DNA from: Planctomycetota bacterium
GTDB taxonomy: Bacteria > Planctomycetota > UBA1135 > UBA2386
DNA: 64,000 nucleotides
Assembly: GCA_046290465.1 (NCBI GenBank)
Contig: JBKAGP010000001.1
Span: 4,000,001-4,064,000, forward strand
Direction: 5' to 3'
In this document: positions 1-64,000 of the stretch, one piece after another
Layout: each line of letters begins with the position of its first letter
Position numbering within the stretch: the stretch's first letter is position 1
The notes under the pieces: model-generated
The model's database searches: none
What the model was told of the DNA's origin: nothing
What the model saw: only the letters and a program-made list of their open reading frames with translations
Translations under genes and position numbers: made by a program

Positions 1-345
1 GTGCTCGCGGTTGTAGTTGCTGTTGCCGCCCCCCGCCTTCGCGTAGCTGGCGTTCTTGTAGAGGTCGATGACGTTACCGGAGTCCGTCGGGTCTTGGTCG
101 GCGGCCTCAAGCACATCCCAGGTGTCGGTGGCCGAGCTTGTGTAGGGGACACGCGTGTGGTCGTCGATCAGCTCATGGAGCGAGAGGCGGAGCTCCGCGG
201 GTGTCCCGGCCTGGACGGACGCGTAGTAGTTCCGCGATTCCTCGCAGCTAGGCGCTTTCGACGGGGACGGCGATGATGCGTGCCCTGCGACGAGGAAGGC
301 AACTGCGGGAATCGCGAGCAGTTCGCGGAACAGGCGAGGACGCAT
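1..345 (-). CDS. Secreted endonuclease I / Bsn-like extracellular nuclease, N-terminal part (runs off the window)
   Basis: Not in the ORF track. Manual translation after an AAGGAG RBS: MRPRLFRELLAIPAVAFLVAG...NYYASVQ...LRLSLHELIDDHTRVPYTSSATDTWDVLEAADQDPTDSGNVIDLYKNASYAKAGGGNSNYNREH. Signal peptide plus the NREH motif of the endonuclease I family. Confidence 0.85.
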   Translation of the reverse strand, partial: MRPRLFRELLAIPAVAFLVAGHASSPSPSKAPSCEESRNYYASVQAGTPAELRLSLHELIDDHTRVPYTSSATDTWDVLEAADQDPTDSGNVIDLYKNASYAKAGGGNSNYNREH

Positions 346-1147
346 GGTGGATCTCCTTCGGGTTCTTCTACCCGAGGCTCCTTCTACTCCTGACTCGGCG
401 AAGGCGCGAGCCCCCATTTCGCGAAGCCCGCACTGGAGTCATGCTGTCGCACAGGCGCGCCACGCACTCGCACACGGCCTACGCATTTGGTCGCACCTTG
501 ACGACCCAGCTGAGCACACCGAATGTGGTGGCTTCACATCATTCTGGGCACACGATATTGCACCCAACTCACGAGGTGGCAAGTTTGACTCCCAACAGGG
601 TGGCCATCGGCTCAAGTGAACCGTGATCGAAGTCACTTCACAGAACTTCGAAGCGAGGGACACGTCGCCGGTTGCTGCGTCCAAGACGCAACGCGCTTTG
701 AGCGCATGACGAGCATCCCAGGGATGCGACAACCGCGTCTAGCGGGTTCGCAAATTCGCATCCTCCTCGAACACTGCGATTTCACGTAAAGGGGGCACCT
801 CGCACGAGCGTTCGCACCTCGAACACCACGACGCGCGTGCGGTGGCACTGCGCAGCGTGAACGGCGCCTTCGGCTCATGTCAAACGCCCCACATACGTAG
901 GCCCCCCGCGCAACAGCCACCGAGAATCGGTCAGCATCCCGGCAGCACCAGGCCACTCCCTTTTCCGCAAGCATCAAGCTCGGCGGACTCGCTCACGAGA
1001 CCCAGCCATCGCGGCGCACGCTCCACCGAGCGGGTTGACAGCCGCGCCTCCCGCGGCAACATGTAGCACACCCGCACTCTAGGTGCGACTTCATGCTTCG
1101 CCCAACGTGGGTGAAGTGTTTCTGACCCCGTGAAGAAGGAAAGTGCG

Positions 1148-1573
1148 ATGTCCGCAAAGACGTTAGCGTTGTTGCTCCCGTGCCTATTGGCACTCCTGGT
1201 GGCTGCTTCCCCCAGCACCGATGACACCCATGGCAACTCCGTTTGCTGGGAACAAGCCGAAGCGATGGGCTGGGCAGTCGTTCGGTTGGCCCCGCTCGAG
1301 GAAGAGGAGGAGGAAGAGGAAGAAGAGCCCGAGGCGGGCTGCGTTGGCCAGAGCGGCGGGCCCAGCTGGTGCACGCTGTTCACAGACTGCACGGACTGCG
1401 GCGTGCCGAACCGCGTGACGGTGGCAACGGGCTACATCACCGCGTGCTCCGACCCTGACGAGTGCGGCTGGATCGGAAGCCCTGGCACCCAGAGTTGCAC
1501 GTGCAACTCGGGGCAACCGTCATGGAACCAGTGCTTCAGCTGCACGACGCATCCTCCGGGAACAGGCGTCTAA
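1148..1573 (+). CDS. Small secreted protein with a poly-Glu run and a 10-Cys C-terminal domain
   Basis: AAGGA upstream of ATG 1148; signal-peptide-like N-terminus; E10 run; 10 Cys in the last ~78 aa. Confidence 0.7.
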   Translation: MSAKTLALLLPCLLALLVAASPSTDDTHGNSVCWEQAEAMGWAVVRLAPLEEEEEEEEEEPEAGCVGQSGGPSWCTLFTDCTDCGVPNRVTVATGYITACSDPDECGWIGSPGTQSCTCNSGQPSWNQCFSCTTHPPGTGV

Positions 1574-1621
1574 AGGCCTCCCCCACTCACCAAACGACGA
1601 CCTCTGCGCCTCACCGTCAAG

Positions 1622-3469
1622 ATGAAGATCCTACTCGTGGTTCTATTGGCCCTCGCAGGCCTTGCCTGGCTCGGCATGAGCTACGCCGGAGCGGGCCTTG
1701 CCCCTCGCGCCGGTGAGGCGCAGACCCCTCAAACCCCAAGCGCGCATGCCAGCGCCTCAAAGCAGGACATCCTGCCACCAAGTCCGCCCGAGCGCTTCAC
1801 GGTGCTTGATGACCAGTCTGAAGCTGCTGAACCCGCGCCCATAAAGCAGCCCGCGACGGTTCGTATTGGCGGCGTCGTTGTCAACGAGCATGGCGCCCCT
1901 ATGACGGCGGTGCGAGTCGAGTTTCGCTCCCCGCTCGAGTCCGTAATTTCGGGCAAGGACCGCGGATTTCGGTCTGCTGTTGTCGACGCAAACGGTCAAT
2001 TTGCCGTAGACCTGCCAACGTCTGCATATGATGAGTCAGCGCACTACGCGATCATGGGCAAGCCCGCCGATGGTGAGCCGATTTGCCATGGCGTCGGCTA
2101 CATCAGCGTAGCCCCCGACATCGTGCTAACTGGGCACTCACGAAGTGGCGAGGGGTGGGAACTCACAGGCTCGGTGCGCCTGCAGAGTTCAGTGCGACAC
2201 AAAGGCATGATGTTGCTGACAACTGCACGCAGCCGGAAAAACCTCGGCATCATGCGGTTTGATGGCAACGAGATCGATGTGCACATTCAAAGCCCTTATT
2301 CGTCTTTGCGCAGTGTCGCCGACCCTGTTGTCCTAATGATATTTGATGCGGAAACGCGATTCTGCCTACACACTCGCGAGTTCGCATCTCTCAATGAGTG
2401 CTCCAGACTGCTGGAGAGTGGCTACGAGGTCCCCATTTTCCGCTACGGGCTCAAGCCATCCGTTGCGGCCGCCGGACCGGACGTTGGCTGGATCAAGATC
2501 CGTGCAGCGGCCACCAAGATGGGCGGCGATCGCGAGGGGAGCGTCCACGACGGCGTCTTTTCTTTTCTATCTAGCGCTCAGACAATATTAGTCTCATCAA
2601 CGGGGCGAGCGGAAGACGGCACGTGGGTCTCGGCGGTCCAACTGCCTTCACACGACGCAACTGTTCCGATCCCCCTGGGCTCGCGCCTGCCAGGCGCATG
2701 CACCCTTGAAGCAAGGGTTCTCTCAGCAGACGGAGCACCCGCTACCGATGCCCGCGTCCGAATGCAGCTTGAAGCGGAACTAGAGGGTGGCACGCAGGTG
2801 ATTCACGAACAACGCGGAACCACTAACGAAGACGGAGCGGTCTCCATGACGGGCCTACCAAGCGGTCGCTACAGGGCCCGCATTAGCGGCCCGGGTCTGC
2901 AGACCCGGAGCTTTCCGTGGCATCTTCCTAGCGGCCCCATGCTAATCGAAGTAGCCAAGTCCGCCTCCGTTGCACTTGACATACGATCCAACGGCCAACC
3001 TTGGGAGGCCAGCGATCTTCGTTTGTACGTGCGCACGACTGGCAAGGAATGGACCCTTCGGCGCTTACCGACAGTTGGCAATGACCTATGTGTCGTTGAC
3101 AACATCCCGGTCGGACCAGTGGACCTGGTCCTGTTTACCGGTGAATACCATGCCCACACAAGCTGCGAGCTAACGGCCGGCCTTATGCACCGCGTCCCCA
3201 TGCAGCTCGGCCGCTCGCGGCGCATTTCGGGACAAGCGCGATCGCCCGATGCGACGCCGGCGACTGGGGTGCGATTGCACGTCTCCCTCGCGGAGGGGGG
3301 TATGGTGTTCCCGCGAATGACGATCGACACAAACGGGGCAGGCTCGTTCGCCGTAACAGTGCCGGGCTCAGGGCTGGCACAGATCGCGCCCGCCAGCCCG
3401 ACAATACGACTCGACGCGCACGCGACTGAGAGCGTTGACCACCTCGAGATTACCGTGAGGCCAAAGTAG
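1622..3469 (+). CDS. Membrane-anchored or secreted protein with carboxypeptidase-regulatory-like (beta-sandwich) repeats
   Basis: N-terminal hydrophobic segment; repeated G-x-V...G-x-P...A-x-V and T..DG.F motifs (GVVVNEHGAPM, ARVLSADGAPATDARV, GTTNEDGAVSMTGLPSGRY). Confidence 0.7.
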   Translation: MKILLVVLLALAGLAWLGMSYAGAGLAPRAGEAQTPQTPSAHASASKQDILPPSPPERFTVLDDQSEAAEPAPIKQPATVRIGGVVVNEHGAPMTAVRVEFRSPLESVISGKDRGFRSAVVDANGQFAVDLPTSAYDESAHYAIMGKPADGEPICHGVGYISVAPDIVLTGHSRSGEGWELTGSVRLQSSVRHKGMMLLTTARSRKNLGIMRFDGNEIDVHIQSPYSSLRSVADPVVLMIFDAETRFCLHTREFASLNECSRLLESGYEVPIFRYGLKPSVAAAGPDVGWIKIRAAATKMGGDREGSVHDGVFSFLSSAQTILVSSTGRAEDGTWVSAVQLPSHDATVPIPLGSRLPGACTLEARVLSADGAPATDARVRMQLEAELEGGTQVIHEQRGTTNEDGAVSMTGLPSGRYRARISGPGLQTRSFPWHLPSGPMLIEVAKSASVALDIRSNGQPWEASDLRLYVRTTGKEWTLRRLPTVGNDLCVVDNIPVGPVDLVLFTGEYHAHTSCELTAGLMHRVPMQLGRSRRISGQARSPDATPATGVRLHVSLAEGGMVFPRMTIDTNGAGSFAVTVPGSGLAQIAPASPTIRLDAHATESVDHLEITVRPK

Positions 3470-4344
3470 TGAGGCTCATTCACATTTTAGGCGCACCGAG
3501 TCTCGCACTCGCGCTCACTGCTTGCGCTCCTCCTGAGGCACAAGCTCACAACAACACCGATGTGACCCCCGCCATTGGCCATGCTATTGCCCGCCCTGCC
3601 GCCACAGGAATCGCGAGTTTGATCGAAGTGCCCGAGCCCGTAAGCTGGCTCGGTCATTTCGAATCGGGCTCAAAAGTAAGCGCGCGCTGGCAGGTGCGCA
3701 ATACCGCCGCAACCCCTGTTGACATCGCTGCCGTGGACGTTCGCTGCCGTTGCGGGCTTGAGGTCACTGCAGTCAACGCCGATGCACCCGCGCGTCGCGA
3801 CGCAATCGCGCGCATACCCGTGGGCGGCTCTATCGAGCTGGTTGCCACCGGATTCGCGAGCAAGAGCTGGCGCAACAAGAGAATCGAAATTGCAATCACT
3901 GCCGAGAGCGGCAGCGTCCTCGATCACGCCTCCCTCTGCCTCGTGGTCGAGCGCTGCCCTTGGGTCAGACCCGTAGAAGGCGTCATCGCGCTCGAGACCG
4001 ATGGCTGCGGTTTTGGTGGCGTGCTTCATCTAGAAACCGGAGCCCGCGTGCGTTGCAGCATCGCAGCCCTACCGGCCGGCGTAGAGGCGTTTCTTGATCA
4101 GTCGCTCGCGAGCTTCACGCAAACCCATGACGCGCTTCGCGTCATCCTCTGGGAGAGAGAGATGCGGGTTGACCAGGCGCAATTAGACAACTGCGTACTG
4201 AACCTGGAAGACCCCAAGTCAGGACGGGTGTGGCCCGTGCATATCCCGGTGGTGCGGAGCTGTTGGCGGGGCAGCCGCGCCACCCGGCCGGCGGGCATCG
4301 CGCAATCGCAGATGTTGCCGATACCCCTCGAAATGCAGCGGTGA
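3469..4344 (+). CDS. Putative lipoprotein with DUF1573-like Ig domain
   Basis: Lipobox-like LALTAC; VRNTAATPVDIAAVDVRCRC resembles the DUF1573 N..P..I..V...CxC motif; start overlaps the upstream stop. Confidence 0.55.
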   Translation: MRLIHILGAPSLALALTACAPPEAQAHNNTDVTPAIGHAIARPAATGIASLIEVPEPVSWLGHFESGSKVSARWQVRNTAATPVDIAAVDVRCRCGLEVTAVNADAPARRDAIARIPVGGSIELVATGFASKSWRNKRIEIAITAESGSVLDHASLCLVVERCPWVRPVEGVIALETDGCGFGGVLHLETGARVRCSIAALPAGVEAFLDQSLASFTQTHDALRVILWEREMRVDQAQLDNCVLNLEDPKSGRVWPVHIPVVRSCWRGSRATRPAGIAQSQMLPIPLEMQR

Positions 4345-4598
4345 GCGCAGATGCACGACGGCTAGGCAGCGCGGGACGTGACGGGCGCGCCAAGCCCGCG
4401 CTGTAGGGAGAGTCGGACGACGCGATGCAGGCCAGGCTATTACCGACACCTTGATGCGGCCTCATGGCTTCACATGCCGAGCATGGCCCGACAGGGCCCG
4501 CGCCGAACACCCGGCGGGCAATGGCGACACCGGAGCGTGTTGCCATCCCCACTCACATCGGGCGCGGCATGTGTGAGCATGGTGGCGCTGGATCAATG

Positions 4599-4743
4599 CG
4601 AGCACCCCGTCGAGCACCGCCTGGATCTGCTCCAGTGTCTTGCGCAGCGCGGCACGCTCCCGATCGGCCTGCTGGACTGCAGCGAGGATGCCGCCAACGC
4701 CCTCCATGGCAGCGGGACGCGGACGCGTTCTTGCGAGAGCCCC
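4599..4743 (-). pseudogene. Duplicated 3' fragment of the 5305-5667 DNA-binding gene
   Basis: DNA aligns with 5310-5453; encodes AAMEGVGGILAAVQQADRERAALRKTLEQIQAVLDG vs AAIEGVDSILAAVKQSEQERAALRKALQQIQAVLDG. Confidence 0.75.
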
Positions 4744-4782
4744 CGGGAACCAACGTGATGCTCGGGGCCATTCAACAATGTT

Positions 4783-5040
4783 ATGGCCTTCATACCGGAG
4801 TTCGATCTGTGCAAGTTCCACATGCGCTTGCTGGAAGCCAGAGTCGACGTCCGGCTGGGCAAATACGCGGACATGGTCGCCAAGTCGGCTGATCTCAAAG
4901 CAGCAGCCGTGCTAGGCAGTCTGCGGCCGACGTATCCGTCCGTCCTCGCCCGCCTTCTCAACCGGGCTTTTCCGCGACGAGCTCAAGAGACGATGGACCT
5001 GGTGGCGAAGGCGGTCAGGGCAATGTCCCTGATGGACTGA
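4783..5040 (+). CDS. Hypothetical protein or gene fragment
   Basis: 85-aa ORF with ordinary composition; no recognisable motif. Confidence 0.3.
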   Translation: MAFIPEFDLCKFHMRLLEARVDVRLGKYADMVAKSADLKAAAVLGSLRPTYPSVLARLLNRAFPRRAQETMDLVAKAVRAMSLMD

Positions 5041-5051
5041 GTCCTGACGGT

Positions 5052-5262
5052 GTGCTGTCCGGAAGTTGGCCGACGCCAACTCGGCCGCAATCCTGAGCTG
5101 CGCTTTTGCGCCAATTGCCGACTCACGTCCGCCCCGGTCGGATGAGCAAGCAGATCGGTGGCGGGGGTCGAAGTTGCCAGCCACGTCGTCATCGAGGACC
5201 CCGGCCGGCAGGTGACACGCCGATAGCTTCGAATCAGTTCAACGAGCCGCTCATTAGCACTC
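5052..5262 (-). mobile_element. Solo 3' end of the rve (integrase-core) transposase element
   Basis: GTGCTGTCCGGAAGTTGGCCGACGC tip plus ~155-nt trailer similar to 43453-43607; followed by the remnant ANERLVELIRSYRRV (cf. ADERLGGLLRSYRRVA). Confidence 0.75.
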
Positions 5263-5304
5263 GTCCGGGCCGGGCCTTGCGCCTCGCCCTCACGTGTCAC
5301 CCTC

Positions 5305-5667
5305 CTAGGCGAACGCCCCGTCGAGCACCGCCTGGATCTGCTGCAGCGCCTTGCGCAGCGCGGCACGCTCCTGCTCGCTCTGCTTTACTGCAGCGAGGAT
5401 GCTGTCAACGCCCTCGATGGCTGCGGGCGCGGACGCGTTCTTACGATGGCCCCCACCCCCACGCTTCTTCGGCCCTCCGGTCACGCGGGATCGCACGTTG
5501 TAGACGAGCGGCAGGGTGCAGCCGACCTTCTTCGCGATGTCGGTGGGCTTCATGCCGGTCTTGAGGAGGTCACGTATCTGGGCGGACTTGGAGCCGGCGT
5601 TGGACTTGCGGCCTTGCTTCTTGGTCGCCTTCTCTTCGGCCGTCGCCTTGCGCTTTTTGGTTGCCAT
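5305..5667 (-). CDS. Small basic HTH DNA-binding protein with C-terminal coiled coil
   Basis: Lys/Arg-rich N-terminus; KSAQIRDLLKTGMKPTDIAKKVGCTLPLVYNVRS fits an HTH; amphipathic C-terminal helix. Confidence 0.75.
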   Translation of the reverse strand: MATKKRKATAEEKATKKQGRKSNAGSKSAQIRDLLKTGMKPTDIAKKVGCTLPLVYNVRSRVTGGPKKRGGGGHRKNASAPAAIEGVDSILAAVKQSEQERAALRKALQQIQAVLDGAFA

Positions 5668-5750
5668 GATTGGCGAGCATGCATGCCTGACCGGCCAAGC
5701 GCAATCTGCATTGCTCGCTGTTCTGCCGCATTTGCTTAGGAATGTGACGA

Positions 5751-6275
5751 ATGGCGGCAGACGAGGACTGCCGGATGCGTAGTCTGGACCACGGAGAGAC
5801 CTGCGTGGCGATCACACACCAACGAAGGCCGGATGATCCCGCCCTTACACGATGCGGCCGATTGGTTACGGGCGGAGTTGAGCTAGCTGCTCATGCTCAC
5901 GCGCCAACATGCAGGACGTGCCTACGCTCGGCAACGAGGTCCGATGGTTCCAACGTCCCCGGGATCGGCGTCGCTCCGGGCGCAATGGTGCTGTTCGGCA
6001 GCTATCTGAGCTGCACGAGGCCGGGCACCTTCAGCCTCGATCACGTGGTCGAACACACCCCGGAGGGACAGACGATGCGTGCCGAAAGTGTCGACCGCGA
6101 TTCAGCTCGGGGCCGAATCCTCTGGGGTCAGATGTATCGGCGCCTGCGTGGTGCGGCTGCCCTGGTTGCGCGACGTTGCGGTTTGGATTGCATCGTCAGC
6201 GAGGGCGATGTTCGTGATGCCCGCGGTCTGCCGGTTCGCGATGTGACGAGTGAGTTGGTTCAGCAGCTGCGGTAG
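5751..6275 (+). CDS. Hypothetical protein, possible Zn-binding N-terminus
   Basis: 174-aa ORF divergent from the HTH gene; H..(TR)CG...TCRTC pattern. Confidence 0.4.
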   Translation: MAADEDCRMRSLDHGETCVAITHQRRPDDPALTRCGRLVTGGVELAAHAHAPTCRTCLRSATRSDGSNVPGIGVAPGAMVLFGSYLSCTRPGTFSLDHVVEHTPEGQTMRAESVDRDSARGRILWGQMYRRLRGAAALVARRCGLDCIVSEGDVRDARGLPVRDVTSELVQQLR

Positions 6276-6417
6276 CTTCGCCACCTGGATCGACGCCCCG
6301 ACCTGCGCCGCCTGCCGCGCACCCAGCTCCGTGGAGCTGCCTCATGTCCTCATGTTCGCGAACGACACCGCGTTCGATGCATGCCTGTCTTAGCCAGCGC
6401 AATCCTGCTGGCACCGG

Positions 6418-6807
6418 TCAGGCATCAAGCGCGGCCTGCAGCATCTGGATCGACTTCCTAAGCGCAGTCTTCAGACGCTCGACCTCTCCGTTGCGATGGC
6501 GTTCGATCTGCGCCGCGATGCTCTTGATCAACGCGTCGGGCTTGATCCCTCGCACGCCGCCGGACTTCTCAGGCTTCTCATCGAGAAGGCGGCGAGCGGC
6601 GTTCGCCGAAGCGGCGGTAACCCGAAGTCCGAACCCGTTCGCACGCTGCTTCATGGCCTCGAGAGTCATGTCGCGGTCAGCTTCGAGGCAGTGGATGCAG
6701 CAAAGCACGCTGTCCTTGATCCCAGGAAAGCGGGGCTCGAGCTCCCGGGAGATGGCGTCCCAGGCCGGAGTTCCGATGGTCTCGTTCTGCGTTTCGTTCG
6801 TGGTCAT
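6418..6807 (-). CDS. Hypothetical element-associated protein (MTTNETQNE...)
   Basis: GAGGA RBS; its 5' part is duplicated at 11199-11354; C-terminus EVERLKTALRKSIQMLQAALDA resembles that of 5305-5667. Confidence 0.75.
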   Translation of the reverse strand: MTTNETQNETIGTPAWDAISRELEPRFPGIKDSVLCCIHCLEADRDMTLEAMKQRANGFGLRVTAASANAARRLLDEKPEKSGGVRGIKPDALIKSIAAQIERHRNGEVERLKTALRKSIQMLQAALDA

Positions 6808-7181
6808 GTTGTTCCTCGTGGTCGTGAAGCCGGGAGATCCGGCGTGCTGACATGACCGCTCTGTTCGCCGACGACATCAAGTTGAGTTGCCAAGGATTCG
6901 GCGAGCCTCGCCAGGAATCTCCGACGGATCCCCCATCGACTTCCGGATCCGCCAGGCCAAACGTGACCGCCTCCCCTTGGCCTGGCTGGACGAGGGCCGG
7001 CCGGTCGACAGCGGCGCCAGCGCGGCCGCGGCGCCTGCTCGTGCCGCCAACGCTCGCCGAAGGGCCGACGGCCGGAGTGTGCAACGACCTTGGTCACAGC
7101 CTGAAACTGTTTGGCAAAACGCGGCACGATCGTCAAACGAAGGATGCTGTCACATCGCCCGACATGTGGTGCGGTTGGGCG
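6675..7181 (+). repeat. Direct repeat copy 1 (unit right-end module plus att left arm, no tRNA core)
   Basis: Near-identical to 11222-11740 over most of its length; includes GAGTGTGCAACGACCTTGGTCACAGCCTGA at 7075. Confidence 0.9.
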
Positions 7182-7571
7182 CAATCGGCACGACGGGGAA
7201 CGGCCGAAACGGGCGATTGGACGCACCTATTGGCCTGCTGCCGTCGGTGCTGGTGCAAGCGCAGGGACTCGCTTGCTGTCTCGTGGCGAGGTTGGCCGAC
7301 TTCCCGGGCACATCCCGCTGCCGCCTATTGAGCGGCCTTGCGCTCTGTAGCGGATCGATGCCACGGGGGCGGGGTAGTCCTCGTCCCCGAAGTGTTACGG
7401 GACACAGCAGCGGCGCGTGGCAGCGGCGGCGTGGTCAACGAGATGCACACGACTCAAGACCGGCGTGCTGCCCGCTGCCGAGGCGATCTGCCTGCCGAAC
7501 CGATTCCGGTAGCAGGCGGGGAATAGACCGAGGTGCGGTGCTTGCTGGGGAGCTAACATCGTGTTATCTTG

Positions 7572-7886
7572 ATGGCAGTGCTCGACAGCCACCAACAGTT
7601 CGCCATCCTAGGATTGCTGCGGTCCGGCGAGGTTCCGGGGCGACAGGTCCGGGAGCACCTGCAGAGGGAGGGGTTCCGATTCTCGCGACCGGCCTTCTAC
7701 GCGCTGATGAAGCGCATGGAGACGGCGGGCTACGTGCGCGGTAGCTACCGCCAAAAGGAAGTCGACGGCGTTGCGCTGCGCGAACGCTGGTACGAGATCA
7801 TCGCGGATGGCGCCGTGGCGTGGGAGGAGACCTGGGCCTTCTACATGCGCCAGGAGAAGCTGCGTCCAGCCAGAGGTGGATCGTGA
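7572..7886 (+). CDS. PadR-family winged-helix regulator
   Basis: ILGLL...G..VREHL...AFYALMKRMETAGYV...RWYEII.DG pattern. Confidence 0.85.
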   Translation: MAVLDSHQQFAILGLLRSGEVPGRQVREHLQREGFRFSRPAFYALMKRMETAGYVRGSYRQKEVDGVALRERWYEIIADGAVAWEETWAFYMRQEKLRPARGGS

Positions 7887-8902
7887 TTCGGCGTGCGCTC
7901 GACTTTGCTGTGGCGCTCGTGGGCCTCGTGCTACTTGCGCCCTGGTTCGTGACCTGTGGGGTCCTCGTCTGGCTGACGAGCGGCCCGATCCTCATTGCCG
8001 AAGTGCGAATCGGGCGGCACGGGCGGCCGTTCCGGGTTTGGAAGTTTCGCACGATGTGGACTGGCGACGAGCGGCGATCCATGCTCTTGCGAGACCGCCA
8101 GGCCGATGGGCCTGCCTTCAAGATGACGAGCGATCCGCGGATCACGCCGGTTGGGCGATTTCTGCGCAAGTTCTGTCTCGACGAGCTGCCTCTCTTGTTC
8201 AGCGTGCTGCGTGGCGACATGACGCTCGTCGGGCCGGCTCCGGTTCCCTTTGCCTGGCGCGATGCCGAATGGCATAGCGACGAAGAACGCGAATGGCTGC
8301 GCGTGCGCGCAACCGCAAAGCCCGGTCTGACCTGTCGCTGGGCGATCTACGGGAGTGGCCGGATGCCGTTCCGGGACTGGGTGCGGATAGACCTCGAGGA
8401 TGCGGCCCGCTCGCTGCCGTGGCGGGACGTGGCCCTGCTTGCCCATGCGTTCGCGCGATTCCTCGTAATGCTTTCTGCCGCGACGGTCGCCGGGGTCACC
8501 CTGATGGTTGCCGTCCCGTTCAAGTTCTTCTGGGGCCTTGTAGTCGTGAGCGCCGGCACCCTCGGCGGCATGCTGCGGTCTCGCAGTGGCGCGGGTGAAG
8601 AACAGGAGGTGCGCGGTGTCCGTGGGGCGCGAACGACCGCGGCTCGATACCGTCGAGTTGCGAGCCTGTTCGCGTTTGTGCTGCCACGGAAGGTGCGCGA
8701 GGACCTGTTCGAGCCCTCGCTCGAGGACCTGCTGCATGACTGGGCCAGCCATCGGCGCACGCATCGCGGCGTGTGGGCGTGGCGCTGGCTGCACGCCGTC
8801 TTCGTGCTGAAACTGGCCTGGCTCACGATCGAGTCGGTGCGCGCTGCGACCTGGAGTCTGGTGGTAGCCTACCTGACGCCCTGGCGGCGCCCGCGCAGCT
8901 GA
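7883..8902 (+). CDS. Bacterial sugar transferase (phosphoglycosyl transferase) with a membrane/helical C-terminal extension
   Basis: RRALDF...RIGRHGRPFRVWKFRTM...DPRITPVGRFLRKFCLDELP...GDMTLVGP...KPGLT; GTG start overlaps the padR stop. Confidence 0.85.
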   Translation: MIRRALDFAVALVGLVLLAPWFVTCGVLVWLTSGPILIAEVRIGRHGRPFRVWKFRTMWTGDERRSMLLRDRQADGPAFKMTSDPRITPVGRFLRKFCLDELPLLFSVLRGDMTLVGPAPVPFAWRDAEWHSDEEREWLRVRATAKPGLTCRWAIYGSGRMPFRDWVRIDLEDAARSLPWRDVALLAHAFARFLVMLSAATVAGVTLMVAVPFKFFWGLVVVSAGTLGGMLRSRSGAGEEQEVRGVRGARTTAARYRRVASLFAFVLPRKVREDLFEPSLEDLLHDWASHRRTHRGVWAWRWLHAVFVLKLAWLTIESVRAATWSLVVAYLTPWRRPRS

Positions 8903-9004
8903 TCACAAGCGCGACGGCGCAGTCCCCTCGCTGTCCCGGCGATGCGATCCGCGATGCTGCGGCCGGGGACGCATCATGCGCATCTCTGCACACCGCGGGC
9001 TGGC

Positions 9005-9723
9005 CGTCATGCCCGGAAACTGAGCCGTGCCATCCGAAAAGTCGGCGGATGCGACTAAGCACTGGCATCCTCGTCGTGTCCGAAGAGTCGGCCGACGCGA
9101 TTCGGGCGTGAATCGGTCGCTTGGATGTCGTCGATGAGCAGTTGGTCGCAGCCTGCGTGGGCCGAGTAGACAGACGGGTAGCGCGATTTAGTGTTGTTTG
9201 CCAGCCTGTCGCCGAGAACCTGGGCCGCCAGGCCGCGCGTCGATAGCTGCGAAGTCGTGGTGTCCGTAAACTCGGTCGGCGCTGATTCGGCCAGAATCCC
9301 GTGCTCCGATGGCGCGGATGGCCGATTCGCGCGAGCCTGGTTCGGCCGAGCTTCCAGATCGGTAGCCGGGGGCGAGGTCACCATCCGGGTTGTCCCGGAG
9401 GACCGAGGCCGTCAGGCCGAGTTGCGGTAGCTGCGAAGCGGTCCGCCAAGGCGCTAATCAGCGACGGCCACGGCACTGGCTGGCTGTTCGCACTTCCGTG
9501 GCGTGACCAGGTAGTTGCCCGGGCCCTGGTGCGGGCGATCGGCGTTGTAGTGTGCGACGTATTCGCTGAGTGCGCCGCAGGTGGCTCTCGCCGGAAACGA
9601 CCATCCAACTCAGGCACTCCCGCTTGACGCTCAGCACCCAGCGTTCGGCGAATGCGCCTCACGAACGACGCTGCGTTGTCGGCAACCATGAGCCGCGGCC
9701 CAGGAGAAAAGCGTCGACCTGGT
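9005..9723 (-). mobile_element. Stack of rve-element end tips and transposase C-terminal remnants
   Basis: Tips at 9005, 9027, 9073 and 9257; remnants encode EYVAHYNADRPHQG, AFAERWVLSVKRECLS and RLGGPLRSYR. Confidence 0.8.
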
Positions 9724-9769
9724 CCATGAGTTTGCGGTCCGCACGCGCCTTGAAGCTCGCCTTGTGATC

Positions 9770-10278
9770 GCGATCGGGCAAGACGGCAACTCCGAGCTGG
9801 CGCTCCCGCCTGCGATCGTGGCCCCGAACCTCCTCGCGGGATGGTAAAAACGGTCAGTGAGAGCTTGCGGACGCGACGCCGACGGCACGCGACGCGACCA
9901 CCTGGAGGCGGTCGGCGCCGCGCAGCGGCTCATCGTAGACGACCTCGGCGTGCGCAATCTGCCGGCGACAGCCTTCGAGGACCTGCTGCTCGCGGTGATC
10001 ATGCGCCGCTACGAGCGGGGGCAGCACGACCGTCACGTCAAACCGTCCCGTCGAACCTTGGGGCAAGCTGCTCGGCGACACCCCGGCCATTTCTGCGATG
10101 CTCGATCGGCTTCTCCATCACTCGAACGTCCTCAAGTGCGACCCGTGAATCTGGAGAACCAGGACTGACAAGAAGGGCGGCTCTACTCTGTGGTCTGGCC
10201 CCCGCGCCACTAACACCAAACGCTACACCCAACACGTCCACGTCGTCTGACTGGCCAATTTTAAACCGTTCCCCGAGG
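9770..10278 (+). pseudogene. istB: IS21-family istB (ATPase helper) remnant with probable IS end
   Basis: LIVDDLGVRNLPATAFEDLL..IMRRYER, then in another frame VTSNRPVEPWGKLLGDTPAISAMLDRLLHH; frameshifted with a stop; IS21-like end TGGCCAATTTTAAACCGTTCCCCGAGG near 10251-10277. Confidence 0.8.
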
Positions 10279-10458
10279 CCCGTTGACGGCCGGGACGGGC
10301 AGCAAGTATCGGTGAAGAAGGGGGTTGAGCGTTGGCATGGTATCGGTGTGTGCCTGTTGGCCTGAGGAAATTAATGTTGCTGCGGCTAGGTCGAAATACT
10401 TGCGCGTTGCGTCGCGTCACTTAAGCATCTAAGGTGTAATTCGTCCCATTCAACCAAG

Positions 10459-10950
10459 GTGAATATGTCCAAGGCAGAATCAATGTTGCAGGGAGTTGTG
10501 GGTGGCACTGTTGGCGCGGTGGGAGCCATTGCGATTGCGTGGCTTACCAACGTGTTGGCAGTTGGCCGAGAGGAGTATCAACTAAAGCGCGATGCTGCTG
10601 GAAGCCTCCTGCATGCTGTGTCGAGCGCCAGGTGGGGCACGATGCACAACAGTGACAACAGCAACGAGCTTGTTGGTCGAGTCGAGGCGCTCTTCTTCAA
10701 GGTGCTGGCAAGAGCTGATTCGCAGGATGAACGCACGTCTGCGTGGAGGCTCCGCATCATGCTGAACGCCTGGGAGAAAGGGCGGCCAAACACTAAGGCT
10801 GAGCTGACCGCAAGGTTCGGTCGCGTTGTCGAAGAGGACGAGCAGTGGGTCGACGCATGGCTGGCGGCAACCAAGGATTCCGCAAACCTCGATCAGGTCA
10901 GATTCTCGGAAACGGCGATGATCGGCTTCGTGGAGTCTTGGGACCTTTGA
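10459..10950 (+). CDS. Hypothetical protein with N-terminal TM segment
   Basis: 163-aa ORF, hydrophobic GVVGGTVGAVGAIAIAWL, preceded by an AT-richer spacer. Confidence 0.6.
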   Translation: MNMSKAESMLQGVVGGTVGAVGAIAIAWLTNVLAVGREEYQLKRDAAGSLLHAVSSARWGTMHNSDNSNELVGRVEALFFKVLARADSQDERTSAWRLRIMLNAWEKGRPNTKAELTARFGRVVEEDEQWVDAWLAATKDSANLDQVRFSETAMIGFVESWDL

Positions 10951-11198
10951 CGACTCGGTCGGCGGTATCCTGCCAGCTCCTCTCGATTCCAAGGCGGCCC
11001 GAAGTGGGCTTTGGCGACCAACAGCCCCCGATGGTCGTGAGCCGGGGGCAGCCCAGGCCGCGCATTTCGCTCACTCCGCTGCGCCTACCGCTCGTCGTGC
11101 AGCGAATCGCGAGTGATGGCTTCGAGGCACCCAGAGGCGGCTGGAACTAGCGGCACACCTGGAGGCCGTACGGCTGCCTGACACGACTCTCTACGCGA

Positions 11199-11354
11199 TC
11201 AAAGAACGCCCCACCAGGTTTGGTCGGCTTCGAGGCAGTAGATGCAACAAAGGGCGCTGTCAGTGATCCCGGCAAGCGGGGCTTGCGTCTCGCTGGCGAG
11301 AGCGTCCCAGGCCGGGGTTCCGATGGTCTCGTTCTGCGTTTCGTTCGTGGTCAT
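11199..11354 (-). pseudogene. Truncated second copy of the 6418-6807 gene
   Basis: Translates MTTNETQNETIGTPAWDALASETQAPLAGITDSALCCIYCLEAD, then diverges and stops. Confidence 0.8.
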
Positions 11355-11740
11355 GTTGTTCCTCGTGGTCGTGAAGCCGGGAGATCCGGCGTGCTGACAT
11401 GACCGCTCTGTTCGCCGACGACATCAAGTTGAGTTGCCGCGGATTCGGCGAGCCTCGCCAGGAATCTCCGACGGATCCCCCATCGGGCTCCGGATCCGCC
11501 CGGGCGGACGCGACTGCCTCCCCTTGGCCTGGCTGGACGAGGGCCGGCCGGTCGACAGCGGCGCCAGCGCGGCCGCGGCGCCTGCTCGTGCCGCCAACGC
11601 TCGCCGAAGGGCCGACGGCCGGAGTGTGCAACGGAGTGTGCAACGACCTCGGTCACAGCCTGACACTGTCTGGCACAGCGTGGCACGATCGCCGGCCGTG
11701 GATGCTGCCACATCGCCCGGCACGTGGCACGGTTAGGCAC
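11222..11740 (+). repeat. Direct repeat copy 2
   Basis: Matches 6675-7181, offset about 4547 bp. Confidence 0.9.
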
Positions 11741-11809
11741 ATCCTGACGCAGCGTGGCACAACCTGGCACAACCCCGCCCTGCGTCTTCGAGTCCTGCAG
11801 GGCCTACCA
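11622..11809 (+). other. att site: left arm (2x GAGTGTGCAAC, TGGCAC repeats) plus tRNA 3'-end core at 11787-11809
   Basis: TTCGAGTCCTGCAGGGCCTACCA reads as T-loop, 3' T-stem, 3' acceptor strand, discriminator A and CCA; identical at 33493 and 45538; 57 bp from the integrase stop. Confidence 0.9.
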
Positions 11810-11866
11810 TCTTCGCAGACCGGCCAGCGAGTGCTAGTCGTGGTCTGGAGCGGTCTCAAGCGCCGC

Positions 11867-13162
11867 TCAGCCACGGTTCTGGCCCTCAGCCTTCTGCTCT
11901 TCGGCCGGACTGGGAATGACTGTGTCGGCCTGTGAAAGACTGGGGGTAGCTGTCGGCTTGGCTGTCAGCGCCCGGTCGAGCAGGTCTGCCAGCAGGTCCT
12001 GACTCACGGTGAGGTCGCGATCATCGAGCTTCGTGTAGAAGTCGATCGTGATCCGCACATCGGTGTGGCGCAGAAGGCGACTCGCAGCCTGGATCGGCAC
12101 TTGCGCACGCGAGAGCGAGGTCGCGTAGGTCGTGCGCAAGGCATGAAGATCGAACTCCCGATCTTCTGGGATCGAGATGCCGGCTCGGGCGGCATCTTCG
12201 CGGACTCGCACAGCCACTCGGTCTGGCATCCGAACAACGTGACTCTGTGGCCTCGGAAGACGACCCGTGCGTTCGTGGACACGCGCGAGATACTGCCGGA
12301 GACGCTCAACCGTGGATGGGATGAGCGGCAGCTCGCCACCCTCACCGTTCTTCGTCGCTTCTGGGGGCAGGATGACGCGCGGGTTCTCGTCCAGGCGCAG
12401 ATGCGACCAGCGAAGCGCAGCGATCTCGGCCCTCCTCAGGCCGTTGGTTGCAGCGAGCGCGTAGATCACCGCCCGTGCCTCACCCTCGAATCGCAGGTCA
12501 TCGAGCTTCGACATCGGTGCGTTCGGATGAGTGGCTAGGTATGCCTCGGCCGGCTTCGTGGCGGTAGCGGCTAGTAGCTTGGGAATGTCCGCGGGGTCGA
12601 GCGCAAAGCGGTTACGCGTTCGATCCGCTCTCCGACAGACCTTGGTCAGGGTCTGCATTGGGTTCTTCTTGAGCCTTCCGGTGTCGAACAGCCACTTTCC
12701 GAACTGTCGAGCAAGCGCCGCGTAGTGGTCGCGAGTGCTCACCGAAGAACCGTCGGCCAGCAACTTGGCAAGAACCTCCTGCACACGGTCAAGGCGGTAG
12801 TCAGACAGCTTCTTCGCGTCCATCCGCGCGAGCAGCTTCGTCAAGCGGAACCGGAGGCCGCTCAGGTAGCGGGCCGCGCAGTTCTTCGCCTGGATCGACT
12901 TGAGGAAGGCGGCGGCGTGTTGCCCAAGCGACTCTCGGTGATGGTCGGTGGCCTCGTCGATGATGCCAGCCTTGCGGCGCTCTACTTCGCGGATCTTCTG
13001 AGCGAGGGCGGCCTCGGCCACACTCTTGTCCTTCGAGATCCTGGCTGTTCGACGAACTCCATTCTCGTCGTGCCACTGGATCGTGTAGCGCGGTTCAAGT
13101 GAGCCGTCCTCACGTCTGCGCTTGTAAACCGAGCCGTTCGCTCGGGATCGTTGTCGTGCCAT
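11867..13162 (-). CDS. int: Tyrosine integrase (phage/genomic-island type)
   Basis: N-terminal arm-binding-like GSVYKR...YTIQW; catalytic motifs GLRRAEI, TKNG, DLHALRTT, LLRHTD, FYT. Confidence 0.95.
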   Translation of the reverse strand: MARQRSRANGSVYKRRREDGSLEPRYTIQWHDENGVRRTARISKDKSVAEAALAQKIREVERRKAGIIDEATDHHRESLGQHAAAFLKSIQAKNCAARYLSGLRFRLTKLLARMDAKKLSDYRLDRVQEVLAKLLADGSSVSTRDHYAALARQFGKWLFDTGRLKKNPMQTLTKVCRRADRTRNRFALDPADIPKLLAATATKPAEAYLATHPNAPMSKLDDLRFEGEARAVIYALAATNGLRRAEIAALRWSHLRLDENPRVILPPEATKNGEGGELPLIPSTVERLRQYLARVHERTGRLPRPQSHVVRMPDRVAVRVREDAARAGISIPEDREFDLHALRTTYATSLSRAQVPIQAASRLLRHTDVRITIDFYTKLDDRDLTVSQDLLADLLDRALTAKPTATPSLSQADTVIPSPAEEQKAEGQNRG

Positions 13163-13166
13163 GTTG

Positions 13167-13400
13167 CTAGTCCTCGGAATCGTCGGGCATGTCGTCGATC
13201 ACCCTGCGAACCTGTGCAAGCCGGAAGAGCTTCCGCCGACCGACCCGAACCGGCTTTGGCAAGCGGCCACGATCAACAAGTCGGCGCAGCTCTCGAACTG
13301 ACAAGCTTAGGAGGTGAGCGAGGTCGGTGTAGCTGACGAGGATCGGGTCGGAGTTTGGTCGTCCCGAGTTCTGGGGTTCCTGCGGGTGTGATGCGCTCAT
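13167..13400 (-). CDS. Excisionase/AlpA-like HTH protein
   Basis: SYTDLAHLLSLSVRELRRLVDRGRLPKPVRVGRRKLF; 4 bp upstream of int. Confidence 0.85.
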   Translation of the reverse strand: MSASHPQEPQNSGRPNSDPILVSYTDLAHLLSLSVRELRRLVDRGRLPKPVRVGRRKLFRLAQVRRVIDDMPDDSED

Positions 13401-13545
13401 TCTGGATGGTCTGCGGTTGGTCGAATGGCCAACCTGCTACGCACTTCGCTGAGAACGCACATCACCCAACACCTCCCAAGAGCTGCGACCGCACCTCCCG
13501 ACGACTCACGGGAGCCGCGATCTTGGCGCTATCTCGGAGTGGGCG

Positions 13546-14244
13546 CTAGGTGCCCATGTCGTCGGACAACGTTCGGTAGGCCAGCCAACCCTTGGCGGTC
13601 AGGTCGAGGTGGTCCAGCGCGGTGCGCGGGATAGGTCCCAGCAAGCCCTCCTTCCTCAGAAGACCGGACATGTTCTGCGAGGTCTTGAGGGCGATTCCAA
13701 GTTCATGGGCGATCGCTCCGTGCGACACCTCGGATCCACTGCTCGGCGCTCTTCGACGCGCCTCGATGATCTTTCCAAGCGCAACGATCCAGCGCCGCTG
13801 AGCCGGCTTCATCACTTGGACAACCGCGCGACCGTCGATGGCCGTCGCACGCATGGTCTCAATCTCCTCCCATGCACGGTTCACGGCCGCGTCAAGTCCT
13901 GACAGCGGTATCTCCTTCCTGATGACCGCCAGGAACTCGGCAGCTGGCAGCGCCTTGTCTTGGGTCTCGACGAACTCCATGGCCTCGGCTAGCACGCGGA
14001 TGCCACTTGGCCGTCCTTCCACCCTCATCCCCGTTCTGGGCGGCTCCAAGTCCTGCCAGCGCGGCTGCTCGTGGCGTAGGTCGGCGAGTCGTTGCAGGAC
14101 CATGCCGATACGACTCGTGTTTCGGGCCTGTGTCCGACCGGAGCCCGCGGCCGCGCCCTTCATGAGGAGGCGGATGGTGGCGTGAACGTGAGTCACCCAC
14201 CGCTTGAGATCGATGAGCAGTTGGCTTGTGTCGGAAGGTTGCAT
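13546..14244 (-). CDS. Hypothetical protein with C-terminal winged HTH
   Basis: VSHGAIAHELGIALKTSQNMSGLLRKEGLL...LTAKG; start at MQPSD chosen by judgement. Confidence 0.6.
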   Translation of the reverse strand: MQPSDTSQLLIDLKRWVTHVHATIRLLMKGAAAGSGRTQARNTSRIGMVLQRLADLRHEQPRWQDLEPPRTGMRVEGRPSGIRVLAEAMEFVETQDKALPAAEFLAVIRKEIPLSGLDAAVNRAWEEIETMRATAIDGRAVVQVMKPAQRRWIVALGKIIEARRRAPSSGSEVSHGAIAHELGIALKTSQNMSGLLRKEGLLGPIPRTALDHLDLTAKGWLAYRTLSDDMGT

Positions 14245-14635
14245 TGCGCCGGTCGTTCCAACATCAACTTTCGGGCGCAGGCTGTTTCGATCCTGAGGTA
14301 GATCGCTGGCACCTCTTCCGATCTTGGACGAAGCACCACCAGTCCGCCGCAAGCGCTCGCGCAGTTGACCTGAATCCTGGTGTGAGGAACCCAGCGTCGT
14401 GGGATCGGTCGAGCCGCGTAGAGGCGAGCAGGTCGGCGTCGTAGGTGTCGTGCGACCTGTTCTGTCGGTCAGAGGCACGCGAGGTTCCATCGTGAAGCAC
14501 CGTGGTCGTGGGGTGTCTTGCTTCTTCGAAGGTGACGATCGCAAGGCAGGCTTGCTAGTCGCGGCAGGCCCTGGACTTGCTTATCGCGATCCCGATCATG
14601 ACTGGGAAGCAACCCGACGCGGGAGCGCGAGACAC

Positions 14636-15829
14636 ATGCTGCGAACGCCACTCGACCAGATTGAGGAGGAGACCATCCGGCACTTCGTCGCGAAGACGAA
14701 ACTGCCTGAGACGGCGAGCCTCGACTACAAGCGGGACTACGACCTTCGCGACTCGAAAGGCAAGAAGGGACTACTCGCCGACATCTGCGCGTTTGCGAAC
14801 AACGGCGGCGGTCACATCCTGGTCGGCGTGGACGAACAGCGCGACGCGACTGGTGCGAAAACTGGCATGCCGGTTGATCAACCGAGCGGTGCTAGGTGGT
14901 TTGACCAGTCTGTTGCAGAGAACCTCATCCACGCCTCGATCGAACCTCGCATCGGGAACTTCGTGCGGATTCAGGCGGTTCAGGGGTCTTGGGCAGACGG
15001 ACCGGTGTATGTGATCAAGGTGGATCGGACGTGGAACCCGCCGCACTCCGTGACGTCGAGCGAACGTCGGACCTTCTACCGGCGATCGGGTGCGAATAGC
15101 GAACCGATGGACATGAACCAGATCCGCGATGCATTCTCGGCTGCTGCGACGTTGGCCGACCGGGCACGCGCGTTCCATCGCGAACGCGTGCAGCTAGTGC
15201 TGAGTGGCAAGACGACGTTCCCTTTGGTGCAGGAGAGGGGTAGGTCGATCGTTCATGTCTTGCCACTGAGCTTCTTCGCGTCTGGCGAACGGTTACCCTT
15301 GGACAATGTCCCGCTGCTTTGCCCTAGCAGCGGCGCCGGGGGCTCCTGGAGTCCTGTTCCCAACTTCGATGGCCGAATTGCGTATGCAGGGCGTCCCGAG
15401 GCCACTTCTTATCTTCAGGTGTTCCGCCATGGTGCGGTGGAGGGTGTCAACACGGACCTCACCTACGAGGAGCGAGATCGTCTCGGCTTTAGAGTGCGGC
15501 AGGTCGAGCTTGACGTGCTCACGACCGTCGAGCAGGCCCAGAAGTTCTTCGATAGCCAACCTGACCTCGGGCCTCCGTGCCTCGTCATGCTCTCGGTTGT
15601 GGGTATCGAAGGCACCTTCATTCCACCGCCAAATCCTGGCTACGACACGAGCCACATCCACACGATCGAGCTGGACCACTTAGGAGTCCTCGACGTTCAG
15701 CTCGACGACCTTGCAGGCGAGGTTGAGCAGGTATTGCGACCGACCTTCGACGTGCTCTGGCAGTCCAGCGGTTGGCCGAAGAGCCTGAGCTTTGACGATT
15801 CCGGGCGATTCACGACTCCGAGGCAGTGA
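14636..15829 (+). CDS. Schlafen/AlbA_2-domain protein
   Basis: ETASLDYKRD...LLADICAFANNGGGHILVGVDE...FYRRSGANSEPMDMNQIRDAF. Confidence 0.9.
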   Translation: MLRTPLDQIEEETIRHFVAKTKLPETASLDYKRDYDLRDSKGKKGLLADICAFANNGGGHILVGVDEQRDATGAKTGMPVDQPSGARWFDQSVAENLIHASIEPRIGNFVRIQAVQGSWADGPVYVIKVDRTWNPPHSVTSSERRTFYRRSGANSEPMDMNQIRDAFSAAATLADRARAFHRERVQLVLSGKTTFPLVQERGRSIVHVLPLSFFASGERLPLDNVPLLCPSSGAGGSWSPVPNFDGRIAYAGRPEATSYLQVFRHGAVEGVNTDLTYEERDRLGFRVRQVELDVLTTVEQAQKFFDSQPDLGPPCLVMLSVVGIEGTFIPPPNPGYDTSHIHTIELDHLGVLDVQLDDLAGEVEQVLRPTFDVLWQSSGWPKSLSFDDSGRFTTPRQ

Positions 15830-15970
15830 TTCTGGTTCACAAGATCGGAACGCGAGTGAGGTGAACCCTACGGAGTTGGCGGATAGGAGGGGCTCGATGG
15901 AGAACGCGACGAAGGACCAGCGCCCGAGGTCTTCATAGTCAGTCGGGTCCCAATCCCACTGGGAGTCCGA

Positions 15971-18091
15971 TCAACGATCTGTCGAGTTGTCCAAGGCTGC
16001 TAGGAACGTCCGAACTGCGAGCAAGTCCGAATCGGACAACGAGGTCGCTAGTGCTTCCACGCGGCCTCGAAGCGACGGAGGATCGAGTCCGATTGTCGTG
16101 AGATGCTGGAGCGAGATCATCGGTGACGGACGTCCGACATGATCACCCAGTGTTGAGCTGATGGAGTAGCTGACGAAGCTGCGTAGGATCTGCACTAGTC
16201 TCTGGTCATTCTCCGCGACCTTGGACACCCACTCGCTGCAAGCGGCGGCATCGAGGTCCGACCACCAGTGAACGATCCAGCCGGCCAGTGGGAGATCGAG
16301 AAGGGAGCCATCCTCGGCGTGTTGGTGAATGCGCTTTCGGAGGATCTCGCGAAGGTCGTCGACATCCGCTCTCTTCAGAAGCCTCTCATTTTCGGGAATC
16401 GGGGGTTTGTCAGGGCGCTCAACGTGTTCGAGCAAGCGATGGTTCATGAACCCGAGCATCACGGAGAGGGATGGAGTCTCTTGGCAAGCCTGTCGCAGGA
16501 AGGCGACCCGCTCCGCTACCTCAAGCTGGGCAACGTTCTTGTGAACGATCTCGTCGATCAACCACTCGAATGGCCAGTCGGATTCCCCGTTCGCTCGCGG
16601 GTCTGCTGATCCCGCAAGCAAGTCTGCTCGATCGATTAGTGCTCGACACAGTGCAAGGTTCGGCTGCGAATCACCGGCATTCGCTTCCCGAACTCTCAGA
16701 TCATCCAGCAGGATGCGAGCCCGCCGTAGCTTCTCAAGCGAGTCGCCGCGGAGGTGGAGGTCGAGCAGAGCTGCGATTTCATCGTCGTTGCCTCGCAGTA
16801 GCTGTTGCAGCTGAGATGCTCGCAACTGTTCGGGGGGCAAAGCCCACTGGAAGTAGGTGTTGAAGTGGGCTTCGCTACATGCTCGTCGCCCTGCACGCCA
16901 TCTGGCGTCGCCCGAGTAGCTGATGTTGCCCCACACGCTGTCGAGGTGGGGGAATGTCCTGCGCAGGATGTCTTTCACCGGCTCGACCTGCTCAGGTCGC
17001 AAGGCGTCGAGATACTCTTGGTGCCAAGACAGGTCGTCCTTGGGATCGTGCCGAAAGCGGAATGCGGCGCCGAAGTAGTCCGGGTTGACCGCCACGACTT
17101 GGTGGACACCGGGAGTGAACACTCGCAGCGATTCAAGGGCGACGAAGTCCACCAAGTCCACTTCTTCGCGGATTGCTGGGTAGGAAACGGAGACCGAGTC
17201 GATGAATCGAGAGATGTCGCGAGGAGAGCGAATCAACGCCTGAATCCCACCGTAGTAGAGGTTGAGCAAGCGGTGGCGCTCTTCATCGGCAACGTCACCG
17301 ACGATCTCCTGAAGTTCGCGGAAGAAGACTGAGTTGATGTTGCCTTGGCTGATCGTCGGCATCGCGAAGGGGATCTGCACGATCTTCTCGATGTAGCCAG
17401 CACCCTGGTCGGTGACGTAGCGAGACATCGCGGATGCGACCAAGTCGGCATCGAAGGCCATCAAGTAGGTGAAGCGCGGGAAGTCAGCAACCGCCTTCAC
17501 GAGCCGAAACACTTGGTAGACCTCTTCGGAGGGGAGTCGATCGAGGTCGTCGATGATGATGACGATGCGTGGCCGGTGGTTCCCTAGGTGCTTGTCGATC
17601 TGACGCCGAAGATCGTGAACGCTCGGTTTGGAAGTAGGCAGTATCTTGTGGAGGGCCGCGAACGCCTTCTCCCAGCCACCCAATGGTGTCTGCGAGAGGA
17701 CTCGGGCCACTTTGGCGATTGCCCTACGAGCCCTGCGGAGATAGCGCGTGTTCGCGGGGAACCGGGCAACCAACTGCGAGAAGAACGATCGAAGCAGAGT
17801 TTCGGGCGAGGACGAGAACCACCAAGGGTTGAACCGGATGACGGTTGTGTTGCTGCAATCTCCTTCAGTCGTCAGGTAGTGCTCGATCAAGTTCAGGACG
17901 CTCGACTTGCCACTGCCCCACTCGCCGAGGATCCCGACTACGAGCCCCGGGGTCGTTACGCGCTGGTCGATCGCGCGCGCCGCATGTTTTGCAAACGGAG
18001 CGAAGCCGAAGAGGTCGTGCTCCGGCTTCTTGATCGGGCGGTCGCCTCGCAGGCGGCGTTGCTTCGTCTCGTCGTCGTCCTTCACCGACAC
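15971..18091 (-). CDS. KAP-family P-loop NTPase
   Basis: DRPI...DLFGF; Walker A GEWGSGKS; FNPW; Walker B IIIDDLDRL; YIEKIVQIPF; SPRDISRF. Confidence 0.95.
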   Translation of the reverse strand: MSVKDDDETKQRRLRGDRPIKKPEHDLFGFAPFAKHAARAIDQRVTTPGLVVGILGEWGSGKSSVLNLIEHYLTTEGDCSNTTVIRFNPWWFSSSPETLLRSFFSQLVARFPANTRYLRRARRAIAKVARVLSQTPLGGWEKAFAALHKILPTSKPSVHDLRRQIDKHLGNHRPRIVIIIDDLDRLPSEEVYQVFRLVKAVADFPRFTYLMAFDADLVASAMSRYVTDQGAGYIEKIVQIPFAMPTISQGNINSVFFRELQEIVGDVADEERHRLLNLYYGGIQALIRSPRDISRFIDSVSVSYPAIREEVDLVDFVALESLRVFTPGVHQVVAVNPDYFGAAFRFRHDPKDDLSWHQEYLDALRPEQVEPVKDILRRTFPHLDSVWGNISYSGDARWRAGRRACSEAHFNTYFQWALPPEQLRASQLQQLLRGNDDEIAALLDLHLRGDSLEKLRRARILLDDLRVREANAGDSQPNLALCRALIDRADLLAGSADPRANGESDWPFEWLIDEIVHKNVAQLEVAERVAFLRQACQETPSLSVMLGFMNHRLLEHVERPDKPPIPENERLLKRADVDDLREILRKRIHQHAEDGSLLDLPLAGWIVHWWSDLDAAACSEWVSKVAENDQRLVQILRSFVSYSISSTLGDHVGRPSPMISLQHLTTIGLDPPSLRGRVEALATSLSDSDLLAVRTFLAALDNSTDR

Positions 18092-18302
18092 TCTCTCCTG
18101 TGTTTGCTCGTCGGGGGGTGATGAGCCTGTCTGAAGTCGAGAGTTGTCCCGGCACAGTCGTCAGGCGCGAGGCAGACTTTTCCGACAGGCTGCCCAGGGT
18201 TCTTTGACAAGCTCGGCCGCTCCCTCGCCTCAATGGTCTTCATCGTTCTGTCCTACACTTGGGTCTTCGTGACCCGTCCTTCGCACCGCCGTAGCGCGAT
18301 GG

Positions 18303-18827
18303 CTATTGGTCCGGAAGGTGGACGACATCGTCGCCGATCAGCGGGTAGTCGTTGTGCAACCGGACCACGTCATCCTCGGAGAGGTTGCGAGGGTGAAGCA
18401 CGCCCCTGACGTCGAAGGACTCGACGAACAAGAGCTTGTCCGTATCCCTGCCCATCAAGGGCATCATGTGGCATCCGATTTGTCTGCGTCCTTGCTCCTC
18501 CCGGTCTGCAACAACGAGCGACGCAACCGTGAGAAAGCCACAGCTCAAGCGGTGTAGCAGGTAGTCGAGCTTGTCCCTGCCCTTGCCTGGGGGGAACTTC
18601 TCGATCCTGAACTTCGCTTGCGGATACTTGGCCGTGACCTCAGACGTCACGCTCCCGAAGTTGTTGTGTCCGACACCTCGGTGTTGGAGATCGAAGTCCT
18701 CCTGGAACGTCTCGAAGTTCACGCCCTGTGCGTTTCCGAACCGAAGCAGAATCTCAAGACACGTTGGGATGCATCCGGTCTGAGGGTTCCTCTGGTGAAC
18801 TTGCGGGATCGTGAGAATCAGCGGCAT
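18303..18827 (-). CDS. Putative C39-like (papain-fold) cysteine peptidase
   Basis: IPQVHQ...GCIPTCLEILL (oxyanion Gln and catalytic Cys), CHMMPLMG (His), LLFVES (acidic residue). Confidence 0.6.
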   Translation of the reverse strand: MPLILTIPQVHQRNPQTGCIPTCLEILLRFGNAQGVNFETFQEDFDLQHRGVGHNNFGSVTSEVTAKYPQAKFRIEKFPPGKGRDKLDYLLHRLSCGFLTVASLVVADREEQGRRQIGCHMMPLMGRDTDKLLFVESFDVRGVLHPRNLSEDDVVRLHNDYPLIGDDVVHLPDQ

Positions 18828-18839
18828 GCCGATGCCCGT

Positions 18840-21125
18840 TCAGCCGTTGCTTTCGATGAAATACATCCGCGCCGTAGCCTGTGCCAGATCCTCGGGCGTG
18901 CCAGCGCGGTAGTCGGTGTCCGCCCCGGCGCGGTCGTAGATGTGGTAGGGCTCAAGCTCCGTGGCCGTGAGCATGATCGCCCTTTGCCGGTGGTCGCCGT
19001 TTAGCTTCTTGGCGAGTTCGACTTCCAGCTGTGTAAAGGGGGCGAGTTTAGCGAGCACGATGAACGTCTTGAACCGGTTCCGAGGCAGAGCGTCAGCGCA
19101 ACGCCGCAGGTTATCGATCGTATCTGCGTCGATCTCTCCTTGGTCTTTGCATTCTCCCAACAGCACTACCGTCTTGCGTGGCACCGACCGAGGGATAATC
19201 CAAACAAAGTCGACTTCGCACTTCGGAACGTCGCTACCCGCATCCGGGGCCAAGTCGAGAGACGTTGAGTAGACTCCATGGTCCATGAGGCGGTGAAGGT
19301 TGGCGTCAAGCTGCTGCAGCGTGAGCACCACGGGGACGGCACCTAGGGAGTTGCTTTCAACGCCCAGTGCACCGGAGCGTCGGTAATGCCACTTCTCGTC
19401 CACGAGCTGCCGCGTCGCGTTCCACTCGTGGCCGCACAGATCACACTTCGCTTGCTGCTTCAGGTCGTCGAGTGGAATCCACGGCGACATGCGGCAGGCG
19501 GGGCACGCGAGTTCGACGCCGATCCGGAAGAGACCCCGATCCACTAGATAGGTGAACACTTCGGCAGCGGTCAGTTTCGTCCCGCTCGCGCGGCTCTCGA
19601 TGTGGAGGTCCGCGTGATCGGAGAAACTCGCAGCCGGATCCTCGGGATTCCGTCCTCCGATCAACTGAAGTGCGGCAGTCTTCGTGAACGAGGCTGTTGG
19701 CCCGTGCGTCTTCAGCAAGCGTCGAACGCCGGGAATCTTCAGCACGCGTCCGCCCTGAATGCCGCCGACGCTCGCGATGATCTGCCGAGCAATGTGTCCA
19801 GCGGAGTTCGATTTCGCCTTGAGTCTCCCCATGCCGAAGACTTTCTCCATGAGGTCCACGATCGGCAGGGCACGAAGGAACGTGTCGGAGTCAGCAGCAT
19901 CGATAATGAGTCCTACGCGCTCTGGCTCGACTCGGAGCTTGTCGTAGAGGAAGTGCATCTCTCGCGCGTAGAACTCATGGAGTTCGGGGATGAACGGGGG
20001 ATTCAACGTGTGCTGCTCGTCTCCGAAGATCCCACCGAAGAAGGAGACGGACGCCACCAAGTGCTGGCGATGGAACCAGTTGTCTCCGCAGAACGGCTTG
20101 TCGCTCAAGGCGAACGAGACCTTGGGCCTGCCCGCCTCGCGCCCGATTACTCCAAGAGCTGAGGCTACGCCGAGCTGCATCATGGGCGGACGGACATTAC
20201 GTCCATTCCACAGGTCGACCGAAACTGGGCACGCAAGAAGGTCTTCTCTATCGAATCGTCTCCGCGCCTCGTGAACGTCCATCCGGGACCAAACCGCGAT
20301 ACGCCTCTCGAAATCGTGTCGACGTGACACCATCTCCCGTAGTCGCGTCTCCCACGCTGGGACCAGATGGGTGTAGCGGGCGAAGTGCTCCGGATCGACG
20401 AACCAGAGAGGAATGTCTGCAGCTCGCAGATTCCAGAAAGACACAAGGTCGACGAGATTCGTCGCATCGCCGACGTAGAACCCGGGTGCGTCCCACCCCC
20501 GTTGAACGCTGTGGTGCGTCGTGACTCCGTGCCTGGAGAAGTGCGCAATCGTGGGGTGTTCCAGGATGCTTGTCGGAATGGGCTCCATGGTGATGTCGGC
20601 GTTGGTGGCGCCGACGCTCTCACGGAGAAAACCCGAGTAGTCGGTGTGGGATTCGTCCAACGTCGGATACTCCCCAAGCAGCATCAAGAAGGGGTCTGCC
20701 AACGGGTCGTCTTGACCCCACGAGTAGGTCCGAACCCCTTTGTCTTTGAGAGCTGTGAGCTCGGGTGTTCCATGGAACGCGGCGAGCATGTTGTGGATGT
20801 CGAGCGCCTGACAGTTCGTCGCCCCTCCTTGACCATCGATGTATAGACCGTCGTGGAAGAAGGGATTGATGATGTGCTTGAACCGCGCGGGAAACGTGCG
20901 GACTGCTTCTGACTCGCCCAGCGGCACGATGAGATCAACGCGAAACAACTCGATGAGTCGTGTTGCTTCCACGTCATGGTCGACGATCACGATGCAGTTG
21001 AACCGTCCGCCCCATAGCGCGTGAGACAACCGCACCGCTCGCCGAAAGGCATCGACGTCGCCGTCGCGGATCGCCCAGGCAATACGCAGGGGGCGGTAGC
21101 AGATATCGACTCGAACAGTGTTCAC
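18840..21125 (-). CDS. Large protein with Zn ribbon and C-terminal PD-(D/E)XK-like nuclease domain
   Basis: CPAC...CDLC; EVDFVWII...VLLGECKD; N-terminal RPLRIAW...LWGGRFN. Confidence 0.7.
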   Translation of the reverse strand: MNTVRVDICYRPLRIAWAIRDGDVDAFRRAVRLSHALWGGRFNCIVIVDHDVEATRLIELFRVDLIVPLGESEAVRTFPARFKHIINPFFHDGLYIDGQGGATNCQALDIHNMLAAFHGTPELTALKDKGVRTYSWGQDDPLADPFLMLLGEYPTLDESHTDYSGFLRESVGATNADITMEPIPTSILEHPTIAHFSRHGVTTHHSVQRGWDAPGFYVGDATNLVDLVSFWNLRAADIPLWFVDPEHFARYTHLVPAWETRLREMVSRRHDFERRIAVWSRMDVHEARRRFDREDLLACPVSVDLWNGRNVRPPMMQLGVASALGVIGREAGRPKVSFALSDKPFCGDNWFHRQHLVASVSFFGGIFGDEQHTLNPPFIPELHEFYAREMHFLYDKLRVEPERVGLIIDAADSDTFLRALPIVDLMEKVFGMGRLKAKSNSAGHIARQIIASVGGIQGGRVLKIPGVRRLLKTHGPTASFTKTAALQLIGGRNPEDPAASFSDHADLHIESRASGTKLTAAEVFTYLVDRGLFRIGVELACPACRMSPWIPLDDLKQQAKCDLCGHEWNATRQLVDEKWHYRRSGALGVESNSLGAVPVVLTLQQLDANLHRLMDHGVYSTSLDLAPDAGSDVPKCEVDFVWIIPRSVPRKTVVLLGECKDQGEIDADTIDNLRRCADALPRNRFKTFIVLAKLAPFTQLEVELAKKLNGDHRQRAIMLTATELEPYHIYDRAGADTDYRAGTPEDLAQATARMYFIESNG

Positions 21126-21452
21126 TCAACTCTCGCTTCGCGAGTGCGTTGCAAGCTGGCTACGTGCACTCAATTGCCTCCAGCTAGCCCCGCCCGATCA
21201 GTTCGTCCGATTCTCGACTCCGCGCGAATCGCCATGCGGGCGAGGGCTGATCGACGGACAGGTCCTGGAGTGCCCGAGCAAGTTTCGCGATGAGGGTCGA
21301 GACATGCGCGTGGCTCCGAGAGGAGTTGAAAACCGATCATGTGGTGCACATTCTGTGGCTCTCACGCGCTTCGGGCAAGCTCAGGCCGGGGTCGCGAGCT
21401 TCCTCATCGCGCCGAGTCGGTGCCTTGATCGAGCAACTCGCGCGGCCATTCG

Positions 21453-24400
21453 ATGAACGATTCCTTGCAGAGAGTTGCCGCCGAGCTGCGGGCGTCCGAT
21501 GCAGTCGTTCTTGTGGGCGCGGGTGCGTCAATCGCGGCTGGCTACCCGCTGACGATTCAGCTTCGGCCCCATCTGTGGAATGCGATCGAGGCTGATCCAC
21601 GGCTCCTGGAGCGCCTAGCGGTAGAGCTTGGTCGGGATGCCGAGAGTGCGAAGCAACTCGTTGGCGATGATCCAGAAGCCTGTCGTGTGGCCTACGAGGC
21701 TGTGACGCGAAGCCCGGGTGCCAGGAAGGCCTTCCAGCAGTCCTTCCGAGAACTCGACATAGGTCGCGTGCACGCGTTCTCACCGACGCATGACGCTGTA
21801 GCCGAACTGCTGCACCGGCGCATGGTGGAGACAGTTGTGTCGATGAACTGGGACAGCCTTTTGGAGGCGTCCTTCGCTCGTCGCTATGGCCGCTTGCTGC
21901 GAGCTGATGGCACATGGTTGCACAAGCCGCACGGAGATGTTGCAGAACCCGACTCGCCATGGGTCCTGCCGCATGATCCAGGCGCGATCCCGGACGCTCT
22001 TGTTGAGCAGATGGCTGCACTCGCCCGTGCTAGGCCGAGGATCTTGATCATCGTCGGATACTCGGAGAGCGACGAAGCCGTTGTGGACAGGCTGATCTCG
22101 CCCCTCTCGTCGAAGTGGCGGGTAGCGCGAATTGGGCCGAGCGCAGCAGGTGAACTCGCAGTGCGAAGACCCGCGGACGAAGCCATGTCTGCGATTCGAG
22201 ATCTTGCGACTGGTGGGACGGATGAACTCCCGGGGTGGGAGTATGTGACCTACCAAAAACAGAATGATCTTGGGCACGCTCTTGCCGGTCGCGCCCTCGG
22301 GGCTGGCGACGTTCAGGCTTGCCCTCGCTTGCCAGAGGTTGATTCGGTAGTGCGGGACCTGCGGACGGCACACGCCGCGACCGTTCTTGGTGACCCAGGG
22401 AGTGGCAAGTCGGCAACAGCACACCAAGCAGCCTTTGAGTTGCTGAGCGAAGGGGTCGAGGTCGTGCGCCTGCGAGAACGCGACCGCGCGACCGACGAGC
22501 TGGTCGCAGGGCTTCAGGGGCTCCGAACGCCTACGGTGGTGATGCTCGATGACGCACAGAACCTCCGGTCTGATTTTGTTCGGCGCGTTCGGGACCTCGC
22601 CAGCAGTGATGTGCGAGTCCTTGTTGTTTCCAACTCGACCACCACTGGCGCACTTGGCGAGATTCGCATCCTTGGCAAGCAGGCCGTGCGGTGCATCGCA
22701 GAATCCCTGCGCGAGCGGGCCGACGAAACGCTCTCGGTTGTCAGCAAGTTTCGTGACGAGTTCGATCGAGCATGGCTTGAGGCTCGGTTTGATCTCCTGC
22801 TCGACGAGGCGGCTAGGGCAGACTATCCATGGCAGTTCAGCTTCATCTTGACTTCGGGTGAACGTCGGGCTGGCAGCCAGATCAGAGAAGCTCGTCGCGT
22901 TGAACGTGCGGACCTTCTTCTCTTGCTCGTCGCTGCGCGTCAGCTGGTCACTCGCGATGCGGGTGCTACAGAGAAAGACCTCGACCAGTTGGCCAATACC
23001 ATGGGGAGGGACTCCGTCTGGGCAGCTCGTGTTCTCGGCGAACTGAGCGCGAGGCGGCTTTTGGTTATCAGTGATGGAGTGATCCGCTGCTCACATCAGA
23101 GGCACGCGGACAAGATCCTGCAGCTGGTCTGTTCGGACCGCAAGGACCCGGAGTGGCCGAATATCGTCAACGCGCTTCGAGAGGTAGTGCTTCTGCGTCA
23201 ACCCGAACTGGCCGGTGTGGCGGTGCTGCTTCGTGGGCTGTGGTTCGCTGAGGGATTTCGGTGGTCGCGTGAGGGCACCATCGTGACAGACGCGGTCTGG
23301 ACTACTCTGACGACTCGATGCCTGAAAGCAGAATCTGATGCAGAGCGCGGTGGCGCCGGCTACCTGCTCGAAGCCCTCAAGGGTTACCACCCAGCGTTGA
23401 GCGATTGGATCGCCGGCAACTCACGAAGGCTCGCCAGCTGGATCTCAAGGGCAAGCCCCGAGTCAGCCAATGGACTGGCAACTCTGTTGAACAGCTTGCA
23501 CGATTCACCCAGCCTGAGTGCATTGGTGTCCCAAGTGGATGGCCCGGCCGTTGCAAATGCGGTGGTTGCGTCGGCCACTAGAGACAGACGCGCGTGGGGT
23601 AGTCTCTTGGGCCGATTGGCGCTGGGGCGCGACGCGGCGTTGCCTCTTGGAGCAGCCCTGCGGGATCGGCGTGAGCCGTTGATCGCGTCTGCTGCTGGAG
23701 CCGGCGCGGATGATGCGCCTTATCACGCGAGCTTGGCGAATGGCATCGCGAGCTTGGAACCCGACGTGTCGCTGGAGCTCATCGAGAACATCGGGGATGC
23801 GATTGGCGAACGGATCAACCAGGATTTCTCGAGCGCCTACGATGAGTTCCACCACACGTTCTGGTTTGTTCTCGGGCTCGCCCCCAAGGACTTTCGTTTC
23901 AAAGAGCCAACGACACAGCAGAAGCGCGTCGCCCGCAGAGTCTTCCGGAGTGTGGAGTCGGCGCGGGTTGCACAGAGCATCTCATGCAGTCCTCGGTGGG
24001 CCCTTGCGTCTTGTGCTCGGCTACTTGCCGTGGTTGCGAAAGCAAACCGGCATCTCGGTGAGCAGATCGCACTGAGGATCGACCTACGACAGATCGACGA
24101 GAGAATCCGGGACCTTTGGGCTGACCCGCCGGACGACCTCCTGGAGTTCATCGGTGTTCTCGGCAGATTGGGCTCCGTCGAGAGCTTCGAGCCCGCGAGG
24201 AGTTGGATCGCGAGACACGAGGGAGACCTGCAGTCGATACCTGCGCGGTTGGTTGTGATGGCGCCAGAAACGGCGGTCGCTGCGTGTCGGCGTGGCGCGG
24301 TTGTCGACTTGAAGCTGTCCGGCGTGCTCGGTTGGGGTTTGCCTGCTGTCGCAATCTACGAGATCGCCAAACGTGATGTGTTGCAGGCTAAGCGGGCGGT

Positions 24401-24704
24401 CACAGAGCATGTCGATGCCATGGCATCCGAACTGATGATCCGACAACCGAATCAGTGCGAGCATCTGCACTACTTCGTCGCGATCGTGCAGGAGACTGCC
24501 CCCGACGCTCTCATGGATGCTTTTGCGAAGATGGACCCACCGAGCGTTGCCGAGGCTTGGCAGTCGAGACTCCGGGGGAAAGCCGTCGAGCGACGCGCAG
24601 CAGCCGTGTTGGTTAGGGCCGCCCTCGACTCGCCAAACCTCGCGTCGGTCGCCAAGGACCTGCGGCACCGTTTCCCTAAAGCGTCATGTCCGGCTGAGGA
24701 GTAG
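21453..24704 (+). CDS. SIR2-like NADase plus STAND-type NTPase plus helical C-terminal region (Avs/DSR-like defence protein)
   Basis: VLVGAGASIAAGYP, SMNWDSLLE, HKPHGD, IIVGYSESD; Walker A GDPGSGKS; Walker B VVMLDDAQ; long Ala/Leu-rich helical C-terminus. Confidence 0.85.
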   Translation: MNDSLQRVAAELRASDAVVLVGAGASIAAGYPLTIQLRPHLWNAIEADPRLLERLAVELGRDAESAKQLVGDDPEACRVAYEAVTRSPGARKAFQQSFRELDIGRVHAFSPTHDAVAELLHRRMVETVVSMNWDSLLEASFARRYGRLLRADGTWLHKPHGDVAEPDSPWVLPHDPGAIPDALVEQMAALARARPRILIIVGYSESDEAVVDRLISPLSSKWRVARIGPSAAGELAVRRPADEAMSAIRDLATGGTDELPGWEYVTYQKQNDLGHALAGRALGAGDVQACPRLPEVDSVVRDLRTAHAATVLGDPGSGKSATAHQAAFELLSEGVEVVRLRERDRATDELVAGLQGLRTPTVVMLDDAQNLRSDFVRRVRDLASSDVRVLVVSNSTTTGALGEIRILGKQAVRCIAESLRERADETLSVVSKFRDEFDRAWLEARFDLLLDEAARADYPWQFSFILTSGERRAGSQIREARRVERADLLLLLVAARQLVTRDAGATEKDLDQLANTMGRDSVWAARVLGELSARRLLVISDGVIRCSHQRHADKILQLVCSDRKDPEWPNIVNALREVVLLRQPELAGVAVLLRGLWFAEGFRWSREGTIVTDAVWTTLTTRCLKAESDAERGGAGYLLEALKGYHPALSDWIAGNSRRLASWISRASPESANGLATLLNSLHDSPSLSALVSQVDGPAVANAVVASATRDRRAWGSLLGRLALGRDAALPLGAALRDRREPLIASAAGAGADDAPYHASLANGIASLEPDVSLELIENIGDAIGERINQDFSSAYDEFHHTFWFVLGLAPKDFRFKEPTTQQKRVARRVFRSVESARVAQSISCSPRWALASCARLLAVVAKANRHLGEQIALRIDLRQIDERIRDLWADPPDDLLEFIGVLGRLGSVESFEPARSWIARHEGDLQSIPARLVVMAPETAVAACRRGAVVDLKLSGVLGWGLPAVAIYEIAKRDVLQAKRAVTEHVDAMASELMIRQPNQCEHLHYFVAIVQETAPDALMDAFAKMDPPSVAEAWQSRLRGKAVERRAAAVLVRAALDSPNLASVAKDLRHRFPKASCPAEE

Positions 24705-24833
24705 TCGCCAGCTACCCGTCGCGGAATCTCGTAACGAGACACTTTCATTGGAGGCGGCTCAAACGGTCCGACAGCGGAGCCGATGGCTTATGCAAATGGC
24801 AGTTTGCGTCACTGATCAGAGGTAGGCTTCGAC

Positions 24834-25802
24834 ATGTCGGACCTCGTCAGCACAAACCTCGACTTGTCGGCCGAACTGGTTCTGGACCGCGGCGTGCCCG
24901 TCGACCGCGAACCGGCGGCCGTCTACCTTGCCAGTCTCGCACCCAGCAGCCGACGCACCCAAGGGCAGGCGTTGAACGCGATCGCCGGGATTCTGACCGG
25001 GGTAGAGGAGTCGCGTGTGGTCGCGTGGCACCGCTTGCGCTACCAGCACACTCAGGCTCTGCGCTCGCGCCTCGCCGAGTCCTACCGGCCAGCAACCGCC
25101 AACCGGATGCTGAGCGCCTTGCGCGGTGTCTTGCGTGAAGCATGGAGACTCGGACACATCGCCGCCGAGGACTTCCACCGCGCCGTCGACTTGAAGCCAG
25201 TTCGAGGGGCGACGCTACCGGCAGGGCGAACGCTCACGAGCGGCGAGATCCACGCGCTTTTCGGTGCATGCTGTGACGATCGAGGCCCCGCCGGAGTTCG
25301 CGACGCTGCGATCCTCGGAGTGCTGTTCGGGGCAGGGCTGCGGCGACAAGAAGTCGTCCTACTCGACGTTGGCGACTTCGACGCGGACTGTGGTGAGCTA
25401 CGGATTCAGGGCAAGGGTAGCAAGGAGCGCGAGGCGTTTGCCACGAACGGCATCCTCGAAGCTCTGCGAGATTGGATCGCTATCCGCGGCGTCGATGCCG
25501 GCCCGCTGTTCGTGCCAATCTCGAAATCCGGAAAGCTCGGCTCGGGACGGCTGTCGGCGCAGGCCATCTACAACCTGCTGAGGACGCGTTCGACGCAGGC
25601 TGGCGTCAAGCGGCTTTCGCCTCACGACCTGCGTCGCACCTTCGCCACGATGTTGCTCGAAGCGGGCGCCGACGTTGCGGTCGTAGCGGGGCTCATGGGG
25701 CACGCGTCGATCGAAACTACCCGGCGCTACGACCGAAGAGACTCGAAGGCTCGGAAGCGCGCCGTCGACATGCTGCACGTCCCCTACCGGCGTGCGAGCT
25801 GA
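24834..25802 (+). CDS. XerC/Cre-like tyrosine recombinase (resolvase type)
   Basis: PATANRMLSALRG; RDAAIL..LFGAGLRRQE; GKGSKER; SPHDLRRT; MGHASIETTRRY. Confidence 0.95.
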   Translation: MSDLVSTNLDLSAELVLDRGVPVDREPAAVYLASLAPSSRRTQGQALNAIAGILTGVEESRVVAWHRLRYQHTQALRSRLAESYRPATANRMLSALRGVLREAWRLGHIAAEDFHRAVDLKPVRGATLPAGRTLTSGEIHALFGACCDDRGPAGVRDAAILGVLFGAGLRRQEVVLLDVGDFDADCGELRIQGKGSKEREAFATNGILEALRDWIAIRGVDAGPLFVPISKSGKLGSGRLSAQAIYNLLRTRSTQAGVKRLSPHDLRRTFATMLLEAGADVAVVAGLMGHASIETTRRYDRRDSKARKRAVDMLHVPYRRAS

Positions 25803-25927
25803 CCTGAGTTTGGGCGCCGTGCCCCCGTCAAGTGCCAAGCACATGCTCTTCGGCCGTCGGTGGTGGCCATCGCGAAGTTGCTCATTCACCTTGATCGCCA
25901 CGTCGACCTCCATGTGGGTCGTCGTTG

Positions 25928-27076
25928 TCAGGAAGTCGGATCACGACGCTCTCCGAATCGCCTGCTGATCTTCTTCACGAGACTCGCCACCTCCGGACTA
26001 CCTTCGACCAGTCGAGACCTGCTGACGGTCTCCGGAGCGGAGGGCACGACAGTCACCTTGTCGTGGCTCGGGTCACCGGGAATCCCGAGATTGAAGGCGG
26101 ACTGGCCCGGACGCGCCGCACCGATGGTTCTTGTCCCCATGCGCGACAGGCTGAGCTGCATCCGGCCGGCGGTGCATCGTCGATCGGGATCGATCACATC
26201 AAGCATCTCTCCGAGGAATGCGAACACTCGGCTGAGCGTTGCAGCAAGCTCCTCGGGCGGGAGGAAGAACATGTGGGCCATCATGCTTGCGCCGTCGCGC
26301 TCGCGTTCTTGCTCGACTTCGACACCGATCGCGAGTGAGCCGTTCGTGCCGACCCATGCTCTCAGCTCTGGCGGCTCTCCGTTGATGCCATGAATCAGTA
26401 GACCGTGCTCCTCCGTTGAAGCAGAGGGGCGCCGGTTCAGTAGTCGCGATGGGCCGGCGACGAGCCTGTCGCCAACGATCTCCGGTAGGCGCTCGAACAC
26501 GAGATCGTCATCGAGAAACAGGCGTTGGTTCGGTGACCACGAGACGGCAAGCCAAGGCCCGCTCGTGGACATGTAGCCTCTTTCGATGCCGGGTGTGACT
26601 CGGACGAGATTCTGCTGAACTAGGGAGTCGACCTCGCTCGTTTCCGGTTGCGAACTCCAGGCCCGGAGAGCCTTGACGATGTCTCGTTGCAGCGCTGCCG
26701 GGGTCATGCACGTCCGGTAGAAGTGTCCCCCCTGCCAGTCGCCGACTCGCTTCAAGAACGCGGCTTGCTCGTCGTCGAGTTGCTCAGCAGTGCGAAACAC
26801 AAAGACCTCTTTCCGCAGTCGGACGGCCTCGTCGAACTCCTCCTCGGTCGCCGACTTCCCGCTTTGCAGCGGTGTGCCGTAGCTAGGGCCAATGAGAAGC
26901 AAGAAGCCGTCGGTCGACCCGACGCCTCGAAGGCACGCGCCGCGCGGCGAAGCCGGGTCCGACTGGAAGTCTTCCGCCTTCGTGACACGGATGTCGAGGG
27001 AATCGCACGCGGCGACTGCGGCTTCTCGCATGGACTCCATGCCGCTCATCACCGAGCTGAGGAACACGGAAGGCAT
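25928..27076 (-). CDS. DUF4062-domain protein
   Basis: MPSVFLSSVMSGMESMREAA...CLRGVGSTDGFLLLIGPSYG...SATEEEFDEA..LRKEVFVF. Confidence 0.9.
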   Translation of the reverse strand: MPSVFLSSVMSGMESMREAAVAACDSLDIRVTKAEDFQSDPASPRGACLRGVGSTDGFLLLIGPSYGTPLQSGKSATEEEFDEAVRLRKEVFVFRTAEQLDDEQAAFLKRVGDWQGGHFYRTCMTPAALQRDIVKALRAWSSQPETSEVDSLVQQNLVRVTPGIERGYMSTSGPWLAVSWSPNQRLFLDDDLVFERLPEIVGDRLVAGPSRLLNRRPSASTEEHGLLIHGINGEPPELRAWVGTNGSLAIGVEVEQERERDGASMMAHMFFLPPEELAATLSRVFAFLGEMLDVIDPDRRCTAGRMQLSLSRMGTRTIGAARPGQSAFNLGIPGDPSHDKVTVVPSAPETVSRSRLVEGSPEVASLVKKISRRFGERRDPTS

Positions 27077-27563
27077 CAGTCTTGTCCTTGCCCCTGAATG
27101 GTCTGGACTGCTCCCAAGTCGCGAAGCCGATGTCCGGTTGTTGGTCGCTCGTCTTGTTCGACCCGCAGGCGGTGGTGACGGAGCCCCCCACGTCGGGGCA
27201 GGCTTCGGTTTGGGCGGAGGAAAGTGAAGCGCCGGGGGAACTTCGGGAAAAGGGGAAGAAGGAGAGTCAAGTTTCACGTCCGTCGCGGACAACCCGGCGC
27301 AGGTTGTTCGGTCAAGGCGCCTCATCAGATGAGGGCGTGGCGTCCGGGAGCGCGACTCCTGCGATCCCGTTCGCACGCTCCAATCGTGCGCCTTGTCTGG
27401 ACGGTGTCAAGGCGCGGCCTTGCTGGTTCAGTGCCAGTTCGTCCCCGGCCCCAGAAGTGAATGCGTCGATGTGCGCTTCGGCCGTGAAGCAACCAACGTT
27501 CGCCATCGTCACTGAGGCGGGCTTGGATGACCTTGGTGGTCCCGGCGAGGTGGGACATCTTCA

Positions 27564-27586
27564 GCCAGTGACCCGGGGTCACTGGC
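27564..27586. repeat. 23-bp palindrome GCCAGTGACCC-G-GGGTCACTGGC (copy 1)
   Basis: Perfect 11-bp arms around a 1-nt centre. Confidence 0.95.
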
Positions 27587-27651
27587 GTTCTTGCCTTCAG
27601 GTGCGGGCCGGTCGGCTGGGAGTCTGCCGCGCGAGCATCAGCCCTACTCAG

Positions 27652-28860
27652 CTATCGGTTCCACTCGCGTTCGACGACCTGTCTCCGCTGGTTGCGAACG
27701 CGATTCTCCATCTCTTCGCGGAGGCGCTGAGCGAACGGCTCTTGCGTCTCTCCTTGCGCTAGGCGGAACGTCTCGAACGGGCCGTCGTCGACCCACACGC
27801 GGGCGGTGATGACGCTGGGCGTGCGCCTCATCCTGAACTGACCGTCCGCGGCCAGTCGCTTCACGTCGACCAGGGTGCCCTGGAGGTCGCGTAGCTCGAC
27901 CATGGCGACCCCCTCCCGCAACACAACGGAGAAGACGTTGTGTTGGTAGCCAACGAACATGACGCTCGGCCTCGGCCCATGCGAAGGCGCACCGTCGCTG
28001 CGCCTAGCTCCTTCGCCCTCGGACGCCACCATCCGTGTTGTGCTCTCAGATGGTGGTTCTACGCTCGCATCTTGAGTTGCTGACGCGTGGATTCCGAGGA
28101 GGATGACGGCGCCAGCAACGCCGTTCACTCGAAGGAGCGATAGCTCCACCTCTGCGCGACCGAACGTGTGGCTGAGGCTGGCCTTGCTGGAGACAGCAAG
28201 CTCCGCCTGACTCTCGACCAGCCAGCGAGCGACCGCTTCCGGGTCAACTTGCCCCTTGCTTGCGATCGTCACGAGGCGACACGCAGTTCCCATCGCGGCG
28301 AGCTGCTTGTCTTTGGCGCTGTCGGGGAAGACCAAGCCGGCTCGAACCTCGTCGAGGGAGCCGTCGGACGTCACGTCGACGAAGCGAACCCAGCTCTTCT
28401 CGACTGCGACTGAGTCAGCTCCTGCGGTCCACAGCCAGTGCGTGTCGCGCTCGCGGCGCTCCTCTCGAATGCCCTCCCTGGCAAGGAAGGGCAGTCCTGA
28501 TGTGAACTCGTCCAATGACGCGGCCATCGTGAGCAGAGACCCGGATGACTCCGAGTGCGCGACGGTCGCGTGCTTTGGGGAGCTAGTCGGTGTCGGGGAT
28601 GCCGTGCTGCCAGTTCCCGGCGATCCAGCTGCGATGGGTTGAGCGGCGGGTCCGCTCCCGTGCATCTGGGCACCTTCGCGGGCTTCGATCTCGGCCAACT
28701 GGCGATCCGTCTCGGACTCGAACGGGAGAGCGACCAGGGCGGCACTGCCAACAGCGACCACAACCGGAACGGCAAGCCAGCCGCGCCGTCCGCTCGGCCC
28801 CTCCTGGGTAGTAGGCGATCGGTGCCGGCGGCTGGATGGGTGCATCGGAGTGCTGGTCAT
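27652..28860 (-). CDS. Hypothetical membrane-anchored protein
   Basis: 402-aa ORF with TM segment WLAVPVVVAVGSAALVAL and a Ser/Pro/Thr linker. Confidence 0.6.
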   Translation of the reverse strand: MTSTPMHPSSRRHRSPTTQEGPSGRRGWLAVPVVVAVGSAALVALPFESETDRQLAEIEAREGAQMHGSGPAAQPIAAGSPGTGSTASPTPTSSPKHATVAHSESSGSLLTMAASLDEFTSGLPFLAREGIREERRERDTHWLWTAGADSVAVEKSWVRFVDVTSDGSLDEVRAGLVFPDSAKDKQLAAMGTACRLVTIASKGQVDPEAVARWLVESQAELAVSSKASLSHTFGRAEVELSLLRVNGVAGAVILLGIHASATQDASVEPPSESTTRMVASEGEGARRSDGAPSHGPRPSVMFVGYQHNVFSVVLREGVAMVELRDLQGTLVDVKRLAADGQFRMRRTPSVITARVWVDDGPFETFRLAQGETQEPFAQRLREEMENRVRNQRRQVVEREWNR

Positions 28861-28994
28861 GGGCCTAGGCGATTCATCGTGAGTGCGTTGGTCAGCAGCG
28901 TGATCGGCCCCACCCCAGCGGGTCTTTAGTCAGAAACTGTCTAAGCGCGTCGCGAGCCCAGACTCGCCATCCGACCGAGACCACCGGATCGGAC

Positions 28995-29237
28995 ATGGGC
29001 TCACGAGAAGCACTCCACGACCGCGAGTATCGACGATTCGTCAAGCGCCTTCGCGAGGCGCGCGAGTCGGCGGGGCTCACCCAGCAAGCCGTCGCGAAGG
29101 CGATGGGCCGAAGCCAGCGGTTCGTGTCGCGATGCGAGACGGGAGAGCGGCGAGTGGACGTGATCGAGTTCCGCGACTTCCTCCGAGTCTACGGTCTGCG
29201 GCCGAGTGATCTCGTGACCGGGTTTCCATCCGAATGA
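28995..29237 (+). CDS. XRE-family HTH regulator
   Basis: RLREARESAGLTQQAVAKAMGRSQRFVSRCETGERRVDVIE. Confidence 0.9.
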   Translation: MGSREALHDREYRRFVKRLREARESAGLTQQAVAKAMGRSQRFVSRCETGERRVDVIEFRDFLRVYGLRPSDLVTGFPSE

Positions 29238-29260
29238 CACGTTGTGTCTTCGCTCTGCGC

Positions 29261-29283
29261 GCCAGTGACCCCGGGTCACTGGC
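29261..29283. repeat. 23-bp palindrome (copy 2); half-sites at 29462 and 29480
   Basis: GCCAGTGACCC-C-GGGTCACTGGC; GCCAGTGACCCG and CAGTGACCCG lie just upstream of the HU-like gene. Confidence 0.95.
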
Positions 29284-29501
29284 TGCTCGCCGATGCAGTG
29301 CGTCGACGATCGTCGGGTTGCGTAGACCCATGCTTGTTGGGGGGGCGGTCAGCGTGAGCGCGCTCATTCGACAGCTTGATCTGGCCGCGCTTCGTCGGAA
29401 GCGAGACAATCAGTGCTCTAGAACCCCCTCCCTCCCCGCTGGTTTCGTGTGGCGTAGAACCGCCAGTGACCCGGTGTTTCAGTGACCCGATGAGGTGAGC
29501 A

Positions 29502-29963
29502 ATGTGCCTCGTGAGAATCCCGTTCTTGTCGCGCACCGAAGACGGCAAGCCTCTGCAAGACGCGATCGACTTCGCTGCCGAGCGAACGGCATGCGATTCG
29601 GTTGCGGTTGCGCAGGTCATGAGCTTGTTCTTCGAGGCAATCGCAGATGAGGTCAGTCGGGGGAAGGTGGTGCGTATCCCGGGCTTCGGCATCTTCGCGC
29701 CGGTCGCGGTTTCCGAGCGCGACCGCCGGATGTCAAGGGACCTCACACCTCGCTGCAAGCCAGCGTTCTCTCCGTCGCGCGGGTTCCGACAGCAGGTTCG
29801 CTACGGAGCGCCTCCGAATGCCTCAGGTGCCGAACGGCTGAAGCGATTCGACAAGAACCACTCGTCGACTAAAGGTAGAGGAGCACCGCGCGTCTGGGCA
29901 GCCATGGAAGCAATGCGCGACCAGATCGACGCTCAGTTGGCGCGAACGCGCGACGTTTCTTAG
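29502..29963 (+). CDS. HU/IHF-family DNA-binding protein
   Basis: FFEAIADEVSRGKVVRIPGFGIF...KPAFSPSRGFRQQV. Confidence 0.8.
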   Translation: MCLVRIPFLSRTEDGKPLQDAIDFAAERTACDSVAVAQVMSLFFEAIADEVSRGKVVRIPGFGIFAPVAVSERDRRMSRDLTPRCKPAFSPSRGFRQQVRYGAPPNASGAERLKRFDKNHSSTKGRGAPRVWAAMEAMRDQIDAQLARTRDVS

Positions 29964-30046
29964 AAGCTGCTGAGAGCCTGGAGAACTGAGAGTTTCGCAA
30001 GTCGATACGCTTCAGGAAGCGGCCGCCCTGGGTCGAATACAGCGAC

Positions 30047-30292
30047 ATGGAGCTGACCCCGAGGCACCTCTACATGCTCGCGCAGGCAGCGGCGAACAGA
30101 AACGGCACAGCGTCGTTCGACAGGCGCTACGAGAACGGGCTGGACGAAGTCGCGGAGAGAGCCGAGGCACTACTGGGCGCGGGATACCTCGACGCCGTGC
30201 TGCCGCACACGTCCTCCCGAGACGGTCGCATTGACAAGGTGGTCATCCAGATCAGTGACGCGGGACGCGAAGTTCTTGCCGAGCACGGATGA
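30047..30292 (+). CDS. Small hypothetical protein, possibly winged helix
   Basis: 81 aa; LLGAGYL...ISDAGREVL resembles a wHTH wing. Confidence 0.5.
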   Translation: MELTPRHLYMLAQAAANRNGTASFDRRYENGLDEVAERAEALLGAGYLDAVLPHTSSRDGRIDKVVIQISDAGREVLAEHG

Positions 30293-30557
30293 CCAGGGTG
30301 GACACAGGGTCTCTCGCCGTGACCGGAATCACGCCAATCGGGTCAAGCACCACCGGGTTAGCAGAACACGGCTCGTCCGCTCTCCGATTCGATCGCCCTG
30401 TTTGCTAGCCGAGGGCCGCTCTGCGGTGCGCGGACGAGCTGACGGCGCAGGATCAAGTTCTCGTCGCGAAGCCTCTCGATCGTCTCGTCGGGTCGTGGAT
30501 CGTCATCGCGCTACGCGAGCAAGCGAGAACAGTGTGTGATCTGCGTCGTCGGATCCG

Positions 30558-31064
30558 CTACCGCCGTGGGTAGGAATCGCGGAGGTCGTCCGTGTCCTCG
30601 ATGTGGATGCCCACAGCCTTCAGCAGAGCCCTGTTCTTCTCGTCCGGACTGACGTCGATCTCGCGCACAACCTCTGAAGAGCGCACGATCAGTTCAATAA
30701 CCGGCGCATCTGTTTCCAGGCCGTCCCAGTATCGTCGTGCAAGCTCACCGCACGTCGCACAGTCTTCGAGGTGACTTCGCACTTGTTCCGTCAGCTGCAT
30801 GTCCCCCCGATGAAGAACGTCGGCATCCGGGACTTCTACTTCGTAGAGCCGACCATCGGTCATCTTCGCGTGATGCTCACGCGCGTCGTCCTCACTCTCG
30901 AACACGAACAGGCTTCCTTCCCGCCTGGGTTTTCCCTCCGGCCGATGACCCTCGAAAGCGTCCTCAACCGCTCGACCGAGTTCGTGCTTGTCGACGAACT
31001 CTTGCGCCGAGGCGATCGATTGGCCGAGACAGAAGCGCCGCTTGTCGACTCTGAAATACCTCAT
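30558..31064 (-). CDS. DUF2441-like protein (putative ADP-ribosyltransferase fold)
   Basis: E..RPEGKPRREGSLFVF...LYEVEV...LHRGDM...YWDG...PVIELIV. Confidence 0.6.
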   Translation of the reverse strand: MRYFRVDKRRFCLGQSIASAQEFVDKHELGRAVEDAFEGHRPEGKPRREGSLFVFESEDDAREHHAKMTDGRLYEVEVPDADVLHRGDMQLTEQVRSHLEDCATCGELARRYWDGLETDAPVIELIVRSSEVVREIDVSPDEKNRALLKAVGIHIEDTDDLRDSYPRR

Positions 31065-31268
31065 GACGGACGTCTAAGATCGTTGCTAGCTCGTCGCACC
31101 GCGCAAGTGCTGCCTGTTCACCATTCGATCGTGGGTGTGGCTGACATCGCGGCCGAGCTGCGGACGCTGAATGCGCAGGGCCACGTCCGTCAGGTCTGCT
31201 GTCGCCCGTTCGCTTAATCCTCACTCTGGCCGTGAACCTGCCCTCGTGCCTGTTCACCGTCTCTCCTG

Positions 31269-31289
31269 CCAGTGACCCCGGGTCACTGG
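31269..31289. repeat. Palindrome (copy 3) just downstream of rep
   Basis: CCAGTGACCC-C-GGGTCACTGG. Confidence 0.95.
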
Positions 31290-31353
31290 TAACGAGTCCA
31301 TCTTGGTGATGCGGTTGCCTTACCAGCTTCTTAACGCGTCAGCTCCGTCTGAA

Positions 31354-32610
31354 CTACGCGACGGTCCGGATCCCTGGATCGGCGGCGACCTGATCAAGTA
31401 AGCGCCTTCGCAGGGTGACCGAGACCTGGGGGCGAGCCCATGCCGCGTCAACAACACTGCGCCGATGCCGGCGGGCGGCCTGCACCTTGCCGATGGTTGC
31501 CCTCCGTTTGCGCAGAGTGCGTTCGGCGAGGCACTCGGTTGCAAGCGCCCACATTTCCGGGATGTCGTTGCCCCATCTCGCCAGAGCAAGAACCATGAAG
31601 CGCGAGGAGCCCCGTTCCTTGAGCACGGAGTCAAGGACGTCTCGGTGGCCGAGTCGAAGGGCGTAGGTGGCGAGCTTCTCGTGAAGGAGCTGGTAGTCGA
31701 TGGCGAACGTGCGAACCTCGCGACCGGTTGCCGTGTCCACCATGAATGGCAGCCCTCGATCTGAAGTCCTCATGCCTTGCACGAGGCGCTGGATCGCGGT
31801 GAACCTCTTGAATCGAAACTCGAACCGAAGGTTCTTGATCGACCGTGAGGCAAACGTCTGTTGTCCGAGTGCCTTCGCGAGCTTCCCGCGTTGCGGGCGC
31901 TTGTCAGTCCTGTAGACGATGGCATCGTGGTTGCTCCCGTAGAAGGCAACGCCGTCACTTCCGAACACCGTTGCGGCAGCCTGGATCAGTGGCCGAAAGT
32001 TGAGCTTGCGTGCGACCTCAGTGATCGAGGAAGCATCGCCGTCGAAATTGATCGCGAGGTCGAGTCGTGTGACGTGCCAATGGTGTCCAGCCTGCTCGGC
32101 CTCCACGGTCGTGCACGGTAGAAGCAACGAGGTCATCTCTTGAAACACTCTCAGCAGTTCTTCCTCGGAGACGTTGTGCTGCTCGTCGTTGTGAAGTCGA
32201 AGAGCCCTGGGCACGCTGACCTCGACCATCACGATGTTCTCTCGCAAGGTCATGCGCATGCCGTCGGAGGATCGGAGAAAGGTCTTGTAAGCAGCGTCGC
32301 TGCTCTGCTTCCAGCTCTCTCTCGCGAGCAGGTTGCGTAGGTCGTTGTCGTTGATGACCGCGTTCAACTGTGTCCGAATCGTGTCGACGATGCCGATCGG
32401 CGTGAGCGGGATGCGGGTGAGCGGCTCTCCTAGAGGAACGAGGATCTCTGGCGCTTGCGTTGGACGCTGCGGCACTCGCGCGCCACGCTTTCGGGCGTAG
32501 CGGGTTTTGCCCCGAGGGGATCCTCGACTGCATTCTGCCCGTCTCCCCTCCGCGAGTCTGCCTTCCTGTCGGTTCCGTAGTTTCGTCGGCTTCTTCTTCT
32601 TCGTGGCCAT
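31354..32610 (-). CDS. Putative replication initiator, phage/plasmid gene II/X (CRI)-like
   Basis: IVDTI, VEVSVPRAL..HN, WHVTRLDLAINF, IVYRTDK and LRFEFRF occur in the order typical of this family; basic N-terminal extension. Confidence 0.65.
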   Translation of the reverse strand: MATKKKKPTKLRNRQEGRLAEGRRAECSRGSPRGKTRYARKRGARVPQRPTQAPEILVPLGEPLTRIPLTPIGIVDTIRTQLNAVINDNDLRNLLARESWKQSSDAAYKTFLRSSDGMRMTLRENIVMVEVSVPRALRLHNDEQHNVSEEELLRVFQEMTSLLLPCTTVEAEQAGHHWHVTRLDLAINFDGDASSITEVARKLNFRPLIQAAATVFGSDGVAFYGSNHDAIVYRTDKRPQRGKLAKALGQQTFASRSIKNLRFEFRFKRFTAIQRLVQGMRTSDRGLPFMVDTATGREVRTFAIDYQLLHEKLATYALRLGHRDVLDSVLKERGSSRFMVLALARWGNDIPEMWALATECLAERTLRKRRATIGKVQAARRHRRSVVDAAWARPQVSVTLRRRLLDQVAADPGIRTVA

Positions 32611-32761
32611 TCTTGCTCTCGCCTCGTTGGTTGTGGGCGATGCCGACGGCAGCTAATCTGCGGTTGCTCAACCGTAGTGCCGGACATCGCTCTGGACTGC
32701 GACTCCTCGGCTCCGGGCAACACGCTCGGAGCCGAGATCATCACAAAGTGGGGGATTCGCT

Positions 32762-33337
32762 GTGGATGCTGGTGACTGGGTGACGCTCGGTGTCGCAACG
32801 CTTGGCTTCGTCGCCTCGACCGCTCATCTCGTCTGGCGACTCTTTGCGTCTAGGTCTGAGGAGGCTCGGAAGGTCGTCAGAGAATCCATGGCTCCATTCG
32901 TGCCAATCCTGGGTGAAGGGATGCACGAGGTGCTCGCGAGTGCCCACATCCTGGCCAAGAAGATCAAGGCCGCGTCGAAGCCTGAGCACTTGCAGAAGTG
33001 GATCGACCGAGGCGCTGCTGCGAAGCAACGGATTGAGGAGTCGCGGCGGAAGGCTCGCTACGTGCTGTGGGGTATCACGGATGCGCTCAAGGTCGTGGCT
33101 CTTGCGCCGGATTACGCGAGGCACGCGCACAACAACCCGAGTTTCCCGATCGACGAGATGCTCGACCGCATGGACTCGCTGCGTGCCAAACTTGACGACG
33201 TCATTCGGGGCTGCTTCTGGGAGGGCCGCCATCCGACACCCGCCGAGATTCAGGGCGTCGAGGCGCAGGCGGTGCGAGCGCGCGAAGTGATGGGCAACGG
33301 CCCACCCGAGTCGCTTTCCGACGAAGCCGGCGGTTGA
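32762..33337 (+). CDS. Hypothetical protein with N-terminal TM segment
   Basis: 191 aa; WVTLGVATLGFVASTAHLVW; helical body. Confidence 0.65.
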   Translation: MDAGDWVTLGVATLGFVASTAHLVWRLFASRSEEARKVVRESMAPFVPILGEGMHEVLASAHILAKKIKAASKPEHLQKWIDRGAAAKQRIEESRRKARYVLWGITDALKVVALAPDYARHAHNNPSFPIDEMLDRMDSLRAKLDDVIRGCFWEGRHPTPAEIQGVEAQAVRAREVMGNGPPESLSDEAGG

Positions 33338-33492
33338 CAGCGTGTCGATTGGCGCGCATGGATCCGTGGCTCGCTTAGTGGTCGGAGTCGCTCGCCCGCT
33401 CATCTCGTAGCTGTCAACTCGGCTGCTGGGTATCGAGGGCGCTTTGCCGATGTCGCTGTAGCAAGCATCGTTGCATCGCAAACGTCTGCGCC

Positions 33493-33656
33493 TTCGAGTC
33501 CTGCAGGGCCTACCACTCGGATCGCGCGCGGATGGCGCGTAGTTGCCGATTCGCGGGGGGTGCGCTGTTCGGGAAGGGCGAGTGTGCAACAGAGTGTGCA
33601 ATGGCGTCGGTCACAAGCTGGCACGACGTGGCACGGTCTGGCACCACCTGGCACGG
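33493..33656 (+). other. att site: tRNA 3'-end core at 33493-33515 plus right arm (GAGTGTGCAA x2, TGGCAC x4)
   Basis: Core identical to 11787; sequence after the core matches 45561-45667. Confidence 0.9.
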
Positions 33657-33917
33657 TTGCGGAGAGGGCGCTGCAGGGTGATTCCTGCAGCGTGGGGGCC
33701 GTGGTGCGCCGCCGGTGGGCGTGGCGGCGATGGGCCAGAGGGCGTGGCCCGGAGGGGGCTCGGGCCGCGGTGGCGGCCGCGCGCGGGGCTGACGGGCCGA
33801 ATCTCGCGATCCGGATAGGGTGCCTGGTGGCGCTGGGGTGCCTGGCCGTGGTCCGTGGTGGTAGGCTGCGTGGGCGGGCAGCGGGATTTGGTCCGCTGTC
33901 GCACACGAGTTGGGCAG

Positions 33918-34276
33918 ATGAGAGTCGCGCAAGCAGTCGTGGCAGACACGGGCTTCCTCCGGTCCCCGGAGATTCTCGACTACTTTGGCGAGTCGCCCCG
34001 CAACGTCGTAGTGCTCGCTGAGTACACCTGCATGGAGCGCTACCAGGGAGACGCACTGGTCAACATCGAGCGCTCGACCGAGCTCTTGCGCAAGCATCCG
34101 ACCCAAGTCCTGATCGCGCGGGGTGCGCGACAGGTGGTCGAGATCCAGGATCGTCGGTCTACGCAATTCGTCACCCGCGACCTCATTGAGCCTGGGCAGA
34201 CGACAGGCTTCGCGCAGTTCTGCTCTGACGTAGAGCGTGCCGCGAAGGGAGATCTTGCTACCCTCGCCAATATCCG
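33918..34276 (+). pseudogene. 5' fragment of a possible PIN-like protein, truncated at the IS1380
   Basis: MRVAQAVVADTGFL...VVLAEYTCMERY...; the frame runs into IS sequence at 34277. Confidence 0.45.
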
Positions 34277-35864
34277 GGTCGACGTGAGATCCGAGCCGAC
34301 TTCGACGGCGGTGACACCTCCTCGGACGGCGGCGCGTTGCTGCTGCAAGAGACCGAAGAGCGGACCAGAATCATCGAGCAGTTCTCGCACTGTTTCGACG
34401 ACCACCGCGACGAGACGCGCATCGAGCACAGCGTGCGCGACCTGCTCGCCCAACGCGTCTTCGGGATCGCACTCGGGTACGAAGACCTCAACGACCACGA
34501 CGACCTGCGCTTCGACCCGCTGCTCGCGACGGCCGTTGGCAAAGAGGATCCGAAGGGCCTCAAGCGGCTGCGGGAGCGCGATCGCGGTGCCGGCCTGGCG
34601 ACGTCGAGCACGCTGAATCGCGTCGAGCTTGCGCGGCCGGACGACGCAGAGTTCCACCGCTACAAGCGGGTCGTGCTGCGCGAGGAGTTCGTCGACCAAG
34701 TCTTGCTCGACGTGTTCTTTCAGTCGTTCGACGAAGTGCCCGAAGAGGTCGTGCTCGACTTCGACGCGACCGACGACCCGCTACACGGCAAGCAGGAAGG
34801 TCGCTTCTTCCACGGCTACTACGGCCGCTACTGCTACCTGCCGCTCTACGTCTTCTGCGGCGACCACCTGCTCGCGGCGCGGCTTCGATCCTCGGGCATC
34901 GATGGGGCGGCCGGTACGGTCGACGAGCTCGAGCGCATCGTGCCGGCACTGCGCGAGCAGTGGCCCGACGTGAAGATCATCGTGCGAGGCGACTCTGGAT
35001 TCCGTCGCGAGGAGATCATGGCATGGTGCGAGGATCACGCTGTGGACTACGTACTCGGCCTTGCACGCAATTCGCGGCTGGTGAAGCGCATCGCGTGTGC
35101 ATTGAGCCGCGCACAGCAGCGGCACGCGCAAACCGGTCAGCCGGCTCGATACTTCGTAGACTTTCGTTACCGCACGGAGAAGTCGTGGAGCCGTGAGCGT
35201 CGCATGATCGGCAAGGCCGAGCATCTCGACAAGGGGAGCAACCCGCGCTTCGTCGTCACCTCGCTGACGAGAAAGCGGTGCGGTGTGAAGAAGCTCTACG
35301 AAGACCTGTACTGCGCACGTGGGGACATGGAGAATCGGATCAAGGAGCAGCAGCTGTTCTGCTTCGCCGATCGCACCAGCACCGCAACGATGCGCGCCAA
35401 CCAAACGCGGCTCTACTTCTCTTCGATCGCGTACACGTTGTTGGCGGCGCTTCGTCGGATTGGGCTGCGCGGGACCGACCTCGCACGCGCCCAGTGCAAC
35501 ACGATCAGGGCGAAGCTGTTGAAGATCGGCGCGATCGTGCGCGTCACGGTACGAAAGGTCTGGGTCTCGCTGTCACGCGCGTGCCCGTACGCTGGCATCT
35601 TCCGTGATGTCGTCGCGAATCTCCGCGCGCCGCCTGCTCGCCGCGCCTGAGGCTGTCGATTCGCCCGCTGCGCCCGCCTCTTTCTGCGCCACCGGTCTGT
35701 ACGCAGTCGACGGAACACGCCCGTTTCGGCCCTGTTCGCCTTTCAGGCCACACGCTGGCCGCCTTGATGCCGTCGCGTGCGCGTCAACGCCGCCGTCTCG
35801 TCAGCATCTTGCGCCGCTCAAGGCGCCAACTACGCCGAAACCGCGCAGTGGTGAGACATCCGGG
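34277..35864 (+). mobile_element. IS1380-family element, 5'-truncated (transposase 34277-35650)
   Basis: GRREIRADFDGGDTSSDGGALLL, GYEDLNDHDDLRFDP, LDFDATDDPLHGKQEG, VRGDSGF, YCARGDMENRIKE; no in-frame start upstream of the conserved N-terminal motif (in-frame TGA near 34226); right end GTGAGACATCCGGG followed by CTAG. Confidence 0.9.
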
Positions 35865-36138
35865 CTAGGTGGCCGGCCGCATCACCCGGATCCGGGGCGC
35901 CCTCGCACAGTGGGACGAGATGCGCACGAAGCACCGTCCGCCACCACCGAAGGGCGGGGAAGTCGAATACGTTCGACAGAGGGTCGTCGAAGGGAAGTCG
36001 TAGCACGATCTGGCAACGGCTCTCGGAGGCCAGCTGGATGCAACGCCGAAAACCTCAGAACGGCTGTCCGGTCGAGAAGGTGGCTGGCCATCGGTCGGGT
36101 GCGGCGAGTAGTTCGCCGCCTCAAACCCGAGGTAGACC

Positions 36139-37860
36139 ATGTCCTTTCGCAGCGTTCTCTCCACTCTTCTGATCTCGCCGGCCGTCACCACAGGCCTGCT
36201 TGCTCAAGCTACCCAGTTCGGCAACGGGTGCGCCTCATCCACTTCGTCCACGCCGACGATCTCGCTCCAGGGAGCACCGTTCGCAAACACGCCGCTCGTG
36301 TTCGACGTGTCCGGCCCGCCGAACAAGGTGGCCTATGTGATGCTGTCCTTCCAGAACCAGACCTACGCCAATGTGCCGTTGCCGCTCGACCTCGCGGCCA
36401 TCGGTAACCCCGGTTGCACGCTGCTAGTGCCGCCGGACTATAGTGTTCCGGTCCCGCTCAACGGGCAGGGCACAGCGACGTTGGCCATCCCGGCGTTGCT
36501 GCCGGCAAACACGACGCTCTACGCGCAATCCGCCATCCTGTTCGGTCAGGGCAACGCCTTGCTCGACGGCATCAGCGAAGGCCTGCAGATCGACATGATC
36601 ACGCCGACCAGCGACCCGGTCATCGGCAGCATCAGCCAACTGAGCGGCACCGAAGGCGACCTGCTGACGATCCGCGGGGCCAACTTCGGCAACGGCCCCG
36701 CAGACGATCTTTGCATGGCGGTCATGGACAATACCGACCACATCCAGGCGTTTCTCAAGGTCGAGACGCGCACCGACACGGACATGACCGCGCGCATCAA
36801 GACCGTGCGCCCCGGCGCCGTGCCGGGCAAGCTCGGCTTCATACTCGGTTCCGGCAACAACCAAGCGCTGCCGCCGGTGCCCGGCGCCTCAGCGCCACAG
36901 TCGGTCTGGAGCTGGCGCAACGCCAACGTGCAACCGAACGAGATGGCGATGTCGTCGCAGACGTTCGCGCCAGTGTCGTCGTTCTCGTCGTTCGGCAACC
37001 CGTGCGTGCCGTGTCAGGACGGCTACATCTGGTTCGACGTACAGAACGGCCAGTTCGTGGCCGACCTGCCCGAGCTCTGCGACGGTGCGACGTTCTGCGT
37101 CTACTTCAGCGAATTCTGGTGGATCGACAACGCTGGCGACTATCACCGCATCGAGAGTCAAGTCGAACAGGTGTCGATCTGCGGCATGACGTCAGCCGCG
37201 CGCGCCAACTACCTCGCGTTCATGCTCAGTTTCAACCTCGCCGGTGACGGCCTCAGCGCGTTCGCCCCTGATGCGAGCACGCTGACGATCCAGATCAACG
37301 GCGGCGCCCAGTTCATGGGCGGTTCGCTTGTCATGCAATACAAGTACGACCCGACGCTGCGCGTGACCGCGACCGACGGCACCTGCGACAACTTCGCCGC
37401 GCCCACCGAACCGACGACGATCGGTGCCAACCTCAACGCTTGGTACATCGCCAACACGCCGTCGGCGCCGCTGGCAATCTTTGACACCACCGCGTCGGAC
37501 CGTCACTTCCTGCACACGATCCCGATTCCGACAGGCCCCGGCACGACCACGACCGGCATCAGCCTCGAACTGCATCTTCGCAGCAACAACGCCATGTCGA
37601 CCAACGACAACATCCAGCTGGTGCTCAACGGTGGCGCCTTCGTCTGGAGTCTACGCATCTCCGACTTGCCCGGCACCGGCGGGACCTGGACCTCGGGCCA
37701 GACGGCCACGGTCTGCCTCGACCTCGCCGACTTGCCGCCGAGCAACAGCAGCGTGACGAGCGTCCTCGCCGAGGCCATCCTCGCAGGTGAGGTCGACATC
37801 CGAATCCAGGATGACACGACCGTTGACTGCGCGTCGATCACCGTCCAGCGATGCCAATGA
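36139..37860 (+). CDS. Secreted multidomain protein with IPT/TIG-like domain
   Basis: GAGG RBS; signal peptide; FGNGC...GAP...PLDL..IGNPGCTLLV module; PVIGSIS..SG..GDLLTIRGANF. Confidence 0.8.
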   Translation: MSFRSVLSTLLISPAVTTGLLAQATQFGNGCASSTSSTPTISLQGAPFANTPLVFDVSGPPNKVAYVMLSFQNQTYANVPLPLDLAAIGNPGCTLLVPPDYSVPVPLNGQGTATLAIPALLPANTTLYAQSAILFGQGNALLDGISEGLQIDMITPTSDPVIGSISQLSGTEGDLLTIRGANFGNGPADDLCMAVMDNTDHIQAFLKVETRTDTDMTARIKTVRPGAVPGKLGFILGSGNNQALPPVPGASAPQSVWSWRNANVQPNEMAMSSQTFAPVSSFSSFGNPCVPCQDGYIWFDVQNGQFVADLPELCDGATFCVYFSEFWWIDNAGDYHRIESQVEQVSICGMTSAARANYLAFMLSFNLAGDGLSAFAPDASTLTIQINGGAQFMGGSLVMQYKYDPTLRVTATDGTCDNFAAPTEPTTIGANLNAWYIANTPSAPLAIFDTTASDRHFLHTIPIPTGPGTTTTGISLELHLRSNNAMSTNDNIQLVLNGGAFVWSLRISDLPGTGGTWTSGQTATVCLDLADLPPSNSSVTSVLAEAILAGEVDIRIQDDTTVDCASITVQRCQ

Positions 37861-37950
37861 TCTCATGAAGTGGGATCCTTGCTTAGGATAGCCCCTTCAC
37901 AACGGCGACGACTTCGGTCGTCGCCTCCCGCTACCACCTCGCCAACGGCC

Positions 37951-40608
37951 ATGACCATGCCAAAGCCAGCCGCCCCCGAGCCAGGAGACCGCCTTGCTCG
38001 CGTGATCGAGATCCACCACGAGTTCCTCGCGAGTGGCGGCAAGGACCACGAAGCCGTTCTGCGCCAACACGAAGATCTGCGGGAACTGCTCGAACCACTA
38101 TTGCTCGAATCGTTTTCGGGTGATGAGTCCTCACCGGAGGGCGACGCGAGCGACGTTGGAGGAGGCACACGCACCATCGGCGACTACCGCATCGTCGGCG
38201 AGCTCGGCCGCGGTGGAATGGGCGTGGTCTACGAGGCAGAGCAAACGTCACTCGGTCGTTGCGTCGCTTTGAAGGTCCTGCCACCGAGTTCGCTGCTCGA
38301 CGAAAGGGCCGTGGCGAGGTTTCGCCGCGAAGCACAGATCGCCGCCAACCTCGATCACCCACACATCACGAAGGTGTTCGACAGCGGCGACCACGACGGC
38401 CAGCTGTGGATTGCCATGGAACTCGTCGCCGGCACTCCATTATCGGAGCTGCTGGCCCTGCGCGCCGGCACGCAGGCGAGTGACGTCCGCTTCGCGGTCG
38501 AACTGATCGCACAGGTTGCCGACGCGCTTGAGCACTCCCACGCGGCCGGCATCGTGCATCGCGACGTAAAGCCGGCCAACATTATTGTGCAAGACGGCGG
38601 CAACGCGATGCTGGCCGACTTCGGCGTCGCCCGCAGTGCCGAAGCGATGTCGGTCACGATGACCGGCGACTTCGCCGGCACACCGAACTACGCGTCCCCA
38701 GAACAACTACGCGCGCGCCAAAACAACATCGATCATCGAACCGACATCTTCTCGCTCGGTGCAACGCTGTACGAGTTGCTGACCCTGCAGAAGCCGTTCG
38801 ACGCCGATTCCATAACCGAGCTGCGCTACCGGATCGAACGACGTGACCCGCATGCACCGTCCCGGTTGGTACGGGCCGTCTCGCGCGACCTCGATTCGAT
38901 CGTGCTTCGCGCGTTGGAAAAGGACGCAAGCAAGCGCTACGCCACCGCTGCGGCGTTTGCTGACGATCTGCGGCGCTGGCAGAGTGGTCGTCCTGTGCAT
39001 GCGCGACCCGTCGGAGCTCTGGTTCGAATCGCCCGATGGTGCCGACGCAATCCGCTTCCAGCAGCGTTCCTGCTCTCGATCACCGCGGCGCTGCTCGTCG
39101 TGCTGCAACTGGCGCGGGTCGCCGATAGCCGCTTGGTGCAGTTCCAGAGCGTCAAGCTAGGACGCGACATCGAACTGATCAAACTCGCGATGCGGTCGGC
39201 GCCCGCCGCTGCGCCTGCTACGGCCGCACAACTTCACCAAGTCGCCGGGTCCGCCGAAGACCTGCTCGTGCAGGTGCCCAGGCTGCGCACTATCCTCGCC
39301 GATCTAACCGCCGAAGGAGTCTCGACTTCGCACGTCGAACCGCGCCGGCTCCTCAAAGAACATCCGGCAGCCGCCTACCTCGACCGACTACGCACGGATC
39401 GGGCAGCAACTGCCAGACGATTGGCGCAACGCGTCGCATCCGGTGAGGCGCGGCCCGAGTGGCAAGCGACGGTCGCAGGTCGCCTGGCAAAGGTCGATGC
39501 ACAGATCGAGACGCTCACGGCACTGATCGCGCAACGCCGTCGCTGGGCGTTCGCCGACGACGAAGTCGAGTATCTGCACGACACCATTGAGGACTACGTC
39601 GCCGAATTGCAGTGGCTAGCCGAATACCGGATACCCGAAATCCGCCGACGGGCCGCGTGGGCAGATGAACTCGGCAAGCCGTTGTCGCAGGCCAACCGCG
39701 ACCTCTGGCAGGAAGCCATCGGGGTCGCGGCGTGCGACAAGCCATACGGCAACCTCAAGCTTGCCATACAACCCGGCCTGGTGCCCCTCGGTGCCGACCG
39801 CGACAGCGGCTTGCTTGAGTTCGCGCACCACCGTTCCGGCAGGATTCCGAAGCGCGACGCCGACGGCAAGCTCATGCTCGACGCAGAATCGGCACTGGTC
39901 TTTGTGCTGATTCCCGGCGGCACGCCGATCATCGGCGCCCAGACCACCAACCCATCCGGCGCCAACTTCGACGAATACGCGGCACAAAACGAACTCTCAC
40001 CGAAGAAGGTCCAACTCGACCCGTTCTTGTTGAGCAAGTTTGAGATGACTCACGCCCAGTGGACGCGGCTCGCCACCGGACTCGACGTCTACCACCGCGC
40101 CGCGCACTTCGAAGGACGGGAAGGCTTCGAAGTAAAGCCGATCGCGCGCGTTTCGTGGGTCAACTGCCAACGACTCTGCACAGCGAAGGGTCTACTACTG
40201 CCGACGGAATCGCAGTGGGAATACGCATGTCGCGCCGGCTCCCCGCACATGTTCTGGACGGGCGAAGAAGCACAGAGCCTGGACGGCAAGGAACACGTCG
40301 ACGATCGCAACGCCGGGCGGGTTAGCGCCTACGCGATGGCACCGAATCCGTTCGGGCTACACAACATGGCAGGCAACGTGCAGGAGTGGTGCCGCGATCC
40401 GTTCATCGATCGCGGCTGGCAGTCCGCACCCGGTGACGGCGTCCGCAGCGGCACCCCGGACGGCGATCACCGCGCCATTCGCGGTGGCCTCTACACCTAC
40501 GACGCCTGGAACTCGCGCCCGACCGCACGCAACACCAGCAGCGCCCGAGACGAGAAGGAGATCATCGGCCTCCGGCCGGCGATGCGTCTCGTACCTGCGA
40601 ACGACTGA
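37951..40608 (+). CDS. Ser/Thr protein kinase with C-terminal FGE-sulfatase (SUMF1) domain
   Basis: LGRGGMGVVY, VALK, HRDVKPANI, DFG, GTPNYASPEQ; LPTESQWEYACRAG, NPFGLHNMAGNVQEWC. Confidence 0.95.
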   Translation: MTMPKPAAPEPGDRLARVIEIHHEFLASGGKDHEAVLRQHEDLRELLEPLLLESFSGDESSPEGDASDVGGGTRTIGDYRIVGELGRGGMGVVYEAEQTSLGRCVALKVLPPSSLLDERAVARFRREAQIAANLDHPHITKVFDSGDHDGQLWIAMELVAGTPLSELLALRAGTQASDVRFAVELIAQVADALEHSHAAGIVHRDVKPANIIVQDGGNAMLADFGVARSAEAMSVTMTGDFAGTPNYASPEQLRARQNNIDHRTDIFSLGATLYELLTLQKPFDADSITELRYRIERRDPHAPSRLVRAVSRDLDSIVLRALEKDASKRYATAAAFADDLRRWQSGRPVHARPVGALVRIARWCRRNPLPAAFLLSITAALLVVLQLARVADSRLVQFQSVKLGRDIELIKLAMRSAPAAAPATAAQLHQVAGSAEDLLVQVPRLRTILADLTAEGVSTSHVEPRRLLKEHPAAAYLDRLRTDRAATARRLAQRVASGEARPEWQATVAGRLAKVDAQIETLTALIAQRRRWAFADDEVEYLHDTIEDYVAELQWLAEYRIPEIRRRAAWADELGKPLSQANRDLWQEAIGVAACDKPYGNLKLAIQPGLVPLGADRDSGLLEFAHHRSGRIPKRDADGKLMLDAESALVFVLIPGGTPIIGAQTTNPSGANFDEYAAQNELSPKKVQLDPFLLSKFEMTHAQWTRLATGLDVYHRAAHFEGREGFEVKPIARVSWVNCQRLCTAKGLLLPTESQWEYACRAGSPHMFWTGEEAQSLDGKEHVDDRNAGRVSAYAMAPNPFGLHNMAGNVQEWCRDPFIDRGWQSAPGDGVRSGTPDGDHRAIRGGLYTYDAWNSRPTARNTSSARDEKEIIGLRPAMRLVPAND

Positions 40609-40652
40609 GTCCCTTTCTACATAAGGCACCACGATTGAAGAAGGAGAGTCCG

Positions 40653-42656
40653 ATGCCTGCCACCACCCGCAGAATCCTGACCGCCGTCACTATGACAGCG
40701 TCACTTGCCGCCCAGAACGTCCAGGGCAATTCAAACGCGCACAGCTTCACGACCCACCAAACCGGCACGTTCGGCCTGTTCGCCGCCAACGATCAGGCGG
40801 TCGGAAAGGAGCTGTGGAAGCTCGACCTGCTTTCGAACACTACCAGCATCGTCGCTGACATCCGGCCCGGTGCCGTTGGATCCAACCCGACCGGGATGAC
40901 CTTCCTCGGACCCGACTACGTTTTCGCAGCCGACAACGGCGCGACCGGTGACGAACTCTGGCGCAGCGACGGCACCACCGCGTCGCTCGTGCTCGACATC
41001 AACCCGACCGGCTCCTCCTACCCGCGCGAATTCACCGTCGTTGGCACCCGGGTTTTCTTCGTAGCGAACGACGGCCTCACCGGTGACGAACTCTGGCAGT
41101 ACGACGGGACCACCGCTTCGCTTGTCGCCGACATCAATCCCATCGGTGGGTCCAAGCCGCGTTCGTTGACCGCCTTTCAAGGTGTCCTGTTGTTCTCGGC
41201 CGACGACGGCTTCAGCGGGCCCGAACTCTGGCGAACGGATGGCACGGCGGCTGGCACCGCACTCATCGCAGACATCTCGCCCGGCCCTAAAGGCAGCTTG
41301 CCAGCCGAACTTACACAGGTCTCCGCGACGACGGTCGCCTTCGTGGCGAACGACGGCATCGCCGGCGCCGAGCTGTGGCGCACCGACGGGATCACGGCCG
41401 TGCAACTGGCAGACATCTTCCCCGGCGCCAACGGGTCCGCACCCAGTAACCTGACACGGCACCTGTCAAGGGTCTACTTCGCGGCGACCAGCCCGACCAA
41501 CGGACGCGAATTGTGGGTCACGGACGGCGCAACTACGCAACTGTTCGCCGACATCCAACCCGGGGTCGGAGGCTCCGACCCACGCGAGCTCGTCTCCGAC
41601 GGGTTCCTCGATCTGTGGTTCACCGCCGACGACGGCCCGAACGGCAACGAGATCTGGCGATCAGTAGGCCTGACCGGGCCACCGATTCGCATCACCAACC
41701 TAGTTCCCGGGACGGGCAGCCTTGAGCCGCGCTCCCTCACGCCGACCGGCAACATCGGTGAAATCGCGTTCGTCGACCGCGCCTTCACGCCGAGCTTGTG
41801 GACCGCGAGCGCATTCGGTAGCACGACGACGCTGCAGCGGACCTATCGTAACGGTCCGGTCGGTATGGCGTCCCATCGCAACATCTTCGGCGCCGGCTTG
41901 ATCTTCACCGCGGACGACGGCCTGGGCATGGAACCGTACCGTTTCACGGTAACCGGCCCCCAGATCATCGCTGACATTGCACCGCCTCCGAGCGAAGACC
42001 GGCCGGACATCGATCTGCACGCGGCACCCGACACCTTGTCGATCACGATCTGCATGGAGAACGGTGATCCGGGCGGCGTGGGTGTCATCGCAGTTGCTCC
42101 GAACATCTCGGCCCCGATTTCTCTCCCGGCCGTCATTGCCGGCAACGTCCTGATCCAGCCGCCGGTCTTTACGTCGATCGTCTTGCTGGATGGCACGGGT
42201 GCCGGCTGCTTCACAACCAACATTCCGCTACCGGTCACTACCGCCGAACTGGCGGCGCAGGGTTTCGGCCTCTACCCCTCGACCCCCTCAATCCGTGCAA
42301 CGGATCTCGGCGCCTTCGGCGTAACTAGCTTGAGCTCGGTGCCGATGTTTACCGGGGACACCCGAGTTGTCGGTGTGTTCAACGACAAGGACCACCGCTA
42401 CGAGATCGGCCTGAAGCTTCCGCCACTACCAAGCAGCGGACGTCACCCAACCGGCAAGTTCCGGGTCCGGCACCGCAAGGGCCAAGGCGCGGCGAGCATG
42501 CTGACCGACGTGCCCGGCAACGCGTTTGACTACCAAGGGTATGAGACCGATCTGTTCTTCGAAGGCTCGACCGTGCTTGAGGAGATCGAAGGCATCGAGT
42601 TGTGGTTCATCGACAGCGAGGGCAGCGAGCAGTTCGTCTGGAGGTCGTACTGCTGA
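40653..42656 (+). CDS. Secreted ELWxxDGT-repeat protein
   Basis: Repeats GDELWRSDGT, GDELWQYDGT, GPELWRTDGT, GAELWRTDG, GRELWVTDG. Confidence 0.92.
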   Translation: MPATTRRILTAVTMTASLAAQNVQGNSNAHSFTTHQTGTFGLFAANDQAVGKELWKLDLLSNTTSIVADIRPGAVGSNPTGMTFLGPDYVFAADNGATGDELWRSDGTTASLVLDINPTGSSYPREFTVVGTRVFFVANDGLTGDELWQYDGTTASLVADINPIGGSKPRSLTAFQGVLLFSADDGFSGPELWRTDGTAAGTALIADISPGPKGSLPAELTQVSATTVAFVANDGIAGAELWRTDGITAVQLADIFPGANGSAPSNLTRHLSRVYFAATSPTNGRELWVTDGATTQLFADIQPGVGGSDPRELVSDGFLDLWFTADDGPNGNEIWRSVGLTGPPIRITNLVPGTGSLEPRSLTPTGNIGEIAFVDRAFTPSLWTASAFGSTTTLQRTYRNGPVGMASHRNIFGAGLIFTADDGLGMEPYRFTVTGPQIIADIAPPPSEDRPDIDLHAAPDTLSITICMENGDPGGVGVIAVAPNISAPISLPAVIAGNVLIQPPVFTSIVLLDGTGAGCFTTNIPLPVTTAELAAQGFGLYPSTPSIRATDLGAFGVTSLSSVPMFTGDTRVVGVFNDKDHRYEIGLKLPPLPSSGRHPTGKFRVRHRKGQGAASMLTDVPGNAFDYQGYETDLFFEGSTVLEEIEGIELWFIDSEGSEQFVWRSYC

Positions 42657-42663
42657 GCCGAGC

Positions 42664-43314
42664 TTAGGCGAGAAACTCATCAACACTGCCGCGCTTCATC
42701 GCCATCAACTTCTTGGAGATCCTGGCGATGGCGCGGTTGCACCGGACACGCGCCGAATCCTCCTTCATGTCGACGGCCGTGCCGATCGTCGCGAAGTCCA
42801 GCTCGTCGTAGATGCGCATGATCACGATGCGCTGATCCGTCGGCGGCAACGTCGCGATCGCCAAGCGAACGGCGGCTTCGCGCTCGTTGCCACGAACCGC
42901 CTCGGTCGGCGTCGTATCGTCGGCGGCGCACATGTGCAGCCTTACCGATGTGCCGCTGGGCAACGGCTTCTCACGGGCAACCTGGCGCCGCATCCGCGCA
43001 AACCAACGATGTTGACCAGCGATAACGCCATCGACGATCTTCACCAACAGGCCACGCAACTGTTCGCGCGTCTCGACCTCGAACGGCGGCGAGTAGCGCA
43101 TGAACTCGACAACGGCATCCTGCAGGACATCGCCGGTATCCGCCTTGCTCCGAACCTGGCGGCCGAGCCGCCCGTGCGCGTAGCGGCGCAGATACTCCAT
43201 GTTGCTATCGAGTATCTGACCGAGCGCGCCATGATCCCGTTCTTGAAACCACCGGCGCAACAGCGCGGGCAGCGCGGCCTTGTCTCGATCGGCGTCTTCA
43301 GGTGATTCGTGCAC
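42664..43314 (-). CDS. ECF sigma-70 factor
   Basis: YLRRYAHGRLG...DTGDVLQDA (region 2); LPPTDQRIVIMRIYDELDFATIG...ARVRCNRA (region 4). Confidence 0.9.
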   Translation of the reverse strand: MHESPEDADRDKAALPALLRRWFQERDHGALGQILDSNMEYLRRYAHGRLGRQVRSKADTGDVLQDAVVEFMRYSPPFEVETREQLRGLLVKIVDGVIAGQHRWFARMRRQVAREKPLPSGTSVRLHMCAADDTTPTEAVRGNEREAAVRLAIATLPPTDQRIVIMRIYDELDFATIGTAVDMKEDSARVRCNRAIARISKKLMAMKRGSVDEFLA

Positions 43315-43452
43315 AGCTCACCACCTCGTGATCACTGGACCAAGCGAAGTGGCAAGCCATCATATAGCATCTGCCACGGTTGACATGAGTCGGCGAGTAA
43401 TACCGGCAAACCCTTGAGCCAGCAGCAGGGCGCCCGCCGAGACTCCGAGCGC

Positions 43453-44771
43453 GTCCTGTCCGGAAAGTCGGCCGACGCTGATTCGGCCAGAATCCCGAGC
43501 TCAGATGCCGCCGATGGCCGATTCGCGATCTCTGATTCCGGCCGAGCAGGCGGACTGGTGGCGGGGATCGAGGTCGCCAACCAGTCTGTCGCGAAGCAGT
43601 AGGGCCGTCAGGCCACGCGTCGATAGCTGCGAAGCAGCCCGCCGAGACGCTCGTCGGCGACGACCTCGCCATCTCTCGGCGGTTCACTGTCGCCTGCCGT
43701 GACCAGGCGGTTGTCGAGCCCCTGGTGCGGTCGGTCCTGGTTGTAGTGGTCGACGTAGCTCTGGAGAGCGCGTCGCAGGTGCGCCTCGCCGAGCAGGATC
43801 AGCTTGCTCAGGCACTCGCGCTTGACGCTCTGCACCCATCGCTCGGCGAAGGCGTTCATGTTCGGCGCCTGGACAGCGGTTCGCACAACCTGGACACCGG
43901 CAGCGTCGAGGATGCCGACGAACTGCTTCGTGAACAGCGTGTCGTTGTCGAGGATCAGGTATCGCTGCCCGCGCTGGAAGCCATCGACGTGGTCGGTCAG
44001 GTTGCGCGCGACCTGCGCCATGAAGCCCGCGTTCGGCTTGGTCGTCACGCCGGCGATCTCGACGCGGCGTGTCGCGTGCTGGATGGCAAGCAGCACGTAG
44101 TGGGTGACGAGCCCGCGCCTGGTCCATAAGTCGACCGTGAAGAAGTCCATGCCGCAGATGACGTCAGCGTGCGCCTTCAAGAAGGTCCGCCAACTGGTCG
44201 GCCGATCCGGGCTCGGCTTGATGCTGTTGTCCTTGAGGGTGGCCGCGATGGTGGTTCGGCCGACGCGGTGCCCGACCTTCTTCAGCTCGCCCTGGATACG
44301 CAGGTAGCCCCAGCTCGCGTTCTCGGTGGCCATGCGCACGATCAGCTCGCGGATCGCCTTCATGATGCCTGGTCGGCCAACGCGACCCTTGTGCGGGTAG
44401 GTGTGGTGCGCAGCGATCAGCCGGCGGTGCCATCTCAGGATCGTGTCGGGCGTGACGATCGTCGCGACGCGGTCGAGCATGCGGCGGCCGAGCGGCTTGC
44501 CCTTGGCCGCGAGACGTCGGCGTTGGTCGTCGGTCAGGCGGAGTCGCTTCCTGCCGAGCTGTTCCTTCAGCACGCGGTTCTCTTCGGCCAGGTAGTCGAT
44601 GACCTGCGATTGCTGCCTGTTGACGAAGCCGGCGAACGCGGCGAGTAGGAACCTGAGCGGGAAGGTGGTGCTCATCAGCCTGTATCGGCGCTCGAGTGCG
44701 GGGCTTCGTTCCGAAGCCGGCGCACTGCCATCACCGAGCCCGTCGCATCACGCCTGGACTCCGCATGCCTG
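43453..44771 (-). mobile_element. IS-like element with an integrase-core (rve) DDE transposase, apparently intact
   Basis: Homologous to 47925-49252 from the tip GTCCTGTCCGGAAAGTCGGCCGAC to about 100 bp upstream of the start codon. Confidence 0.85.
43608..44675 (-). CDS. Integrase-core-domain transposase (IS3/IS481-like DDE)
   Basis: IVTPDTILRWHR, ENASWGYLRIQGEL, CGMDFFTV, LILDND, NAFAERWVQSVKRECL, HYNQDRPHQG. Confidence 0.92.
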   Translation of the reverse strand: MSTTFPLRFLLAAFAGFVNRQQSQVIDYLAEENRVLKEQLGRKRLRLTDDQRRRLAAKGKPLGRRMLDRVATIVTPDTILRWHRRLIAAHHTYPHKGRVGRPGIMKAIRELIVRMATENASWGYLRIQGELKKVGHRVGRTTIAATLKDNSIKPSPDRPTSWRTFLKAHADVICGMDFFTVDLWTRRGLVTHYVLLAIQHATRRVEIAGVTTKPNAGFMAQVARNLTDHVDGFQRGQRYLILDNDTLFTKQFVGILDAAGVQVVRTAVQAPNMNAFAERWVQSVKRECLSKLILLGEAHLRRALQSYVDHYNQDRPHQGLDNRLVTAGDSEPPRDGEVVADERLGGLLRSYRRVA

Positions 44772-44801
44772 TCGGCATCAGCCCCCTTTCGATTCGTCAG
44801 C

Positions 44802-45100
44802 TCACTCTCTTCGCTTGCGCCAGTAGCCGGGGCGTCGGTGCAGGTGCGCGACTGCGAGTACGAGGACTCGATCGACGCGAAGGGCGTAGATCAGCGCGAA
44901 TGGGAATCTGCGGAGAAGCAGCGCCGGGTGCCCGTGACGTCCTCGGGCCAGCGATGAGGCGCCTCTTGCAGGACGGCGAACCCTCGCTCCAGCTCGGCGA
45001 CGAAGGCGTCAGCGGCTCGCGGGCTACGTTCTGCATACCACGCGCGCGCCGCGGCCGCCTCCTCGACGGCCTCGGGGTGGAACGACAGTTCGACGCCCAC
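44802..45100 (-). pseudogene. RelE/ParE-family toxin, frameshifted
   Basis: LSFHPEAVEEAAAARAWY...; a 1-nt loss near 44919 moves LLRRFPFALIY...VLAVAHLHRRPGYWRKR into another frame. Confidence 0.85.
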
Positions 45101-45101
45101 G

Positions 45102-45320
45102 CTAGCCCGAGATCCGGCGACGAGCCTCGTCGAGGTCGACGGCGTTCACTCTGCCAGTGTCGAGGTCGGTCAGGCGTCGCTGGATCTCGGCAGACCAGGC
45201 GGCTTCAGCGTCAGCGTCTACCGCGCTCTCGAGGCTGCGCAACAGGCTGCCCGCGAGTGCCGCGCAGGCCTCGGCAGGTAGCGACATGGCGCGACGCAGG
45301 AGGTCCTCGGAGTCGTTCAT
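45102..45320 (-). CDS. Addiction-module antitoxin component
   Basis: LLRRAMSLP...ALAGSLLRSL...AEAAWSAEIQRR...GRV; directly upstream of the toxin. Confidence 0.85.
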   Translation of the reverse strand: MNDSEDLLRRAMSLPAEACAALAGSLLRSLESAVDADAEAAWSAEIQRRLTDLDTGRVNAVDLDEARRRISG

Positions 45321-45392
45321 GCGGATTAGCATACCTTGCTGGGGGCGTTGGTGCTGCGAGCCGGTTGCGGCGGCGGGTGGCGTTTCGGCCGC

Positions 45393-45667
45393 GAGTGTGC
45401 AACGGAGTGTGCAACGACCTTGGTCACAGCCTGGCACAACGTGGCACGATCGCTGGCGCCAGATGGTGCCGCATCGCCCGACACGTGGCACGGTTAGGCA
45501 CATCCTGACACAGCGTGGCACAACGCCGCCCTGCGTCTTCGAGTCCTGCAGGGCCTACCACTCGGATCGTGCGCGGATGGCGCGTAGTTGCCGATTCGCG
45601 GGGGTCGGAGTACTCGGGGAGGGCGAGTGTGCAATGGCCTCGGTCACAACGTGGCACGGCCTGGCAC
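45393..45667 (+). other. Complete attP-like junction: left arm, core at 45538-45560, right arm
   Basis: Left part matches 11622-11786 and right part matches 33516-33656; core identical. Confidence 0.9.
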
Positions 45668-45679
45668 GGATGGGGGAGC

Positions 45680-45830
45680 TCGGGTTGCCGCGCCCGCGCA
45701 CGGGCGGTGGCGTCCGTGCACCGGTTCGACTCGGCGCTACGGCCGAATCTGCACTACCACGTGGTGTGGTTGGACGGGGCGTATCCGTGGCAGCCGCGGC
45801 ATGGCGTTGTCACCTGCCACGAGTGCGAAG
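45680..45830 (+). pseudogene. IS91-family (HUH/Y2) transposase fragment
   Basis: AVASVHRFDSALRPNLHYHVVWLDGAY matches the QRFGSALN.N.HFH...LDGVY HUH motif. Confidence 0.7.
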
Positions 45831-46149
45831 GGCTCGAGCAACGGCGGGGGCTACGGCTGCAACCGGCGCCCGTAGGGTCGTCTCGGTCGTCGGCGGCCGC
45901 ATGCTTGTTACAAATGGTGCGCCGCGCCCGCCTGGCGCGTCCGGGAGGTTAGGTCGCTCCGCGGCTGAAGGGTCGCAAGTCGACGTGCTAGGGGAAGGTA
46001 GGCACCGAATGGCCGCCCCGATGAGGAGGCGACCGCCACCTCAATCGACGTTCCCTGGCACGGATTCCATGCTAAGCACTTTCGACTTGGCCCCCTTGGC
46101 AGGTCGTTGGTAGATCGCCTCCCTACACCGCCGAACCGAGGAACGCCTG

Positions 46150-46908
46150 ATGGAACATCCGAACTCGAAGGCAATGGCAAAGCTGCGGCTACTTGCGCCG
46201 TTGCTCCAGAAGCACGCGAAGCGCCTCTGCAAGCTCGTGCGCCCGGACTTCCCACCCGCCCAACGCCCGCAGCCGCAGACGCTCATCCAGGTCGCCGAGG
46301 CCGAGATCGAGTCGTCGAGCACGGAACCCGGGCCGCTTGCGATCATGCACGTGTCGTGGAATGCGATGCGCAGGTACATCCGCGAGCAACAGTTCCAGGC
46401 CATGGAGCGTGATCTCCACTCGTATGCGGTCAGGCTGGCCCACGCAATCGCCGTAGTCGGCACGCCGGCGCGCACCCGCGCCGAAACGGCACTCAACCAG
46501 GCCGGCTACGAGTACATCCGCAACCAGAATGCCCTGCTCGAACGCGTTCCGGCGAAGGCGTGGTGCCAGAGATTGATCGAGTGGCGGTTGAAGGACGGTG
46601 ATCGCGCTGATCGCCGCAACGCCGTGATCGTCGTCGATTCGCCAGCGACGTTGGCCGAGAGCAAGGAGTCCGTCCTCGACACGGTCGCGACCCGTGAGTT
46701 GGCGCAGTTCGTGGCCGCCTCGGTCAAGAAGCTTGGGTCGCCCTACGACTTGATTTTCCAGGCGTTGACGTGCGACGGCCTCAAGCAGGCCGAGGTCGCG
46801 GAGAAACTCGACATGGAGCTGTGGCGTGTGAAGGCATGCAAGGGATTACTCGACACCGCGATCCTGCAAGCTATCGAGAGCTACTCAAAGGGAGGCGAAG
46901 ATGAGTAA
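46150..46908 (+). CDS. Divergent sigma-70-like protein (region 4 HTH at C-terminus)
   Basis: VKKLGSPYDLIFQALTCDGLKQAEVAEKLDM..WRVK; stop overlaps the next gene. Confidence 0.6.
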   Translation: MEHPNSKAMAKLRLLAPLLQKHAKRLCKLVRPDFPPAQRPQPQTLIQVAEAEIESSSTEPGPLAIMHVSWNAMRRYIREQQFQAMERDLHSYAVRLAHAIAVVGTPARTRAETALNQAGYEYIRNQNALLERVPAKAWCQRLIEWRLKDGDRADRRNAVIVVDSPATLAESKESVLDTVATRELAQFVAASVKKLGSPYDLIFQALTCDGLKQAEVAEKLDMELWRVKACKGLLDTAILQAIESYSKGGEDE

Positions 46909-47887
46909 CGCGAAGAAGCGAACGACCGTCCCGCTCAAGGCGCTGCCAGCAATTTCGCTGGCAGCCAAGCTGCTGGACGAAGATCGCAGCAAGTGCCCCA
47001 GCATTGATTCGATCGGCATCGTCGCCTACTCGGCCCTCGGAGTGGGCGGTAGCCTGTCGGAAGCTGACCAGCACGTGTTCGCAACCGTCAAAGCACACCT
47101 GTTCGAGTGCGCGCGGTGTGCCGCGGACTACCGATACCTGTTGCGCGATATCTCGCGCGACGAGCGCGACGACAAGCAGAAGAACTGCATCCAGATGAGT
47201 TTTGACCTGTCGGATGCGCTGGTGTCGTCGCAGGAGACGGTCCCGCCACTGCGCAATGCGATCGTCGCGGCCGAGGTGTCAAAGACCATCGGCACCGTCA
47301 AGCACGGCAAGTTGATCTACGCGCCACCGACGCCGGCCGAATTGGTTGAGAACGTCCTAGCCGTCGAGGCGAACAGCATGAGGAAGGCCGACAGCTACCG
47401 CTCCATATCGCGCATAAACTTCCACCGGAGCATCAAGTGCCTCGCGGGCCATCCCGGCGAAGGTCCGTTCTTCGATGCGCTGGTCGGAGCGTTGTCGCGC
47501 GGAGCCAAGGCTCGGCGCATCTTCCCGCTTCCGATAGGACATTCGCAACAGGTGCTGGACGCTCTTGTGGGCAACGGCGACTTGCCGGAGGGCTACGAGT
47601 TCTTGCGTGCCCATCATCGGTTGTCGGAGGAGTTCCCGGGGTACGAGATCCGGTTCCTGACGACGGACGCCGAACAGGTCAACTTCGGTATGTTCGAGGA
47701 TGGTGCGACGGGCACCCGTCGGTGCTTCGAGCCCTACTACGAGGACGGCCGCACTCGCGGATTGACGTGCGTTCTGTCGGCCGACAACTACGTCTCAATG
47801 TGGGACTGCGTCTGGGACGAGGCTATCTCGGCTCATGACGCGCAGTTCGAAGCCGGGATGGCCCCCGACGACACCAGCGCGCCGTAG
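46901..47887 (+). CDS. Zinc-finger (HxxxCxxC) anti-sigma-like protein with soluble C-terminal domain
   Basis: GGAGG RBS; VKAHLFECARCAADY; no TM segment. Confidence 0.6.
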   Translation: MSNAKKRTTVPLKALPAISLAAKLLDEDRSKCPSIDSIGIVAYSALGVGGSLSEADQHVFATVKAHLFECARCAADYRYLLRDISRDERDDKQKNCIQMSFDLSDALVSSQETVPPLRNAIVAAEVSKTIGTVKHGKLIYAPPTPAELVENVLAVEANSMRKADSYRSISRINFHRSIKCLAGHPGEGPFFDALVGALSRGAKARRIFPLPIGHSQQVLDALVGNGDLPEGYEFLRAHHRLSEEFPGYEIRFLTTDAEQVNFGMFEDGATGTRRCFEPYYEDGRTRGLTCVLSADNYVSMWDCVWDEAISAHDAQFEAGMAPDDTSAP

Positions 47888-47924
47888 GAACGGGCGCTGG
47901 CGCAGATTGGTGGGCTCGAAGCGC

Positions 47925-49252
47925 GTGGTATCCGGAAACTTGGCCGACGCTGATTTGGCCAGAAATTCTGGCTCGGATCGCTTCGATGAGCTATTCGCGA
48001 CGGTTGGCTTCGGCCGAGTTGGCAGACTGGTGCTCGTGAACGATGTCGGTAACCAGCCAACCAGCCTGTCACGAAGCAGCAGGGCCGTCAGGCCGCGCGT
48101 CGATAGCTGCGAAGCAGCCCGCCGAGACGCTCGTCGGCGACGAGCTCGCCATCTCTCGGCGGTTCGCTGTCGCCTGTCGTGACCAGCCGGTTGCCGAGGC
48201 CCTGATGCGGGCGCTCCGCGTTGTAGTAGTCGACGTAGTTTGACAGGGCCCGCCGGAGGTGTTGCTCTCCGAACAGAATCATCCTGCTGAGGCACTCTCG
48301 CTTGACGCTCTGCACCCACCGCTCGGCAAACGAGTTCATGTTCGGAGCCTGGATGGCGGTGCGCATGACGTTGACGCCGGCCGCGGCGAGGATGCTGTCG
48401 AACTGCCTCGTGAACGACGGCGCGTTGTCGACCACCAGGAACCGCTGCCCATGCAGGAACCCGTCGACCTGATCGGTGAGGTTGCGCGCTACCTGCGCCA
48501 TGAAGCTCGCGTTCGGGTGCGTGGTGACGCCGCTGATCCCGACCCGCCGTGTCGCGTGCTGGATGGCGAGCAGCACGTTGTGCGTGACGAGTCCGCGCTT
48601 GGTTCAAACGTCGACCGTGAAGAAGTCCATGCCGCAGATCGCATCGGCATGCGCCTTCAGGAACGTGCGCCAGCTCGTCGGCCGGTCCGGGCTTGGCTGG
48701 ATGCCGCTGTCTTTGAGCGTGGTCGCGATGGTCGTCTTGCCAACGCGGTGGCCGAGCTTCTTGAGCTCGCCCTGGATGCGCAGGTAGCCCCAGCTCGCGT
48801 TCTCGGTGGACATGCGGACGATCAGCTCGCGGATCGCCTTCATGATGCCGGGGCGGCCAACTCGTCCCTTGTGCGGGTAGGTGTGGTGCGCCGCGATCAG
48901 CCGGCGGTGCCACCTCAGGATCGTGTCGGGGGTGACGATGGTTGCGAAGCTGTTGAGGATGTGGCGGCCCAACGGCTTGCCCTTGGCCGCGAGGCGGCGG
49001 CGCTGGTCGTCGGTCAGGCGGAGTCGCTTCCTGCCGAGCTGTTCCTTCAGCACGTGGTTCTATTCGGCCAGGTAGTCGATGACCTGCGCCTGCTGCCTGT
49101 TGACGAAGCCGGCGAACGCGGCGAGCAGGAACCTGAGCGGGAAGGCGGTGCTCATCAGCCTGTATCGACGCTCGAGTGCCAGGCGGTCTCCCGAGGCCGG
49201 CGCACCGCCGTCATCGAGCCCGTCGCATCACGTCTGGAATACGACTGCCTGT
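47925..49252 (-). mobile_element. Second rve transposase element, transposase (48088-49155) inactivated
   Basis: Paralogue of 43608-44675 with in-frame stops (GAG to TAG near 49061; TGG to TGA at 48604). Confidence 0.9.
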
Positions 49253-49272
49253 GTATACGTCCTCGGTGATGA

Positions 49273-49596
49273 CTAATCAGCGCCGGGATCATCGTCGAGT
49301 TCTCGGGAGAGATCGCGAGCGCCGTGGATCAGTCGGGCTACGCGGATGCCGTCCTCCACCGGCTCGTATACGATGATGAATGTGCGGAGCAGGACGAAGT
49401 AACGGAAGGACCGTCCAGGGGGATCGATCTCCGGCTGGCTCGTGCCGAGCTCTGGCGACTCAGCGAGTCGTCTTAGGGCCTGTTCGAATGCGTTTCGTAG
49501 TCGACGCGCTTGCGTGACGCCGAAGCGGCGGACGGTGTAGTCGGTAATCTGTCGGCGGTCGTCTTGGCTTGCGAGCGAGAGCTCGATGTGGCTCAC
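49273..49596 (-). CDS. parE: ParE/RelE-family toxin
   Basis: [29 protein letters not shown]...LAESPELG...IIVYE...[16 protein letters not shown] overlap with the antitoxin. Confidence 0.88.
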
Positions 49597-49886
49597 GGCG
49601 CGTCCTTTTGCTGGGCTTCCAGCTCGGCGATTTCCCGGTCCCAGTCCGCAAAGAAGGTATCTGCGTCGACCGTTTCGCCTCGGTCTAGTTGGTCCGCGCC
49701 TTCCTGCACGAGGGCGCGAACGCGTTCGAGTTCGGCCTGGCGGCGGCGCTGCTGATCTTCCAGAAGTCGCAGGCCCTCCCGGACGACCTCGCTCGCGGAC
49801 TGGTATCGGCCCGAGGCCACGCAGTCGGCTAAGAACTCTGCCTGTCGTGGAGTGAACGAGACGCTGATGTTCTCTCGCTGGGCCAT
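49593..49886 (-). CDS. parD: ParD-family RHH antitoxin
   Basis: ISVSFTP...[21 protein letters not shown]. Confidence 0.92.
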
Positions 49887-50059
49887 GACGGGAGTGTAGG
49901 ACAATGTCGCACACCGTCAAGTCGGTCCGGTGCTGCGTTGTCCGAGAGCTTCATGCCATGCGGCACTCCCACAGCCGATCCGCCTCGACGTCGCGGCTCT
50001 GCTCGATCTTCTCGACGCCGCCGCCGTTGAGAGCCTCGGGGTCGAGGTCGGTGGCCTTC

Positions 50060-50450
50060 CGCGCTCCAGCTTCAACGGTCGCTCACCGGCGGGCCCATAG
50101 ACCTCTAGGATTGTTGCAGGAAGGCCGATACCGCCCTCTTCAATGTAAGCAGCGCGCACGGCTCGACAGCCCAACTCACGCGCCGCATAACTGGGAAGCA
50201 CACCTACGTCTGTCCCCCTAGGAGCATTATTCACAAGCAGCGTCCAACCGCCAACACTCATCCACGCATGTCGACTCAGAACCGCAGCCGGATTTAGCGC
50301 ATCCAAAACGTCAACGAAAGAGCGCCACCTCGCCTCGACGACTCGCCACCCGAGGCCTTCAGCAAGCCACTCGGCAACCGCAGCATGAGCGCATTCAAAG
50401 AAACCGACCTCTTGCGTCAGCTCTCCACCGCTTCCGCTGGGCCAACTCAC
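50060..50450 (-). pseudogene. Truncated hypothetical gene in a lower-GC patch
   Basis: Globular-looking ~130 aa (…NNAPRGTDVGVLPSYAARELGCRAVR…ILEVYGP…) that then runs into unrelated sequence. Confidence 0.4.
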
Positions 50451-50702
50451 GGAACGATCCTCAGCACAAAAACACCCCTCGGGACATTTGCCAGAATCCT
50501 ATACTCGCGCTCCGCTTCTGACGCGCCGGATATTAGCTTTGATGGACTCTCCGCGTGCTCGCGCCGCCGGAAGTCGACGACGCGGTCGGCCGGACTCCGC
50601 CTGCCAATGCTGGGCTAAATCCGCTACCAATGCACCCAGTCATGGTTGTCACATATGCTCCCGCTTGCACGGCCCGCGAGGAGCTCGGGAGAAGGCGCAA
50701 GA

Positions 50703-51011
50703 TCACTGCTGCCAGAGAACCTCCCGTGTTCCATCAGGCCGCCCCAATTCGGCAACGACTCCACGGTCAGCGCACTTCCGTTTACACACCTGTTGCAAAC
50801 AGTCCAACACTCGGCTGTGGACCTCGTCATTAGGTGGCATCTCAATCTCAAGGACCACTTCATCCGGCCCAGTTTCAATGCCACAGATATCAGCCCCAAG
50901 ATCGAACAGCGCGTCATCGACGTCATGACCGACAGACTCCACTAAAGCGTCGACAACCTCTACGCTGGCACCGTAGCCGGGAAGAGGAAATCTGACAAAC
51001 AGCATGTGCAT
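50703..51011 (-). CDS. Small acidic hypothetical protein
   Basis: About 102 aa, acidic, lower-GC codon usage. Confidence 0.45.
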   Translation of the reverse strand: MHMLFVRFPLPGYGASVEVVDALVESVGHDVDDALFDLGADICGIETGPDEVVLEIEMPPNDEVHSRVLDCLQQVCKRKCADRGVVAELGRPDGTREVLWQQ

Positions 51012-51099
51012 GGCAACCACCATCGCGCGCCCGCCACGACGTGTCCACGACTCTTGCCAGCAACGGTGTCGAGCGGTTGATCGGGGCGAAGTGACACCA

Positions 51100-51290
51100 T
51101 GTTGCCCGGATGCCAACCGACGTGAATCGGTCGCTTCGGACTTATCGATGACCAGCTGGCCGCAGCCGGCTTGGGCGGAGTAGGTAGACCGATAGCGCGT
51201 TCCCCGCTGGTACGCGGCCTGCAGCTGTCACGCTGTCGGTGCCCCCGCCACTACCGGGCCCGTCGCATTTCGCCTGGAATGCGATGCTCG
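51100..51290 (-). mobile_element. MITE-like internal-deletion derivative of the rve element
   Basis: 51121-51200 resembles the trailer at 9107-9186; 51237-51290 (GCCCGTCGCATTTCGCCTGGAAT) resembles the upstream segment at 44738 and 49218; no transposase between them. Confidence 0.65.
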
Positions 51291-51359
51291 GCTGAACCCT
51301 GGTCGGCGAGACTCCCGGCCGCCAAGGCGCAGACGAGCCTCCGGACACCACGCGGTCGC

Positions 51360-52685
51360 TCAGAGGGCCTCGACGCGCGGATTGCTGAGCCAGACCACGG
51401 ATTGGTTGACGGCGACGTAGAGGCGTTGCCGCAGTAGTTGATGCTGGATGTCCGCTTTGACGACCGGCTTGTCGTCGATGTGGACGACGAGCTCCTCGTC
51501 GACGGCAATGGTCACGTCGAACGGCTTGCCGGCTGGCGTGTTGATCTCGGCATCTGCCAGGTCGACCCACTTGCCGCCTCGCCATTCGGAGATCATGCAG
51601 CGGTTCGGCGCGAAGATTACGCCCAGGATCTCTTGTCGCGGTAGCTCGAACAGGAAGCGGAACGACTTTCGGCCCTCGATGTCCGCCACCTCAACGCGTG
51701 CTTTGACCGCGTAGCCGCCTTCCGGGAGTTTGCCGCCAAACTCGATCTGGCCGGGGCTCTTGTCGTTGCCGGCCAGGTAGATGCGGTCGCCCTGCTTGCC
51801 GGCGACGTCGAAGGTCAGCAACCAGTCGGGTTTGCTGGACGCGACCTTGCCGGCCATGGTGGCCTCGGTCTTGCTCCAGTCCTTGCCGAGCAGGCCTTCG
51901 AGCAACGCCTTGCGGTTGTCGGCGATGCCCTCCCTCTTCTTCGGCTTGCGCTGCTTCGTCAGCAGCCTCTTGAGGCTCGATTTCCTGCTGTCGGCCAGCA
52001 TGATCGAGCACCACGAGGCGGCCTCGAGCGCGAAGTCGTATTGGCTCGCATCTACGTATGGACCTGCCGCAAGCACGTGCGGCAAAAGCTGGGTTCATCA
52101 ACCGGTCTCAGTACGCGCCTTGAGGATCAGGCTGCGCTCGTCGAAGAGCGGGTCGACGCCCCAGGCACGCTTGGGATTCTCGAGTTCGTCGAGGACGGCG
52201 AACGAGACGACATCGGCAAGCCACGGGTCACCGCGACCGACGCCATGTTCGAGGGCGACGAGCTTGGCCGCCATGCGGATGACGTCATGGCGCACGGACG
52301 CCGGCGCACCGAGCACCGCAAAGCTCGCGTCGCCAAGCTTCGGCACGGCGACGTAGGCGACGTTGCTCTCGTGGTCGCAGAACGCCTGCACCGGAAACGC
52401 ATACGGGCTGCTCTTCTTCTCGACCGTGCGGTAGGCCGCTGCATCGGCATAGAGCTCGACGCGCGGCCACTTCTTGGGCCGCTTCACCTTCTTGAGCAGG
52501 GCGTTGAGCTTCTCGGTTGCCTGCCAGCAACCGTCGATCACCTGCTCGGCGACCGCGGGCTTCATCTCGCCCGGGTGCAGCGTGAGCTGGATCTGCTTAT
52601 CGCCGCGTATCAGAGGCTGCGCCTGGGCACTCGCCGCAGCGGCGGCGAGGACCGCGCTGATGATGACTCGAGATGATGTTCCCAT
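51360..52685 (-). pseudogene. Secreted protein gene split into two ORFs (52098-52685 and 51360-52085)
   Basis: Signal peptide in the first ORF; both halves are in the same frame, separated by TGA-TGA within an atypical ~65-bp segment. Confidence 0.55.
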
Positions 52686-52957
52686 GGCAAGACGTTAGCC
52701 CCCTGTGTGTCGAAAGCGAACTTCGCACCGAGGGGCGTGTCACCTTCGCGGTCGGCGGCTCGTTCCACTTCTCGCTTTCGCACCGGCGTGCTGCATAGCG
52801 GCTCCGTTGGCAGAACGGCGAACTGGGATGGCTCCGATCTGACGACCCTCGAAAGCTGCGCAGCAGCCGGTTGGCGGCTCACCGACGATGATAGGCAGCC
52901 AACACTCGCAGCGCGGCACGAGCGTTTGCCGACAACGGGTAGGGCCCTCCTGCTGCC

Positions 52958-53167
52958 GAGTATGCAACGGCCTTGGTCCCAACCTGACTCCGCCCGACAC
53001 AACCCTGCCCTGCGCCTTCGAACCCTGCAGAGCCCACTAGTCGGATCGTGCGCGAACGGCGTGTCGTCGCGGATTCGCGGGAGTTGATCTCGTCGCCAGG
53101 GCGAGTGTGCAATCGCCTCGGTCACAACGTGGCACCGCCTGGCGCAGGTCGGCACGGCCGGGCACAA
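52958..53167 (+). other. Degenerate attP-like junction (core 53017-53039, 18/23 match)
   Basis: GAGTATGCAAC...CCCTGCGCC-TTCGAACCCTGCAGAGCCCACTA-GTCGGATCGTGCGCG...GAGTGTGCAAT..CTCGGTCACAACGTGGCAC. Confidence 0.85.
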
Positions 53168-53220
53168 CCGACCTCGGATCGTGCGGATCGAGACTCTCTC
53201 GGTCGCTCCCGTCGGCGCCC

Positions 53221-53895
53221 TCACCAGCCAGCAAAGCCCACGGGCACCAGCGGGGGAGCCTCGACGCCCTGCGCCTTCAGCTGCTCTCGGTTCATCCGGA
53301 AGTGCAGCTCCGTCATTGAGTTCACATACTTCCACAGCGGCTCCAGTCCGACAGCCGCGCGCCGCTCGTCGACCTGGCTCGGCGCCTCCAGGGGCTTGGG
53401 CAGGATGCGGCCGGTCTTGCCGTCGTAGTAGACCTGGGTGCCGTAAACCTGCGGGCGGCCGGTGTTGGCGCGGACCCGGTCGGTCAGGTAGGCGAGGTTG
53501 CTCGGGCGCGCGTCGCCACGGGCCACGACGGGCCTCATCGCTTCGACAACGCGATCCTGGAAACCGGGGTCGCGGTCGGCGTGCTGCACCAACAGCCAGA
53601 ACGCCTCGGCCGCCTCAGTGCCGACACGGTCCGCGCCGAGGTAACCGAACTGCTCGAACAACTGCTTGCAGCGTTCGCCGTAGCGGTCCTGCTGCCGGTC
53701 CTTGCGCTCGTAGAACCCGGGATCCTGGATGGCGGGATCACCTTGGATGACCATCTGCTCGAGCTGCTGGTCGCTGGCGCTCATCGCGAGCAACTCGGCG
53801 CGGACCTCGTCGAGGGTTGGAGGGGAGGTGGTCTGGCAGGCTGCGGCGGCCAGCAGCACGGCGCACGCGCTGCGGATCTGGGTCTTGGATCGCAT
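53221..53895 (-). CDS. DUF6624-like lipoprotein
   Basis: Lipobox LAAAAC; DQ...FWLLVQHADRDPGFQ...AYLTDRV...GRPQVYGTQ...VDERRAAVGLEPL. Confidence 0.85.
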   Translation of the reverse strand: MRSKTQIRSACAVLLAAAACQTTSPPTLDEVRAELLAMSASDQQLEQMVIQGDPAIQDPGFYERKDRQQDRYGERCKQLFEQFGYLGADRVGTEAAEAFWLLVQHADRDPGFQDRVVEAMRPVVARGDARPSNLAYLTDRVRANTGRPQVYGTQVYYDGKTGRILPKPLEAPSQVDERRAAVGLEPLWKYVNSMTELHFRMNREQLKAQGVEAPPLVPVGFAGW

Positions 53896-54091
53896 GGGCG
53901 CGGGGACGAGTCTGCCTTGGGGTTACTCCGCGATCACCGCGGACCGCGAGGCTGGCTCGTGGCGCCAACTCGGGCGAGACGACGCCGGCGTGGCAGGCTG
54001 CGCGTCTCGAGGCGAGAGAGCGGCAGCCAACCCAGCGAACGGTCGCCGGCAGCGCGCACCCTACGGCACGCGCTCCCGATCCGGCGGCGCT

Positions 54092-54538
54092 TCAGTCGAT
54101 GTTCAAGGCGACGATCTTGCTGAACTCCCAATCGCCCATCGCGTACTCCGGCACGATCGACACGTACGCATAGAAGTGCTCGCGAGGGTCCAGGAACGAC
54201 TCGTCGAGTTCGGGGAAGTTCCATTCGCGCTCGAGTTCGAGCACGACTTCGTTCTTGCCGTCGGGGCGCACCCACTTCGAGGCGACGTGGCCGACGCGGT
54301 CGTCCCACGGGCCGTTCTTCTGGCGCAGCGGGCGGCCGTCCGGCTTGCACTGGAACTGGTCACGCTGGTTGTTGCCGTCGGCCTCGTAGAGGTAGGCACG
54401 GACGCGGTAGCGGCCGTTCTCGCTGACCTCGCGGTCGCTGAACATGCAGCTGAGCTTGACGACGGCGCGCTCGTTGCTCGGGTTGGCGGCGGACTTGCCG
54501 ACCGTGAGTCGGATCTTGTTTCGGGGGATATCGGCCAT
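54092..54538 (-). CDS. Hypothetical protein
   Basis: GAGGA RBS, MADIPRNKIRL...; strong GC3 bias; beta-rich. Confidence 0.7.
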   Translation of the reverse strand: MADIPRNKIRLTVGKSAANPSNERAVVKLSCMFSDREVSENGRYRVRAYLYEADGNNQRDQFQCKPDGRPLRQKNGPWDDRVGHVASKWVRPDGKNEVVLELEREWNFPELDESFLDPREHFYAYVSIVPEYAMGDWEFSKIVALNID

Positions 54539-54662
54539 GAGTCGATTCCTCGTCGTTGGCGGTTGGGGAAGCCGGCGGCCAACTGCGGCCGCCGTCACCC
54601 TGTTCACGCGAACGGCGCGGGGAATTGACACGCCTTCTCCGAGGTCGCGCACGGCGCGCCGC

Positions 54663-56342
54663 CTACGCAAAGTCGTCGAGCGGCATCAGCCCGGCGCGCG
54701 GCGCCTTCAGCTCGTCGCCGAGCGCCGACAGCACCAGGCGGCCGTATTCCAGCCGCAGTCGCTCGATCCGACTGGTCGCCTGGCGATGCTTGCCGCGTGC
54801 CAGCAACGATGCAAACTGCTTGGGTGAGATGCCGGCGAGCCCGCGCCAGCGGCGCAAGAAGTCCCGGCGCTGCTTGCGCGAATACGTGCGCTCGGGCCGC
54901 ACCGGCAGGGTCGTGAATCCGTATTCGTCGATCGCGTCGTCGTCGAACGGGTTGTTCGCGGCTCGATAGGAGCAGACGCGGTAGCGCTTCTTCCGGTAGA
55001 CGTTGAGGGCCATCTCGCACATCGCGCACCACGTCATCGCCATGTCGAACCAGAACGCCCGTCCGCCCGCATGTTCGTAGCTGTGGGCCGGATCGCACAG
55101 CAGCAGCGCCAGCTCGGGGAAGCAGAGCAGGTTGGCGCCGTTGGGCGCACCAAAGCAATGGAACGCCGTGCCCTTGCCGATCGCGAAGCGAAGGTAGGAG
55201 CGATGCAGCGCGCCCCTGCCGATCCGCCGGCCGTCGGTCAGCCAATCGTGCATCTCCTCGGCCACGCGCGCCTCGGAGCGATACAGCTCGTCGCGTTCTG
55301 GATCGAGCGGATTGGCGACTTCGAGCGAGCGGCCGGGGTCTTCGAGGTAGGCGATGGCGCGATCCCAGAAGCGCTCGACCAGCGTGCGCCAGACGCGGTT
55401 GCAGTCGCGCATCATCGAAGGGGGCGCCAGCAAGGAGCCGCGTTCGATGCGCAGCAGCTCGCGGTGCAGGCGCTGGTGCTTGTGCGGCGAACCGGTCGTG
55501 TCGTCGGCCCAGTGTTCGCGCAGGGCGATGACGTCCTCGATCGCCATCGTGCCGTAGTGGTCGAGCAGCGCCTCGTAGGCCTCGCGGGCCTCGGCCGGCG
55601 CTCCCAGGTGCTCCGGCCCCACGTGGTAGCGGGGCATGCGTACATAGGGTTCGGTCGGAGGAACGACGAACTCCCGCTCGTCGCGATCGAGCAACCACGT
55701 GGCGCTGCCGAGGTGCGGCGGATCGCCGCTGAACTCGACCCCGAACGTCACGTCGACGGTGCCGTCGAAGCCTTCGAGCACGAAGACGTTGCCGACGCGC
55801 CGCGATGCGCGCGGCACCCGGGCGATGTTGGTTCGCGAAGGGCTGAAGTGCACGGCCAACGCGACGACCTTGGTGGGCTGCTGCTGCTGTAGCGCAGCCA
55901 GGTCCGCCGCGTCCATGCGCGGCACCCTCCACCTGCACTCGCACAGACACCGAACCGACAGCCACAGCTCGCAGCCGTCGCCGGTCCCCTCGGCTGCCCA
56001 CGAGAAGCCCTCCGGTTGCCAGTTGTTGGCGTTGCCCGACGAGGGCTCGGGGTCACGCGCGAGGTGGATGTCGACGCCACCCGTCGTCACGACCGAATCG
56101 TCGATCGTGACCCCCGCGTCCTTGCCGGCGTCCGACTCGGTGTAGGCCAGCACCGCAGCGTCGAGCAGTTCGCGGAAGCGATCGGGGTGCTTGCGATTGC
56201 GCGGGTCACACAGATCCTCGACGTCGATGTCCGAGGACGACAGGTAGCTGGCGTTGATCCAGTCCGCCAACTCCTGCAGCGTCGCCAGCTCGGTGCTGCC
56301 GTCGCATTGGCCGCGGGTGAGTACTTCTACGATGAGCGTCAT
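54663..56342 (-). CDS. Hypothetical protein
   Basis: 559-aa ORF with host-like codon bias, 18 bp downstream of the kinase. Confidence 0.75.
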   Translation of the reverse strand: MTLIVEVLTRGQCDGSTELATLQELADWINASYLSSSDIDVEDLCDPRNRKHPDRFRELLDAAVLAYTESDAGKDAGVTIDDSVVTTGGVDIHLARDPEPSSGNANNWQPEGFSWAAEGTGDGCELWLSVRCLCECRWRVPRMDAADLAALQQQQPTKVVALAVHFSPSRTNIARVPRASRRVGNVFVLEGFDGTVDVTFGVEFSGDPPHLGSATWLLDRDEREFVVPPTEPYVRMPRYHVGPEHLGAPAEAREAYEALLDHYGTMAIEDVIALREHWADDTTGSPHKHQRLHRELLRIERGSLLAPPSMMRDCNRVWRTLVERFWDRAIAYLEDPGRSLEVANPLDPERDELYRSEARVAEEMHDWLTDGRRIGRGALHRSYLRFAIGKGTAFHCFGAPNGANLLCFPELALLLCDPAHSYEHAGGRAFWFDMAMTWCAMCEMALNVYRKKRYRVCSYRAANNPFDDDAIDEYGFTTLPVRPERTYSRKQRRDFLRRWRGLAGISPKQFASLLARGKHRQATSRIERLRLEYGRLVLSALGDELKAPRAGLMPLDDFA

Positions 56343-56360
56343 GGTGTCTCGACTCGGGGT

Positions 56361-58907
56361 CTAGGGCAGCGCGCTGCGGGCGCAGCGGAAGCCGATCTTG
56401 TGCGACTTCATCGCGTGGCCGACGCCGCCCTTGTAGTAGGTGTGCAACTGGGCTTCCGACGCGCGCGCGGTCCAACAGCCGCCGCAGACGAGTCGGGTGA
56501 ACGGCAGGCGCAGCAACTGGCCGTCGTGCCGTTCGACGGTCGGGGTCTCGGTCGCCTCGGCGACGTTGCCGAACAGGTGGAACAGGCGCGCGGGCTGCGT
56601 CGAAGCCAGCTCGGGCGCGCTGCGCACGGGAAGCGTGTAGCGCAGATAGTCCGCCAGCGACGCCTTCAGCGTATTGGGCATCGGGTCCGACGGAGCCGTA
56701 TCACCCCACGGATACGGACGCAGTTCGTTGCCGTTGCGGGCGACCCACAGCCACTCTCCTGCCGTCGGCAGCCGCTTGCCGCGCCACTCCGCATAGGCGC
56801 GCATCGTCTCCCACGACAGGTCGGATACCGGCAGGTCGTCCCTGCCTTCTGGCAACGTGGTCCAATAGCCCGGCAGTTCGGCGCGCGGGTGGACGCGCAG
56901 GTAGGCGCGGTAGTCGCCGTTGGAGACCTCGGCTTCGTCGATCCAGAACGGCGCCACGCTCCAACCTTCGCGCAGATCGCTCGTGTCGGCGGTCGGGTCG
57001 CGGTCGAACCGACCGCCCTGCACGAGCACCATGCCGTCGCGCGAGCCCGGGTCCTGCGACAACGTCAGGTCGATCCCGATCGCAGCGCCGCGACGCAGAC
57101 GCCGCGTCAGTTCGTGCACGTTGCCCGCGCGGTCGCGGATGCGAAACCGGAAGAAGCCGCGGGGCAGGCGCGCGGACGTGATCGGCAGCGCCCCTAGCGG
57201 CTGCTCCTCGTCCGGCTCTCCGGACCGCGCGGCGAGCCGCACGGCCGTCACCTCGCCGGCGACGGCGCTGCCATCGTGCGCACGCACAGCGATCGAGACG
57301 TCGCACAACATCGTCAACAGGCTGGTGTCGACGGACGCGGGAAACAGCGCGGCCTGGCGCACCAGCAGCGTCATCGCTTCGGCCATGCGGTCGAGCTCGA
57401 CCTCGGCGTCGGCCGACTGGCTCCTGGTGTAGTGCTGCCATCTGGTCGCAACGCTGGCGTCCAGGCTGGCCTCGTAGGCTCGCAGGCTGGTCGCCACAGC
57501 CACCCGATCGGCGCGCCCGCGGGGGCCGAGATCCGGCTCGTCCTCGGCCTTCGCCAGCAGCGCACGCAGCGAACGGACGTCGTCGATCGACGCCTGCTGC
57601 AGCCGCGCGATGCTTGCCGCCGGCGGCGCATCGCCGGTATCGCCGAGCACCAGCGTCACGTGGTCGTGCAGGTCCTGCTCGAACTGCTGCAGGCGCGCAC
57701 GTTCGGTGGCATGCCGAGCCCAACCGATCCCGACCGCGGTCCCGACCAGCAACAGCAGCGCTCCGATCCACACGACGCGGTAGCGCTGCGCGAGCCGGCC
57801 GAGACGTTCTTGCAGCCCCGGCGGGCTGGCTTGCACGGCCTCGTGTCGCAGGAAGCGCCGCAGGTCCGCGGCGAACTCGGCGGCATCGGCGTAGCGGCCG
57901 GACGGCGCGCGGTGCATCGCCTTGTGGCAGACGATCGCGAGCTCGCGCGGGATCCGGCGATTGTGGCGACGCAGCGGCTGCGGCTCGCCGCGGCGGATGT
58001 GGGCGAGCAGTTCGATCGACGTCGTGCCGCCGAACGGCCGCTGCGACGACAGCATCTCGTAGAGCACCACACCTGCGGAGTAGACGTCGGTGCGATGGTC
58101 GACGGGGCGTTCGACGAGCCTGGCCTGCTCGGGGCTCATGTACGGCAGCGACCCCATCACCTGGCCTTCCTGCGTCAACGTGCCGAAGGTCACGTCGCGG
58201 GCGATCCCGAAGTCGACGAGGCGCGCCGTTCCTTCGTCGGTCACCAGGATGTTGCTCGGTTTGACGTCGCGGTGCACGACCCCGTGGGTGTGCGCGTGCG
58301 CGAGTGCCTCGGCGACCTCGGCGACGATGCGCACGACAGCGCCGATGTGCTCGGGGTCGTCGGGCGGCGGCAGGATCGCGACGCGGCTGCCGGGCCGACG
58401 ATCGCGGTGGGCGCACAGCTCGCGCTCCAGATCGTGACCGCGCACCAACTCCATCGCAAACCAGTGGGTGCTGCCCTTGCGACCTTCCGCGAGCACCGGA
58501 ACGATGCCGCCGTGGGTCAGGCGGGCGGCGGCGCGCGCCTCGCGATGGAACCGTTCGAGCTGGGTCCGGGTGGTCGTCACGCCCTCGACGAGCACCTTGA
58601 CCGCGACCTCACGTTGCAGCGATGGCTGGAACGCCCGGTAGACGATGCCCATGCTGCCGCGACCGAGCTCCTCGCGAAGTTCGAACTCGCCCAACTGCAG
58701 GCCGGGCCGGGCCTGTGGTTCGAGGTCGGGAGGCTCGAGAAAGCCGTCGTCGGCGTCGCGGTCCTGCGCGAGCAGCTGCTCGACGGCGCGTCGCAGCGAC
58801 GCATGTTCGCCGCATTCGCGATCGAGGAAGGCCTCGCGCTCGTGCTCCGGGAGCTCGACCGCGCGCTCGAACACCGTGCGCACCCGCTGCCACTCGGGGT
58901 CAGTCAT
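56361..58907 (-). CDS. Ser/Thr protein kinase with TM segment and FGE-sulfatase domain
   Basis: MTDPEWQRVRTVFERA; LGRGSMGIVY, HRDVKPSNI, DFG, GSLPYMSPEQ; RLPTAGEW, FGNVAE, GFRCARS. Confidence 0.95.
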   Translation of the reverse strand: MTDPEWQRVRTVFERAVELPEHEREAFLDRECGEHASLRRAVEQLLAQDRDADDGFLEPPDLEPQARPGLQLGEFELREELGRGSMGIVYRAFQPSLQREVAVKVLVEGVTTTRTQLERFHREARAAARLTHGGIVPVLAEGRKGSTHWFAMELVRGHDLERELCAHRDRRPGSRVAILPPPDDPEHIGAVVRIVAEVAEALAHAHTHGVVHRDVKPSNILVTDEGTARLVDFGIARDVTFGTLTQEGQVMGSLPYMSPEQARLVERPVDHRTDVYSAGVVLYEMLSSQRPFGGTTSIELLAHIRRGEPQPLRRHNRRIPRELAIVCHKAMHRAPSGRYADAAEFAADLRRFLRHEAVQASPPGLQERLGRLAQRYRVVWIGALLLLVGTAVGIGWARHATERARLQQFEQDLHDHVTLVLGDTGDAPPAASIARLQQASIDDVRSLRALLAKAEDEPDLGPRGRADRVAVATSLRAYEASLDASVATRWQHYTRSQSADAEVELDRMAEAMTLLVRQAALFPASVDTSLLTMLCDVSIAVRAHDGSAVAGEVTAVRLAARSGEPDEEQPLGALPITSARLPRGFFRFRIRDRAGNVHELTRRLRRGAAIGIDLTLSQDPGSRDGMVLVQGGRFDRDPTADTSDLREGWSVAPFWIDEAEVSNGDYRAYLRVHPRAELPGYWTTLPEGRDDLPVSDLSWETMRAYAEWRGKRLPTAGEWLWVARNGNELRPYPWGDTAPSDPMPNTLKASLADYLRYTLPVRSAPELASTQPARLFHLFGNVAEATETPTVERHDGQLLRLPFTRLVCGGCWTARASEAQLHTYYKGGVGHAMKSHKIGFRCARSALP

Positions 58908-59517
58908 GGCCGAGTTCTGCGTCCCCCTCGACGTGCAGCCGCAAGAACGCGCGCGCCGACCGCAACCGGCGGTAGGCCTGGTGGACCGGGATCTGCAGCT
59001 GGTCGGCGCACTCCTCGACCGAGGCGCCTCCGAGGAATCGCTGCTCGACGAGCGTCGCCGCCACCGCGTCGCGCTCGGCAAGGCGTTGCAGCCCTTCGTG
59101 CAGCGCGAGCACGTCGATCGAGGCCTGTTCGTAGTGGCGAAGCACCGCATCGAGCGGGCCCGGCGGCGTGCGCTTGTGTGCCGCCTTGCGGCGCGCGTGA
59201 TCGACGAGCACCTGCCGCATGGCCTGGGCGCAGACCGCGATCAGGTGCCCACGACTGCGAAACACCGTGCCGGCACCGGAGAGGCGCAGGTATGCCTCGT
59301 GCACCAGGGCAGTCGGCTGCAGCGTGTGGCGGTCGCTCTGTTGGCGCATGTTGCGCTTCGCGATCGCCTTCAGCTCGGCATAGACGAACTGGTAGACCTC
59401 GTCGCGAGCCCGTTCGTCGCCGTCCTGCATGCGCGCGAACAGACCGGCGAACCGGTTGCCGTCGGTCGGATCGGGTGCGTCGGCGCCAGCGTCATGCGGT
59501 CGATCGGGAGCAGGCAT
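58900..59517 (-). CDS. Planctomycete-type ECF sigma factor (TIGR02999-like)
   Basis: VYAELKAIA...HTLQPTALVHEAYLRL...AMRQVLVDHARRKAAHKR; overlaps the kinase start. Confidence 0.95.
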   Translation of the reverse strand: MPAPDRPHDAGADAPDPTDGNRFAGLFARMQDGDERARDEVYQFVYAELKAIAKRNMRQQSDRHTLQPTALVHEAYLRLSGAGTVFRSRGHLIAVCAQAMRQVLVDHARRKAAHKRTPPGPLDAVLRHYEQASIDVLALHEGLQRLAERDAVAATLVEQRFLGGASVEECADQLQIPVHQAYRRLRSARAFLRLHVEGDAELGHD

Positions 59518-59822
59518 GGGGGTTGGATGCGGTGTCCGACATGCCGGACCGTGGGTCGGGGACGGTTGCATGACGGAGGACACGTCAACGGGGCGCGGAT
59601 TTGACGAGGAATTCCGGTCGGGCCGGCCGGAGATCGTGGCCCGTTGGTGCGCACGCTCCGGCAACTCTCCCGAATCAGCCTGCACCATACGGTATGGCAT
59701 ACAGGTGTCCACCTGCCGAGGCGCGGGCGTCGCGGGGGAAGGCCGGCGCGCCCGTTCGCGTCGACCTTGGCGGGTGTCCCGTGACGTGCAGGGGCAGCGG
59801 TGGCAAGCGGCTTCGCCCTGAG

Positions 59823-59876
59823 CATTCGGGCGATCGGGGCCATTCGGACGATCCGGGCCATAGGGGCGATCCGGGT
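59823..59876. repeat. Three imperfect 18-bp tandem repeats in a divergent intergenic region
   Basis: CATTCGGGCGATCGGGGC / CATTCGGACGATCCGGGC / CATAGGGGCGATCCGGGT. Confidence 0.8.
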
Positions 59877-60000
59877 CGAGTCGAAATGGCGCAACATGAA
59901 CCCGGTTCGGTATGCGGTGTTTGGTGTGGGGGAATGGGAACATCGGTGTGCGAGTTCGCTCTGTTGGTGACGTGTTGGCTGCGGCCGGCTATTCGGGCAC

Positions 60001-61815
60001 ATGCTCATCCGCTCTCAAGTCGCGCTCGGCGCGCTCGTCGGGCTGCAGGCAACCTGCCTCTGCCAGTCCCCCAACCTGCACATGACGCCGGCACCGTCGA
60101 TCAGCCAGGTGTCGGCCAACATCGTGTTCTCGCTGAGCAACGCGCCACCGAACGGCCCGTTCACGATCTTCGTCGACCTCGACAGCGGACCGGTCGACCT
60201 GCTCGGCGAACGGTTCTACCTCGGCTTCACCAACTCGTTCGTCGCAGCCCAGTGGGGCCAGACCAATGCCCAGGGCACGGCGTTCCGGTCGTCGTTCGTG
60301 CCGCTGTTCCCGGGTGCGTCCGGACTGGTCATCCACGGCCAGGGCGTGGTGCTCGATCCGGCTGCGCCCAACGGCCTGTTCCGCGTCTCCAACGCCGCCA
60401 GCAGCTGCCTGACGACGACCGGCACGGGACTGATCGTGCAGACGTTCGACGGCTCGGTGATCGGCAGCCTGACCGGCAACTACAGCACCGACGTGCCCGG
60501 CCAGGTGCGCGGCGCGCCGGTGACGACCCGCACGGTCCGGACCGTGCTGCCGGGCACGATCCCGTTCAACCAGGGCATCACGTCGCCGCTCGACCCCGAA
60601 GGCTGCCGCGAGCAGGTCGTCTACCGCGCCAGCGACCTCGGCGCGACCGGCGAGCCGGAGCGCATCCTGGCGATGCGCTGGCGCGCGCAGACCGCGGTGC
60701 AGCCCGAGCTCTACCAGAGCTTCACGATCCGGATGGCCCACACGAGCATCACGCCGGACTACACGGTCGACCCGTTCACCGCGCTGCCGACGCAGCCCAA
60801 CAGCGGTCTGGCCGCGGCGTTCGCCGACAACGAGCAGCTCAGCGACCCGTCGGCGGTGGTCTACTCGGGCAACTACGCGATCGATCCGGCGCACGTGCTG
60901 CCGGGCAACTACATGCCGTATCCGATGGCCGCCACGTTCGACTACGACGGCGTGTCGAGCCTGCTGATCGACTTCCGCGCCGGACCGACCGGCAACGCGC
61001 AGGGTCTCAACGGCATGGCGGTCAACCTCGCGCTCGCGAGCTCGTCGCTGCCGGGCGCCCGCTGCGTCGCGGCCGGCACGCCGACCAACCCGATCAACCC
61101 CAACACGGTCGCCGACGGCCTTCCGGACAACGCGATCCCGGACTTCGAGTTCGTGTTCGCGCGGACCACGTCGACGGCACAATCGGCGTGGATCGTGTCC
61201 AACACGAGCAACCTCGACTACGGCACGCCGGTCGTGGCCAAGACCGAACCGCTCGGCACCTCGATCCAGATCGAGTACCGCGGCGGCGACCAGAACGGCA
61301 ACAACCCGACCGCGTGGTCGAGTTCGCCGGACGTCGCCGACGGCCGGCCGGCGCTGCAGTACCGGATCACGTTCGTGTCCAACCACCTGACCGGCGAACG
61401 GCCGCTGATCGACACGCTCGCCATCCCGGTGTTCTCGACCGGCCAGCGTTCCCGACCGGCCGGAGTTCGAGACCCGGCCAGCGTTGGTGCGCCGGCGCTC
61501 CAGACCGGCCGATGCTCCAGGACCGGCCGGCGCCCTAGGACCGGCCGGCGTCCTTGCCCTGGCCGCGCCGCCACCCGTCGACCGCCACGAAGCGATCCTC
61601 CTCAGCGATCCACGCGGTCAGCCGGCCGCCGTAGACGCAGCCGGTGTCGAGACCGATGCACTGCGGGCGCACCACCAGCCCGCGGCGCGCCCAGTGGCCG
61701 AACACCACCCGCTTGCTGCCGCCGTAGAAGTCGTCCCACGGCCGATACGGCGGCCCCGGCGGCGGCCAGTCCTTGGGTGGCTGCGCGCCGTGCTCGTCGC
61801 AGTAGCGCACGTTGA
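60001..61815 (+). CDS. Secreted protein; convincing coding to about 61435, then a low-complexity tail overlapping the antisense gene
   Basis: Signal peptide; strong GC3 bias up to IDTLAIPVF. Confidence 0.75.
   Translation: MLIRSQVALGALVGLQATCLCQSPNLHMTPAPSISQVSANIVFSLSNAPPNGPFTIFVDLDSGPVDLLGERFYLGFTNSFVAAQWGQTNAQGTAFRSSFVPLFPGASGLVIHGQGVVLDPAAPNGLFRVSNAASSCLTTTGTGLIVQTFDGSVIGSLTGNYSTDVPGQVRGAPVTTRTVRTVLPGTIPFNQGITSPLDPEGCREQVVYRASDLGATGEPERILAMRWRAQTAVQPELYQSFTIRMAHTSITPDYTVDPFTALPTQPNSGLAAAFADNEQLSDPSAVVYSGNYAIDPAHVLPGNYMPYPMAATFDYDGVSSLLIDFRAGPTGNAQGLNGMAVNLALASSSLPGARCVAAGTPTNPINPNTVADGLPDNAIPDFEFVFARTTSTAQSAWIVSNTSNLDYGTPVVAKTEPLGTSIQIEYRGGDQNGNNPTAWSSSPDVADGRPALQYRITFVSNHLTGERPLIDTLAIPVFSTGQRSRPAGVRDPASVGAPALQTGRCSRTGRRPRTGRRPCPGRAATRRPPRSDPPQRSTRSAGRRRRSRCRDRCTAGAPPARGAPSGRTPPACCRRRSRPTADTAAPAAASPWVAARRARRSSAR
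61437..61556. repeat. About 6-7 imperfect 17-18-bp tandem repeats (GACCGGCC...)
   Basis: Units start at 61437, 61454, 61471, 61503, 61521 and 61539. Confidence 0.75.
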
Positions 61816-62179
61816 CGGCGTAGTGCACGTCGTCCGGATCGAGCGCGGCGAGCCGCTGCTCGTCCCACGCCGGATGCAGTCCCGCATGAACGGCGATCAG
61901 GTCGTCGTAGATGCGCACGATCGGCTGCGCGCGCAGCCACGCGAGGTGCCGCCCCTTGGCCTTGCCCTTGGCGAGCCAGTGCAGGTCGTGGTTGCCGAGC
62001 ACCGGGTGCGCATCGAGCTGCATCAACAGATCGAGCACGCCGTCCGAGTCCGGCCCCTTGTTGACGAGGTCTCCGACCGGCACCAGCCGATCGCGACCGA
62101 GCACGAACCCGACCGCGTCGAGCAGCTGCTGCAGCGGGCCGAGGCAGCCCTGGATGTCACCGACGAAGATCCTTCGCAT
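61535..62179 (-). CDS. Metallophosphoesterase, ApaH-like
   Basis: GDIQGC, GDLVNKGPDS, LGNHD, VHAG, VFGHW, GLDTGCVYGGRLTA. Confidence 0.9.
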   Translation of the reverse strand: MRRIFVGDIQGCLGPLQQLLDAVGFVLGRDRLVPVGDLVNKGPDSDGVLDLLMQLDAHPVLGNHDLHWLAKGKAKGRHLAWLRAQPIVRIYDDLIAVHAGLHPAWDEQRLAALDPDDVHYAVNVRYCDEHGAQPPKDWPPPGPPYRPWDDFYGGSKRVVFGHWARRGLVVRPQCIGLDTGCVYGGRLTAWIAEEDRFVAVDGWRRGQGKDAGRS

Positions 62180-62250
62180 GTTGCGCGTTCGCAGGGCATT
62201 GTTCCGCCTGACGTCCGGGGCACAACGCTCGTCCCGGCGCAGTTGCGTTC

Positions 62251-63807
62251 ATGACCCGCCTCGTCCGCGCCGCCACCTCGATCTCCGCGATCACGCTGCT
62301 GTCGCGCATCCTCGGTCTGGTCCGCGACCGACTGATGGCGCAGACGCTCGGCGCGGGCTGGGTGCAGGGCACGTTCTTGCTGGCGTGGACGTTGCCCAAC
62401 CTGATGCGGCGGCTGCTCGGCGAAGGCGCGCTGTCGGCCTCACTGGTGCCACACTACGCCCGGCTGCGCAAGCAGGACGAACCAGCGGCGAAGCGGTTGC
62501 TCGAGGACGTCGCCGGCACGGTCGTGACGATCCTGACGCCGGTCTGCCTGCTGGTCGCGATGGCCAGCCTGGTGGTGCCGTCGTCGTGGCTGCCGGTCCC
62601 GGATGAAGGCGGACCCGAGGCGATCCGGCTGCTGCTGGCGCTCAACGCGATCCTGTTCGTCTACGCGCTGCCGATCTGCCTGGCGGCGGTCGCGACCGGC
62701 GCACTCAACACGATCGGGGTGTTCGCCCTGCCGGCGTCGATCCCGGTCGCACTCAACATCATCTGGATCGCCGCGCTGGTCGCGGCCCGGCCGCTCGGCT
62801 TCGAGGTCGACACCGAGGTCGCGACGTTCGCGGCGTGGAGCCTGATGGTCGGCGGCTTCGTGCAGCTGATGATGGTGCTGCTGCCGCTGTGGAAGCGGCG
62901 CGAGTTCGGGCGGCCGCGACTCGGCCTGCCCAAGCGCGGCACGGCGGCGTTCGCGGTGTTCGCGGCGATGGGACCAACCGTGCTCGGCATGTCGCTCAAC
63001 CAGATCAGCAGCCTGATCGACCAGCTGCTGGCCTACTACCTGATCTCGCCCGGCGCCAACGTCTACGTCTACCTCGCCAACCGCCTGCTGCTGTTTCCGC
63101 ACGCGCTGACCGCGATGGCGGTCGCGGTGGCGGTGTTCCCCAAGCTCGCCAGCGAAGCCGACGACGCCGGCCGCGCCAGGATGCGGCGCACGCTCGACCT
63201 CGCCGCCGCGGCCACCATCCTGGTCACGCTGCCCGCAGCGATGGGCCTGATCCTGCTCGCCGAGGACGTCGTCGAGGTGCTGTTCGTCGGTGGTCGGTTC
63301 GTCGCCGAGGACGTGCCGCCGACGGTGTTGACGACGTCGTGCCTGGTCGCCGGGCTGCCGTTCCTCGGGCTGGCGCAGCTGTATGCGCGGGCCTTCTACG
63401 CGGTCGGCGACACGTCGACGCCGGCGCGCACCGCGGCGCAGCTGGTGGTCGCCAACGTGATGATCAGCGTGACGCTGCTGCTGACCACCGAACTCGGCAC
63501 CGCCGCGCTGACGCTGGCCAGCAGCATCACGTCGTTCGGCAACGCGGCGATCCTGTCGCGCCGGTTCCGCCGCCACGCGCCGCCCGAACACAACCTCGGC
63601 ATGGCCTGGCTGCGCTCGCTGCTGGCGACCGGCGCGATGTGCGCGGTGGTGCCGTTCTGCCGGCTGGTCGACGACGACGCCCCGCTGCTCCAACGGGCGA
63701 CCGGCAACCTGGCGCTGCCGATCGGCGCCGGCATGCTCGCCTACATCGCCGCGCACCTGCTGATGCGCTCGCCGGAGCTGCGGGCGCTGCGCAAGAAGCG
63801 GAGCTAG
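62251..63807 (+). CDS. murJ: Lipid II flippase MurJ (MviN)
   Basis: TLLSRILGLVRD...LPNLMRRLLGEGALSASLVP; ANRL..FP; RAFYAVGDT.TP; multiple TM segments. Confidence 0.95.
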   Translation: MTRLVRAATSISAITLLSRILGLVRDRLMAQTLGAGWVQGTFLLAWTLPNLMRRLLGEGALSASLVPHYARLRKQDEPAAKRLLEDVAGTVVTILTPVCLLVAMASLVVPSSWLPVPDEGGPEAIRLLLALNAILFVYALPICLAAVATGALNTIGVFALPASIPVALNIIWIAALVAARPLGFEVDTEVATFAAWSLMVGGFVQLMMVLLPLWKRREFGRPRLGLPKRGTAAFAVFAAMGPTVLGMSLNQISSLIDQLLAYYLISPGANVYVYLANRLLLFPHALTAMAVAVAVFPKLASEADDAGRARMRRTLDLAAAATILVTLPAAMGLILLAEDVVEVLFVGGRFVAEDVPPTVLTTSCLVAGLPFLGLAQLYARAFYAVGDTSTPARTAAQLVVANVMISVTLLLTTELGTAALTLASSITSFGNAAILSRRFRRHAPPEHNLGMAWLRSLLATGAMCAVVPFCRLVDDDAPLLQRATGNLALPIGAGMLAYIAAHLLMRSPELRALRKKRS

Positions 63808-63879
63808 CCGGGTTCGGGCTGGTGAACCGGCCAGGGGCCGCGGCTAGACTGCGCCGGGCCGCCCGCCCGACCGCCGCCC

Positions 63880-64000
63880 GTGCCTTTGCCCTCCTCAGAC
63901 CCGCCGTCGCCGCCCCAGGACGACTCCGCGCGCACGAAATACAGCGTCGTCATCCCGGTGTTCAACAGCGAGGCGATCGTCGGCGACACCATCGACCGCA
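63880..64000 (+). CDS. Glycosyltransferase family 2, N-terminal fragment
   Basis: Manual translation ...KYSVVIPVFNSEAIVGDTIDR (SVVIPxxN motif); start codon uncertain. Confidence 0.8.
   Translation, partial: MPLPSSDPPSPPQDDSARTKYSVVIPVFNSEAIVGDTIDR

Follow-up and report, generated by a model that had tools for sequence, protein, structure and literature searches.

Several related mobile elements are stacked serially behind a tRNA(CAT) gene, and some of them carry no integrase yet have docking ends. The reading that we favor, with a probability of about 0.7, is accretion at the T loop of tRNA(CAT) by elements of one integrase type (Int1), with the integrase-less units E2 and E3 as CIME-like products of internal deletion. 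The repeated sites are confined to one 91-kb island. It lies behind an intact tRNA(CAT) gene (genome positions 3,961,777-3,961,853), 38 kb upstream of the window (the whole stretch of DNA analyzed, 64,000 nucleotides); by tRNA identity rules, this gene is probably that of tRNA-Ile2. From the tRNA outwards, the order is E1 (50 kb), X (21.7 kb), E2 (12 kb), E3 (7.5 kb), and an orphan left arm. GC content is near host-like (0.68-0.70) beyond 53017 versus 0.62-0.65 in the other units.

The attachment sites follow a common plan of paired 10-bp arm sites (GAGTGTGCAA), boxes with a spacing of exactly 10 bp, and a T-loop core. The 6.59-Mb genome contains 11 exact copies of GAGTGTGCAA, all within 3,961,918-4,053,112, and profile searches of the genome with both arms detected no site outside the island at E < 0.5. 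Within the window, the composite sites are co-oriented and the pattern of arm plus GGTCACA matches seven times, versus zero in each of 100 shuffles, so the motifs reported in the preliminary description are confirmed in position and direction. Its description of the cores as tRNA 3' ends also holds. Those at 11787-11809 (E1/X junction, direct orientation), 33493-33515 (X/E2), and 45538-45560 (E2/E3, the sole complete attP-like junction) are exact copies of the last 23 nt of tRNA(CAT), and the core at 53017-53039 is decayed, with mismatches at 5 of 23 positions, two of them within the 7-bp T-loop overlap. All four lie on the + strand, and in all of them the match to the tRNA begins precisely at the T loop.

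Arm geometry is fixed in 8/8 units with a full Int1 gene, with right sites at -165 and -153 and left sites at +86/87 and +98/99 relative to the core. The right (A) arm of E1 (11622-11786, +) has its arm sites at -165 and -153 together with boxes at 10-bp pitch. The left (B) end of E2 (33516-33656, +) consists of a spacer, arm sites at +87 and +99, and boxes, and is 97% identical to the left end of E1 over 142 bp, core counted. The right arm of E2 (45393-45537, +), with sites at -145 and -133, falls short of the usual family length by 20 bp (two turns). The left end of E3 (45561-45667, +) has a single arm site, and its right arm (52958-53016, +) is collapsed and mutated, with one site that bears one mismatch and no clean boxes. 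Beyond it, the orphan left end (53040-53167, +) also has a single arm site. Among the distinct tRNA(CAT) sites in the fetched loci, a sample biased to occupied sites, 9/23 have no arm behind them; therefore, the arm moves with the element. The search for Rfam families gave no match in the window.

Two units that had been proposed earlier are not supported. The arm at 7075, taken as the start of a 4.5-kb unit, is internal to E1 and not accompanied by a core; it belongs to a segment of 520 bp that is directly duplicated (6675-7183 and 11222-11741, 88.5% identity), the first copy of which (+) bears a single worn arm site at 7075-7098. For the unit said to start at 53017, no right end to match the orphan arm was found anywhere in the genome, and its GC content is near that of the host. 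A 29-bp match at genome position 2,529,992 was considered as the lost right end and rejected, as it is coding-like sequence without arms. The most damaged junction is indeed the one farthest from the tRNA, as had been noted. Distance from the tRNA was rejected as a rule of age because a unit in the related genome G061 appears to have entered at a distal right end.

E1 contains an intact integrase gene together with excisionase-like and primase genes. Int1 (405 aa) combines PF00589 with a SAM-like domain and an N-terminal extension, and the catalytic R, K, HxxR, H, and Y residues are invariant in 12/12 aligned homologues. The best match to its fold, full-length lambda integrase, comes from a model in which the N-terminal domain has low confidence (pLDDT 52-63). 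The adjoining 84-aa protein is a candidate excisionase: HTH_17 is matched in 10/10 homologues, the PHROG excisionase match has an E value of 8e-4, and the top fold matches, both weak, are the excisionase RdfS (E 0.016) and BldC. The earlier proposal that elements integrated in tandem at the 3' end of a tRNA is thus supported by a cognate tRNA and an intact integrase upstream; its expectation that the arm would lie in the 3' region of the integrase gene failed, as the arm is 3.7 kb away from the 3' end. Toward the right end, the E1 backbone includes a small HTH gene (5305-5667, -), the homologues of which lie near the right end of relatives' elements, and a gene for a 129-aa protein (6418-6807, -) that usually adjoins the right arm across the family. 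Remnants of an IS481-like module (9072-9820, -) comprise two 184-bp end repeats and a gene fragment. A DUF5681 protein was the sole packaging-type candidate found in E1. No relaxase or T4SS family was found among the scanned ORFs of E1 and X, so cis-mobilization by conjugation is not indicated.

E2 (33493-45560, +; 12,068 bp) and E3 (45538-53039, +; 7,502 bp) have no site-specific recombinase. In E2, both ends are intact, with exact cores and two-site arms in phase, so that attL and attR are kept; in E3, the right end of which is damaged, they are kept in part. E2 carries an IS1380 transposase (34337-35650, +) about 0.7 kb from the left arm, cargo at 37870-43314 on both strands (a Ser/Thr kinase-FGE protein and an ELWxxDGT repeat protein on +, an ECF-type sigma factor on -), an IS481-like module (43448-44772, -; rve_3 gene at 43608-44675), and, at its right end, a ParE-like toxin in two frames with a TIGR02574-type antitoxin (44802-45314, -). 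E3 carries a sigma-70-like gene pair (46150-47887), an IS481-like module with an interrupted gene (47920-49252), and ParDE (49273-49904). The cargo had been called unrelated between units; E2 and E3 in fact share the 1.3-kb IS481-like module at 84.6% identity and a ParE-type toxin-antitoxin pair, and E1 holds the module remnants described above. Both units are free of integration and transfer genes; their recombination-type genes are IS transposases only, and no trace of backbone genes was detected in them (tblastn, E < 1e-3); in-place deletion is thus a conclusion drawn from relatives and not from scars in E2 or E3.

Four public sequencing runs were searched over 33301-53300 for the joints of excised forms (45560 to 33516 or 53039 to 45561), and none was found in their assembled contigs, which drop rare forms; the result therefore weighs on neither side. 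Two joints in run X1 were rejected as cross-mapping of the segment 7075-9438 onto arm and IS repeats, and one in run X3 as it has just 21 letters on one side. In run X4, most of E3 is near-identical, and 44670-45018 shows 19 differences in 350 positions. The same run has almost no cover over the E2 cargo; no contig spans the gap, so this was not scored as absence.

Element X (11810-33492) is a second, unrelated integrative element that exploits the same core and bears defense-like cargo without the family arms. Its tyrosine integrase (11867-13162, -; 431 aa) is 30% identical to that of E1, with the 3' end toward the core at 11787, and a second, XerC-like tyrosine recombinase (322 aa) is encoded at 24834-25802 (+). 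The earlier claim that recombinases lie only outside the window is therefore correct for 33516-60000, where PF00589 has no match, and wrong for X. A homologue of X (55%) occupies a like position in the array of G062. X either split a pre-existing junction or arrived between E2 and E1.

Related genomes provide the deletion series. Among 18 delimited units from 10 genomes, eight have full Int1, two only its C-terminal half, and eight none. Arms are damaged in 4/10 non-autonomous versus 0/8 autonomous units, and six of the ten non-autonomous units keep in-phase two-site arms. The same junction joins Int1-bearing units in tandem in G061 (three units) and G062 (two units). The order seen here recurs in G062, where the array includes the X homologue and ends in a 2.8-kb unit that lacks an integrase. 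In G002, right and left arms occur fused, with no core between them. The arm-rich G001, G002, and G009 gave no Int1 match; as these genomes are fragmented (89-94% completeness), this is not read as absence. An XerC-like gene belongs to the backbone of 6/8 autonomous units, so its product may also play a role. Docking of the Int1 family was found at five different tRNA targets, with one integrase clade and the same arm word throughout. The Int1 tree is mostly unresolved with respect to the target (four changes for the CAT label, 8/15 inner branches open), and no order of target switches is therefore claimed. Viral contigs gave four arm-pair matches, all without the composite site, and no Int1 locus.

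The sites, their geometry, the gene content, and the deletion series are direct observations, and the following mechanism is proposed for them. The island would have been built by successive site-specific integrations into the T loop of the tRNA(CAT) gene, and the acting enzyme was most likely Int1, the lambda-type integrase of integrative elements that form one family with sizes of 6-50 kb. The plan of these elements is left arm, int, xis, small gene, primase-polymerase, XerC-like, DUF5681, ParB/methylase, cargo, and right arm. The N-terminal domain of Int1 is predicted to bind the paired GAGTGTGCAA sites, with cleavage around the 7-bp overlap, and the 84-aa wHTH protein may act as excisionase on the 10-bp-pitch boxes. 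E2 and E3 would be family members that lost their backbone by internal deletion and retained attL and attR, and X presumably joined as an unrelated element via the same core. It is plausible that E2 is still excisable, singly or with its neighbors, by Int1 and Xis of E1 in trans. Excision of E3 should not be assumed, since its right 7-bp overlap differs at two positions and the arm has collapsed; the proposed explanation treats E3 as a fixed relic, together with the arm at 7075 and the orphan arm at 53040.

The preliminary description interpreted the island as an integron-like platform. Island integrases score 26-77 bits or not at all against the integron-integrase model (cut-off 265), and the one integron integrase of the genome is located at 2.14 Mb. 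The attC sites of integrons fold as single-strand hairpins; the fold of the junction at 45393-45667 is not more stable than that of shuffled sequence (z +0.68 and +1.86). Together with the units of relatives, which are deletion grades of an autonomous element, this fits tandem accretion with internal deletion, CIME-like, and not an integron. A milder form of the idea is less likely than accretion with deletion: the integrase-less units could be standing hitch-hiking cassettes that are excised and re-inserted in trans by co-resident Int1/Xis, landing at any array with a matching T-loop overlap, and for some units this may coexist with decay. G061 has an 11.1-kb unit without Int1 at tRNA-Arg, with a CAT-type left core and an Arg-type right core, and its first 150 bp past the core are identical to the corresponding sequence of a unit that also lacks the integrase and lies on a different contig, in the tRNA(CAT) array (96% over 507 bp). 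All three Int1 genes of G061 sit in the CAT array. The CAT-type left core at the Arg locus is a hint of movement in trans. However, what the two G061 units have in common is limited to the left end and a 2.4-kb repeat, and each could have shed Int1 after arrival. Two metagenome loci with 98.8% identity over 505 bp both carry the ParDE end of E3 and a right arm like that of E1; the terminal core is of the Val type in L107 and of the CAT type in L109. No entire integrase-less unit was seen in two contexts, and a search of 90 family and 14 genus genomes, which are incomplete MAGs, did not recover the cargo of E2 and E3 as a unit. Solitary integrase-less or truncated units at tRNA-Arg and tRNA-Val, the toxin-antitoxin pairs of E2 and E3, and the in-phase arms of the six non-autonomous units also suit continued use as cassettes, as does the integration of attP-only mini-elements by a helper integrase described for Mesorhizobium (PMC11963761). 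Against this stand the damaged right end of E3 and the existence of truncated intermediates. As one arm word and the T loop are common to five tRNA types, units excised in trans could hop between arrays, and the island might then belong to a genome-wide, attP-based cassette-exchange network, integron-like in action, instead of a mere graveyard of decayed elements; we regard this extension as rather doubtful.

Explanations that dispense with the integrase at each junction fare worse. Homologous or slippage recombination with segmental duplication of related ends could account for the arm at 7075, given its 520-bp duplication, and arms vary by the gain or loss of 10- and 12-bp units and also occur in fused form. 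Complete junctions, by contrast, change partner exactly at the 7-bp T-loop overlap with fixed arm distances, and neighboring units diverge directly past the arms, so this origin is improbable overall and already disfavored for the core-bearing junctions. An origin of the motif as a MITE/REP-type repeat, or as an artefact of assembly, is extremely unlikely. Contigs of the public runs break at the repeats, and the order of units is independently bridged only at the last junction; nevertheless, the motif is absent outside the island, its copies are not identical to each other, and the same architecture recurs in other genomes. The MITE/REP version is refuted, as all copies are in one island and made of direct repeats, with no dispersed inverted-repeat copies; the search of the genome and relatives suggested earlier thus found an element-borne motif in similar arrays. 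Tandem accretion of Int1-type elements with internal deletion is the reading retained.

Literature searches, judged from their result listings, returned no paper on this element family. Island growth by stacked, partly integrase-less elements is already known, which limits the surprise; here it is found in a little-studied, uncultured, and probably planctomycete lineage, with a base-level map of a tRNA-targeting family that covers its attachment sites, its integrase, and the likely excisionase. The system bears on the question of whether CIME-type units are dead ends or are re-used in trans, and E2 (intact ends) and E3 (damaged end) form a built-in positive/negative pair. In addition, an integrase that targets a conserved tRNA through a defined attP (about 280 bp) could become a genetic tool for these bacteria.

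Among known systems, integrons and CALINs, as described in PMC11389934, likewise have a row of recombinase-less cargo units beside a helper enzyme; the island differs in having no attC-type hairpin sites, no integron integrase, and multi-gene units of 7-12 kb with genes on both strands. Lambda and the IntS/RdfS system of ICEMlSymR7A (PMC11963761) share the core flanked by 10-bp arm sites, an attP of about 280 bp, and a wHTH directionality factor (here a candidate), whereas here the two arms share one layout and orientation, with the boxes after the arm pair, and the arm word is constant in one integrase clade across five tRNA types. Tycheposons and PICI-like elements, as presented in 10.1101/2020.12.28.424599, have the same module of integrase, excisionase (here a candidate), and primase at tRNA genes, partial tRNA copies between neighbors, and degenerate remnants deeper in the island. 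They occur in a different host group, and the present elements reach 20-50 kb, have a second XerC-like gene and ParB/methylase, and yielded no capsid or confirmed terminase gene. The ssrA islands of Dehalococcoides, 15 of which are reported without an integration module (PMC3146451), also form several tandem islands over about 100 kb at one structural RNA gene. They use a tmRNA target and a ccrB-homologue integrase, in contrast to the tyrosine integrase, tRNA T-loop cores, and five tRNA targets found here, and no paired arm sites, which are present here, were seen in the description compared. CIMEs are defined in section 2.3 of PMC5704250 as elements that lack integration genes but retain attL and attR, placed in tandem with elements, related or not, that bear an integrase. 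Although no relaxase or conjugation genes were found among the scanned ORFs of the present helper, tandem accretion of the ICESt1/ICESt3-related type has the same integrase-less attL/attR units in tandem at a tRNA 3' end.

The integrative elements of the island stand behind a tRNA(CAT) gene located 38 kb upstream of the window, at genome positions 3,961,777-3,961,853. The 23-nt core is identical to the last 23 nt of this tRNA, as the preliminary description had predicted for a gene upstream. The genome has three CAT tRNAs, and the target is presumably tRNA-Ile2 according to identity rules. Exact core copies are found at window positions 11787, 33493, and 45538, and the copy at 53017 has five mismatches, two of them in the T-loop 7-mer. 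Identity with the tRNA starts exactly at the T loop, one crossover subsite listed by Islander (PMC4383910). All five composite sites that had been proposed do contain the claimed motifs on the + strand. The window gave seven matches to the arm pattern, against none in 100 shuffled versions, and all 11 copies of GAGTGTGCAA in the whole genome (a single contig of 6.59 Mb, on which the window spans 4,000,001-4,064,000) fall within 3,961,918-4,053,112. Profile searches with both arms detected no additional arm site below E 0.5 genome-wide. The in-window units up to 53016 have a GC content of 0.62-0.65, compared with 0.68-0.71 for the DNA beyond that point. A genome-wide REP-like family of 83-bp repeats forms an array at 3,960,298-3,960,756, approximately 1 kb upstream of the tRNA. 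Genes for a metallophosphoesterase and MurJ lie 100 kb downstream here (window 61535-63807), whereas in many relatives they lie just upstream of the tRNA's neighbor gene. This arrangement suggests an inversion around the island; the other stretch involved is genome 3,960,739-3,961,755.

Behind the tRNA come a left (B) end and then element E1, which measures 49,979 bp from core to core and ends at window position 11809. The integrase sought upstream is encoded in E1: Int1, a 405-aa tyrosine integrase (genome 3,965,674-3,966,888). Its 3' end faces the tRNA but is 3.7 kb from the arm, and the suggestion that the arm word lies inside the integrase 3' region does not hold. E1 also encodes an 84-aa HTH protein, a 100-aa protein, an 847-aa primase (Prim-Pol/PriCT_2), a XerC-like recombinase, a DUF5681 protein, and a ParB-methylase, and carries an IS21 and cargo. 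The 4.5-kb segment 7075-11621, formerly counted as a unit, is inside E1 and is not att-bounded; on the left it is bordered by a single worn, core-less arm that belongs to a 520-bp duplicated stretch of the right-end region, and the segment may be the remainder of a former unit. Blocks of E1 at 3,974,306-3,979,632 are 95-99.7% identical to 3,931,874-3,937,336 (inverted, RHS-repeat region), and sequences at 3.01 and 1.62 Mb are near-identical to the IS21 at 3,991,886-3,994,566.

Element X (21.7 kb) lies between the halves of the split junction. The integrase had been placed outside the window, but this interval encodes two recombinases, namely a 431-aa integrase (window 11867-13162; 30% identical to Int1) and a second recombinase (24834-25802). 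Short GCTGTC-type repeats near both ends (11949-11969, 33333-33341, and 33410-33418), two of them 12 bp apart within the 3' end of the X integrase gene, are candidate arm sites of X. A defense-like cluster at 14399-27376 comprises Schlafen/AlbA_2, a PifA-like KAP NTPase, a STAND NTPase, and DUF4062.

For E2 (window 33493-45560) and E3 (45538-53039), the proposed lack of a site-specific recombinase was confirmed, as PF00589 matches neither; no backbone homologue was found in them. Both carry IS transposases. Their cargo is not unrelated, as had been stated, but includes a common 1.3-kb IS481-like module (84.6% identity) and a ParE-type toxin-antitoxin pair in each. There are seven occurrences of this "integrase core domain" module and its 183-bp end genome-wide, all within the island, with sites at window 5052-5233, 9072-9438, 43448-44772, 47920-49252, and 51117-51284 and at genome 3,979,827; in relatives, the module often adjoins arms. 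The supposed unit starting at 53017 has only an unpaired left end (53040-53167); the DNA that follows, which may be old cargo or chromosome, has no counterpart block among 40 relatives.

To the left of the core, the right (A) arm contains a pair of 10-bp sites at -165 and -153, spaced 12 bp apart, and then boxes that repeat with a pitch of exactly 10 bp. That site pair reappears to the right of the core, in the left (B) arm, at +87 and +99. All 12 aligned homologues of Int1 keep its catalytic residues unchanged. Its structure model, with a low-confidence N-terminal domain, best matches full-length lambda integrase, and the best fold matches of the 84-aa protein are RdfS and BldC, both weak. 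Integrase N-terminal domains are described as binding arm sites, and BldC as binding one protomer per DNA turn (PMC11963761). We infer that the arm pairs belong to Int1 and the 10-bp-pitch boxes to the 84-aa protein. Wear of the sites in this genome rises with distance from the tRNA, from E1 through E2 and E3 to the lone left end, and the most decayed junction is indeed the farthest, as originally noted. The arms of E1 are canonical, the right arm of E2 is 20 bp shorter and still in phase, and E3 has a single left site, while its right arm has collapsed and its overlap is altered. Since tyrosine integrases require matching overlaps, E3 would not be expected to excise by itself. Many left ends contain, 20-40 bp from their start, another core-like inverted repeat with T-stem-like arms around 6-7 different bases (window 33670-33691, genome ~3,962,010, and the fetched loci L026-L028, L031, and L044; its form at L019 is that of an inverted core copy), a candidate extra Int site or relic.

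The composite site was matched in 21 of 61 genomes including the studied one, many via the tRNA core alone. A search of the species collection with the exact arm-pair pattern located 61 distinct loci, with taxon titles of Planctomycetota or Brocadiaceae (51), bacteria without a taxon name (7), or short contigs from other groups (3), which makes a planctomycete host probable. No arm follows 9 of 23 distinct tRNA(CAT) sites in a biased sample. Int1 matches at E<=1e-40 occur in 10 of 61 genomes, two of them distant (39-40%). Homologues at 62-75% are associated with cores of tRNA(CAT), Val-TAC, Val-CAC, Arg-TCG, and Arg-CCT, and the arm word is unchanged. Locus L137 (G065:C61:6869-6945) is a tRNA(CAT) with a T stem resembling tRNA-Val(TAC), and in the same genome the cores of the elements share the variant. 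A 2.9-kb contig binned to another phylum (L086), probably misbinned, holds a near copy of the right arm and core of the studied genome, and its left-end spacer is interrupted by an IS.

Relative G061 has three tandem Int1-bearing units (43.7, 20.3, and 36.5 kb); G062 has two (44.5 and 37.7 kb), then a 22.2-kb X homologue and a 2.8-kb integrase-less unit, an order that matches the island. Among 18 units delimited at both ends in 10 genomes (in one of which the left core is truncated where the contig stops; four with a missing or foreign end, two X-type elements, and the 7075 segment excluded), eight carry full Int1, two its C-terminal half, and eight none, a share inflated because short units are easier to assemble. 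Arms are complete in 8/8 autonomous and 6/10 non-autonomous units and incomplete in the other four. Arms that lack a core, and right arms fused to left arms, are present in G001, G002, and G013. G062 has a tandem triplication of the C-terminal 441 bp of Int1 (G062:C1:4,706,939-4,709,150), and G063 a second tRNA(CAT)-like copy directly after the integrase 3' end (G063:C1:206,099-206,600).

The simplest account is that Int1-family elements would have integrated repeatedly at the T-loop core, that one foreign element would have used the same core, and that internal deletions would afterwards have stripped the backbone. As the backbone is confined to approximately 25 kb from the left end, a single deletion would leave the left end, right-hand cargo, and right end. 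Re-use of integrase-less units in trans is hinted at by an 11.1-kb Int1-less unit at tRNA-Arg in G061, which has mixed cores and a left end in common with a CAT-array unit, and by loci L107 and L109, whose near-identical right ends are joined to Val-type and CAT-type cores, respectively; neither case proves that the integrase was absent at the time of the move. A cassette network operated in trans across different tRNAs is a bolder and less probable reading. Excision was not observed in the available runs, which consist of assembled contigs that drop rare forms. The integron-like platform first proposed is not supported: the island integrases score far below the integron-integrase cut-off and the junction has no hairpin, so the island is not an integron. 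A true integron integrase (genome 2,142,651-2,143,592, minus strand; TIGR02249, 421 bits, above cut-off) is encoded 1.8 Mb from the island.

A literature search of titles and abstract openings found no publication on this element family. The general kind is already known, and the present island is a further member. Tandem islands without integration modules are reported at Dehalococcoides ssrA (PMC3146451), tycheposons form stacked elements with remnants (10.1101/2020.12.28.424599), and the microcin H47 island, which has no recombinase, is reported to still excise (PMC3191183). The deletion route proposed for accretion and decay is the one described for CIMEs (PMC5704250), units without integration genes that keep attL and attR, and the island works like a CIME-containing tandem island.
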